A stretch of DNA of 64,000 bases from Takakia lepidozioides (GCA_030704615.1 CM060732.1:74834001-74898000), one strand, 5' to 3'; positions 1 through 64,000 are shown, counted from the first letter of the stretch. The notes: generated by a model from the sequence alone, not told the origin. A program made the numbers and translations.

Positions 1-63
1 CAGTCATATAGTGTTGCATTGCATTTTCTCTATTTCAGGTTGAGCAGATTAGGGAAGTGGAAT

Positions 64-534
64 GGCGGTACCGCCAATCACTTTTTTTGAGACCATACTG
101 TAGATTCACGTAGAGTATCGATTGCGAAGTACATTCCAGACAGACAAGAAATAGTGATTGTTTGTGAAGATAAGATCATCAAAATGGAGTCTCTCTGACT
201 TATCTGCACTCACTTTCTGCCCTAAACTAGAGTGAGTGTCGGTGCCGCCAATCACTGAGACATATATTTCATTACACCAAACCGATCCAGTAGGTCCTTC
301 AAATGTAATGTTTTTCGATTGTCGTTAACGCCGTTCGCTAATGCTCAGATCCTCTCTGTACCTGTTTGCCCAGAAACATAGTGATTGTCAGTACTGACCA
401 TCACTATGTAGTCACACTGTTTTGGTTTGCATTCGTCTGGATCAGCTTTGTTTGTGTAGATGGTTGTGAATGTCGGTGCCGCCATTCACTGTTATTTGAG
501 ACGAGACAGACTGATGGTCGGTACCGACATTCAC
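64..534. repeat. Four dispersed copies of a near-palindromic motif G(G/T)CGGT(A/G)CCG(C/A)CA(A/T)TCACT; subterminal-repeat-like
   Basis: Copies near 64, 238, 472 and 517, upstream of the ParB-like ORF. Confidence 0.6.
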
Positions 535-572
535 TATTTGCACATAACTCACTGTTTGATTGACATGGCGTC

Positions 573-1652
573 ATGCAGAAAACTGTGAAGTCGAAGCAGA
601 CAGGAACAGAGGCAAAAGGTTCTGGAGATGGGGACGAGTTTGCCAAGAGCTCCGAGAATAGCGATGAAGCAGATGAACGTGAAGTGCACTACCTTGACAA
701 GGTGAAAGAACTTATGTCATTCCAGAAGGTAAACTCTCAGGAGGTTATTAGGGACATGCTCGTCTCTGGAGGGCGTCTGGACATCCCACTATGCCGGATG
801 ATATCTATGCCTGTTGTGCGTCCTCCTCTTTCCCATGACATTACAAAATTGGAAACTGATTTCGTGCATGGATATAGACTTGGTGCACAAGTTTTTTATG
901 TGTCACTGACGGATACAAATGGAAAAAACACATTAGTGTCTCCTGAGATCACAGATATTTGGGATGAGTGCTGGAAGGATGTTAATGAGGAGTTCGAGCT
1001 GGGCCTCATGATGGGAAGAAACACCCAACAATTCTGCAACCACATGTTCTACGTCTGGGACAGCAACCACCGATTGCTGGCATGGATGGGATACATTCAG
1101 AAACATCATGCGAAAGACAAAGACAAACATGTTGCTGTAGAGGCAATGGTTTTGGATCCTGGAAACGACATCGCTAGGCTTCTTACAGCTATGCACGACG
1201 TGAACAAGTAAGTCATCATTGAGACTCCATTGCCTCTCCAACGTCTTGTTAATCCCACCAAAAAACGATGTTTCCCAATGCATTGTTTCCAATCTTTTTG
1301 CAGATCGATAGAGAAATCGCATGTGACAACGAGCTTGGTCCACACACTGTTCCGAATTCAGAGGATTGGTCTGATGAAGCTGTATGATTTTCGCACAGTA
1401 CTCCACCCCGATATAATCAAGAAGTGTGAAACATGAAGAGTTGCAGACACTTGGTATTCTTTGACTCGAGAGGATCAAGACAAGGAGAAAAGGTTGTGGT
1501 GGCTGCTTGTACATGTATGCGGTAAGGCTGAGCCTGTACTCAGTTGTCTTTCTGAATACATGTTTGTATTTTGTTTTGTACTCATCCCTATTTTGATCAA
1601 TGTAGCAAGAACTGGCAGAGGCAGCTGAGAAGGGGAAATCCAAATACTACCG
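573..1652 (+). pseudogene. Spliced, TE-associated ORF with a ParB/Sulfiredoxin-like N-terminal domain; truncated
   Basis: Contains FYVWDSNHRLLAW, resembling the ParB/Srx DGxHR motif. GT-AG intron at ~1208-1303. In-frame TGA in exon 2 (1434-1436). The third exon is cut at 1653 by CACTACAA. Confidence 0.55.
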
Positions 1653-1821
1653 CACTACAACAGAGGAACTTACACTACAATACACCCTATGTAATTTCGA
1701 CGATTTAGTTTGATGCTGGCGTCGACTGTTGTCACTTTCGACTGTTCTAACCATTTTGCAGGCAAAATTTATATTAAAATATTCGAAGTGCTAGACAATC
1801 GCGAAAATTTTGACTGTAGTG
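1653..1821 (+). mobile_element. Two stacked CACTA terminal sequences (remnant)
   Basis: CACTACAACAGA at 1653 (same first 12 nt as the CACTA end at 55949) and CACTACAATAC at 1673. No matching partner end with a TSD was found. Confidence 0.45.
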
Positions 1822-2691
1822 AGAGACTTTGACTATCTAAAGTGAGCTGACTGAGACAACCACTTAAGCACGTGTAATCACAATATATAAATTATATAGC
1901 AATATATATATATATGGATAATAAGAAGTAAAAACATTTAACTATTTTTTTACTGACCCATCACATTAATATTAAACTAATCGTGTGCTGGTTAATGTTA
2001 GTGAAACAAAACAACTGAATTATGTGAACGAATGATAAACAAAATGCCTTGCTGGCAGCTATTGGATGAACGTATCAAACATAATTTTGAATGATTCAAA
2101 GGTACCAGGTGCGGAGAAAGAGATAGTGAAGGCCAATGTGGCATCTCATGGAGGCCTGTCTTCAGAGGGGGTCCCTTCAAAGCGGGTTCTGCAAGGCCTT
2201 GGAAAGATTTGTAGTCACACAGAAAAATAGTAGTAAGGGGGTTGAAAAGGTCTTAGACAGATTTGGTCTTGGGCAGAAAGAGGGAATAATGGCTGAATGA
2301 GGAGGGGTGAATGCTCTAGTGGATGAAGATATGGTGGAAGGGATTGAAGAATTCCGGCACACTGGGGAAGATTTGTCCGAGGAGTTCACCCAGGGGAAAG
2401 GGCAGTGGGAAGGGTGTGGAATGCGGAGTTTCTGGGCAGTGCTTCGTAGGGAGAACGGGCCTTGAGGAAAGTGCGTAGAGCTGGGGGGCCAGGTATGTTC
2501 TGCTCGGCCATTGCTAGCTAGCCCTTTCCTCTTCTGGTTGGGTTCAGCTCTCTTGGATATGGGCAATCATATAGGCTTGATTTTGCAGTTCTTTGTTTGT
2601 TTGTTGCACATTGTTGTTCCGCAATCTCCTTTTGCTTTCCGTGTACATTTCGGAGTTCCTTTCTCTGTCCCCCTCTCTCTCTCTGCCCATT

Positions 2692-3139
2692 ATGAAGTTA
2701 GGCAGAAAACTTTCCTGAATTTGTTTCCAGTCTGTGCCATGGGGGAGGACATCATGGATGACCTCAAGGGTCTACCAACACTCAGCACTAGACTGAAATT
2801 TAAACTCGGCAGGAAGCCTACCTTCGAACAGCAAACAGAAGGAAAGGGAGTGCAATTGCCCTATGTGTGGGCAACCTGAAGACAATAGTCATTTTCTGAT
2901 TCATTGTCCGGGGTTCTCTCACCAGAGAGATGCTCTCTTCAAATCTATCAAGGGGATTGTGCCTGTACCTCTGTTTACTAACTTTGAAAGTCTCGAGGCT
3001 GAGCCAAAAGCCCAGGCCCTTTTGGGGCCTAATCATCAGCCCCTGACCAAGGTAGGTTCTGTCCCTTTGTGTTCCGTTCAAACTGGGTGTGGGGTCAATG
3101 GCCACAAGGCTACGGCAAACCAACGTCTTATGAGTACAT
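2692..3139 (+). mobile_element. 5'-truncated non-L1 LINE (RTEX/L2-like family A), 3' end
   Basis: Highly similar to 26179-26747, with an internal deletion. CCHC knuckle remnant. 14-bp TSD TCTCTCTGCCCATT at 2678-2691 and 3140-3153. Confidence 0.88.
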
Positions 3140-5166
3140 TCTCTCTGCCCATTCCAACCTTGTTTGTCTGTGGCAGGTGGATATTAGTGTGGAATATCCA
3201 ATTTGTCCCCCTATTTTCCAGCTTCATTTATTGTGAGGACATGTGATTGATGTGGATTTGCCACCAGCACCAGGTGGTATGCTGGATGTTACTGAAGGTG
3301 CGTTAAACAAGGCAAACACCAGCATTGACCACTGCTTCAATGACCTACATGCCATCGAAGTTGAGGTAACCTTTGATGTGTTGGGTCGATTATGTGGGTA
3401 ATATGAAGATCAAACAGAAGGATCTATTTTGGCTCTTTTGATCAGATTTCCATGTTGATGATGCTCTTTGATCGTCATGTTGATTTAAAGCATGAGCTGG
3501 TAGTGGGATGCAGCCATGCTGTCAGCGAAGGACTCAGTACAGCGGACTTTTCCAGGGAGAAGGTGTGTTGGTTTGCATTGTTAGAGGAAAGGGTCGACGG
3601 AAAATGATTGCCTGGTCTCTTGAAGGTGGTACTACAGTTCTTAGTCTCCTGTTTTTTATCTACAGCTGGGGTTTGTGGACTTTATGTGGTGTCACCACCT
3701 CCTGGACACGGTTACCAGAAGTTTGTAATGCAAGTCTGGTGTATATCGCCCAGCCTCAATCCATCTCCTTACTTTCTTTGATTGGAGGACCACATTGTGG
3801 CCACCAGGGTGCTGGCCACACATTGGTTGCAAACCCATTTGCCTCTTCGAGAACCAGACCATGGGAGATCGCTGTCTGAATACCTTAATTCTGGTGCTCG
3901 GCTTTGCATTCGAGCTCCTTGTGTATCTTATGTTCTTATGTTCAGTTGATGCATCTGATGGGCTTCACCATATGTAGAGATGATGCATTCTATTTTGCCA
4001 ATTTGTGCAACGTTTAACAATGTCACTGATTGGGTCAGGTGGCCTGTATGGAGTGAAATTACTATGATGTCTACATAGGGCTGACGTCTCGGAAATTTCG
4101 AATGAGGTTGAACAGGCAAGGTTGCAGATGCTGCACTCAAGTGGTGTTTTGTGTTTGTGATTTCTTCTTTCTGATCTGTTTTTCATGATTTCAAATTGTT
4201 TTTCAGAGCACTTTTTGGCCATTCTATCCGATCACCTTCGAAATGGTGGTTTGTAGTTTACTTTATGTTTCAAGGGTTCATACTCATGTTAAAATGTTCC
4301 TTGGGATCACCAACAACATAATTAAACCCTCTGATGTTGTTTCGGCAGTGGCCACTTCGTCCACGCCTATTTCTCCCTCCTCCTCCTCCGAAGAACAACA
4401 TATGCTCTCAATGCCCTGTGGTCTGGGTCCCCCTCTCTTTGCTCCCTTCTGAAGCTTGTTCCTCAACAGGAAGAGAAGCGGCTGCCTCTCCTCTGTGCAA
4501 TTGAAACACTGCCCTAAGCTGTCCTCCCCTCAAGGTCTAACAAGTTTCCTACCAATCATTCCATTAAGGGTAGTGCATTCCCTTTCTTCTGCTAGCAGCT
4601 CTCCGTATACCTCAACACCAGGATCACCCATTGGTAGAGACGAGGAATGGACGGCAGCCGTCTAGGGAAGTGCTCTTGAAGGTTTAGGAGAGATCTTGCA
4701 ATTTCAATTGTGAAGTTCATTGTTCATCTTGCCAACACGGCAAGTGATTACATCTCTCTCTATGCCGGATGCCTCCAGCTTGCTCTGCACCTAAAACATC
4801 TCCGCACCTAAAACGTTTTGTGTTTGTGTTATAGTAACGTCGATTGACGGTATGTGAAATCCTTTTGTGGAGGGATGCTACATGTATACGTAACCACGAA
4901 TCCACATGTTATATGGTCCACATGTGCAATGCCCACATGTCCATGTGCTGCAATGCCCACTTGCTATCATGTCCCCTCGCAGTGATTTTTGGACACGTCT
5001 CCTTTACAATCCACATAATTGTCGCTGCCATTTGAATTGTGGACGGCACCATAAGTGAGTGCGAAGGATGTGGCCTGCACTTCCTGGCATTTAGATGTGC
5101 AGAATGGCATTGGATATGTAAAAATCAGGTGTGGAGTATTCTGTCGCTCTTAAGACTAATTCTCAG

Positions 5167-5389
5167 TCAGTAGCTCAGTTGGTAAAGTGCACTGAGTGCC
5201 ACCCAGATGATTTTGGGGTCAAATCCTGCTACTTGAGGGGTGTGGTGCGCTCTTCTCCCCCTTCCCTGCGCAGCATGGGAAAGCCTGCGCGGGCAAGGTT
5301 ATTGTGAAAGAGGTTATTTTCTCCTCTCACTATTAAGGGGCCTGATTGTGAGCTGTCGCTCCCAGGTGTTTCCCTATAAAATAAATAAA
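5167..5389 (+). mobile_element. tRNA-derived SINE
   Basis: A-box TAGCTCAGTTGG at 5171, B-box-like GGGTCAAATCC at ~5216, (AAAT)n tail. Near-perfect TSD TAATTCT(C/T)AG at 5157-5166 and 5390-5399. Confidence 0.75.
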
Positions 5390-5542
5390 TAATTCTTAGG
5401 TCGAATCAGCCACCCAAGGTGTACTCCCGAATCGGCTTGGATGGCCGATTATGCACCCAGGATGGCAGAGTATGCAACTACCCAGGTAATGTTATCAGCC
5501 ATCACCCCATCCCTCATCCCTGAAGCTCACCCTGGTTTGTAT

Positions 5543-5668
5543 CCTCCACGAATATGGGCAATCAATATGGGATAATTCAACCCCAATCAGTTTGCGCCAG
5601 GGTAGCCTCCACGAATATGGGCAATCAATATGGGATAATTCAACCCCAATCAGTTTGCCCCAGGGTAG
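5543..5668. repeat. 63-bp tandem duplication (2 copies, 1 mismatch)
   Basis: 5543-5605 and 5606-5668 compared directly. Confidence 0.9.
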
Positions 5669-6504
5669 CGGCGAGAATACTCCACAACCTGCTTTTTACA
5701 CCGGTGAAGGGGCCGGGTAGGGCCGACTCTGCCCTCTCGCCCAGTGCCACTTACAAGGCAGAATCAGTCCTACCGGCCGTTTTCTAGTGCATACGACTAG
5801 TACATCTAACGGTAGGATCGACAATCTAATCTTGGTTCAATGGGATGGGCGGTTTGTTAACGGAAGAATACAATGAATGTACATGCCAGCCGAAAATTCC
5901 GGTTCTGATGTGAAAATAATAGTGTGCACTCAATTTCAAGCACCAAACCTAGAAAATCGTAACATAGACATGACTTTTTTCATTGAGAGGCTGCAGCCAT
6001 TTGCAATGTCATCATGGTTCGGCGCATGGCCTTTCCAATGTCAGAATACCGCAACATTCTCTGAGAGCATATGTCAATTCAATGTATCTATCCATGTAAT
6101 CTTCATTATATACTTGTTCTTGACATGCACACATGCTGTGCATAGCAACGTCATTCCATGGTCTTGTCCTCCTCACATCAGAGTGTGCACTATTTGTTTC
6201 TTCTGCCTCCTTGCCTCCCACTACAACACACCATGGTTTTCACGATGATCAGAGCTTCACTATAGGCATCACTATTGACATTTCTCACTATATCTGTTAC
6301 TATGTAGTTGAAAAGTGCAACCAGGGCATGTGAGTAGTGACGCATTTCACTACCACTAGCAAATGTTTCACTACATAGTTAGTTCGTCTGACATCCTAAT
6401 TCAAAATATGACATATGTAATTTATAATATATATTATTCATATTTATTTGTCATTAACTAATAGTGAAATGTTTTACTATAACCGCTGACAAAACCAAGA
6501 CAAT

Positions 6505-7156
6505 GGAAGATAATAGGAATAATGTAAGAACTTAATGCACACGTGCAAACACTGACAAGATGGTACGCCGGTTTCTGGCATGTCAAATCTTCCCCACCCT
6601 CTCTTGAGAGTGACATGGAACCAAGGAGTGTCAACTCCAGTTGGGGTTACATTGGGTTACACGACGAGGTGTGTAACTCCACTTGGGGTTACATCGGGTT
6701 ACACGACGAGGTGTGTAACTCCACTCGGGATTACAGAGAATGGAGTAATGGAGTATAACTCCAGTCGGTGTAACCCACACTTGGTCTTGAAATTTGACTA
6801 AGTCCAATTTAGTTAGTTATAAAATGGACTAACCAGAGTTACATGAGAAACCGAGGTTACATAGGGTTACACCGATTGGAGGGTTACACCACCGGGGTTA
6901 CACTACAAGCGCCTCCCAACAAGAATTGAACCCTACACCTCGCCGCCTGCAACCCTATCACCTTACCATCATGCTACCCACCACAGCTTGCAACCCACTT
7001 CGATTTTTAAGTATTCAGTAGTGAAACCGAGGTAAGAGGGGGTGGGGAGGATTTGATAGGGGCCCCGCCAGAGGAGCCCAAGCCGCCGGAATTCGGCGAA
7101 AGTACCGTCAAAATACACGCGTCCATTAAGTTCTTACATTATTCATATTGTCTTCC
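6505..7156. mobile_element. Non-autonomous Mutator (MULE) MITE, 652 bp
   Basis: TIRs GGAAGATAATAGGAATAATGTAAGAACTTAATG and CATTAAGTTCTTACATTATTCATATTGTCTTCC. Perfect 9-bp TSD CAAGACAAT at 6496-6504 and 7157-7165. Internal 42-bp tandem repeats and GGGTTACA motifs. Confidence 0.92.
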
Positions 7157-8296
7157 CAAGACAATGGTATGGTATTTCACTTTCATTATCGAATGTTTGT
7201 CTACTTGATTTCTTTAGGATACGTTGTCATTGACAGCTGTACCTATGAAAAAATATATAACTAGTAGTGGAATATCTTACTATAACCTATGACACAACTA
7301 GGATAAGGCCCCGGCCGCACCTGCCGGTTAGCTAGCAGGCCACTAGCCGCAGCTAGCGCGCCGGCTAGCTAGCAGGTCTGGCAGGAACCTCGACGGCGGC
7401 CGCACCTGGCTACTAACAAACCGTCGCGCGACAGTTTGTTAGCAGGAGCGCAAAAAAAAATAAAAATCGGGTTGCCCGCCCGTCTTCCCGCGGCTATGGT
7501 GGACGGAGCCCGTGGGAGTGCTTGACGACCCAGGCCCTGCCGCGTTCAGACTGCTGTTCCAGTGGAAGGTCAGTTTGAGATACTTGTGCTATCTTTTGTC
7601 AGTGACAAGCGATCACCAACTGCGAAAGGCTGCAGGGAAGAGGGAGCTGTGGTGCTTGGTTCCTGTAGAGTTCACAACGATTTGATGCTAGAAGACAGCA
7701 AAAGGCCTTCCTGAGTCACAAAGGTGAGATTTTTTTCTGGAATTGCTCCATGCAGGTTTCTCCCTGTTTTGACAGGCATGCTTGGCTGGTCGATCCCTTT
7801 TGAAATGTCTTTCAATGTCTGATGATGCTTAAACATCATCAATGCCTCGACCTTTTGGTCTTGAAGAGCCTGTTCAAGTTTATGTGTCCAGTGGAGGGAA
7901 CACAATGATATTGCACAAGCTCCTTCTGGCCCACCAGCTGCTGCACACAAGCCCTTTGCAGAAGAGACTGTTTTACAGACAACTCTGATCTGTCCAAACT
8001 CTACGTTTTATCCATTGCGTTTGTTCAAATAGTTGGAGGGCCTCCCTACCACACCCATGCTGAGCATAGCCTGCAATAATGATACTCCATGAGACTACAT
8101 TTTCATTTACATTTTCATGCTCCATACTGTGGATCAAGCTAAGTTAGTGATGTATGATATCCATCTTGAGATGTGTTCTCAAGCATTGGAATGCTCATAT
8201 CTACAGGGTTCATTGTCAAAGTTGGAGTCATAGAAGATGCCAATCTAAATAATGCCCTAGTAGAGGTGTTGCTGGTTCTTGAGTTCAGACTTCAAT

Positions 8297-9515
8297 ATGA
8301 CAAACGAATTGGCTATTGCCATGGGAGAGATTCTTGTCTTTATACAGTTCATGCTCGATCAGGCTCCAGAGTTGTTTGGGATGAGACGCCCACAAGAGGC
8401 ACGACCGACTCTGCTTCGTCATGATATTGACCTAGCCAAGGAGGACGATCCAGATATGTTACTCCTTGCATGTAGGAGTTTTTTGCAGCGCCAGTTCTGG
8501 ACCATTAGGAACTACAAGCCGAGAGGTGGTGTGTCTTCAGGGATGTGGGTCAAGCACAGATCGAGAGCTTGGTTTGAGGACTTTCTTTTGCAATATGATG
8601 ACGAGAGATGGCTGCAGATTATGAAGATGAGTGCAGGCACATTCGATTGGTTGTGCAATGCCCTTGCACCGGTTATACAGATGCAGGATACTAGGTACCG
8701 GAGGAGCTTACCTATACCGATGAGAGTAGGGGCAGTGCTTTATAAACTACTGTGGGCAGCCACAACAATAGAAATTACCGAGGCTTTTGGAATTGGTTGT
8801 TCAACTCTGTATGAGCTTTTGCGACAAGTGGTCCCTGCCATTATCTCTGTCCTGGGTCACCACCTGCAGTGGCAAGGAGGTGAGACTCTCAAGAAATCGA
8901 TGCTTGAAAACGAGAAGAGATCAAGGATTCCGAATGTTGTTGGTGCAATTGATTGTACATAGATCAGAATCAAGGCCCCCAACAATGACAGCAAATTTGA
9001 TTACAGGAACAGAAATGGTTACTATTCAATGGTTCTACAAGGGGTCGTGGATCCAGATGCAAAGTTTGTAGATATCTATGTTGGAGAGCCCGGCAGTATG
9101 AACGACTCTAGGGTGTTACGGAACTCCCCCCTTTTCTATCCTGCGTCACAGGGCACTCTTTTGCGTGGTGAGAATATCATTCTTGACAATGGACACGAGA
9201 TCCCATCACTCCTTATTGGTGATGCAGTCTACCCTGCCCTCCCCTAGCTCATCCCTAGTTACAAAAGAGCTCCCAATGCTCCAGTCCTCTCTAGAGCCAA
9301 AACCGTCTTCAATCACCAATTGTCAAAGGCAAGAATTTTCTTGGAGATTGCCTTTGGTCGAATGAAAGGTACCTTCAAAGAGGTGGGTTGGAGGAGCAAA
9401 CTCGACATTGATTTCTTGCCCCAGGTTATTCATGCCTGCTGCATCCTATATAATCTTTTGGTTGATTTCAAGGAAGTTGACTTCGAGGGCATCTACAATG
9501 AGATGGATGCCAAGA
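8297..9515 (+). pseudogene. Harbinger DDE nuclease (DDE_Tnp_4/HARBI1-like), inactivated
   Basis: Motifs VVGAIDCT, YSMVLQGVVD, PGSMNDSRV, LIGDAVYP, RIFLEIAFGRMKG and CCILYN. In-frame TAG stops at 8960 and 9245. The 3' end is replaced by LINE RT sequence. Confidence 0.9.
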
Positions 9516-10625
9516 GATCTATGCTCACACCAAAAGTTGTGTCACTGTTAACGGACAGAAGTCCAACTTCTTTGACATAGACCAAGGTGTAGCTCAAGGA
9601 TGTACTCTCTCCCCTCTGCTCTTCAATGTTTTCATCAATCAACTCCTCGAGGATGTGGAAAATGAAGGATTTGGGTTAAGGGTGGGTGATACCACCATGC
9701 CAGCCCTTATGTTTGCGGATGACTTTGCAGGCATAGGGGAGACTCCAACCAATCTCCAGGAGTTGATTGATTGCGCGAAGAGATACTTTGATCTTTGGGG
9801 GCTAGAGGCTAATGTCAGCAAATGTGCAGTGGTAGCATTCAACGACAGAGGAGAGGGAGGAAGTGATCTTAAGTGGCAGTGGGGTAGCCGAGAGATCCCG
9901 GTCATCCAAGATGTCCACCCCCATGTCACTGACTGGAAACAAGTTCAGGGAAGTTCTCTGCCTAACTTCATTTTCATCAGACAATCTCATGGCAACAGAC
10001 ATGGCTTCAGACACTACAGCCTCTAAGTCAGATTTATCCAGCAGGGTCAAGGCTTGCGGATCCAATCATCCGCAAACATAAGGGCTGGTTTCCAGTCAGT
10101 GACATGGGGGAGGACATCTTGGATGACCTCAAGGGTCTACCCACTCTCGGCACTAGACTGAAATTTAAACTCGGGGCAGGAAGCCTACCTTTGAACAACA
10201 AACAGAAGCAGAGAGGAAAGGGAGAGTGCAAGTGCCCGCTGTGTGGGCAATCTAAAGACAGTATTTACTTTCTGATACACTGTCCGGGATTCTCTCACCA
10301 AGGAGACGCTCTCTTCAATTCTATCAAGGGAATTGTGCCTGTACCCCTGTTTACCAACTTTGAAAGTCTCGAGGCTGAGCCAAAAGCCCAGGCCCTCCTG
10401 AGGCCTAGTTTTTGGGCAAATCACACACAGCAGATTGATGCTTGTGTGAAGGGTTTTCTAGAGGATATCTAGAAAACCCGGATTAATTCCTTATATGATG
10501 GTAAGTCTTACTACCAACGTCAGCCCCTGACGGAGGTAGGTTCTGTTCCTTTTGTTCCCACTCAAACTAGGCGCGGGGTCAATGGCCACAAGGCTACGGC
10601 AAACAACGTCTTATGAGTACAATCT
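9516..10625 (+). mobile_element. LINE family A copy with RT fragment, internal deletion and inverted segment
   Basis: RT motifs GVAQGCTLSPLLFNVFI and LMFADDF. 9901-10064 is the reverse complement of 26086-26249. The 3' end matches the other copies (GGCTACGGCAAACAACGTCTTATGAGTACAATC). Confidence 0.88.
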
Positions 10626-13449
10626 GTTTTGGCAAGTTTGGACCTCATCAGTTTTTAAGTCAATCACACCATCCCTGGACATTTCACTATCTGCTATCGT
10701 TCTTGGCTTGGATGTTTGCTTCAGATATTGTAAGCCAGCCACTAAGTAGACCCAACAATGATGTTCATTGTCATTTAACCCACTTTAATGGCAAAGTGAC
10801 AATAAATCAATACAACCGGACAACCACCTGTACATATACAACATGGCAATTGACCCAACACCTCTCAAACAGAAGAAACCAACAACAAGCCTAGCCAACA
10901 GCTGCCCAAAGACTGAGCGTGGATCAATTCCTCAATTCAAGCCTGATGCCAATAGTGGAGACCACAAGAACAACAGGAGGGAAGCCCATTGCACCAGCCA
11001 CAAAGCACTCCATGTGGAAAGCACAAAGCACTATGTAAATGGCACTCACTGAATTGCGAACGAGTTGCATTGACTGAGCTGCGGTCGCCGGTGACTTGCT
11101 CGCGCCCGCCCCGCGCTCCTTGCTGTGCAGTCACCCACCCCATGAATACACAAACAACCAAAAACAAAACACAAAACAAGAAAGAACAAGAATAGAAGGA
11201 GATGGATTGAGAGAGATGATGAAAGAGAGGGAGGCAGAGAGAGAGGGAAGAGGGGCAGGGAGGGAGAAAGGGAGAGATCGCAGGGAAGGGGAGTCGCTGC
11301 ATACCTCTGTTGCGCGCAAGATCGACTGCCCGATTTTTAGTCGGTGACCGCGATTTACCACCTTGGGGGAGGACGTGCTAAATTTCGGAGGAACCCCTAC
11401 GTCAGCTTTAACAGCAGCTAGGAGCCCGCTAACTAGCGGGGGTTGTAACGGGCAAGTGCGGCCGTCACCACGCCGTTAACGGCTGGTAGCTAGCTTAGCA
11501 AGCCGCTTAGCAGCCAGGTGCGGCCGGGGCGTAAGGCCGGTATAATATTTCACTATCACTATCATCCTCATTACCCTCATCATCTGTAATATCCACCGTG
11601 GTCTTTGTCTGATGATCCGGAGTCGAGTGTGGAGATGGATCACCGCCAGTGGGAATAATAAGAATGGAACTGCAAGGAAGAGGATGAGGGGGACTCTCAT
11701 AAAGAGGGTCGGTCTCCTGAGGAGGAGAACCAAGAACAAGAGTATGAGGGAAACTCTGAGGAACATGAGGAAGAGGGTTGTTTTCCTCTGGATAAGGACC
11801 AAGAAGACTTGAAAAAATAAATAAATAAATAAAATAAAAATCCTTTGAAGTAAGAGGGTCGGGTGTCTGAATTGTTGTGTCAGCAGTGTCAATGCCAATA
11901 CTCATGGCGTGCCCATCTGGATCTCCATCACCATGATCCGGATGATCATCATCTGACAAAGAAAAACTACCATCGCTCCCATGAGAAACTGACAAACATT
12001 TCATATGCATGTAGGCCTTTACTGTCTTTCTTGTGTTTTCCTCTCTTGCACCCTCAATTAGTCTCCATTTGGTCGTAGCCTTGGAAACACGGGCTTCCAT
12101 CTTTGTCTTGTTCATACCTGCAACAATATTTCAATACTTTTAGTATTGAACTTCAAATCAATGGGTACATACATAGATAATATCTACTACACTTTGTTGA
12201 TACACATAAATAAATAAATAACATTCAAATATGGATATACCTCTAACGTTTTTTCTCGTGTTGATGGTATTCAAAGGAAAGTTGCAATGCTTATGTGCGG
12301 TAGTCAAAGTTGTCGTCCCATGCATGTTTATTCCAAGCATTTTGCATCTATCGTTGCAAGGTTTTGGGACTTCTTCAATTTCTTGAAGAGATCCATCATG
12401 TAAGCTTGATTCTGGACTTCCCTCGACACTCGAATTTTGTTGAACCTACATAGGCACAACCACCACAAAATGATTCATATTTTGATTCAATGACATTGGT
12501 TCATTGATTTGATGCCTTTAGAAGCTTACACATAAGCTTTGTTAATCTAATATGAATTCTACCAACATTCTATAGCCACATGAAGAGCAAAATAATGAAG
12601 TGGAGTGGAATGGCATATGACATACCTCAAAATGTTCATAAAATGATGAATTTTGAAGTGATTCTCTCCAGCTTGTGTCACGGGGTAGGGGAGGGGGGTA
12701 GGGGCGGGTAGGGCGGGGGTGTGATTCGGTTGCTGGTGGGGCCACCAAGAGTCCGAGCCTAGGTAGGCTGGGGCGGAGGCTGGCAAGGTGTTGGCGGGCC
12801 TGTGCCATGGATTTGAGGTTTTGCCACTTTGATCCCAAGGAAATTCGCCATTTGGCTCGTGAAGGGGGGTGGGGGGGGGGGGGGGGGCACACGTGCCCCA
12901 GGCATGTGGGGCCTCAGAGTGGTGTAGGTGGGGGGACAAGGGAGCCACCGTCATTACGACGTGGCTACCGAAAATTCGCGGGCCTTCTCCACAGCGCCCT
13001 GCAGTCTATCTCATTTAACCACTCAAGGAGAAGGAAACCAACATACTATGGCCATGTCAACAAGCCTCCGCAGTGAACAAAATTATCAAAATGCAACTGC
13101 ATTCAAGAGATAAAGACCTAAACACAAATACATAGTGACAATGAGGAGACTACAGGAAGGAGAACTGCCATTAAACCATAATCTAGAAGCACCAAAGAGT
13201 AGGATCAAGTAAAGAGTTCCATCCCATACCCTCGTGGATTACAAATCAGCTCATGAACCATGTGACAGATCTGATAAGAATCACCTACTGAATCAAGCAC
13301 TCTTCCCATACTTTTAAGGGCTACCAGGTTTGCACACGCATTGGGCTATGTGGTTGGGCTGCACTTGAAAAGCCTATGTGTCCCTTGCCCCGGCCCTGGT
13401 GTTCATATCACCTAATCATTAACCCCCCAGGCTACAACCATATTGTTAA

Positions 13450-14164
13450 CCCCTAAAGGACGAGCTAACTTTTGGGAGTTTTCCCAAAAAGTGGGCCATA
13501 CCCTCCATTGTTGAGCTGTAACTTCCTACCCCCTTACATCCAGCTGGATGGACCGTTCCATTTCATCCCTACCTACTACATGAAGGTCCTCAGGAAATTG
13601 TAGCACTTTTGACCGTTCCATTTAGTAGATTATAACAAAAGAAAATTGGCCAAGTTGACACCATGAACAAAAAAAAAGAGGAAAATTTGCTTTGACCATG
13701 CAAGTTTGGTGATTTTACATTTTTTTTTCTTGAAGAAATGGCCTCCAGACTCCGGATAAGGGGCAACCAACATGTCATCTCCCAGAATCTCAGACCAAAA
13801 TGCCAAAAAATATGGGGGGGGCTGCTTTTGGTGTGAAATCTTGGGGGGTAAATTATCTTGTTTTGGCTTCTTTCCCAAGTACACCCCTGAGGTGACCTTT
13901 TTTTTCCAATTCCTTTGGTAAGTAAGTGCACAGTAACATTTCATGTGCCTTGTCCAAAATTCTTGGCATTATGATAAATTTTCAGCTCTAGATGTTATCT
14001 TGAACATTGCCCATTTGACTGCCACATAGGCAGGTCAATGGTGCTCTAACACTGGATTTCCTGAAACCCTGGCACTTTGCAAAATTCTAGGGAGCAGAGC
14101 TTTTATGTTTTTTTGGCGCTGTAAATTCCCACGTGTGCTCCTTTGTCGCGTCGTCCTTTAGGGG
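13450..14164. mobile_element. Non-autonomous piggyBac-type element, 715 bp
   Basis: Perfect 14-bp TIR CCCCTAAAGGACGA / TCGTCCTTTAGGGG, flanked by TTAA on both sides (13446-13449 and 14165-14168). Confidence 0.8.
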
Positions 14165-14229
14165 TTAAGTACTCCCTTTACATTTGCGTTGTATCAAACA
14201 AACTAATAAGTACATAAAAATTAACTAAT

Positions 14230-15100
14230 ACAACATCGAACAGAAAAGTACCTTAGTTTCTTCTAGGGGTCATCATCACTTGAAGACCCATGGTTTGAAT
14301 CAGACATGTCATCTCTCTCTAATTCCTCCCTAGGAATTGGCAAGGGGGTGAGAGCAGCAGCGGCTTTAATCATCGTCATTGTGTGGCCCTCGTCAGTTTG
14401 CAAAGGTTCATGATCATCCTCGTCAACTATGTTGGAGCCTTCTAAGGAAGGCGTATCATCGTAGTCCTCTCAAAGGAGACTCCCCAAAACCTCAGCAATG
14501 ACGCTTCGAGACTAGGGGTCCTTGTGCTCCAACCAAGACTTGTTGTATCATCAGCAAAAAAAACTTGCTCCACTTGTGAGGGAAAAATAAAGGGCTGATC
14601 GTTTTCAGGAAACGTACAAGTAAAGTCCACCAGGATGAAATCGTACTCGTCTTTCTTCATGGTGGCATTTCGACCCACCATGTTGGCCTTCACCCAAGTA
14701 CACTTGAATAAAATAGGCTGCAATGTGCCATAGTGTAACTGTAAAATCTGATTAATGACCCTAACATATTGAAGAGACGCCCTCACTGGATTGGAATCGG
14801 ACGCACTACTCATACTGTCTTGTTGAAAGATAGAACATACCCCACTATCAAAAATCACATGGGCTTGTCCATGAGAATGCCTCACCCTATAGTGGTGGTT
14901 TCCATAGGCCCTCATATTAGGATATGACTTCACTATGAAAGAGGGGGGTACACTAAACCTCACCACATCCAAATCCACATCCTCCCTTACTGATTGTGCG
15001 TTTGCTAAAGCATGGGGGACTCCTGGAATGGGGGTGGTAATTGGAGGTGTGGAGGGTAATTCACACAAGGCTGTCTTCCATGACGACGAAGACCACAGTG
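14230..15100 (-). pseudogene. CACTA transposase 3' fragment (DUF4216-like)
   Basis: YPNMRAYGNH..., LFKCTWVK, KDEYDFILVDF and QPFIFPSQVEQVFF; homologous to 45226-46137. Confidence 0.8.
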
Positions 15101-15230
15101 ATGTGCTAGGAAGGCTTCCCTACCAGCAACCATTCCTTCTTTCTCAGTTTTGTATACTCTGCACATTATTTTCTCCTCTCACTATAATTTAATGATGAGC
15201 AATCGCTCCTATGTTTAATTAGTAAATAAG

Positions 15231-18200
15231 ATTTATTTATTTATTTTTATTTTTATTTTTTTTCGGTTAACAGGGTTGGAGCCCTGGTTAACTTTATTCA
15301 GAAATATTTTTGGTGGGCGAGGCCCTTACATAGATGGTTATTGGGAGGGAAAAAATTAAACCCTCTGATTACGCCATAAGGCACACACACCGTAGTCAGT
15401 GAATCGGAGCCTAACCACTCATGATGAGTAATAACGAACTGTCCGGCCTGAGGCCTTTTTGCGTAATGCTGCTAAGTGATGGTGATCCCACCGGATTCGA
15501 TAATGTATGTTCCTCAAAACCATAGCTGCTAGAATAAAAAACTAGCTACGGTTAGGCCTGCTTCAGCGGATTGCTTGCCTGGCGGACTTAGCGGAAGCTG
15601 AGTCTGGAGGCCTTTGATGATTGCTTAATGTGCTTCCAGTTGGGGTTGTTGCAGATAATTCCAGGTTGGGGCTGTTGCAGATAATCCCATTCCGCCCCTA
15701 GGTCGCAATGAAGGTAGAGTGTAGCTGGGTAGTTTGGTGGTCCGATCGTGCTCTCTCGATATCTGCACATAGTTTTTTCCACGCTTTCCTGGATTCAATT
15801 TGCATGTCCATGTAGATTTTTGTGAGGAGTGAGGAAGTTCTAGTTGTTTTTGCATTGAAAGTTTTTTCGCATCTTATTTTCCAGAGGTGCTAGAGCGTAG
15901 CGCTTCTAAGAGTATCGTAAACTGGGCAGCGATTGGCTTTTGTTTTTGTTGCTGGTCGTAATTCAGCAGAATGGCCGCCGGGGTGAGGTTTATGTGCCCC
16001 CAGGTTCTGTAGAAGCTTGCGACGAGGGGCCAGACTGCTGCTGGTCCGTGACAGTGAAGCAGGCAGTGCTCTACTGTTTCTATTACGGCAGCCGAACAAC
16101 ATTTGCAGATGAGGGCAGCATCAAATCCCAACCATTCCCCTACTTTTATTGCCATGTTTGCTATTTGCCAGAGAAACGCTGCTACCTTGGCTGGTCTTGT
16201 TTTGTTCCAGATTGTCCCCTAGATGGAGTTCCAGTTTTCAATTTGGAAGTTCATGTGACTCCATCTCTCGTTCCATTTACCCAATAGGGGCTGGGGGTTC
16301 AGCATTGCCGATTATGCGTTTTTGGTTGTGTACTCAAAGAATGGCTTGGGGGATGGCTTGAAATTCCAATGCCACTCTTTGGGATCCATGTCCAGATCTT
16401 GTAGGGGTCTCCCACCAATCCAAACAAATGTTTGACTGGCCAGCCAACTTATCAAGGAAGTGGTGAGCGGTGGGAGAGGGTTCATCTCCTTAGCTAGGGA
16501 TGACCACCAGCAGACCCTTATGGGGGTGTGGGTCAAACGAGGGGTAGGTAGGAGTTGACGGTTTTGAAGGGTAAGCCTCATGGAGTTCACTTCGCAGTGA
16601 AAGTGATATCCGGAGAATTGGTAATCGGTTTTTTCGGTGACAAACAGAATGGTAATAGTGCTGTTGATTATTCCCAGCGTCCAGAAAGTGTCATTGGGCA
16701 TTACTGGGCCTTTAATAAGGTTAGGTAGCCACAGTGCTGACACTGATCGGAGAATGGTATCGTATGACTTGGTGGCTCTGGCTGCACCTACAGAGGCTGC
16801 AATTTGGTCTTTTGACCGGAAGCTGGCATTCGACCAGATGTGTTTGACCTTGTGAATGCCATTTACCTCCCAGGCAGACCATTTGCGAGCCTGATTTTTG
16901 TGATCTGTATATTGGATATTGGTATTGAGAAACAGGGATTGGCGGAGGGTTTCTTTGAACGATTCCGGGTCTGATTTTGTAAGATAGGGCCTGAGCTTGG
17001 CCCATGCCTGCCAGATTGCCGTCCACAGAGGGGATCCGACTTGTTTATGTTTGAAGCCATTTACCATCCATCTGTAAGAAGGGCTCCAGATAATCGTCTT
17101 CAGCGGAGAGGCCAAGGCAATGGTTTCCAGGCCCCTCCTTCTGGTCCTATAAATCTGGGGATCCATTTCGCTAGAAGTGCAGTAAACTGAGTTTGTGGGT
17201 CTATAATGCCCAGTCCCCCTTTCTTCTTTGGTAGGCATATCTGCTTCCACGACACCTGTGGCCTTTTTTTCTCCGAGGGGTGCTTTGCCCCCCAGACAAA
17301 GTTGTGCAAGAGCTTTTTCATTTCATTCACTTGCATTTCGTTGGGCCTCCATGCTGAGGCGAAATACCATTGGCCAGCTGATAGGACCTGATTGGCTACC
17401 AGCACCCTACCAGTTAAAGACAAATGGTAGCTGCCCCAATGAGCCAGCTTGGTTTTAAATTTGGCTTGCGTTGCCTCAAAAATTTGTTGATCCGATAGAT
17501 CTATGCCATACGTATAACCTAGCAAGGTTGTTGATTGCCCTAGTTCCAGCCAGCTAAGACCTTTATCTTGTCCCCAAATTGGGTCAACTCCCAGAGTTGA
17601 GGCTGAGGTCTCTCCCACCAAAAGGGCACACGTTTTGCCCCAGTTAACCTTGAATCCAGAGGCCTGGCAAAATGCTTGCAGTAAACTGCTGGCATTATCT
17701 AGATTGGAGTGTGTGGCCTGTAAAGCTAGGAACGTATCGTCTACGAACATGGATTCTTTAATTTGTTGATGCTGTCTAGTGAAGTGATTTGTAATATGAA
17801 GACCGGTGAAGTGGTGGCTTGCCTCCATCATATGGCCCAGCGTGTCTACTGCTATTATGAAGAGGAAGGGGAAAGGGGGGCACCCTTGGCGTACCGACCG
17901 GAGCAGTGGAAATGACTTGGATGGATGCCCGTTGAGGAGAGCCCTGCTGGACGAACCCATCAATAGTGTTTGAACCCTTGAGCAGAACTTCTGGGAAATT
18001 CCCATCCTGTGGAGTGCCCCGAGTAGGAAGGACCACTCTACTCTATCGAATGCCTTTTCAAAGTCAAGAAGGAGCATTGCAAGTTGGTTTTTTTTGCAAA
18101 GACAGGAATTTCCTGGGCTAACATCAAGTTATCTAGTATATATCTGCCCTTGATGAAGCCAGTTTGGCTGGGTCTAATGATAACTGGGAGGTGGGGCTGC

Positions 18201-18284
18201 AGGCGGATTGCCAAGGCTTTGGCAATTATCTTGTAGGCCACGTTCAGCAGGGTTATGGGTCTATAATTTCCAATGTTTTCATAG
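15231..18284 (-). mobile_element. 5'-truncated L1-clade LINE (RT + zf-RVT), frameshifted
   Basis: NYRPITLLNVAYKI, LLDFEKAFDRVEW, SVRQGCP, MFVDD, PKKKGGLGI and C-terminal CxxC..ETVEHCLLHC. A-rich tail seen as (TTTA)n/Tn at 15231-15263. Confidence 0.92.
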
Positions 18285-18355
18285 CGCAAGACCTTTCAAA
18301 TGACTTTAATTTATTAAAATGATAAAAAAAAATGCTTTCTACTTGTTAGCACATA

Positions 18356-18389
18356 AGGGTTTAGGGTTAACAGTGGGGGGAGGGTTAGG
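18356..18389. promoter_or_regulatory. Telo-box-like motifs in the short CstF77 upstream region
   Basis: AGGGTTTAGGGTT and AGGGTTAGG about 200 bp upstream of the predicted ATG. Confidence 0.35.
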
Positions 18390-18567
18390 TACAGAACAGT
18401 TGCTGTGGCAAAGTTGGAGAAAGGAGTGGATTGCGGATGGTTGCGTACTGAATTTGGCAGGTTGTTGCAATTTTGTCATGGATTTGGTGATGGAGTGAGC
18501 TGTGAGAGGCTCTGGACACCGTCAATGTGGTAACTCTCAAAGCGGGGGAAGCGCAGGTGGTTGCAGC

Positions 18568-21500
18568 ATGATAGAAGGCACTGGTCCAGAGATTGGTCTT
18601 GCAAATGAAAACAGTGGCTCGGCCTCGACCTTGCATGGAGAGGTTGAAGGAACAGTTGCAAACTTCGACGATGGGTCTGCTGCCGCCTCACCTGAGCCAG
18701 CCAGCCCCATTTCGCACAATGTGAGGATAATTCTCCGCCAGATGGGAAGGCGCTGCTTTTTTGTTCACTCTCAGTTTTGTGTTGCCCTGTACCATCGCTC
18801 TTCTCACGTCTTAGGCAGAGTGTTGATTACTTAGGGTGGATATGAAAGGAACTCTGCTTTGTCATATTTTATTGTAGGAACGGCGTGCGCGGGAGCGTAT
18901 TGAATCAAATCCATACGATGTGGAGGCATGGACTCTTCTCTGCAACGAAGCTCAAGTATCATTACTCACCCTTACTTCCAACTCAAGACGTGTTATTGTA
19001 TTTTGTATCGATTGCTTGGTTTTGGCGGTATTGATTCCTTTGCAGTGAAGCTCAACTACAGATTCATGAATTGCTTATAGAAAACAGTTGCCGTGTATCC
19101 ACTTTTATTTTATTTTTTCATTCTTACCACTATTACAATGCTATCGCTGTAGCACTTCGGGTCAGCCAGCTCTAGGTTCGAAAAAGTCTTTCTTGCTCGG
19201 TCAATGCCAGCCATGGCGTCAGGTTTGAAATGCCGGGGTTCAGCAGATTAGGCACTTGTAATCTCCATTTTTCTGGGCACAGTCTTACAAGTTTTGATTC
19301 CTGGTCCAATGAGGATCAGTGCAGTAACGGAGCCTTGAATGAGAGCAGAGCGCTTGTGGTAGCTGATTTTTTGTCAGACGATTTTTTTTTGTTGACAGGG
19401 CTATGAGCATCATATGACCTAGCATTTAGGTTTTATTCTCAGGTTTAGCAAGCACATTTAGGCAGTCATTTGAAACATTGAAACTTGCTCAGTGGAAAAT
19501 GTGCACTGCTTGGTGACAGAGGGCAAGCCGCAAGGCTCCCAAGTTTTGGTGTGGTTAGGTCATTGCTTTGATGGAGTCTACATGGAACTTACCGCTTGCA
19601 CAAGGATTCAGATGCAGACATGGTAATCTGTAGAACGCCTTCCCTACCGGTCGTTGCTCATCAACAGCATCATACCATGAAAAACACTGAAGTTGGGAGG
19701 CAGTAAAGTCTGAGGGTCTTCTGGCTCATGATACTATTGGACCTTGCAGTCTCACTGACACATCACCCGCCTCTGTCACAAGTTCACATACTGTGCGTTT
19801 CATTTGCTGACCACACCTTGTGTAAACCTGACTTCAGGCTCAGTACACCCAGCTCTCAAACGACTTGTCCTTTGTCGCCAAAATGTACGGCCCTTTGGTT
19901 TAGAGTGTATGCACATGAGAGCACAGTCGTGTTCATCCCTGTCACAATGTGATTTTCCCCTCCTTTTTGAAATGGTTGAGTTTCCCCAGCAGAGCTCCCG
20001 TATTTTCTTGGCCTTGCAGGTTTCAATGTTTGTCCTCTGATGTCACATAGGATGGGATGGTGGACAGGCACTGCCAATTGCAAGGGCTGCTCCAATTTTT
20101 GAACAACTGCTTTCCATCTTCCCAACAGCGGTATTCTTGACTTTCCCAATTCCCTGTTTGGGTGCTTTAGCTGTTGAAGCTTTGATGGGATACATAATTG
20201 TCTGTGTTTAAAAGAGGATCTGGTCTTGTTGGTGTAATCCTTGTACATCATAGCTGTCTCTTCTTCTGGCATCTCTGGGTTGCCGGCTCAAGGGACCTAT
20301 GAATCGAGCTCCCCCAAACTGAGGGCTAAAATGCGCAGGCAAGGTATTGGAGAACGTACGTGGAGGCACATATGGCTGCAAATGACGATGATGCAGTGAA
20401 GCAGATATTTAGCCGGTGTCTCCTCCACTGCCTCAATGTGGACCTCTGGTAAGCTTCTCTCTTTTTTTTAGGTTTCTTCACCTTATTGACATGTTTTGGA
20501 GTGCCTCTTTTTTGCTTTCCTGCAGGTGGAAGATATTAGTCAATAGAATTGCAATTCTACACATTCTGATGGGTGGCGTAGCTTGAACTCTGCTTTTTAG
20601 AGTGCATGTGTCGCTTTCTAAGGCTATGAGGAAAGTGCTTCTTGGAAGTGATCTCCTCAAGGTTCTTTGTCCGCATGCTTGATGTTGCGAGGGTGTAGTT
20701 CACAACTATTTTTTATTTGCAATTTTTCAGCATGTCTCCTTGCATACCAATGCCTGTTGCAAGCATGAAGTGATCCTATTGGTGCTTGCTGTTCAAACTT
20801 GCACGTTCATGTTTCTGATTTTGACAGCCCTCACAGTATCTTCACTAAGGCATGCCTGTAGTGCATTGTGCTGTTCTTTCTGATGAGACATCACGAGGTA
20901 TAGGTTCAAATTTTTTCATCACTTGCATTTGGTGTGTGAATGACTCTGCCAAAGTTCTTCCATCATCTTCTCTCACAAGTTCCTGCATGGTATGCTGTGG
21001 GACACAAACTCCAATGTGATGAGTTTTCATCGTATGCTGTCTTCGATTGCATTGCATCTTCTGCCGCTTGAAGTCTTTCCTTCTTTTGTGTGTTTCCATG
21101 CAGATTGGTTGTGATTCCCTCTATCTTTGTGCATACCTGCAATCTGTTTGTTTGGAGAAGTGCTGTGCTGCCCCCTCATGTATAATCTAAATTTGTCCTC
21201 TCTGGGGCAAATTTAAGTTGTTTTCTCTTTGGAAGCAGGATTAGCTGAACTGACAATTTGGTGTGCTTCAATGGTAGAGTTCTTTGTATTTGCACAGAAC
21301 ACATGTGAGCAAAGATATATATGAAAGGGAGAGGTAGAGGGAGGATAGCAAGACTCAGTTTTCTATCTGTTTGTGCCACATACATACGGCTGGGGTCGTG
21401 CAAACTGAGAGAGAGACTGCAGGCAGGGTGCATAGGAAAATTGATGGTGAATAGGGTGGTTTAATTGAGACAGTTTGAACATTGAATCTAGGGGCCTGTT

Positions 21501-24500
21501 AATGGATGGTACAGGAGGTCTTATTTACGGTACATGCGTAAAGTGAACGACAGCAGAGGCCCTGAAGGGTGTGACGAAATGAAGAAGGCGTTTGAGTTTA
21601 TGCTTGGTCATATTGGTGCGTCCTTCACAGCATTGTCTTGAGAGTTCACTTCTTTAGTCTCTGTTGCATGCAATATCTTCATTGGCTTTGCCCCTAAAAT
21701 ATTTTACTTCCTTCCTCTCTGGATATCGGCACATCATGTCAGGTGCCTACCATGGTTTCTACCACCCTCTCTAATGCTTGTGCTGTCAAGCTGCTTGTTG
21801 TTTTCTGATTGCTGTGGGACCTTTCTTCCCAAAGTGTTTTAAAAGCTGAGAGGTACATGACTGTATCTCATTGAGGTGAGAATGGTCAACGGTTGACTTA
21901 CCTGCAAAGGTGAAATTGTCCACATATTTTAGAAGTAAAACCACTTCCACTGCCAGTGATTTTTCAACCTGCACATTTTTCTGAAGAAGACTTGACTATC
22001 CACTACCCAAACAAATGTGTCGGTTACCTTTCACTTTTTCTTCTCGGAAGTGTCTAGGGTATATTGTGCAACTTTGGTCTATGCTTAAGAATGTTGTTTG
22101 GAGTTGACCCAGAAGGCTGTGCTGATGAATTTTTATTTTGTGTGCCAAGCAGCTTGACTACTTATTTTGCTTGTAGTGGAGGTCTTGGTCTGCAATGCTG
22201 GTGGGATTGCTGGTGTGCTAGGGTGTTTGTGCTAGTTTGTGTTTTTGTCAAGTAGTGCCTCTAATGAGACTCTTTACTTCATGCATGTCAATCTAGTCTG
22301 CGACCAGTGTTGCAGTCTCGGATTAGACTGTCCGTACATGATTCTAATGCAGGACATTTGGAGGGACATTTGTCCGGAAAGTTGGCTTTCTTATTCTCAC
22401 TGTCATTTTTCCCTTGAATCACCAGTGTTGTCTCTAGTTTGTAAAAGTTGAAGGGACTATCCACTGATTGTGATGTGGATGTTGGGACAGGTGATGACAT
22501 CGGAGCAGGGCCTGTTTGGCTTGAGTACATTTCCTTTCTAAAAGCAGCTCCGGTATGTTACTTTCTTCATATCCTCGTTGTTCTTGTGGAATACCCTACA
22601 TGAAATGGTAATTTTCTTTGAGGTTATCAAGGGCTCTCATAGGTCACAGAGCAGCTTTAAATTTGCAGTTCATGGTTAAGGTGGAACAATGGAGAAGTAT
22701 CTGTCTCTGTAAATGTTTTCTGGCTACATATGGCATTCTCCACAGGAGTGGGTGGATGAACAAAGTCCAGGTTCATTATATCTTATGCCAACATGGCAAG
22801 CCTCCTTGTTGGGAAAGAAAATTGGATCCTAAGTAGACATATAAGCTAGAAGTTTGCAAGGGTTTCTTCTTGAGAGATTGTCCTTCAGTTTAACCCAATG
22901 CAATGGAGGGAGGAACATATGCTATCAGCAAAGACTTTCAGGACTCAAGTTGACTTTTAGATGAGTTATGGATAATATATTGTGATGACTTTTTTTTTCC
23001 CTAGTATATTTTGTTTAATCTCATTTCACTGTTGCATGCTTTTCGGAAGAAATTTGCAAGAATAGGAGTGAACCAACTAGCTAATTGACCTATTGTCACA
23101 GGTGTAACCGCAAACAGAGTTTTAAAGTATCACATCCGGAATTCCACATGTCACATCCAGAATTCCTGTAACTGGCAGTAGGTGGCTTTCTTGAGACCTC
23201 GGATAACTAGCATAGAAACCAAACTGCTGATATCAAGGTTGGGTGGAGGGTAATGAGCAGTCAGCGACTTCTCTAGAAGAGTCCCAACAGATGTCTGCAG
23301 TGCGGAAAGCGTACCAGAAGGCGATACTAGCCCCTATTCACCTGGTGGAGCAAATCTGGAAGGAATATGAGAATTTTGAGAATTCTGTCAGCCGTGTCCT
23401 GGTATGCTGATTCCCCTATTTTGAGTCTATAATAATATAGCTACCATTTGTGGTCTATAAACAAGGTTCAATAATTTTGAGTTCCCACATCGGCACGCAC
23501 TTGGGTGGTTCATAAGGGAGTTTTATCGTCTTCTCACACACCACAGTCCCCAAGTTGTTTGCAACTCAATTGTTTCTGACTTTATTGGACATTGTGGATG
23601 TCCATGGTTGTGTGAGCGGTTGCATGGAGGGATTGCTTTCGCATCCACTTGTGCATCTCCATTTGACCTATTGCAGGTGGTGGGTGTGAATTGGCTGAGA
23701 TCAATTGCTTCTATCCATGCAAAGCATCAAGTTCTACGGCTGTTATCTGAAGGGCTGAACTTACTTATGCAGGCAAAAGGTCTCTTGGCAGAATACCAAC
23801 CCAAGCATTTCAGTGCCAGGGCTGTCTATAGGGAGCGCAAGAAACTCTGTGAGCGTATTGATGCAAACCTGCTTGCAGTACCCGTCACAGGCTCCTCCAA
23901 AGCAAGTTTTCATCCCTTACTTCACTTCACTAAGATCATGACCTGCATCTTATGGACACTGCTTAAGAAGCCATTTGTTACACCGGACTGTCACCTTATG
24001 CATAGGGAAAATCTTTCCTGTCTCAAGTCAGTGCGGTAGATATATACAAATATGTGCAAGAGATTTAATCCTAATATTTAGGAGTCATCTGTCTGCTCAT
24101 GTGTCCACTGATTGGTTGTTGACTACATACTGAATATGGTTCCCTTCTATGATGGCCAGTATGATAAGGACAGATATTTCGCATTTGGTCCCCATGTCAT
24201 GAGGGTAGATGCAGCCAGCCGAAACAAAGAGAACATAGTCACTTCATTGCAGGACTGCACACTGCCTACTAATTTGGGCAACCCACTAAATTGACATGGC
24301 TTGGCATCTACTTCCTCTGTGACCTTTGATTTTTCCTGCATTAGGCTGGGTGTTGGGTGAACAATCTAGTTCAAGCGCAGATTATGTTAGTTTGATCTTC
24401 TTATTCATGAAACAGGAAGTATGGGGTTTGTGATGAAAGCTTGTCTGACCAGATCTTGGAGTTCACTTCTTAGCATCTCTTGCGCAGCAATTGGTAGAAT

Positions 24501-27500
24501 GTGAAAAACATTTCCTGACCTCTACTTTGACCCCCTTGTAGACCCTATGTGACTTCTGGTGCACTGGCAGGTTGCTGTAACCTGAATGTTTCTGGGTGGG
24601 CTCATGAGAGTTCATTGTTGAAGGCTTGTTCATTAACAACAATGATAAACTGTCATAAGTAAAGAAATATCTGTTGGAAAGCTTGTGCTTGTGGTAGTCC
24701 AGGTAGTCTGAGGGAGACTTTCCTCATCAAGTCTGTGCCTTACTGGTGTCAATTTGACAAGGTGCTGATAGAGCTCTAATGAAGTTACGAATCTTGCCAT
24801 CGTGCAGGAGGAGCAGCAGTGTCTCGCCTGGAAGCAGCTGTTGGCATTTGAGAAGTAAGTGCCTGCCAGAGTGTAAAATGCAGCCACATATCAATATCAG
24901 TGTAGGACATTGATATGCACGGAGTCCCCTTTGTTTGATGTAATATTAGAGGAGTCCATATGCACTTACATCAACCCAGTTATCCACTTCTGCCAGTGGT
25001 TGGACTCTTGGGACTCCGGTGGACTGTTCAATTGTGTTGTTGAAGTACCTATATAACTTTTATTTCATTAATCCTCTTAGCTGATGTGCAATTTCTAAAC
25101 ATGGAAGTGCTTATGATTGCAGAGGGAATCCTCAAAGGCTGGATCCAGCAGGCCTCACAAAGCGTGTGGCGTTTACATACGAGCAGGTACTTCACCTATT
25201 ATATATTACTATGGGCTTGTTAGTACCAGTCTAGTGTAGACCTTGTTTAGAGATTTGTACAGGTTGGGATTGTAGTTTACCCCTGCTTGTATATGTGCTA
25301 CAATTGCATTTTCAAACCAAGGCAGGGTTGCTTGCAACTGTCTGATGGATAGCTTACTGATTGGGGTCTTGTGGTGCACATGTGCAGTGCCTGATGTCTC
25401 TGTATCATTATCCAGATATATGGTTTGATTATGCCAATTGGCATTCTCAGAATGGCTCTCCTGACTCTGCTGCTGTTGTGTTTCAGCGTGCACTCAAGGC
25501 TCTGCCAGGTGCATTCAGTCTGTTCTTTCCCCAGCCTTGGATGAGAGGTTTTTAAAGTATGGCAGTTTATACTTTAGCCTTTCACTGTCATCTACTGGCT
25601 AACCGGACAGAATTGAGCTGACTGTTGGCAAGGTTTTCTCTCTTTTTCTCTCTGTGTCTCTCAGACTGGCAAGGGCAAAGCTCTGGGGCTCACTAAATTT
25701 TTCCACTGCAGAGGGGTCAACTCTGAGGTTAAGAAAACCATGCTTTGTCGCGTTATTAGACCTGCCTTGGAGTACGGATCTGCTATATGGGTTGATAACT
25801 CCAACCAGGCTAAGTCTCTAGAATCCATTCAAGTGGGGGTGCTTAAGGAGTGTATGTCAGTATGCTCCAAAACAGCCAATGTGGCTGTTCGGGGTGAGTT
25901 TGGCATTCCGTCCTTAAGCTCCCGACGAGATGAATTCAAGGTCAGATGGTGGGGTCAGCTGCAACATATGCCCAACACCAGATATCCTAAATTAATCGAC
26001 TCTATATCTTGGAAACAGGACCGCCCTGTCAAACAGGCTAAGTCCTGGCAGAAGAGAGTAGAAGAGATCCTCAAGGACCTGGACCTGGATCCGCAAGTCT
26101 TGACCCTGCTGGATAAATCTGACTTAGAGGCTGTAGTGTCCTCAGCCATGTCTGTTGCCATGAGATTGTCTGATGAAAATGAAGTTAGGCAGAAAACTTC
26201 CCTGAACTTGTTTCCAGTCTGTGACATGGGGGAGGACATCTTGGATGACCTCAAGGGTCTACCCACTCTCGGCACTAGACTGAAATTTAAACTCAGGGCA
26301 GGAAGCCTACCTTTGAACAGCAAACAGAAGCAGAGAGGAAAGGGAGAGTGCAATTGCCCGTTGTGTGGGCAATCTGAAGACAGTATTCATTTTCTGATAC
26401 ACTGTCCGGGGTTCTCTCACCAAAGAGACGCTCTGTTCAAATCTATTAAGGGAATTGTGCCTGTACCCCTGTTTACCAACTTTGAAAGTCTCGAGGCTGA
26501 GCCAAAAGCCCAGGCCCTCCTGAGGCCTAGTTTTTGGGCAAATCACACACAGCAGATTGATGCTTGTGTGAAGGGATTTCTAGAGGATATCTGGAAAACC
26601 CGGATTAATTCTTTATATGGAGGTAAGTCTTACTACCAACGTCAGCCCCTGATAGAGGTAGGTTCTGTCCCTTTGTTCCCGCTCAAACTGGGCGCGGGGT
26701 CAATGGCCACAAGGCTACGGCAAACAACGTCTTATGAGTACAATCTGTGTGTCTCTCAGAAAATTGACAATAAGGGTGGGGAGTTTACCTTTGAACAAAA
26801 AACAGATGCAGAGAGGAAAGGGAGATTGTCCATGCCCGATGTGTGGTTGGAAGACAATATCCATTTTCTGATGCAATGTCCAGGGTATTCTCATCAGAGA
26901 ATGACAGGACCATCGAGAACATAGTCCCCTGCACCTCTGTTCACCAACTTGCAAAATCTCCAGGCTGAGCCTGAAACCTGGGCCCTGTTTGGGTCCAATT
27001 AATGGACAGATCACACACAGTAGACTGATGCTTATGTGAAGGTCTTTCTAGAGGAAATCTGGAAAGCCCGAACGTACCGCGGTATGTCCCACTACTGGAG
27101 GGGGCCCCTCCCGAGGTTGTGTCTGTTCCCGTATTGCCCAGAATGGGCGTGGGATTTATGCCCACAAGGCTACGGCAAACAGGTCTCATGAATACATTCT
27201 GTGTCTCTGTCTGTTTGTCTCACACTTCAAGGAAGTGTGAACAACCCCAGATCAAATTACTTAAACAAATCACCCCTTCTCAACCTTGACAAGCGATGAG
27301 ATGCCAACCGTGGGGGATAAATACACACCAAAGTGAATACAGACCCACCATCCTAGATAATGCAATCCTAGAAGGGAGGGAGAAGCCACACATTTGTCAG
27401 AAACCTCTCAAAGTCATTTTCTGAGTGCTGAACCTAAGTCGCATGTGGCCCTGCAAGTGGGCAATTTAGACCTAGCTTAGCGGACCAGCCAGTGACAGTG

Positions 27501-30500
27501 CCCAGATGGAACCAAGGCACCAGCAGGGATTAAAGCAGCCAGGAAATCAAGTGAGCGTCTCTCTCTTCAAACTAAAGCCCTGGTGGGTGTGAACCCCACA
27601 AAAAGCTCTGGGAGGGTTAATCTCCCCGAGGGTCAATGGCTGTAAGGCTATGGCAAGCCAATGTTTGCATGGAACGGCATGAGGACATTACCTCTTTTAA
27701 ACTTTCCTAAAGCCTTGGCCCTGTCAGGGTCTAATTGCTGGGCAGCTCAGACACAGCAGATGGATGCTTGTGTGAAGGGTTTTCTAGAGGAAATCTGGAA
27801 AGCCTGAACCAAGTGTTCATGCCAAGGTAATTACCACTACTGGAGTGAGCCCCTTCCAAAGGTAGTGTCTGTTGGCTCTCGCTCTGCCCTAACTGGGCAC
27901 AGGGTCTCTCTTTCTCTCTCTCACACACACACACACAAGCTCACTCCCTCTCTTTTTTCCTTCTGTCTGTCCTTCTGTTTGTTACCTTTTTTTTCAGTCT
28001 GTTTTTACAACTGCTGCCAAACCAAGGATATTGTTGCTGTGATGGAATCAATATTTTCTTTCTAGCATCATTCCCTGGAATGGTCCGCTGTGTGTGAGAC
28101 ATATGACAATATCTCTGGGGAGACATCCATAAGTGGCTAGTCCTCTGCATCTTAGAGGGCTGCGATATCTGAAATTGGTGCCGACTCCCCTTTGTCTGAT
28201 TGCCGGTTTTTGAACATTCGACATGCTCTGGGTTGAGGGTTTAGTGCAAGACACAATCAATGAGTATATTCTCTGATTATTCCTATTTTCAATGGCGTTT
28301 CTTATTCTGTAGTTGTTTGGTGGCTAGTTCAGCTGTGTAGTAGGCTCTTCTGCTGTTTGTATTCTGAGAAATATGGTGGAAATGACAGACAGAGCAGTGT
28401 TACATTATGCATACGCTGAGTTTGAGGAAGCTCGTGGTGGAATCAAGGTTTGTTTGTAATCATTCAGACACTGCTTTTAATGGGTGATAGCTGGTGTCCT
28501 GGGTGAGCGTTCATTGATAGTTGTGATTGCCCTATGCTTGCATGGTTTTACTTGTCCATTGGGCTTAAGGGAAACTCTGATACTCTCTACATGGGCATGT
28601 GCTGGCAGGATGCTAAAAGAGTGTATGAAGCACTCATAAGCAATGACAGTACTGCAAATGCTCTAGCATACATTCAGGTATGCAGGTCATTGAGGATGTT
28701 TGGCTTTCCTGTTAATGGTTGTGCATGTAAATCGTCTGTATGTCTGGGTTTGGATGGTTGTTGTTGATATCTAATATTCTCAAGATTCTGCAGCTCAAAA
28801 GAGTTTTTTCTCTCTCAGTTTGTTAAGTTACCTTTTTCACAAGACAAGCTCTCCCTTGATTAGTTTCTTTAACAATTTCAAGACTGCTCTTCCAACTCTT
28901 GAAAGGTATATAGGTAGTGCTTCATCTTTTGGTCTTTCCAAATCATTTTAATCCGTTTTTGAAGTCACAATTTAAGCTGACTTTAGACTGTCAGGTCCTT
29001 CTTTGTTCTTCTGCTGCATGTTCCTTTATTCTGCTGAAATTCTTTTTTGGCTTAGTCTCCCTGTTACATTGGAGAAAGACGATAGGCACTCAGTCTACCC
29101 ACTGTAAGGAGCTGATGAAGTCAGGGGGGGGTTTTTGTAGCTATTCAAGAGATCGTTAAATTGCCTTGTCCTCTGAGATTGACTATCTTAAATTCAAGGC
29201 TGAAGTCTTTTATTATTCTTTTTATGTTTGTTGTTCAATGTCCTTTCAAAGGGCAGTCACTGTTGCCTTGGATATTTCAATTGGGCCCCTTTAAAATGTG
29301 GAAGTCTAGAGTCTCCTCTTGCTTCATATTTGACGGTTTGGTTCAGTTCAGTTGATATGTGTTGTTTCTTTGTAGCTCAAAAAGCATTGATATAAGGTTC
29401 TTGCTATTTTTGTCGCCTTGATACATCTTTCTTTGGAGTTCAGTGCTGCCTTCAAGCAGCTCGATGACATGCAATCGATTGATGCAGTTGATGCGTTTTG
29501 TGAGGAGAACAGAAGGTGTTGATCCGGCCCGCAAAATCTTCTTGGAGGCTCGCAAGGCACCTGCATGCACCTATCATGTCTATGTGGCTTCTGCTATAAT
29601 GGAACTCTGTGTTGACAAAGATCCCAAGGTAGAGCACCGATGACATAGTTTGATCTTGGTGATCCAGGCTAGCAACAGGCATATGGGTAGCTCTCTTATA
29701 CCACAATTAAGGCTTAGGAGTTCATCTATGTTGGGCTGGCATGTCCCACAGATCACTATCCAGCTATGGTTTGCTAACTGGAGACTTTTGCCAGGGTAGA
29801 CATCAACACCTGTCGCTTGCCTGAAGGTGTCCTGATTAAAGCAGTCCATATGAATCAGAAAGGAATATACTTCTTTTTGCCTCCTAGGTACTGGAAGGAG
29901 GTGCCTATTGCATCAGCCTGGATGTGCAAAGTAGGAACTTGCACCCTTGCATGCAGACAGACAGCTGAATGTGGAGGGCATAGGAAAACAGGCGGTTGGC
30001 ATGGGGGATGCAAAGAGAATTGCTTGCAGACTACAGTTTGAAGCTGTCACATAGGAATTTTGGTAACCACAAATTTGACTTTGGGTACATTAATTTTATA
30101 CGTGTATTCTCTGACATGGCAACAAAATCCCCAAAAATCTGTGTTCCTTGGATTTTTTTCCATGTATGTACTTCCTTGGTGTGTACTTATTTCTCTTTGC
30201 TACTATTTTGAGCTTTTTGGCCTTTTGTTCTATGCAGGTTGCACGTAATATCTTTGAGTTGGGGCTTAAGAAGTACATTCATGAGCCAACTTATGTTCTA
30301 GAGTGAGTACACCAAAGACTTGAAGTTTTGTCATGTTTTGTCATGTAAATACTGTAATCAATGGATTGGAGTCTGTTCGCTTTTTCTCTGTTCTCTTATG
30401 AGCAAAGTGACATAAATGGTGAAGTGTTACCCTCTGTTAGACATGCATTGGTAGCTTTTCTGATAATTCATCTGGCACAGGTATGCTGATTTTTTGTGTC

Positions 30501-33500
30501 GAATGAATGACGACCGAAATGTACGTGTACTTTTTGAGCGTGCTCTCAGTGTTCTTCCACCAGATGAGTCTGCTGAGGTGTGCAGCCTCCTTTCTTCCTT
30601 TTTCTCTTGTCAAAGTTGGGCATGTTGGAAAACCACTGGCATGTGGGCGGGCTAGGGATTGAACCTAGGACCTCCCCCATTCCGGTGGGGTGCTCTACTA
30701 CTGAGCTACCCGTTCTCAAAGTGTCGCGCCTTGACACCTCCAACTCTCCCCCTCAAGGCATAGCCCTTATTGCTAATGCCCACCACCACAACCTTGGCTC
30801 TGACACCATGCTGGAAAATCACTGGCATGTGGTCGGGCTAGGGATTGAACCTAGGACCTCCCCCATTCCGGTGGGGTGCTCTACCACTGAGCTACCCGTC
30901 CTCTTCTGTTCTCAAAGTGTCGTGCAAGGGCTATAGCCTTGACACCTCCAATATATGCATTTAGTTCTCCAGAGATAACAAACCTAGAGGAGGTTGCTGA
31001 TATCTCACAACCAATATTTAGCTGATTGCTCTCAAAGGCTGGTTCCTGTCCAAACATTTGCATGCTTCTGTTGCCTTTTGTGCGACCTGTGGCTTACAGA
31101 ATTGTCTACTGAGACTGTCCTTGGGCACAAGATTAGAATGCATAATAACATTTATTCATTTTTTTGTTACCGTTTGAAAGAAATCCATGTTGCTGTCATA
31201 CTAATGTGTGGGTGAGGCAGGTTTGGAACCGCTTCATGGCATTTGAGCAAACCTATGGAGACCTTGCCAGCATACTAAAGGTACATTAGTGTGGTTGCTG
31301 TGGACATGATACGGTATCCTCTCAGTGTTGCTTTGTTTTACGTGGTCAGTACTAGTTTGTTAGCCCTCTTTTGTACAAGTTCTCTATCAGCCTCAGTATG
31401 AAAGGGTAGGGACAGTCCTACTTGAGTGGAATTTGATGCTGAATAGATTCTAGGAGGACTGGAATGCTTCTTTGACGGACATGCAAATGCATCGCTAGAT
31501 GTCTTCAGGGTCATTGTGTACTATTTGCTTTCCTTGTAAGACACAGATCACATTCTACAATCACATGAAGTTTTTTCATGTGATCTGAACAGCATAAGGT
31601 GTTCCAGTTGACAAACTACAGTTGACTGGAGCAGGGGTTATAGTAATAATTGAAGCCACGGTGGAAAGCCAGTATGGCAGTTGTCCAGCTGCAAGCCTGC
31701 AGTTTTAACTCAATGACAAGGATGTACCTGATAACAAGCTTATCGCCACCAGGCAGGGGGCTAAAGACAACTTGTGATGTAAACTACAATGTTGTCACCT
31801 TTTCTCAGGGCTAACCAGCTCATGATGTATAACAGGTGGAGCAGAGAAGGAAGGAGGCCTTATCACAAACGACAGGGGAAGAGGGGGCTGCCTTCACAGA
31901 AAGTTCAGTTCAGCAGCTGATTGCTCGCTATCGCTTCCTTGACCTTTGGCCCTGCTCGCCATCTGACCTTGATCACATGGCCCGTCATCAGGTGCTCCTT
32001 TCCCTGTGCATCAAAAGACCAAATTGCTAATTCAAGCTGATTGGCATGCTGATGATACTGAGTTGGATGGTTTTGTCCAAGTACTAAAGCTGGGGAAGGT
32101 CAATTCTCTCACAAATTTGTGGTGTGTGCCAACCAGATGACAGTGCAGAAGACACCTGCTCCACATGGTATAAGTGTCTTACTTGGAGGTCAGGAGCCAG
32201 GACCAGCAGGTACTTTTTCAATCTGAACGTGCTATCTTCTTTTCTTTTATTTGTTTAGTTGGTTTCAGGTGTCCTTGGCGAAGTCCAGAGATATTCAGGA
32301 CATCTTAAATCTGAAGAACTGATAAATATTTGTTGGTACAGCCATTGAGAAAATCCCAGCAACAGCAGGAGCAGCACTAGGAGTGGTCGGTTCTCTGAAT
32401 GTTGTTCGACCTGATATCTCTCATATGGTGCTGTATGACCCACGACAAGGCTTTGGTAACCCCTCATCATTTCATCTAATCTATCGGCTTATTTACTTTC
32501 TGTCACACATTGTTTTGGAATGTGAGAGTGCCTTCGCTGATTTGTGTTTCCATCGGGTGCTGTCAGTAAATATGGTTTGATGTTGCAGGGGTTCCCCAAC
32601 AGGGGCAAGGAATGGGTTCTATGCCCCCTCCTGCCAGGATGGGAGCAGGTATGCCATATGGGCCTCCACTGCTGGGCTTGCGTCCACCTGCTCCACAGCT
32701 TTTACAGGGTCCACTTCCCCCTGGCATCGTTCCCCCTCCAGGTCCACAGGAAGTTCCCCTCAGACTTTTTGGCTTGTTCCATGTGAGGTGATTATGTTGT
32801 TCGTAGACAAAAACCTATATTTTTTTGGTATCTTGAGATGCAGCCATACGTTGTCAGTCATGCATCTCACTGAAGAGTCCCATGCTATTCCCAATGTGTT
32901 CTCATTGCAGCAACTATGCAGAATGACTTCATATTGCTGGTTCCAGTTTGTGCTGGTCATATTACTGTTATTGATGTGCCTATAATGTGAAATCCTCCAG
33001 GCTTGCAAACCCTAAAACATCGAGCCCTCTCGACTCAATGTGATGTGATCTTATTGGGAACGGCTTTCCATCCGAGTGGTTTTAGTATTACAGCTCCAGC
33101 TCAGAACCAGCTCAGCAGTTGGCTCGCCCAATCTAACATTTTGCTAAAACTGAAACTGGGTTCATAAGCCCTTGGCAGATGCCTTTCTGTGCTGGAACAA
33201 TCCTACAATCCTGTTAAAATTTGATATTATTCTTGATTTGAACTCCAAGACAAGGAATTGTATAGACAGATCTGCAGAATCCCGAATGACTTTGCCACAA
33301 GTTTGCATTTCGAGCTAGTGAGTGGTTTACTTGGGATGAAGCCCCACAAGCTGCAGAACTTTCTTTCCAGCATGACAGAAGAGGGATGTGACTGGGTGTG
33401 GCAGGTGCAGGGCCAATACCAGGCAGTGGAGGGATGCCAGGGCTCTCTCTTCCTCTGCAGCAGATTCGCCCACCACCTGCGCCTCCACGCCCACCACCCC

Positions 33501-34432
33501 TGCCCCCTGGGCGTCCTCCAGGGGATGCAGCTCTAACTTTGAAGACCATTGAAGATGCCCTCAAGCATCTGCCCTCTTCTGTTGGCTCTTTTCTCAGCCG
33601 CCTTCCTGCAGTTAGTGGTATGTGATGTTTGCTGATTTTACGAGGAGAGGAAGGCACACGTAGGTCTTGTGACAGTGAAGTCAGAGTGCCTGGTGGTTTC
33701 TTTGTTAGATTTGTGTGGTTTAAGACAAGTGAAAACATTTGGTTTCATGCACTCAGAATCCAGTCTGTGAGGCCAACTACTGATAAGTGTTATGACGGGT
33801 GTATACACAGGTCCTTTTCCAGATGCAGAAGTGGTAATATCAGTGTTATTACAGACTGATTGGCCACCAGTTGTGGAAGACGGTGCTGTCCAGGCTGTAT
33901 CCAGGTCTGGCAGCCCTCCGGGTGCAGGGGATGTGAGTGCCTGGAGTAAAAGCCAATCTGGGCTCCATCCATCGGCCAGGTCTTCCAATTCCAATACCCA
34001 ATCAGCCCCAGATGCCCTGGCCTCTGGCGGATTTACTTCTCGACCTTCTCGCCAACATCAAACCTCAAAACGCAAAGATCCTGAAAGTAAGTGTGCACTG
34101 CCTTTTGAAGCTCTTAGATGGGCAACAATGTATTCTTGCCTAATTTTTTTCTTCCATTTTTCTTAAGAGGACAGAAATAAACCTACTGTGCTTCCAAGTT
34201 TTAGATTTCCAAATTGGGAGTTGTGAAGAGACAACTGCTAAGTGAATCACATGCATGGCCAGGGATTGAAGAGGATGAGGATGTCCCTGTTACACAGAAC
34301 AGGCCACCGCCCCGAGATGTCTTCCGATTGCGACAGCTGCAGCGAGCACGGGTTGGGACATCCATGCAATCCGGATCTACCTCAGGGGGCAGTGGGGCAC
34401 TTAGTGGGGATCGATCTGGAAGCTCTGAGTAG
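18568..34432 (+). CDS. CSTF77: Cleavage stimulation factor 77-kDa subunit (HAT/Suf repeat protein, RNA14/su(f) homologue), ~24 exons
   Basis: Phase-consistent exons: 18568-18720, 18878-18955 (NPYDVEAW), 20068-20130, 20339-20448, 21515-21615, 22491-22552, 23261-23401, 23773-23901, 24808-24854, 25123-25186, 25388-25508, 28389-28447, 28609-28677, 29488-29628, 30238-30302, 30481-30577, 31221-31280, 31836-31991. Less certain exons: ~32137-32209, 32342-32455, 32589-32741, 33405-33617, 33811-34086 and 34264-34432. Diagnostic peptides ARAVYRERKK, CLMSLYHYPDIWFDY, FEQTYGDLASILKVEQR, RYRFLDLWPC and PPPRDVFRLRQ. The start codon is inferred. Confidence 0.95.
25666..26747 (+). mobile_element. Young 5'-truncated LINE family A copy in CstF77 intron 11
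   Basis: Long open frame (RPALEYGSAIW..., CPLCGQSEDSIHFLIHC). 13-bp TSD TGTGTCTCTCAGA at 25653-25665 and 26748-26760. Confidence 0.92.
26761..27900 (+). mobile_element. Older degenerate 3' ends of LINE family A (2-3 pieces)
   Basis: 26761-27200, ~27630-27665 and ~27750-27900 resemble the 3' end of 25666-26747. A (TC)n(AC)n microsatellite follows. Confidence 0.75.
30623..30953 (-). mobile_element. TRIM (miniature LTR retrotransposon) with tRNA-like LTRs, Helenus-like
   Basis: Direct repeats at 30623-30744 and 30809-30953 (TG(T/C)TGGA...TCCAA). On the minus strand, PBS TGGTGTCAGAGC (30797-30808) and PPT CTTGAGGGGGAG (~30745-30756). Each LTR holds an A/B-box tRNA-like fold. Confidence 0.88.
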
Positions 34433-35253
34433 CCACTGGAATATGTTTAGCTGTAGAACTGCTCAGGACAAGGATCTAAGTTAACTTTGGGATAGCCAAG
34501 GAATGTGACCATGGTTGGCAACAAGTTGGGAGCAAAAAGGGACCTTTCCTGGTCAGATTATTGTTATACAAATGGTGGTGGATCCGGTATGCAATGAAAT
34601 GATATGAAGTTCCAAATGGAGAAGGTCCTCTGGATGGAAAAGCATGTGCAAGACAAGGAGCAGTGAGTCCTTCGTCATTGATTGTCTTCTCTGCATGAAT
34701 AGATGACAATTTGAGCGAATTTCCTTCCTTCTCTGTACTCTGTGACCCTATTTCTTGTGAGCCTTGCCATCTGTTTAAGATCTGTTCAAGGCTCTACTTG
34801 GCCCTTGGAAGGTCACCTGTTCTCAAACTCTCCTGAGTTTGAAGGCAAGGGGTCCTGGTTGTGGTTAACCCTTAATGTCCTGACAGACCAGATTATTGTC
34901 GCCGGTCAATTCTTAACAGCCCATACCTGCCTGTGGTTCCGATCTGAAGCAAAATTATTCAAATAACACAGTAGCACTTGCCAAAGGGTCCCAAAGGGTG
35001 GGATCCAGGGGTCTTAGACACCGCATGTGGAGAAAGCTTGTGGACCCCTAAATCACATCAACACTTGTGATGCTCAAGATTAGAGCAAGTACCAGATGCT
35101 CCTTTCCTCAACCGGTTAAGCTAGTTGGGGCTGAGTAGCAGGTAGGATAAGCATGCAAAGCCGGAAAGGATGGGATTTATGGCCAAGGAACCTCTAGGTA
35201 GATGCTCCCCAAAGACTATCTTCAACGCACAAATGTCCCTGTTCGTGTCAGGT

Positions 35254-35359
35254 CTCTCTTGTGTACAGCAACACACTTGTACAACTTAACCATCACAAAA
35301 TACCCCCTCTCTTGTGTACAGCAACACACTTGTACAACTTAACCATCACAAAATACCCC
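35254..35359. repeat. 53-bp perfect tandem duplication
   Basis: 35254-35306 and 35307-35359. Confidence 0.85.
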
Positions 35360-37369
35360 CGATTGAAACTCTTTGTATAAAGCTAAACTGGAAATCCAAT
35401 CAGCACCATGCGGCAAGACTCTATTGGTTAGAGTACAAGTCACCATGTAAGGGTACACCAAAGGTAAAGTTAAAGTATGACGCCTCCCGAAGGGAGCGTA
35501 ACTTATGGTGTCACTTCACCCACCAAAGGTACTCCTTATTACAAAAAATTATCTAACAACTCTATACACAAAATATCGTCAAACAAAAAAAATTCATCCC
35601 CTAAGCCATCTCCGTCGCCCAAGTATCGAGCATGCTTTTGTACAACAGAGACCCACCATGTTACAACTAGTGTTTGTATGGTATCAACATTTTGGGATAC
35701 CAGGCTGGTCCTGGTATATGGGTGGCTCTGAAAATGACATACCAACGGAACATTGGTACTAGGGATATTTATCAAGTTAGATACCAGTCTGGTAAGGGTA
35801 TTGAGAAATTTTTAATCACCTAAGCAATGGTATCAATAGAAATGTGCCTAAGTAATACCAGCTGGTATATATACTGGGATCTGGTATCAAACAAGCCTTC
35901 AATTGACTTAAAAAACACTTGATGAGTGTATCATACATGAACAGCACAACTGCACATGAAAAATGATCTCATTGCCACCGACTACAAACTTCATATCATA
36001 CTTTATTGCAAATCAATGTTGCATGCACATTTGCTCTCAAGGCCCAATTTGTGGGCTGAAAATTTTCCATGCATGAATAATTTGGTTTGAGACACCCCAA
36101 GGACCTGAGACTTGTCTCCTTTAGACCATATTAACACTCTTCCCTACTTCCCATCAACAAGGATTGATAACTCACCTTTGGAAGGTGAATGGCTAGAAGG
36201 TGGATGGTCACCATAGTGGAAGTGGAAGTGACCAAGTAGGACTTTCTAGAGACCTTCTTGTACAAGCTCGGGGGTGAAGCCACTAGTCTAAGTGTAAGAG
36301 TATGATGGTGGCTTCTATGGTTGGGAGGAGAGCTTTAGTTTTAGCTTTAGTCTAATATTTTAGTTCTTGTTCATGTTCTTGCTCAATTCTAACAATGTTA
36401 GGTCAGTCCTGTTTAGGATTCACTCAGACCATGATGTCTGAGGCCCGGAAAGCATGGCAGGTGTTGGGAACAGCTTCTAGCAAATGCGGAGATCGACGCA
36501 GAGCACAGCTCTTCACAGAATTTGATAGTTCATGGGGAAAAGGAGGTCGTATTTGCACTAGAGAATCGGACTCTCAAGTGTTATGGAAGGACGAGATCCC
36601 CTCAAGTTGGCAGCTCCCGTAGCTCCCTACGCTCCCCACGCATTGGCAAAGACTCATATGTCAATTGGAAGCACCGTGGTAATTCTCAGAGGCAGACTAG
36701 ATCTCGGGTGCAACTTTTTTATAGCAGCTTAGAGGCTCAGTAGTGTAGATTGGCAGATCTACTCTTACTTAGCTTGTTGCTGGGGGTTGGCTTCGGTGCC
36801 TCCTTGGGCCACCCTGTGGGTAGTTTTTTTTTGGCTACCCTATCACGTTTTCTGGTTTGTTCTCCTTTTGTCGCAGCTCTGCTAGTACACAGCCGTTTTG
36901 CAGATGCTAGGTTCTCTTGTCTTTGATCCATTCCGTATGGCCTTCACTGTTCGCCTCTGTTCTTGAACAACGTGATGGAGGTCTGCTGCCTTCTGGCTTT
37001 TGTGGATTCTGAGTTCTTTTGCTAGTGGACCAGTTGAAGGAGGCAGAAAAGCTGCGAAGTGTTGCCGAACAGAGGGTAGAGACACTGAATGACCAGGTCA
37101 GTGAGACTACGATACCTAGCTCCTGTCTATGTTGCTTTTCAGTTGCAGCCAAGTCCAAGTCCATTGGAAGCAATGAAGGTATTTGAAGATAGTTACATTA
37201 AAGAAAGGTCACTAGACAACATTGTAGCTCTCCACAGCATTTTTTCGTAATTAACTAAAGACTACTCTAGTAACCATATTCTTGCTTGTGGAAGTACTTC
37301 TAGTTGCTTCATCGCTAGCAAGCTCATCTGCTTGCTGCTAGATTGTTCAGTCTAGTTTCTTCCTGGTCA

Positions 37370-37955
37370 ACCCGTGTTGGGCGGTTATCAGGTTTTCGTG
37401 AGCTCCTCCGGTGCAGGTCCTTTGCCAATTGCCCCTTCTGTAGAACCTCCGGAGGCGGTTAAATGGACAAAAGAAAAAATTAAATAACCTGCCAGAGGCG
37501 GTTCTTTGATGTTTTCAAAAAACCCGGTTAAGTTCAATTCCGGTTATTAAAGACCTTTGCACAGGCGGTTTTTTGAACCAGTTCTAGAAGTTCAATATAC
37601 TTCATAACCTGTAGATAACCGGCGGTCCTTAAAACGGTTATATTGCGGTCATTTAAATGAACTATTTATAAGATAAAAATTTACATATATTGAAATGATG
37701 AAAATATTAAATAAGTGACAAGCAGGGATAGACCAAGCCATGCAAGATGGTTAGCCCTTGAAACTGGATCATCCCGATGATCAATAATGGACATCTTAGT
37801 TATCAGATTGGTGTCACATTAATCTTAGCAAGGGTATATGCTGACACTATTTATTGATAACTGGGTCATTTTTTAAGGCCATGGCCAGATACCAATAAAT
37901 AAAAAACCAAACTTGCTCGCCGGTTCTCGAAGCCCGCCGGTTATCTCAACCCCTA
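37370..37955. mobile_element. Probable hAT-like MITE remnant with AACCG/CGGTT subterminal repeats
   Basis: Many GGCGGTT/CCGGTTA motifs at both sides and a right end ...TCAACCCCTA. The left TIR and TSD were not recognised. Confidence 0.35.
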
Positions 37956-38236
37956 GCCTCCGCTGGATCTGTTTATATCCGGTTTTTTTATTTTTGCACC
38001 TCCTCCGGATATATGAAGATAATAGGAATAATGTAAGAACTTAATGCAAGCGCGTCAGGACGGTCCAACCCTGACACCCGTACCGCCGGTTCTTCGCCTC
38101 CGGCAGACATCGAAAGGCAGCCGGCTGGGCTTGGTCAATCCCTCCCCACCCCCGCCCTCATCCCATCGGCGTCGTCGCCCCCTGCGTCGTCGTTCTGCGA
38201 CACCAGTCCGCTGCTTCCAGCAGTCCGCCAGTTCCC

Positions 38237-39890
38237 TGTAACCCCCGCTCCGGGTTCAACCATCACCCCCATGTAACCCTCTGTAACCCATATAACCCCA
38301 TGACCCTCTGTAACCCTCACCACCATGTAACCCTCTGTAACCCATGTAACCCTCTATAACATCGCAGAGTGTCACCCCCACCCCTATGTAACCCTCACTA
38401 CATGTAACCCTCTGTAACCCTCTATAACACCGCAGAGTGTCACCCCCACCCCTATAAAACCCTCACTACATGTAACCCTCTGTAACACTTTGCAACCCAT
38501 GTAACCCTATGTAACCCTCTGTAACCCATGTAACCCTCTGTAACACCGCAGAGTGTAACCCTCACTCCATGTAACCCTCTATAACCCTTTGTAACCCATG
38601 TAATCCTCTGTGACCCTTTGTAACCCATGTAACCCTCTGTGACCCTTTGTAACCCTCACCACCATGTAACCCTCTGTAACACCGCAGAGTGTCACCCTCA
38701 CCCGTATGTAACCCTCACTCCATGTAACCCTCTCTGACCCTCTGTAACCCTCACCACCATGTAACCCTCTGTAACCCATGTAACCCTCTGTGACCCTCTA
38801 TATCCCTCACCAGGTGTAACCCTTACCACCATGTAACCCTCTGTAACACCGCAGAGTGTCACCCTCGCCACCATGTAATCCTCCGTAACCCTCATAAACC
38901 CTCTGTGACACCGCAGAGTGTCACCCTCATCCCATGTAACCCTCACTCCATGTAACCCTCACAAACCCTCTGTGGCTCTGTAACCCATGTAACCCTCTGT
39001 GACCCTTTGTAACCCTCACCACCATATAACCCTCTGTAACACCGCAGAGTGTCACCCTCACCCCTATGTAACCCTCATTCCATGTAACCCTCTCTGACCC
39101 CCTGTAACCTTCACCACCATGTAACCCTCTGTAACCCATGTAACCCTGTGTGACCCTCTATATCCCTCACCAGGTGTAACCCTTACCACCATGTAACCCT
39201 CTGTAACACCGCAGAGTGTCACCCTCGCCACCATGTAACCCTCACTCCATGTAACCCTCACAAACCCTCTGTGGCTCTGTAACCATGTAACCCTCTGTAA
39301 CACCGCAGAGTGTCGCCCTCACCCCTTATGTAACCCTCACTCCATGTAACCCTCTGTAACCCATGTAACCCTCTGTGACCCTTTGTAACCATCACCACCA
39401 TGTAACCCTCTGTAACACCGCAGAGTGTCACCCTCACCCCTATGTAACCCTCATTCCATGTAACCCTCTCTGACCCTCTGTAACCCTCACCACCATGTAA
39501 CCCTCTGTAACCCATGTAACCCTCTATGACCCTCTATATCCCTCACCAGGTGTAACCCTTACCACCATGTAACCCTCTGTAACACCACAGAGTGTCACCC
39601 TCGCCACCATGTAACCCTCACTCCATATAACCCTCACAAACCCTCTGTGGCTCTGTAACCTATGTAACCCTATGTAACACCGCAGAGTGTCGCCCTCACC
39701 CCTTATGTAACCCTCACTCCATGTAACCCTCTATAACCCATGTAACCCTCTGTGACCCTTTGTAACCCTCACCACCATGTAACCTTCTGTAACACCGCAG
39801 AGTGTCACCCTCACCCCTATGTAACCCTCACTTCCTGTAACCCTCTCTGACCCTCTGTAACCCTCACCACCATGTAACCCTCTGTAACAC
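38237..39890. repeat. Subterminal minisatellite of (CCA/CTC)TGTAACC monomers with higher-order ~360-376-bp period
   Basis: 9-10-bp monomers plus an ACCGCAGAGTGTCACCCTC unit. The landmark TATCCCTCACCAGG recurs at 38801, 39161 and 39537. Confidence 0.95.
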
Positions 39891-40059
39891 CGCCACGTGT
39901 ACATCATACACGTGTAAACTATCCGCCGGCCGAATGGAGGTTTAAATAGAGGCCGAAACCCTAATTTGCTCTCTCCATCCGTTTTTCAAATTCCTAGCTC
40001 GCTCGTTTTTTTGCTTTGGGGCATCAGCTTTCTGCAATTCCCATGGTGCCCAATCGGCT

Positions 40060-40445
40060 TCACACATCAATGCGAAAGATTTGTAGTTCATTTAGTTCAG
40101 TATCGTCATCCCAGCAACATACAAGACAACGCTTTCCGCGCAGTGATCCGTCAAATCTATTACTACGGTTTTCTCTACGATTGATACGGTTGTCTCTATT
40201 TTTTTTCTGTCTCAATGTCATTCTTGTTGTTTTGTCACCGTCCCCGATGGCTATGGTATTCCTAAGATCCGCATTAGGAAAGGGTTTTGTTTCTTTCGGT
40301 CTAGCCATGCAAGCAGCCGCTCATTTGACGAGGTGCCCATTCACTCTCCTCTCGTGTATCTTTTGTTCACACACCAGCCGGGGCAGCCTACTCATCGCTA
40401 TTATGGATGCAATACGTATCGAATCATGTGTGTTTTGCGAGCACT
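40060..40445 (-). pseudogene. Degenerate inverted paralogue of the zinc-finger ORF at 41207
   Basis: GHLVK*AAACMARPKETKPFPNADLR versus RHIVDGMAACMARPKGTKPFPDAELK; contains a stop and a frameshift. Confidence 0.7.
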
Positions 40446-41206
40446 GTCAACCGGTTACATGTCTGATGGTTTATATGACTACCTCACGTGTGCTATGGTT
40501 ACACTCAGGGGGTTACACGGTGTTTTCTTTCTCAATACATGCTGGCTTGGTAGACGGTTTAGTAATGGAGGTTTAGATGGGGTTGACATGTTTGATGGGT
40601 TACGTGGATGTTGCGCTCGTGGAGCCACATAGGCTAGGGTTACATGGGTGGGGCGTTACATTGACCATGTTTACCTGGAGGTTGCATACTAATGGTTTGA
40701 TATGACAGGGTTACATCGATGTTGTGTTCGGGAGTCACATAGACTAGGGGTACATGAGGTCGTGACGAAGGGTTACATCATATGTGGGTACCTGATGGAG
40801 GGTTACACTCGACGTGCCTGGCATGCGGGTAACGGCCGGTTTGTCGCGCTCACAAGTGTAGGGTTACAGGTTACACTCCGCTATTCCGGGTGACACCGGG
40901 ATTGCAACTCATACACGTGTGAGTCAGTGCGGATATAATTGATTGCAAGCCGCCAGATTTTAATGAACCGCCGTCTTTCGCTTAACCGACGTGCCTTACT
41001 GGTGATATCTAGCTAGCTTTGTTCTTCGCTCTTTGATCATTGTTCAGTTTTCCCCTTCTCGTAGCCTTTCATATTCTTCCTACACTCCTTACTGTGCGTG
41101 CTCCCTGTTGTGCGTTCTTCGGAATTCTCTTGGTCTTGGTCTTTTCTTGTCTTGTCTTTTCTTGCTCTTGCTCTTCTCTTCTCTTCTGTCAGCTTTTTCT
41201 TTTGTC

Positions 41207-42586
41207 ATGGCTGATTGTTATTTGTTCCCTAGAGAGGCTACTATTCCATTTGATCACTTGAAAAGGGATGGCGAACGAGTTCGCTTCTGGTACACTGAGC
41301 ATGAGCATGCTACAATGATCGCGTACTGCCACACCAGGTGTAGAGAGGCCAAGGTGGAGGGAGCAAAGGGCCGGCCTAAGTTCAAATGTCCTTATTGTGG
41401 GGCAGTAAAGGTAGATAAGAGCAGATTGAATCGGCATATTGTCGATGGAATGGCCGCATGTATGGCCAGACCGAAAGGAACAAAACCGTTTCCTGATGCG
41501 GAGCTCAAGCATGCCATGGCTGTTGAAAATGTGATGAATTCTGTTCCAGCTTCTTCTGTTGATGCATATCATGCATGGATTCTGCAAAATAGGGTGGCTT
41601 TGGGTGAGATTGCAGATCCTATTGAAGTGCCTGCTGTTGTACCTTCTTCGGCTATTTCTGCTACAGAGGTTCCATCTTCTGGTGCTCCTGCTGTTTCTGT
41701 CCCTGGTCCTTCTATTCAGGTTTCTAACGAGAGAGACAAGCGGCGATTGAGCCCGCCTCTACCTGTCCCTATTGCAAAGAAAATCAACATTGGAAACCGG
41801 GGAAACCGGAGCTCAAGGTTCATCTTGCGAAAGCGAACTCCAGGCTCAATCCTTCTGCTACCGCATGGCCTTATTCCTCAGTTCCCATTTCTGAATGTCA
41901 ATGAGAAGGGGTTTTGGCCGGCATTCCAAGAATTTGTTGCGCGAGGCGAGGGCGCAGTCCATGCGACAGCTGCAAAATCAAGTTGGGTTCTATCGACAGA
42001 CAATCAAGTTGGATTCCCTGCCATTTCTCTGTTTTTCAAATTTTCGGCTGTTGTCTATCCATGTAACCCCTTGTGTTACCCCCCCCCCCCCCTTGTCTCT
42101 CCTGTGGCGTGTAACCCAGAGTGTAACCCACCTATAGAGGACCCCTTTCAAAAACCCCTATGGTGTGTAACCCACCTCTGTGTAACCCCGTGTAGCCCAT
42201 CTTGTTTGTAACCCATTTTCATGTGTAACCCCTCGTGCTGTAACCCTTTTCTCTGGTGTAACCCCTCACGCTGTATTGCGCAGGGAGCTCGATATCATCT
42301 TAGAAGGGATGATATGGACAGTGTTGTTGCTGCCCACAAGGCGTTTACTGCCCAGCCGGATCATGGTCCGTTAATGATAGAGGAATTGAATCGGGTGAAG
42401 GAGTATTTAGAGAGCATTGGGCATCCTGACATGCCAAAGCAGAAAAAGAAAAAGGGTGGGAAACTTACACGAGTCCATCAAGAGAGCCAAGCCTCACATG
42501 ATGATGACACGATGGACGAACTAGCTGTTGGCAATACCGACCTTGACGATGCCAGAACTTCAAATCCTCTTGTCATAACTATTACT
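41207..42586 (+). pseudogene. MULE accessory ORF with CxxC..H..C zinc-finger-like motif; interrupted by the CACTA insertion
   Basis: KFKCPYCGAVKVDKSRLNRHIVDGMAAC. Motif-filled intron at ~42008-42283. Second exon cut at 42587. Confidence 0.6.
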
Positions 42587-43889
42587 CACTGCAAGATATG
42601 AGCGTTTTTAGGACTACGGGTTTGGCGGAGTCATAAAAACTGCACTAGGTACATGACTACAGAGCGCTGAAATGCATTACAGTTTTAGTTTTATGACTTT
42701 GTAGTAATGGATATCACTACATGACTCCGGAAAGTTAGGGAGCATTGGTCAAACATTGTTGACCATGATGACAGGGATGGTTTATATGACTAGTGTGATA
42801 TGTTTGACTACACGTGGACGACGTTTCATGGAATCTTATGACTCCATGACTGAAGATGGTTTCAGAGCTCTACGACTACATCACTACACGTGTCATTTTG
42901 AAGGCACATATAATGCAAATAAATTGCCCATTAGGTTTAAAAAAGTTAAAATTTTTGCTAATAAGGTTGCCCATTAGTGTAATCGTGAACAGAAAGGAGG
43001 GCTGGGACTTGGCGTCTTTTTGTCTCCTGCGCCACACCACATAGCTGAGGGATGGAACGCGATGATAGCAGGATATGCAGGGGCGTGAGATGGAGGCGTT
43101 GAGCAAATGATGCACGAAGGAGGAGAGGAGGAGGAGACGAGACGAGACGAGACGAGGACAAGCGAGCTCGCCGTTCTTGGGACAGTCAGCTTGGTCTTAG
43201 CAAGCGTGTTTCAATCTTTGACTACTCATCTACGCCGTAGTGGTTCGATCTGACAGACCAATCCGACATTACCTGACTACAGACACAAGCAGCACACACA
43301 AGAGGTCATCGGTCAAATCCTCCATGGGTCAGGACAGGTCAAGGACAATGTGGTAGGGCACCTTCTTCTTCAACCTATTTCAGCCTGTGTTGCCCTCTCA
43401 TCAGACTCGGCCGCAAGATGCATATTGAATTCTGTAAGTTAGGTCGTTGGGTACATCTGTGGTCGTTTGGAGTGACTTTGGCAAGTTACTGCCAGTGTGG
43501 CAGCAGGGAAGTATCCAAAAACATATAATAGAGGTGAGGAGAAGCTGGGGTGAACACTTTCCGACCCCAATGGTGGGACAATGGAGACAAAAAGGCGAAT
43601 GCCTGTTGGACTACAGAGAGAAGCAGATGCATTTCAGATTGTGATAAGTAGGGTTGGGGTGTTTTGGGGAAGAACTCCACACCAGTATGGTTGGGGTGTT
43701 TGCTGGTAGAATTGTAGGCTGTCAGAGGCATGGATAGCTGAAGGAGCAGGGATAGAGTGTGGGTCCACATTCATCCAAGAGGGCTGGATTTCAAGCTCCA
43801 CATTACCTATGATTCCCTGTGGAAGGATAGGTACAAGAAACCTACATGGGTAGATGGTCAACTGGAAGCGACATGCTGTACTATATGTC

Positions 43890-45100
43890 ATTACTGTACT
43901 ATATGTCATTCCAGAGACTGTCATTGTTGGTCCATGTGTTTTACAACAATGCTATCAATATAAGACTCCTGGTTCGCATTGGAAGCTCAATCCCTGCAAG
44001 TTCATTGTGTGTGAAGCTCAAACTTGCGATTTGAAGGATCTTGTAGCCAAGTTTATTCAACCGGAAAGGAGAAATTCTGAAAGCTCCCAAATTTGATGTG
44101 GGCAAGCTTATGGAGGTAAGACTTAGCGTCCCTCCTCTAATGTAAGTGTTGGATAAGTTTCATTTAGTGTCGACCTTCACTGCATATATTGGCTCTTTTC
44201 TTGGCTGGTTTCATATTTTCTTGGCTGGTATGCTGTTGGTTGGCTTCTTTCATTTCACGTGTATAGTGGAAGGGGAGAAGTACTTTCCTAAGTTCTGCTG
44301 CAACAATGTCTTTTTCCAGCCTAGATGTTTTCGATGGATACAAATTGAAGTGTTTTGAATGTTGCTGCAATACTATAATAAAGTGGAGGGTGCTGAATGC
44401 AGTTGGCCTTGCTTCGTGCAGGCATAATCCAGGGAAATGTGGACATAGCTGAAACCCCATGATAGCATTTCCAGAGGACGGTGTGGATGGCCTCACAATC
44501 CAGCATGCAAAATCCATGACAATGTGGAGCTGGCTGAATGGGCAAACAGGTTAAGTGGCGAACAAGCCACGTCACTGGTAGATAGTTGTATGCTTACATA
44601 GTACATGAAAGCATACTATATGTCATTCCCGAAATTGACCATGTTGGTCCATGTATTTTACAACAATGCTATCAATAAAAGACCAATGGTTCGCATTGGA
44701 AACTCTATCCCCGTAAGTGGCTTGTGCGTGATGCTCAAACTTGTGATTTGAAGGATCTTATACCCCAGTTCATTGCAGAGGTCATTGGAAAAGACATTGA
44801 GAAGGCAACAGCCGTTATCTATAATCTACAGATCCCCTTCAATTTGATGTGGGAAAGGCGGCTGGCTGGAGGTCTAGTCTCACTTTCACTCATCTAATGT
44901 CAGTGTTGTATCCATTGCAATGTGGAGATGTTTGAAACAACATTGGAGCATTTCCAGAGGATGGTCTGGATGGCCTTTCGTGGCGTGTGCCGAATCCATG
45001 GCAAGAAAACATTGCAGGCAGAACCCATGGCAATGGTACCAGCACGGGTTGGTCCAAAGCCAATTGCAACAACAAATGAATAAAGGGTGCTGAAAGGAAA
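43890..45100 (+). repeat. Diverged tandem duplication of an unknown cargo coding module
   Basis: 43898-44100 resembles 44617-44852 (YVIPE..VGPC.LQQCYQ.K..GSHWKL.P). 44463-44492 resembles 44948-44977. Confidence 0.7.
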
Positions 45101-45225
45101 ACACTCCATAATTGATCATAAAATCCAGTGTCCAAGCATGATATCTTAATGGGAATGCGAAGGGAGTGTTACCACCTTAAACTATCATGCATGGTCTATA
45201 ACTGGAGTGCACAAATCGCGCATAT

Positions 45226-48200
45226 CTAATCTTCATCATCCTCATCTATGTCTGGAACATTACATGTATCACTGTCTTCATCACAGACTTCAACTTCTCC
45301 ATGGGTTGGCTGAACATCATCACCACGTATACGGGGTGCTCGGAGGTACAAGGAGGCCACCTGCTCTGGAGTAACCGGTACCGCTCGGCTGCATGTTGGG
45401 CCATCAGTAACCACAGTCTCCTCTAGTCTTTGTGGGGCTAACAATCCTTCCACTTCCGCCACATCATCATTATCAATTGATATGTCGCAGACCACTCTAC
45501 GTGCTCGGGGGCTCTTCTCTAGGACGACTTTCCACCCCGGCTCCTTTACACAATCAGAAAAAAACACTTGATCAACCTGGCCAGGAAACACAAAAGGTTG
45601 CTCAGAAGGTGGAAGCATACGGTTAAAATTGACAAGTGTGAAGCCAGCATCATCCTGCTTCATTGATATAGGTTGACGACCCACGCGACTCGCCCGTACC
45701 CACGAACACAAAAACACTATAGGCTGTGTTTGGCCATAGTCAATTTGCAAAATCTCCCTTATAAGACCCACATATCTTGTAGGTTCCTCCATGTCATTGC
45801 CTGAATTGTTGGTAATGGGCTGGTGCTGGAAAACAGATGAGACTCCACAATCAAAAGACACCATACTTGTTGTGTTCATGCCGGGGGATGTAACCCTGTA
45901 ATGGTTACCATACGCTGTCATACTCTTGAATGACAGGGCAGTAAATGATGGAGGCCTTGAAAGATCCAGTAATTCCTCATGTGTTGTAGGATCAAGCCCA
46001 TCTGATTGAATTGAGAGATGATCCCGTACACCTTGAGGGAGCCAAACAGCAAATGGAGGACAAGGATACAAATCAGGAGGGTACTGAATTGCCGTGGGAT
46101 TGCTCATGCCTTCCAGCCCTTGCTCCTCACGAAACAAGCGTCGTCTGGCTTCTATCCATGTGGACTCTGCTTCATATATCCTGTCACAATCCGAGGGTCA
46201 GCCAGGAGATTGACAGAGGTGGCGTGGGAGACTTGAAAAGACGCCATATGCCAACTAATGATAAATGACTAAAACTTGGAAATCTGAATGTCAATGAAGT
46301 AGATTTCTTACCCCAACATGACTGATAGACGAGGATGGTTCTGAATGATGTACTCATGTACAATATCATACAGGTCATTCAATTTTCGGGCTTTAGAACT
46401 TCCTTCCACAACTTCACGTTCCACAGATTCTGCCTCATCTGCATCCCACACCCTTCGTACACTTCCATCAAATCCTGCCATATACTCTGTGCAAAAACCC
46501 AATGCTTCTTCAAATTGGTATCCTTCTGCCATGCTCCCCTCGGGCCTTGCCATGTTTCTTACGTAGCCCTTCATATCTTTCATTGCCCGCTCCATGGGGT
46601 ACATCCAACGAGATGCTACGGGCCCGCATAAGTACAACTCATCCACTAGGTGAACAACCAGATGTGTCATCACATCAAAAAATGATGGTGGGAACTCCTT
46701 CTCTATAAGACACAGAGTGAGAACTGCTTCAGTTCTCAATTCCTCATACTCTACAGGATTCACCACTTTTGCACACAACTTCTGAAATACACGACATACT
46801 CGCAAAATGGCCCTTTGAGGACCACTTGGCATGAGCCCACGGATAGCAAGCGGTATAATTTGCTGCATGAGCACATGATAGTCATATGATTTCATGCCTG
46901 ACAACTTCTTCTTCACCACATGCTTTTTGAATGCTGATGCGTAGCCTGTTGGCACTTTCAAGTTCTGCACAATCTCCAGAAAGACTTGTAACTCAGCCTC
47001 AGTGAGGACATAAGGGGCAGGAGGCATAATTAACGTATCTGCTCTGTCAGGATCACGTTGTAGCCACAATTCCGGGCGCATCCCAAGTAGCTCCAAATCA
47101 CGGCGAACTTTCAATGTGTCTTTCTCACCAAAGATAGTTTTAATAATATTTTCAGCCAAGTTCTTCTCGCAATGCATTGCGTCAAACGTGTGGCGGATGA
47201 GGAGACCCTACAAAATGAACACATAAGCAATTGAGGCATTAACTCATCACAATTTAAACAGAAAACGCAAAAATATACACAGCCAATTTAAAGGAATTCC
47301 ATACTCAGTAGCGCCATTGAACATTCTTGACCTTCTATATGGATGATTGCGGGCCAAAAATCTTCGGTGGCCTAGGAAAACAATTTTTCCACATGTGTGT
47401 AACTGCTGTGAAGTCACCCCGGGTCCACAAGCTGGACAACCAGCATAACCTTTCGTCACTTGACCTGAGAGCAAGCCATATGCAGGGTAGTCATGGATTG
47501 ACCACATCAACACTGCCCTCAGTGTGAATTCGCGTTGACCACGAGGACGGGAAACATCATGAGCTGCAATCCCTCTCCATAGTTCCAATAGCTCTTCCAC
47601 TAGGGGCATCAGGTAAACATCTACGTTGTCCGAGGTAACAGACTCCTTACCAGGAATCAGTAGCGCTAACATGACAAAGATTTTTTTGGTCATTAACCAC
47701 GGAGGCAGATTGTAATTGACCAAGAGAACGGGCCATGTGCTCCAACTTGTGGATTGAGCTCCGTAGGGATTTACACCGTCTAAGGCCAATCCAAATCGCA
47801 GAGATCGTGGCTCTGCAGCAAAATCCGCAAATGTGGTGTCAATGTGTCTCCATGCTTTGCTATCAGCTGGATGTCGAACCAACCCATCCTGGCTCTTATG
47901 TCTGTCGTGCCATGTCATGAGGTTAGCGATCGATTTACATCGGTACATACGTTTCAACCTTGGAATGACAGGGAAGTGTCGCAATACTTTCTTGGGCACA
48001 CTTCCACGACCTGGAATGTTACGGGAACTGCGGCACACTGGGCAAATGTCTACATTCTCATACTCCCCACGGAAGAGTACACAACCACGCTCACAGGCAT
48101 GAATCATCGTGTACTGCAATCCCATCTTGGCAATCATGGTTTTTGCTTCATAGTGAGTTTTCGGCAATGAATTCTCTCTAGGCAAAAAACTCTTACGCAA

Positions 48201-49084
48201 CAATCCCAGAAGCTCATCCACAAATGCATTGGTGCACTTGTGGGTAGTGCATGCGTTCAGCAACGTCAAAGTTGCTTGCAGCCGGCTGATGGAGCACCCT
48301 TCAAAAAGTGGACATTGCGACGCTCGGAAGAGTTTATCATACTCGGGATCAACGTGCAGGTGAGCATTCTCATCAAATTCATTGTCTCCGGAATCGTCGA
48401 GATCATCGTCATGATCGGCAAATGTGTGATCGGTTCCACCATGAATGGGGTCTTCTGTTTGCATCTGCAAAGAGAAACGCTTCCTGCAATGCACGCTGCA
48501 TTTCTACCTCCAATCCACCACTCTCATCTGCGTTCTCTGTGACATTGGGCTCCCGCTGTGCCGCAGGGCCTTCGTCTTCATCATCTGAATATTCACATCC
48601 CTGCATCCCAATAGTCATCTTGTGAGTGGACCAACAACGATGTGACACTTGTTCATATTATGAACATATATGACTACATGACTACACATGACCAATGAAA
48701 ACACGACATGTGCATTAATTAAAGTGATAACGGAAGTGGCGTAGTCATACTCACGTCTGTATCTTATGACTTCTTGACTACAATCACCCAACGAAATGTC
48801 GACATGTGGAGAAGAGGATCGTTGCATTCAAAATTCAAACTAAAGTGCTGAAGGGAAAGTGGCGATCTTACCGGAAGAGAACAGCGTTGGAGAAGAGGAT
48901 CCCTCCCGTGTATCATGTAATGATTCCTCACTGTTTCCAACAAGAGTACTTTTCCTCCATGACACTCATCGCAGTTGCATAGCATTTTTGTATGCCCATT
49001 CCTTGTGGCATAAGCTTCTTCCATTCGCCATAGACGGTCATCTATTCTACGCCTACGCATCCGTTCGCCACCTGCACTGTACAT
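45226..49084 (-). pseudogene. CACTA TnpD/Tnp2-type transposase (transposase-associated, Transposase_21, DUF4218, DUF4216 domains)
   Basis: CNCDEC..VRNH, IHACERGCVLF, HPADSKAW, GLALDGVNP, YNLPPW, HDYPAY, DAMHCEKN, FFDVMTHLVVHL and WMYPMER. Spliced, with frameshift(s). Confidence 0.92.
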
Positions 49085-49645
49085 GCTTTGAACGTCACCC
49101 CTTCCCTCTTTGCATGCTACGCACAGTGCATTGTCTCTAGTTTTGCACCAGCTGCCAATGTGCTATTTCTATATCTATAGTATACTATAAGTATCGTTTC
49201 TGAGTGTCCATGGTGAAGCGGAAGGTCTTCGAAGTGACAGTCCCTCTCACTGAGTACGAGAAGTTCCGAGAGCGCCGGATTGCTGCCATAAAGGAGGTGG
49301 AAGCAACGTTCAAGCAGTCGATAGATGGGTGAGTTTAGTTCCTGACTTTGGATACCCACCCACTAAACTTGCGATTTGCCTTATCCTCTAACCTTCCTAC
49401 AGCGATCATAAGCTTCATAGCACAAATGGGGGCGAGTAGCTGCGACTTGTACAAACAGAGAGGCAAACAACATGCAGTGAGTGACGATTAGGTTTGAGGA
49501 GGGTGTGTCATTAGGCGGGAGATGTCCGCCGTCATTCGTGGGCAGGCATTACGTCCTGGTAGGGTGCGGCTGTGGTTCAGCGTAGGCTTAAGAGTATTAG
49601 GGTATGTATGCTTACATTTGTTTGTGATTGTTTGAGAGGGAGGTC

Positions 49646-52600
49646 ATGGAGGTGTTTGTGCAGGCTTGCGGAGCGAATCGCCCTCGCAAGCCACGCGCTC
49701 CGAAGGAAAAAGGTAGGGATCAAGGTCCTGCAAGGCAAAGTGCCAGACTGAAGACGATGAAGACTACGATTTTGCATGAGGGCTCTTCTGAGGACGATGA
49801 GGACGATCCACTCCTCCCACGCCAGTGCGAGGCGAGTGCGTCGTCGGCGGATGCCACGGCAAGCCGAGGAGAACATGCCCATGCTCATGTCGCAGGACAA
49901 AAACGCCCATCATCTACACTACGAACACCTTCTCCGTCTGTGAGTTATAGTTCTTCACAATGACCATGATTCTAATTATGTATGTTTTTGGTAAAATCAC
50001 GAAGAGATAGGGTATGTCTGTCAAGACAGGGAAGTTGGACAATGCAGGGGTCAGCCAAGGCACAATCACAAATGATTTCCACTAGACAAGTTGAAGTGCC
50101 AAAGGCATGATGTCAGGCCAATGTAGACTTCAGGTGTGTTCAAATTCTTTGCCCCATGAAACCAACGTCCTGGTACTAAGCTACAATGGCTACTTATAGA
50201 GATACTTGGGTTACTTATGCACCCAGAATATCAGTAAAACTTGGAGGGATACTTCTCATGGACCCATCAGGTTTGTCCATTTGAATTCTTGCTATGGATT
50301 TCAGGAACACCCCATACCTAAGAGGGCTCAAAAATGTACTGGGAGGACATCATTGGGGCCAATCAAATTTGGGAGATTTACTGCCCAAGATCATACTGAG
50401 TTTTGGGTAATCTTGTCTTTACAAATGATATGTGCTTCCAGTTTGTTTTGCCTGAATTCAAGGATTTGCTGCTTGCTGCCTATATGTATGTGTAATCACC
50501 CACATTGTACTGGGGGAATTTCTTTTCAGGGCAAGCACAAGCGCACTGGATCCACGATCCCTGCTGCTAGCAATGGAGATGGCGCCCACAAGAACGCAGG
50601 AGGTGGCCCTAACTCTCCCAACGTTGTGGGTTCTGTGCCACCAGTACCCCCACCTTATTATGGTATGCCTCAGTACCCACAGTCTGGCACTCAGTATGGT
50701 CAGGGTCAATATGGTGCTCCTCCATATGGGCAGTATGGCCAGTATCCTCCTCCACCATATTTGCCACCCCCTAATAGCTATGGGGGTGGCAGGCCACCAG
50801 AATATCCTCCTGCTTATGGACAGTATGGCCAGTATGGTCCTCGGCCTTTTGGCCAACAACCATGGCCACCAGTCCCTACTTGGCAGGATCCTGCTTTGAA
50901 TTCTCCTGAGCGCACGGAGGTCTCTGAGAGGGGAGGGTGTCGTTTCAAAGAATGATAGAACCAATGCTTTAAGGAGGGCTAATAGCTCAGCCAAAATTGA
51001 AGCTGCCAAGGTCAAGGAAGAGAGAATAGCTGCAGGTCTTCCTCCCACGGTGATTTTGACGAACCTCAAAGGAGCCCCGTATGGTCAGACCCGGAATGTA
51101 TGGCACGCTGCCCTTAAAGGACAGGCTTATTGCAAGCTAGATTGTTCCCTTGCCATCAACAACCAACCTGATGAAGTTGTATACGAAATCAGAGATCACC
51201 TGGCTAAGCTATTTTCATATACGCCGCACGAGTTAAAAGACTTCCACCTAAAACAAACAATTGGCAGAATAATGAAGAGCCAGCGTTATGAAGCACACAC
51301 TGCGTGGTTGGGTGGTAAGGGGAAACCCATTACTGTATCTGACGAGGTATGGAACAAGCTTGTAAGTTACTGGCAGACAGAGGTGTTCCACAAAGTGTCG
51401 GGCAACATGAAGAAGGCAAATGGTGCAATTCTGAATCCTACCAAGACTAGCCGTGGTGGGAAGGCAATGGTGGAAGCACGCTTGGTAAGTGGCATCATCA
51501 CGACTCTGTATTTTGTTCCTCATTGAATTGCTATGTGTATATAGTCAGCCCTCACATTGCTTACTGACTTGTGGCATGGGTTTGTTTGTGGCATGGATTA
51601 ATTTGTAGGAAACACTATCAGGGTGCCCTCCTACATTATATGAAATTCAAGAGGGTTCAGTGTCACGGTTGTCAGCTGGGAGTGACAGGCGGGTAAGTGT
51701 GTTTTCCACGTTTGCTAGAGTGGTTGCTGCATCATAGGTTGCTAGGGTTTTTTCACGGCTTTTGGCTGGGTTTTCTTTCCAATGGTTGTTCATGCTAGGT
51801 TTTTTGGGTTTGATTCATACTTGGGCAAGTTTTCATGGATTGGCAGGAGGGAAGTCTCGCATATTCTACAGTAGTTGGCAGGATGGATGGCTTGGACAAA
51901 CTGGTGGAATCACAAGGACGTGACATGGCAGAATTAAAATTACAGATGCAGAGTATGATTGAGTACCAGAAAGCCATTGTGATGAGATTGGGGATTAATC
52001 TACCAGGCGCAGGACCAGTGACATCTACGATGGATACGTCTGCTGTGACAGTATCAAAATGTTTGGAATCCCAATTTCAGACGGTAACTGGTGCTCACTC
52101 TAAGCCCTTATGTCTTCCTGTCACTGATGATCTTTTGAATTTGACCGAGCAGCAGCAGGATACAGGGAAGGCCAGCTGTGAGGTACACGTGGAAATTCAG
52201 CCCTTGCCACGTACAAAGGCAGTAGCAATCCAGGGGGCAATGGTGACAGAGCGGCCGGGCACACCGGATTCTGGTATGCAGGTATGTGGGAGTTTAGATG
52301 GGGAGGAAGATGCAGACGGGGACAAAACAAACAAGCAGGTTGCTTTAATTTCTCCTGCTCACATGTTGAAGCCAAATGTCAGTTTACTTCCTGGACCAAC
52401 GAGGAAGCATTTACTAATTCTGGACTTAAATGGTCTGTTATGTGAATCTTTTCATTTTGCTAATGGGCCTGCATCCCTTCCCAAAGGTTTTGTGGGAAAG
52501 ATGTGTGGCAAGAAGATGGTAGTTTTGAGACCACGCTGTTATGACTTTTTGCAAAAGTGTTTTGAACACTTTGAGGTGGCGGTGTGGTCTTGTTGCCAAG

Positions 52601-53776
52601 CTCGCAACTTCTTCCCAATGGTGGACTATATTTTTGCAGCCCACACTAACCTGGTTTTCCAGTGGGATGCCCTTCACTGTGACAAGGATCCAGTCCTCCA
52701 TGCCGTAAGGGGTCTGATTCAAAGCCATTATATTTCAAGAACTTGTCTACAGTGTGGGCAGACTGGCCAGAATGGACTTATGAGGACACTGTTCTTGTTG
52801 ACGACACACCAAGAAAGGCGGCAAACAATCCTCCCTTCAGTGGGATTTTTCCAGAGCCATGGAAGGTGCAACCAGATTCACCAACTGATGAGTATCTAAC
52901 AGAGGTGTTGTGGCCTTTCTTGTGGAAGGCATCGAAAGCTGCCAGTATTCCCAAGTTTTTGGAGTCTCAGCCTGTTTTCGGACAACAACCATACAACACT
53001 GCTACTGTGAAGGTACAAACATTCTGACAGTGCTCCAGAGGCTACATTTTTGTGGGTTCATTCATTGCATTGCTTTCCTGGATGCTTCTCCTCGGTTGCT
53101 TGATTAATGCTAGGTTTTCTTTGCAGCTTTTCATGTTGGTTTTTTTTGTTTGATTCATACTTGGATTTTGTTTCTATTCACTATTCTTGTTTGCTCATTG
53201 CTATCCTGGTTGATCTCTGGTCTGTGACACATGAACTTGTGACAAACAAAGGTGATATTGTCGACAAGCCGGTACAGACGAGGGGCAAGAGTGTCGAGCC
53301 GGCGAGTAGCCCCCCAAAAGAGGTCTCACCACCACTGGAGACTGCAAATGGAGTAAGTCCAGGCCGTTGTCTTGTCTGTTATATTTTTTCCAACCTTGGG
53401 GCTCTCTTTAACTCGCAAATGTTGAGTGTCCTAGTCGTGTGTATGTCATGGGTTTTCACATCGTGTTCTTTTTTGTGTGGAGTTGGGATCACAGTTCAGG
53501 GTGGGTGACGAGGTTCGGTTGTTGGATGTGAACTCCAAACGGAAGTAATGTGGAGTAGGGCTGATTGTTGCTCTTCAAGGTGCTCTGGTGGGTTACGGGT
53601 ACCCTGCTGTGCCCCTTGATTATGCCTGTGTGTACATCAAAGAGGCATGTGTCAGTAACACCCCTCTACCATATGTGAATGGTGTTAGGAAACAGACCGA
53701 GTTGGGGCAGGTGGTTGGCCAGACAACACTTTGGAGTCTAAAGTTACTGAAACTTATGGAGCTGCGGAAGGGATAG
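49646..53776 (+). pseudogene. CACTA second gene (TnpA-like): PGY-rich region, Ptta/Transposase_24-like region, FCP1/NIF HAD domain and C-terminal Tnp1-like domain
   Basis: VWNKLVSYWQTEVFHKVSGNMKKAN; KHLLILDLNGLL..LRPRCYDFL..FEVAVWS..TVLVDDTPRKA..NP (frameshift near 52720); final exon ending GQVVGQTTLWS. Exon structure only partly resolved. Confidence 0.65.
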
Positions 53777-54730
53777 TCAGTATTGCACTGTTTAACAGAG
53801 TTCTTGATTCTAATAGCACTAGAACATACTAGCTACAACAATTCAGCCCATGTGTGGGCTTACTTGTTTTTGGCTGGGCCTTTTGAGGCATGGATTTTTT
53901 GACCTTGTGGCTTTTGAGGTGTCCATTGGGATATTGGTCTCATTTGGATTTTTGTAATGTGATTTATAGGGCTTGTATTGCCCTGTAGTTGACTATTTTC
54001 ATTCTCCTTGTGGTTGATAGTATGCAGGAGGGATCCATTCTGTTTTCATGTTGGAATTTCACCATGTAATGAAGATTTTAAATCATTTAATTCACTTTCA
54101 TTTTAAATAATAATATTAAAAATAATACCATTAAAAAAAAATCCAAGGCTGCAATCTCCTTGTTCTTTTAAATATTAAATGAAAACTAAAAATTAAAATA
54201 TGAACATTAAAAATATAAACTATTTCGGAAAACAATCTTGATGACACGTGGCATCACTCTTGCTCAAACCAGAACACGTGGCAGTATATGACACGACATT
54301 CTTTATCCATATTTTCACCACGTGTAAAGATCCGTAGTCATATATGCTAGTCATATATTTTGTCTATGTGCCACATGTCACATCTCAAGTGCAACATTAC
54401 AGGAGATAAGATTGAGTACAACAACAAGAGCATTTGAAATCTTACTAGGTTCAACAGCATGTTGACTGGCAGAATGCTCCAACAGCTCCAGCAGTGTTTG
54501 CATGACATTCCAGTTAGTGTATACTTTATGGGCACTATGGGTGCTGGTCATTTCATTTGCAAAACTGTCAGGCATGGCTTGCACACCCACTTACAGTGGC
54601 TCGACTTTGCTAGCAACAAATCTGGGCTAGATAGGGTTTTCTGGTCAGTGGATAAACCACAATACTGTATTATCCCCATACCAGCATTGACATATGACAC
54701 ATGAAGCCTGATCCTTGGCTACGTATGCAG

Positions 54731-55727
54731 GTTCTGCTTTTATCCCCAGGAGCTTGTACTGGAACTGCAGTGGCCATCACGCATCATCAACATGCAGATA
54801 CTCTGCCACGAGTTCAAGGTAGTTTTTTCTGCTTTCACCCGTCTGTCTTTTTTTTGCTCTGCCATCTTGCTGCACAATTTGTCGATGTAGTCTGATCCTT
54901 TTGGTAAGGAGTTGGCCCCTACTACCTCTACAATGCCTTCATATCTCAGGTTATGCTTGAATACAGTGGTCACCTGTAACAGAGAATGTAGGATGCTAGG
55001 ACACACCATTGAACACCTTCCCAGGTTTTCAAAGAGCAGCCTAGGAGGCAGTAAGATTTCTGGTTTTCACTATTGTGAATTAGCGGAAGCGAACGTTCAT
55101 AGGATGAATTGCCAATGGATGTCTCCTTGGAACCCTATCTGCCAGCAGAGGATGTGGCAAGTTTCAGTTGCTGAACCCTTTGAAGGAAGTCACGGCAATT
55201 TCTTTCAGCTCCTGTCCATTCTAATCCAAATGCTCTTGTTGCAGATTCCATCAAAGGTGGAGGTCTTCGTGAGTTTGATGATACCTTATGTGCATAGTGA
55301 GCAGGCTGTTGGAAAGATGAAGCGCCTTGGGTAGACCTTCCTTTGCTTCTCCTTGTTGTACACGTCTTTTCAACTATTGACTGCACATGAATAATGCTTT
55401 TTCTGTCTAATCCATTTGAATGCTCTCTGCTTTATTGTCAGTGAATGTGTGTATGTCTGTGGATAGTTTGTTTCTTATTCCATTGTCTCCCTCCCTATCT
55501 TCCCTTGGACAACCCAAGCATCATCCTCTTTATTCTACTTTGTTCAGACATGTTTCAAACTCTTAAATTTTTTCTCATTGTACTTCAGATACTTGTCACT
55601 GGATCCCAATGATCGCAGTGGGCATCAGGCAAGGGAGCTCAAGAGTATTTATGTAGACTCCCCAGCAGCAGTTGTTTGCCTGGTGCTCCATAATTGCTAC
55701 ACCAATGAACTCAATGTCTACAATCAG
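54731..55727 (+). pseudogene. CEP104: Three-exon fragment of ciliary/centrosomal protein CEP104 (N-terminal jelly-roll domain)
   Basis: Exons 54731-54818 (FCFYPQELVLELQWPSRIINMQILCHEFK), 55245-55330 (IPSKVEVFV..KRLG) and 55589-55727 (YLSLDPNDRSGHQARELKSIYVD..NELNVYNQ). GT-AG introns, phase-consistent. No flanking exons found. Confidence 0.85.
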
Positions 55728-56147
55728 GTGTCCATGTTGACCCGTGGCTTTGTTGTTGTGTAGATTTGTGGCTGAAGCATCAGATATCACTTTGAGGCTT
55801 TCTTGTGTCTGCACTTTGATGTGTACAATGATGAGTGTATTGTCTGTTGAGCCTTCAATTTATTCGTGCTGTTCTCTGTTGTGTTTGCAAAACCACGAGT
55901 GAATTCCAACGGATCTGGAACAACCAAACCTTTGATTCCATCTACAGTCACTACAACAGATGAGCGTTTTTATGACTTCACATATGACTATTTTTTCAGT
56001 CTTATATGCGTTCATGACTACATCACTCTGTAGTGAAAAAAACCCTGTCATAGCGACTAGTCTTTAGGACTGCGCTTTGCAAGTCATATCCATGACTGCT
56101 TGCGTGGCACCTGGAGTCCTGCTGCAGAGAGGGTTGCAGTCACAACT

Positions 56148-56420
56148 ATATGACTACATTGTCTGTTGAGCGTTGCCTACATGGAGAGGCTTCAGCGGGA
56201 CACGTGCGCCACTGCGCAAGCGACACGTCATGTATTCGTCAGGGGATCATATGACTATATGTCTGCAAAGTGATGCCTACATGGAGAGGCGACGGATGGA
56301 CACGTGCGCCACTACGAATTTGACATGTCACAACTTCTTGCCATGATCATATGACTACATGTCTGCACAGTGATGCCTACATGGAGAGGCGCTAGCGAGA
56401 CACGTGTGCTATGGCAGATT
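56148..56420. repeat. 100-bp tandem repeat x3 in the CACTA subterminal region
   Basis: GCCTACATGGAGAGGC at 56175, 56275 and 56375. Each unit contains ATGACTA and CACGTG. Confidence 0.9.
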
Positions 56421-56438
56421 TCACACGTGGTGAGTCAA

Positions 56439-59400
56439 ATGGAGAATCTCACCAAACCGCACGTTGGACCGCCACCACTCCTTTTGAGAATTCTGGCCCA
56501 CAACGATGTAAGAAATCATGGCAGGTCAGTTTCCCAAACGCATCCCAGGTTGGGGTTCACGACTGAACTTCTGGAAAGTGCTCTTACGGCCTCAAAGGTG
56601 AAGGACCTGGTCGATGAGTATTACGGCTTTAGTCTGATGTACTTTGCACAACCTGGTGACGGAATTGCGACCTTGGATTCTGAGCTCGAAGATTTAAGAT
56701 CGAGTTTGAGTACAGAAGAGTGGGGTGACCGGTCAATTAAGATCAACGGAGCTATACAGTTTTGCAAGGCAAGCCGTCGTCGCGCCGCCCATCACTTTGC
56801 GATCCAACAGAGAGAATCGTTTATCCAGCTTTGGTGTTGTGGCCTCTTCAGCGAATCACCAACAGAAATGGACTTCAATGCGCGTTTGGGCATCCAATAT
56901 ATGAGAGACCTTGGGTCTGTAGTGCCTTGGTATCTCTGTAAGTGTTACTCTATCCACTGTCACCCCTCTCGTCGTGTAACCCCTTTGTGTGTAATCTTGT
57001 AATCATTGTAACCCTCGCTATCTATGACTTTGAATCTGGAGATGCTGGGTTGAACCCTCGATGCAGCAATGTAAGTATTTGTCAGGATCATGTGGTCAAC
57101 CTCTCTCAGAATGACCCAGCCTTCGTGGGTCCCATTGATGCGCAGGGTGACACTGCAAGGGGAGGATGCCCTGAAACCGAGGGTTACACTGCACCTGAGG
57201 GTGACACTGTGCAGAGAGGAGCAACAGGGAAGGAGGGTTACACTGCACCTCAGGGTGACACTGCGGATACCGGTGTGGCTGACAATGCCGTGAGGGACAT
57301 TGTCGTGGGTGACACACCATTGCCCGTGAACACTGCAACTTCCGTTGAGAGTGACATTGACATGGGTTACACTGATAGGGGTGACACCCCACAGCCAACC
57401 CACATGGCAGATGTCAGTGAATGTAACACTGTCATGGATGACATTCCACTACCACTAGTCGTGGAAGGTGACACTCCTTTGCCACGGCCACTAGTCGCGA
57501 CGGATGACGGTCTTCCGCTAGTCAACATGGTCTTGGAGGGTGCGGAGAAGGGCGACACAATCAAGGATGGCATTGAGGAGGTTGATGCAAAGAAGAGTGA
57601 CATCGACATGGGTGACACGGGGAAGGGTGTCACCGAGGAGGTTGTCAGTTGGAAGGGTGACACAAAGCAGGGTCACACTGAGAAGCGTTTCACTGTGGAG
57701 AGTCACAAAGAGAAGGATGTTGCGGAGCATCTAGACACTGAGAAGAGTGACACACATAAGATTGTTACTCAGCAGAGTGATACTGGGAAGGAACCCGATG
57801 AGAAGGGTGACACTGATAATGCGGCCAAAGAGAAGGGTGACACTGAGACCAGTGACACTGAGAAGGTAGCCGGAGAGAAGGGTGACAATGAGATGCGTGA
57901 CTCTGAGGAGGTAGCCGAAGAGAAGGGTGACACTAAGAAGAGTGACACTGAGGAGGTAGCCGAAGAGAAGGGTGACACTGAGAATCGTGACACTGAGGAC
58001 GTAGCCGAAGAGAAGGGTGACACTAAGAAGCGTGACACTGACAGGGGTAGCACCGAGGAGGTGAGCTGTGACACTTCTGCCCTTGGTCAATCACCTCCCC
58101 AGCACGTCTCAGACGAGGGAGTGCAGTCTTCAGCACTTGTAGCAAACTCAGAACAAGGCACCTCTGGCTCAGAAATTCCCCCTACCGGTGGCATTGTCAG
58201 GGTTGCAGAGAATCCCAGGAGGTCAAAACGGCCGCTTGCTCAAAGAAAGCGGTTGGCTGAACCCCCTAGCGCTGACAAAGAAGTATCTGTTCTTGTCGCA
58301 CCCAAAAAACAGCGAACCAAACCGAAAGGCAATAGTGCAGGGGTCTCGGAGGTTGACGTTGTCCAGCAGCAAGAGGTCCTTGCCAAGCACTTGCGGGAGC
58401 GTTCGAGGTACCTCATTGTACTTTGATCCTCTCTGATTTTGAATATTGATTATAACTCTTGTATGATGCATCGTAATGTTCGTAATGTGCGGTTTGTTGT
58501 GCAGACTAAAACAAGGGTACTTGACAAAGTTCAGAATGGTGTCGGACCCTCCTGGGGCGCCCGAAGTGAAGTTTTATTATGGCGATGCCTTCCTGGCTTC
58601 TAGTCCGTTACAGTTTTACTTGGAAGAGACAGATTTTGAGCCGATGTATAAAATAAGAGCAACTATCACAGATGCATTGCTCTCGGGTTACAACAAACTT
58701 CTGGAGGCCAAATTGTTTAAGGCTATCGCACCTGAGTTTGTCATCTGTGCTCTTTTCCAATGGCATGTCATGCGTACCAATGGTAACGATCTGCAGACGC
58801 TATTCAGGTTGGTGCAAGAATGGTACACTCAGGATGCCCGAGGGATGGTGTTCACAAAGAATCGAGATCTTGTGGACGTGGTTGTCATCCCTATTGTCTT
58901 CGAGTAAGTAATTTCAGCGTTGACTGAGCATGTTGGGTTACACTCCTGTATTCTAGACTGAGTTGCACTAGTGACTGCTGACTAGTTGTGTAACACCGTT
59001 TAGAGTTACAGTACAAAGGGTTACACTACTAGGTTACACCACAGCCGGGTTACACCACAATGGGTTTCATTGGAGATGTTTTTTTCTATTCTGACGTAAC
59101 GGCTTTATTTGTGTTGCAGTGATCACTGGAGTGTTGCTGTTTTAGAGCGCCGAGGTCGGATAGTACATTTGGACTCCCATAAAACCATTGCCCAACCCAA
59201 ACTCATTGAAGGAATTTTGCGAAATTTTGCCATAGCATTCTTTGATTTCATGCGTGGATCTGATGACTTCAGTTACGTCATGGAGAGGATGGAATGGTTT
59301 GAGGCCAGTGTCCCCCAGCAACGGAGCTATTGGGAGTGCGGCTATTATGCACTTTGTTTTGTGCAATTTTACTTGGAGTGGAAGTTTAATGTGAAAACCA

Positions 59401-59540
59401 CAGAAGATCGAACCCGTCATAGGCGGGCGTTTACTGCAAGTTGGTTCAACGAGTCAACCATGATATCTTCCCGTACTCATATGATTAGTTGGCTGTGTGA
59501 CGAGATGGACAAAGACTTGGTCAGATGGCCAAAGAAATAA
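56439..59540 (+). CDS. 3' part of MULE-borne Ulp1/C48-like (SUMO-protease-like) gene with acidic KGDT repeats
   Basis: Last exon 59120-59540 has DHWSVAVL..HLDS..VPQQRSYWECGYY (H-D-Q-C intact). Upstream exons at ~58505-58903 and ~57088-58407. The 5' part is disrupted by the CACTA. Confidence 0.75.
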
Positions 59541-60930
59541 ATAGCGTCTCTTGATGCATTTTTGCTTCTATGTGGTTTGTTCGTAACACTTCACAGTTTG
59601 GGTTTCATGCAATGGGCTTACATGGGGTTACACCTTATAAGGTTACATGAAGTGGAATCATAGACAAGTACTTGGGTACACCTTTGGGCCTTGGGGCAAT
59701 GGGCTTACACTCTGTGGGTTCACACATAAGTGATGGGTTACACCATGCCGGGTCTCACAACGTGGAGTTACACTTATGGGTTACATACAATGGGCCTAGG
59801 GTTACATGGTTGGGCCTTCCTGGCTATGTCAGGGTCACGTTGCTGAAACAGTATACTTTCGTGGCATGTAACCCCACCTCGACTATGCGCATTTGTTTTA
59901 TTTTTTTATTTTTTTCGCACTGAAGTGTTTGTGCACTGAAGTTCTCAGATTTATACTACATGGGGTTACATACATGAGGGCTATGTACAATGGGTTACAT
60001 ACGATGGGGTCACAATAGTGTGGGGGTAACATCTGGTCGGGCTACATACTTCTTGGAGTTACAACACTCTGGGTTACACTCACTCAAGAGGGTTACACAG
60101 TTCTAAGTTACACTGTGCACAATGAAAGTGGGCAGGGTTGCCTATACAAGGGCTACGTGTCGTGGGGATACATAAGATGGGGTGATGTAGCATCGGGGTT
60201 TATAGCGTGCACCCCAAATTGTACAATGGGTTACATGCGATGGGGTGACATCAATGGGGGTTACATGTGGTCGGGATACATACTTCTTGGGGTTATACAA
60301 CAACAAGTTACACTCCGGAGGGCTACACTGGTCCATAACATAGGTTGAACGGAATGATTATCTATCTCATGGATTACACGTCCATGGGTTACACACAAAT
60401 TGGGTTACACATAGAGGGGTTACACATACAGGGGCTAGTGTTGGTGACTAAAGGTGCTCGACTTCAGCATCTTCCCACTCTGTATTGAAGGGTCATGTAA
60501 CCCCGGCAAACTAACCCAGACCCTGTAGTCACATTGTAGTCATCGACTTATAATTCTCAGAGTTACACCACTGACAGCAATAGTCTATGGGGTTACATAC
60601 TGGGTTACACTGTTGATAGTTACATTGCAGTTACACTTGGAGTTACACCACAATGAGTTACACTGAAGAGGTTCACACTCATCTGTGTTACACTGTGTGG
60701 AGTACCACAGATGCGAGTTACACTAAGTAGAGATATGTTACGTTATGAAACCCCAGACAGTGTAACCCTGCGGTGTGTCACCCCGGCCCATGGGTGTCCC
60801 ATTGAGTGGGTTACATAGGTTGAATGTGGATAGAATGGCAAAGTGAATAACAACCCATGAACAGACATGTACTTCATATTAAACTTGGTGATCACAAAAT
60901 AAGTGTCATTGCCAATGGACTCAATGGTCA

Positions 60931-63801
60931 CTAACTACGGAACCGGTCTACAAAATCTACTTTCCTGGCAAGGGACATGTTGTTTCCATCATCATTTTTT
61001 ATGAATGGAACTGCTTGAAGAGGGTGCAACAGACCTTTGTCGATTCTAACTTGTAAAGTGTACAGCCTCCCACGAACACAACGAAGCTCGGCAAGCAGAT
61101 GTTTGCGCATTGTTTCACTCTCATTGCCAAGAAGCGACAGGGACTTCATCTCAGATTCAATTGATGAAACATCTGATGGCTCCTGCCGACCACGCTGGGA
61201 TGATGCTGAGCACTCCGTAGGCTCTGCTAGATTCACAACTTCCTCCTCTGCATCAATATCTGGAAGTTCAACATGTGAAGACCTCCATGAATGGTCCCGA
61301 GCTTTGTGCCACAGAGCTTCACAATAAGCCCTTCCTTCAGATTTGGCTTCATCAATTGAAGAACGCGGATTTGATGTTTGCACAAGTTACCCTTCAAAGC
61401 CCATGGACAATCGCAACAAGCCCAGGTGGTCGCAGGTGCATAGATTGTGTAGCTTCGACCGGCCGTTTGAACACTATCCACAATCGCCGGATGACCATGA
61501 ACAGTGGGCAAATGAACATTGACATCAGGGATCTCCCTTGCAGTCCAAACAACATTACTGATAAATTCCTCCTGTCGTACATTCCTTTTGAAGCCTTTCG
61601 ATTTCAAGTTATCTCTATACCAATAGTGGGTTAGAACAGGACCCACGAGTTCGCTGATCAGCCAATCGATTCTCCTGCCATCAAGCCTTTGCTTTCCTGA
61701 GCGTAAACGAGCCTTCAAATTTCCGTGCCAAGATTCAATTGCAGCATTAGTATCCTGACTTGCGTGGGGAATATAACGAACCCCCGTGATCCACATGCTC
61801 AGTTTTGGGACCCATTCCATTCTGATGTAATGTAGGAAGTCACGCGCAAGCGGATAGGAATAATTCAAATCTTCCAGTCGCTCCAACGCCCACTCTTCTG
61901 GGGTGACTCCCACACAGGCGTTAATGCCGTACATTACGTCGCCAAGCTATTTCAAAACAGCATTGCGAGTGTATGGATCGGGCATCTTACGCCACGAATG
62001 TTTCAGCCAAGCGCGGCGAACATGCCAAAGGCATAGAAATATTGCTACGTCCCCAAACGATTCCCTGCATGCACACACATCAAATGCCACCCAATCCATC
62101 AGTGTAACTCTTGTCAGTATAACTCTTATCAGAGGAACTCTTCGCAGTGTAACTCGTAGAAGTGTAACTCTTCAAAGTGTCACTCTTAGTAGTGTGACTC
62201 ATGTAACCCCTCGTGCATCTGGTCATGTAACTATCAGTGAAACTCACAGCAGTGTAACCCAACACATATAACCCCTCGCAGCGCTGTAACGCAATCCATG
62301 TTACACCGTGTAACTCTCAGAGCGACCCAACCCATACAACCCTCTGCGATGCTCCCAGTGTAACTCACAGGCTATAGCAGTGCAACCTAATCCATGCAGG
62401 ACTGCAGATGACACGCCGTGTAACTCGCAGTGTAACCCTCTGTCTACCTCATAGCAGTGTAACCCTCGGTCTAACTCACATCAGTGTAACCCTCCGTCCA
62501 ACTCAAGGCAGTATAACCATCTGTCTAACTGGTAACCCTCAGTGTAACAGACAGCACTGCAACCCAATCCATGTAACCCCTCAAGCAACTGACAGTGTAA
62601 CTCCAAGTGTTACAGGCAGCAATGCACCCCCTCGTGTAACTGGCAGTTTAACTCTTACTGTGATTCTCAGTGTAACTAGCAGTAGTGTAGCCCGATCCAT
62701 AAAACCCCTCGTGCATGCAACTTGTAGTGTGAATTACTGTGTGACTCAGAACATTGTAACTTCTAGCCATGTACCTGATAACATTGATTTCTGCGTCTGC
62801 ATCGTCGACAACAAAAGCATTTGGCCTCCAATCTGGTTTGCTCTGAAGAAGTCGGTCGCGAAGACGTTTTATCCAGGGGCTCAGGTCAGTCGTTTTGTTT
62901 CTCGCTGATATAATATAAGCAACAGATATGCCGTTGAGCCATTTGTCGAACACCATCATGGTATACATTGGGAACTGCAATGTCGCAATGGTACAAAATG
63001 AATAAGGTGAGTGTTATAATATTGGCAACAGTTGCATGGCACTCACATTTCAGAATGCAATGAAAGGTAAAGCGTGACACGAATACCTTATTTTCGTTGG
63101 TCCCAAATATTGCATCGCATGATACCACACGGTTGTGTCCCAGGTCGATCATTTTCTGTTTTTGCCACTCCGTTTGTATTCCAATTACGAACTTCAAATC
63201 ACCCGCCACTGGCGCTGTCTCTTCATGGTAGAAGAAGACGCTTTCAGGATTGCTATCGACCCACATACGTACACTTTGTGCATTATCTGGATGTTTTTTG
63301 TAACTCTCAATCGCAAGCTTATCGGCAATGTTTCTCACGTCGTACTCGAACAAGAAACAATCGCGACTCCACTCCATGCCTGGCTGAGACGCACAAGCTT
63401 CCTGGAGCTGTTGAGTGTGTTGTGTCATAATCATAGCTGGAGATAGGCCACTGCGAAGACTATCGACGATCCATTGTTTCATATCTTGGCTGAGACAAGG
63501 GGCATGCACGAATCGCGAGAAATGGGAAGAGGGGTCAGCTGAACCATGACATGGCTTTCCTTTTGCATCCACATGCTGTTTCTGGAAGTATGTGATGATT
63601 GCCAACTATGAATCTAGAAAACACTGGCCAACTTTGAAGTTACACGTACACCCACGTTTGTATGATTCTCCGAAATCCGCTGCCTTACGTCTGATTCGCT
63701 TGACTGGTTTTTGATTATCGGAGGCTGCTATCGGTTTTTCTTTCTTCTTCACAATCGGCGGGTCTGTGCGCCTATCTATCGAGCCGTAGCAGCAGTGGTA
63801 C
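60931..63801 (-). pseudogene. MULE-domain/SWIM transposase (upstream exons continue off-window)
   Basis: KRGCTCNF, FVIGIQTEWQ..SCDAIFGTN, FVVDDADAE, LCLWHVRRAW, TNAAIESWH, RRIDWL and SWIM CDCPWALKGNLCKH. In-frame stops (63606, ~61948) and a frameshift near 61380. Confidence 0.9.
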
Positions 63802-64000
63802 CTGCAAAAAAAGCATATAAAGCGAGGAGGGTTACCGCCATATACGACTTTGCTAGGCCAGCAGAAAGAAGTGGGGCTGGGAATGTTATACAACCCTCAT
63901 AAGTGACTTACTTATGCCACTGACGATAACTGTTTGCACGCGGTGTTGTCAAATCTGGCAACTCACGGTACCTTCGATCTTGAACATAAAATTGGGTCTT

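Follow-up and report, generated by a model that had tools for sequence, protein, structure and literature searches.

The window, the whole stretch of 64,000 nucleotides of Takakia lepidozioides DNA that was analysed, contains the left part of a transposon with two convergent genes, a short relative of it, and a second transposon nested within it. By its sequence features, the element is a Mutator-like element (MULE) with terminal inverted repeats (TIRs), and is one decayed member of a multi-copy family. Public contigs suggest that the family has a few dozen copies. The ends of the element, its relative and the nested insertion are as follows.

6505-7156, no strand: cognate MITE of 652 bp, with 41-bp terminal repeats that are 90% complementary, 11 strict copies of the motif RTGTAACYC and 12 TGTAAC cores
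38005-38013, no strand: putative target-site duplication, left copy, 9 bp, CCGGATATA, directly adjoining the terminal repeat
38014-38048, plus strand: left terminal inverted repeat of the MULE, to which the MITE left repeat is identical (34/34)
42587-55886, no strand: nested CACTA element, outside the motif system, with Pfam Transposase_21 (8e-72), DUF4218 and DUF4216
55887-56432, minus strand: inverted segment of 546 bp, in which 55887-55948 is 59 bp of helper DNA with the ACT duplication and 55949-56432 is the CACTA right end

Element boundaries and decay

The original prediction of a giant Mutator element holds for the class and overstates the size. The assignment to Mutator is supported by the TIR, by the MITE with its perfect 9-bp duplication and, less firmly, by a transposase with a putative SWIM finger and a relative that bears a faint MULE domain. 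Terminal repeats are common to the autonomous and non-autonomous members, with arms of 41 nt in the MITE and the 34/34 match at the left end; the MULE left repeat differs from the MITE right repeat at 3 positions. The MITE is flanked on both sides by the perfect 9-bp duplication CAAGACAAT, which indicates a duplication length of 9 bp for the family. The MULE extends past the window on its right, and the only visible target-site duplication candidate of the large copy is the left CCGGATATA. The MULE portion inside the window is 12.1 kb (38014-42586 plus 56433-64000). The apparent size is large because a CACTA element of ~13.8 kb has inserted in the helper gene. The start of this CACTA, originally placed at 42584, shifts to 42587, where its terminal repeat begins; 42584-42586 is the ACT target duplication. 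Its terminal repeat at 55949 is in direct orientation, and the opposite-strand joint between 55887 and 56433 is present in high-depth contigs of two studies.

The marks of decay in this copy are the private 546-bp inversion, a C-to-T mutation bias and an in-frame stop in the transposase at 61947-61949. With a split helper gene, an inverted segment and a stop codon in the transposase, this copy by itself cannot function as such a system.

The helper and transposase genes

The following features belong to the two genes and the spacer between them.

41207-42049, plus strand: helper exon 1, a 281-codon ORF with one C2H2-like finger (C60-x2-C63-x12-H76-x7-C84)
42050-42283, plus strand: predicted GT..AG intron of the helper, read from the sequence, with 9 motifs, all on the plus strand, within 42062-42262
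42284-42586, plus strand: helper exon 2, truncated by the CACTA insertion and ending with the ACT CACTA target duplication
56433-56937, plus strand: predicted helper exon 3, an open frame
57086-58410, plus strand: helper exon 4, an acidic repeat region of ~40 GDT/GYT/SDT units followed by a basic NLS-like tail
58505-58905 and 59120-59543, plus strand: Ulp1/C48 protease exons (Pfam Peptidase_C48, PF02902, 23.1 bits against a cut-off of 20.7)
59544-60930, minus strand: spacer between the convergent helper and transposase genes, with 31 motif cores, 28 on the minus strand and 3 on the plus strand
60931-64000, minus strand: MULE transposase, its N-terminus off the window, with a putative SWIM finger and signatures of the C.WH and D..E type
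62076-62790, minus strand: transposase intron of 715 bp, with 21 motif cores within 62103-62760, 19 on the plus strand and 2 on the minus strand

The element was expected to carry an Ulp1 protease and a zinc-finger ORF, and both are present. The finger is C2H2-like and its Pfam scores, for zf-C2H2_4 and zf-Di19, are below the cut-off (E about 0.005-0.01). With phmmer, exon 1 aligned to multi-C2H2 proteins at E 3e-6 over residues 53-80 only, and no homologue beyond its own family other than generic C2H2 repeats was found among 1.84 billion representative proteins. An ORF from an independent run (P0001), the single member of its cluster, is 98% identical to exon 1 and continues through helper intron 1 unspliced. 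Comparison of two copies of exon 1 gave 6 non-synonymous changes and 1 synonymous change; with this ratio in a broken copy, no purifying selection is visible.

Exon 3 had no match in Pfam or PDB, and none in a word-indexed protein search; the latter negative, partly an effect of a length filter, does not extend to longer fusion proteins. Queried by features against the ESM Atlas, exons 3 and 1 gave only sub-threshold, unrelated or unnamed clusters, and single-sequence AlphaFold2 models of the two were poor (pLDDT of 47 and 34, respectively) and unusable for a fold search. The codons of exon 4 spell the motif variant GGTGACAC/GGTTACAC and sit in a 494-codon open frame that includes a 45-bp tandem repeat (x5.4). 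GGTGACAC occurs 13 times in this exon and 0 times outside the element, and the indels between family copies in the exon, of 6, 15 and 24 bp, are all in frame. The GTGACAC variant is present as had been proposed, but most of its copies near 57.1-58.1 kb, thought to be intronic, are coding and form the GDT/GYT peptide repeats of the 494-codon frame. The catalytic tetrad of Ulp1 is intact, and its H, D, Q and C align with the catalytic residues of SENP8. For the C-terminal Ulp1 exon, a word-indexed protein search returned no homologue in the permitted length range, which does not extend to longer fused relatives. The Ulp1 intron has 5 GRGTTACA motifs at 58935-59054, three of which are strict RTGTAACYC.

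The zinc finger, the repeat region and Ulp1 are probably one gene, joined by a splice model that we infer. Without splicing, the zinc-finger frame runs into a TGA near 56487; a fusion to Ulp1 thus requires the predicted splice. In the sequence of this copy, neither exons 2 and 3 nor exons 3 and 4 could be joined by a convincing splice in compatible phase; at 57021/57023, other family copies have additional sequence, lost here. The gene models were built from ORFs and splice consensus, and protein searches were run exon by exon. The contigs of four runs gave no spliced joint, and none of the listed runs that contain the stretch is recorded as RNA.

In the transposase, the D...D..E, C.WH and CxC..CxH signatures were recognised by eye, and the SWIM finger scored 19.3 bits, slightly under the cut-off of 19.6. 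PF10551 had no match on the window's own transposase exons. Eleven relatives are 35-51% identical to it, of which P0014 (51%) bears a faint PF10551. Motif coating was absent from the short contigs (1.9-4.3 kb) of three of the eleven distant relatives, which makes these contigs uninformative as to other words. One of these three contigs resembles an intron-less element of another eukaryote.

Distribution of the RTGTAACYC motif

Two motif blocks lie between the left end and the helper gene.

38237-39893, plus strand: subterminal motif array, 85 TGTAAC cores in a single orientation, with the 10-bp basic unit TGTAACCCTC
40454-40875, minus strand: upstream motif block, 10 copies, all oriented against the subterminal array

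RTGTAACYC matches the whole window 116 times, both strands counted; the mean over dinucleotide shuffles is 2.03 (sd 1.53, maximum 9). The element holds 104 of the 116 and the MITE 11; the remaining match is in the nested CACTA, at 45888. GGGTTACA/TGTAACCC occurs 117 times in the 12.1 kb of the element and once in the 51.2 kb outside it. The density of the eight-letter form is 20.8/kb in the non-coding DNA of the element (13.3/kb without the big subterminal array), 0.83/kb in its exons and 0.04/kb outside, where 2 copies in 51 kb are approximately the chance level. Each non-coding compartment, namely the array, the upstream block, the introns of all genes, the 3' spacer and the MITE, has about 13-50 copies/kb, and the motif is also found at 56975-57030. 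These counts confirm all of the motif compartments named in the original prediction, together with its claims that the 652-bp MITE, which shares the MULE terminal repeat, carries the word and that the word follows the boundaries of the element. Within this window, it is almost confined to the element and the MITE and avoids exons, host DNA and the nested CACTA, from which it is essentially absent as described (one strict match in 13.8 kb; two of the looser TGTAACYC).

The blocks are nearly strand-pure. Only positions -1 to +7 of the core are informative, while flanks and spacers are random, and the repeat periods differ among compartments (10, 15, 16, 26, 27 and 33 bp). The blocks are therefore not copies of one longer unit. 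The subterminal array is C-rich and telomere-like, and it has a higher-order unit of 376 bp (x3.4, 92%; TRF). In the convergent spacer, the motifs fall within 59627-60815, the distances between them are variable, and many are dispersed rather than in tandem. The word is kept in other copies: a second family copy from an independent run (L001) has 10 GGGTTACA in 1.5 kb, and high-depth family contigs of two studies retain it with whole-unit indels. The convergent spacer is conserved in such contigs of two studies, with unit indels of 16 and 31 bp.

Comparison with known systems and possible roles of the motif

VANDALs are described as non-TIR MULEs. In Arabidopsis, these MULEs encode VANC proteins, and it is established that VANC binds repeated motifs and removes methylation (PMC5735166). 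The motif of VANC21 is YAGTATTAY and that of VANC6 is AGTTGTMC (Hosaka 2017, PMC5735166; Sasaki 2023, PMC10398659). VANC targets are dense, in the same orientation within each block, and are arranged as tandem repeats in introns, upstream regions and spacers, with units gained and lost between copies (PMC5735166). VANC proteins are marked by DUF1985/DUF287 domains and a MAIN-like fold (PDB 9LNK for VANC21), and VANC is reported to be dicot-specific (PMC13547354).

Like a VANDAL, the present element is a MULE with a transposase and an accessory gene component, and its non-autonomous relatives carry the word. As in VANC targets, a single short, family-specific word is dense and of one orientation per block, is tandemly repeated in introns, spacers and upstream regions but not in exons, and has units gained or lost among copies. 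The tandem peptide-repeat region of the helper, which varies by in-frame indels, recalls the variable regions of VANC. The proposal of a VANC-like system therefore stands for motif layout but not for homology: on none of the exons did Pfam give a DUF1985 or DUF287 signal at E<=5, and no VANC21 chain came up when helper exons 1 and 3 were searched by sequence against PDB. Unlike VANC, the candidate reader here has a single C2H2-like finger without known relatives. The family also has clear terminal repeats of 34-41 bp rather than the non-TIR ends of VANDALs, which speaks against the suggestion of a deep-branching version. The host is a non-seed plant rather than a dicot, and anti-silencing is here a proposal from sequence. 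The family is best described as a VANC analogue and not a deep-branching member, because similarity to VANC is lacking and TIRs are present. The element looks like a separately evolved counterpart of the self-protection provided by VANC in Arabidopsis.

Kaonashi/KIU elements are Ulp1-carrying MULEs of angiosperms. According to a review, some KIU genes encode VANC fused to Ulp1 and act on relatives that bear the motif, and the capture of Ulp1 in angiosperms has been dated to around the monocot/eudicot split (PMC13317346). The Takakia element likewise encodes, within an accessory gene of a MULE, an Ulp1/C48 domain with its catalytic residues. Here, Ulp1 would instead be fused to a zinc-finger and repeat protein and, given the date of the angiosperm capture, would represent a separate capture.

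Short repeated sites are also known from other transposons, such as the subterminal 12-bp repeats of En/Spm for TnpA and the AAACGG repeats of Ac. A preprint reports motif binding and methylation removal for TnpA and the AtMu1c transposase, the latter of which binds element ends and lowers methylation on its own (10.64898/2026.08.24.746577). What we propose resembles TnpA and AtMu1c in that an element protein on repeated short sites would, in a sequence-specific way, activate cognate copies, the non-autonomous among them, and lower their methylation. The sites of TnpA and AtMu1c are restricted to terminal repeats and subterminal regions, whereas the word here also fills introns and the 3' spacer.

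Our tentative reading, to which we give slightly less than an even chance, is that copies of the word form an array, specific to the family, for binding by a protein that the element encodes, namely the helper or the transposase. We infer binding, the identity of the reader and an anti-silencing effect in the following form. RTGTAACYC would serve as a family-specific cis label on non-coding DNA. The first candidate reader is the helper, with its single C2H2-like finger, variable repeat-rich region and Ulp1 SUMO protease; the second is the transposase, through a predicted N-terminal WRKY/FAR1-type finger. Bound in a multivalent manner, the protein would accumulate on cognate copies only, where it could keep chromatin open and counter methylation or heterochromatin, possibly through local deSUMOylation, and might also aid assembly of the transposition complex. 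This reading draws on the enrichment (116 against 2.0±1.5), the contrast between exons and non-coding DNA, core-only conservation and strand purity. It draws further on retention of the motif in L001, the MITE and high-depth contigs, on the in-frame indels of the repeat exon, on the intact Ulp1 residues, and on the precedents of VANC and, per the preprint, the AtMu1c transposase and TnpA. Counted against it are the weak zinc-finger call, the TGA near 56487, the broken copy with its 6:1 non-synonymous changes, inflation of the array by recent duplication of the 376-bp higher-order unit, and the relatives' short contigs without coating.

The word could alternatively be a subterminal binding site of the transposase for synapsis and excision, with the intron and spacer copies as by-products spread by minisatellite expansion and the helper not a reader. 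The largest motif block is subterminal, at 220 bp from the terminus; TGTAAG, which differs from the word at one position, occurs within the terminal repeat; and the non-coding MITE retains the word, as expected of cis sites for mobilisation. The predicted N-terminal WRKY/FAR1-type finger of the MULE transposase might read 6-9 bp, and the preprint's result for the AtMu1c transposase alone points the same way. We nevertheless consider this explanation unlikely: three introns and the 3' spacer, well away from the ends, contain 59 copies at 13/kb, unlike the pattern of classical subterminal sites; the MITE copies are not in a mirror-image arrangement; and binding at internal sites would be useless or harmful to end synapsis.

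Still less probable is a neutral satellite, in which a slippage-prone, microsatellite-like unit was seeded once and spread by unequal exchange or gene conversion, with no reader and with exon copies purged by selection. The tandem and higher-order repeats, the gain and loss of units between copies, and the expansion-prone, C-rich composition of the array would all be explained, but seven separate compartments share only an 8-9-bp core with unrelated spacers and different periods, many copies are dispersed (e.g., 59627-60815), and each block is strand-pure. A host factor of the TRB-type Myb class acting on telobox-like AACCCT, or G-quadruplexes on the GGGTTACA strand, might alter chromatin or methylation without an element-encoded reader. 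AACCCT, the plant telomere/telobox core, is included in the array unit TGTAACCCTC, a true telobox, AAACCCTAA, lies right after the array at around 39957, and GGG runs every 8-10 nt would fit the G4 consensus. We regard this as quite improbable and rank it low because TGTAAC, and not the G/C run, is invariant; moreover, the form in the transposase intron and part of the convergent spacer is TGTAACTC, without GGG, and the word is family-specific within the window.

A broader proposal, which we consider doubtful, is that bryophyte MULEs have evolved sequence-specific self-protection independently of VANC. In it, a single-finger protein joined to a SUMO protease would recognise a 9-bp word that is private to the family and covers all non-coding DNA of cognate copies, and would locally remove SUMO-dependent silencing. 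As the reader's repeat exon is made up of that word, expansion of the target and of the reader's variable region would go hand in hand.

Sequence-specific anti-silencing by transposons is known by experiment from Arabidopsis, for VANC and recently for TnpA and the AtMu1c transposase. The family described here is a compact test system: its word has 9 bp, it includes a MITE, and its copies number a few dozen. This copy adds a natural broken-copy control and a helper repeat exon written in the motif's own letters. If the proposal is true, a VANC-type cis architecture with an unrelated candidate reader in a moss lineage would suggest that the strategy arose more than once, and the fusion of that reader to a SUMO protease would tie SUMO removal to escape from silencing.

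Distribution and grammar of the motif

The motif is a real and striking feature of this Mutator-like element (MULE). In the window (45.8% G+C, zero Ns), TGTAAC/GTTACA occurs 201 times, with 172 occurrences within 38-43 kb and 56-64 kb and 12 more in kb 7. The longer word RTGTAACYC has 116 matches, against 2.03±1.53 (maximum 9) in dinucleotide-preserving shuffles. The element proper (38014-42586 and 56433-64000) holds 104 of these, the cognate 652-bp non-autonomous MITE (6505-7156) holds 11, and the nested CACTA transposon holds one, at 45888. The original observation that the motif tracks the element's boundaries and is nearly missing from the CACTA is confirmed. When the element, after removal of its big array, is compared with the rest of the window by unbiased k-mer counts, GGGTTACA, GGTTACA and GTTACA are at or near the top for every word length, and GGGTTACA occurs 49 times in the array-less element versus once outside. 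With approximate exon limits, the density of the 8-mer TGTAACYC is 0.83/kb in element exons, 20.8/kb in element non-coding DNA (13.3/kb without the subterminal array), and 0.04/kb, near chance level, in the other 51 kb of the window.

An alignment of all sites anchored on TGTAAC has high information content at just three positions, -1 (G or A), +6 (C>T), and +7 (C), and the flanking bases are random except in the big array. The blocks are nearly strand-pure throughout.

Motif blocks: repeat period and number of cores on each strand
Subterminal array: 10 bp, within a 376-bp higher-order unit x3.4; 85 on plus, 0 on minus
Upstream block: 0 on plus, 10 on minus
Zinc-finger gene intron: 26 and 33 bp; 9 on plus, 0 on minus
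3' spacer: 15-16 bp; 3 on plus, 28 on minus
Transposase intron: 15, 27 and 30 bp; 19 on plus, 2 on minus

Because the flanks are random and the periods differ by compartment, the blocks are not copies of one longer sequence; the core alone is common to them.

The element, its helper gene and the state of this copy

Window edge down to ~60931, minus strand: transposase
Plus strand: helper gene, with a Ulp1/C48 protease at its end
Terminal repeat from 42587: CACTA insertion in helper exon 2, target duplication ACT

The assignment to Mutator is upheld by the ends. From 38014/38015, the left end is identical at 34/34 positions to the terminal repeat of the MITE, whose 41-nt arms are 90% complementary and which is flanked on both sides by a perfect 9-bp duplication, CAAGACAAT. 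A 9-bp target duplication is a hallmark of Mutator. The transposase has a SWIM match just under the Pfam cut-off (19.3 versus 19.6 bits), a WRKY/FAR1-like CxC finger and D...D..E, C.WH, and CxC..CxH signatures read by eye, and database relatives at 35-51% identity, one of which has PF10551. An in-frame TAG stop lies at 61947-61949 (minus), just upstream of the SWIM-bearing part. The host DNA left of the element (37970-38013) contains TATATCCGG and, 26 bp on, its reverse complement CCGGATATA, the putative target duplication, so the insertion site lies within a small palindrome.

The element carries both of the components originally noted, a Ulp1 protease and a zinc-finger ORF. Ulp1 scores above the Pfam cut-off (PF02902, 23.1 versus 20.7 bits), and its H, D, Q, and C align with the SENP8 catalytic residues. 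The ORF at 41207 encodes one C2H2-like finger (C-x2-C-x12-H-x7-C) with zinc-finger matches under the Pfam cut-off, and its phmmer match to multi-C2H2 proteins is confined to residues 53-80. A 98% identical ORF (P0001, contig L001) comes from an independent sequencing run; P0001 aside, no protein resembling the rest of the ORF was found among 1.84 billion representative proteins. Directly past the end of the 1.65-kb array, 39941-39965 holds TTTAAATAG, which is TATA-like, and AAACCCTAA, a canonical telobox, and may be the helper promoter.

Upstream of the protease, a 494-codon open frame contains ~40 GDT/GYT/SDT units with codons spelling GGTGACAC/GGTTACAC; GGTGACAC occurs 13 times in this frame and 0 times outside the element. 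The "GTGACAC variant" near 57-58 kb is thus mostly coding and not intronic. Indels among family copies are all in frame in the repeat exon (6, 15 and 24 bp), as compared to 1, 4, 11, 16, 25 and 31 bp in non-coding DNA, which supports exon 4 as coding and indicates turnover of repeat units. The repeat exon (57086-58060) is acidic, and GGTGACAC/GGTTACAC, encoding G-D-T and G-Y-T, are the motif's own letters. Either a motif array became an exon or the coding repeats also serve as putative binding sites. Other family copies have additional motif-bearing sequence, at least ~140-200 bp, at 57021-57023 (loose ends, 2-3 runs); the intron/exon 4 boundary has therefore probably been deleted in the window copy.

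The right terminal repeat of the CACTA (Transposase_21 at 8e-72, DUF4218, DUF4216) is in direct orientation at 55949, and in two separate studies high-depth contigs connect 55887 with 56433 on opposite strands. The segment 55887-56432 (546 bp) has thus been inverted, in the window copy only, and the joint bears out a separate early observation on the CACTA. The inversion covers the CACTA right end and 62 bp of adjoining helper-gene sequence. Exon 2 of intact copies is continuous with the DNA at 56433. When this junction is rebuilt by script, the zinc-finger frame, read straight on, ends at a TGA near 56487, past the point at which the next open frame begins, and a good acceptor (TTTTGCAG) lies at 56434; a convincing phase-compatible splice was looked for at the rebuilt junction and none was found. 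Since no spacer or promoter-like gap separates the frames, the helper is likely a single transcription unit.

The element was called giant, but with the CACTA left out the window holds 12.1 kb of MULE sequence. Word depth, which does not equal copy number, is ~2000 over the helper gene versus ~80 over adjacent single-copy DNA, which can do no more than hint at a few dozen family copies. The window copy is a broken member. It has A/T where family contigs have G/C 36 times and the reverse 11 times, a bias that would be expected if this is an old, silenced copy whose methylated cytosines were deaminated. Within the CACTA, 51835-53027 holds a NIF/CTD-phosphatase-like ORF (PF03031), and the interior at 54.7-55.9 kb (54701-55885) has single-copy word depth (~80) as opposed to 10,000-40,000 in the terminal region. 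This suggests captured host DNA in a very high-copy CACTA family.

Candidate readers of the motif and comparison with VANC

The word may form a multivalent, family-private putative binding array for an element-encoded protein, a reading we favour but hold tentatively, at just under an even chance. Such a protein would bind the array multivalently on cognate copies and would keep them accessible. Sites for the transposase only, with passive spread to internal regions, are an unlikely explanation, and neutral satellite dynamics are more doubtful still; internal copies at 13/kb, conservation of the core only, and strand purity speak against both. Least probable is a telobox-like word read by a host factor or as a G-quadruplex, since TGTAAC is invariant and the TGTAACTC variants lack GGG.

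For an element-encoded array, the helper finger is a possible reader, the transposase N-terminal finger is somewhat less probable, and something else is unlikely. The transposase gained weight because the AtMu1c transposase alone binds its own ends and lowers methylation, and TnpA is derived from a transposase DNA-binding domain (2026 preprint, 10.64898/2026.08.24.746577).

VANC, the Arabidopsis VANDAL anti-silencing protein, has DUF1985 and DUF287 domains, and VANC21 targets are dense, same-orientation tandem repeats in non-coding parts (Hosaka et al., PMC5735166). Its solved structure, 9LNK, resembles MAIN, and it is reported to be dicot-specific (PMC13547354). According to a 2026 review (PMC13317346), a captured Ulp1 forms part of some VANC genes as a fusion (KIU), and the capture dates to about the monocot/eudicot split. 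No exon matches DUF1985 or DUF287 at E<=5, and PDB sequence searches with zinc-finger exon 1 and helper exon 3 found no VANC21 chain; single-sequence structure models (pLDDT 47 and 34) are unusable for fold comparison. VANDALs are described as lacking terminal repeats, whereas the present family has them. Together, these results place the MULE family outside the VANC family, and the predicted VANC-like system stands only as an analogy. As in VANC21 targets, the motif is dense, in the same orientation per block, tandemly repeated, and non-coding. The system is a candidate analogue of VANC: its cis architecture is the same, and its predicted accessory fusion is of a like kind, combining a putative DNA binder with Ulp1 and a variable repeat region.
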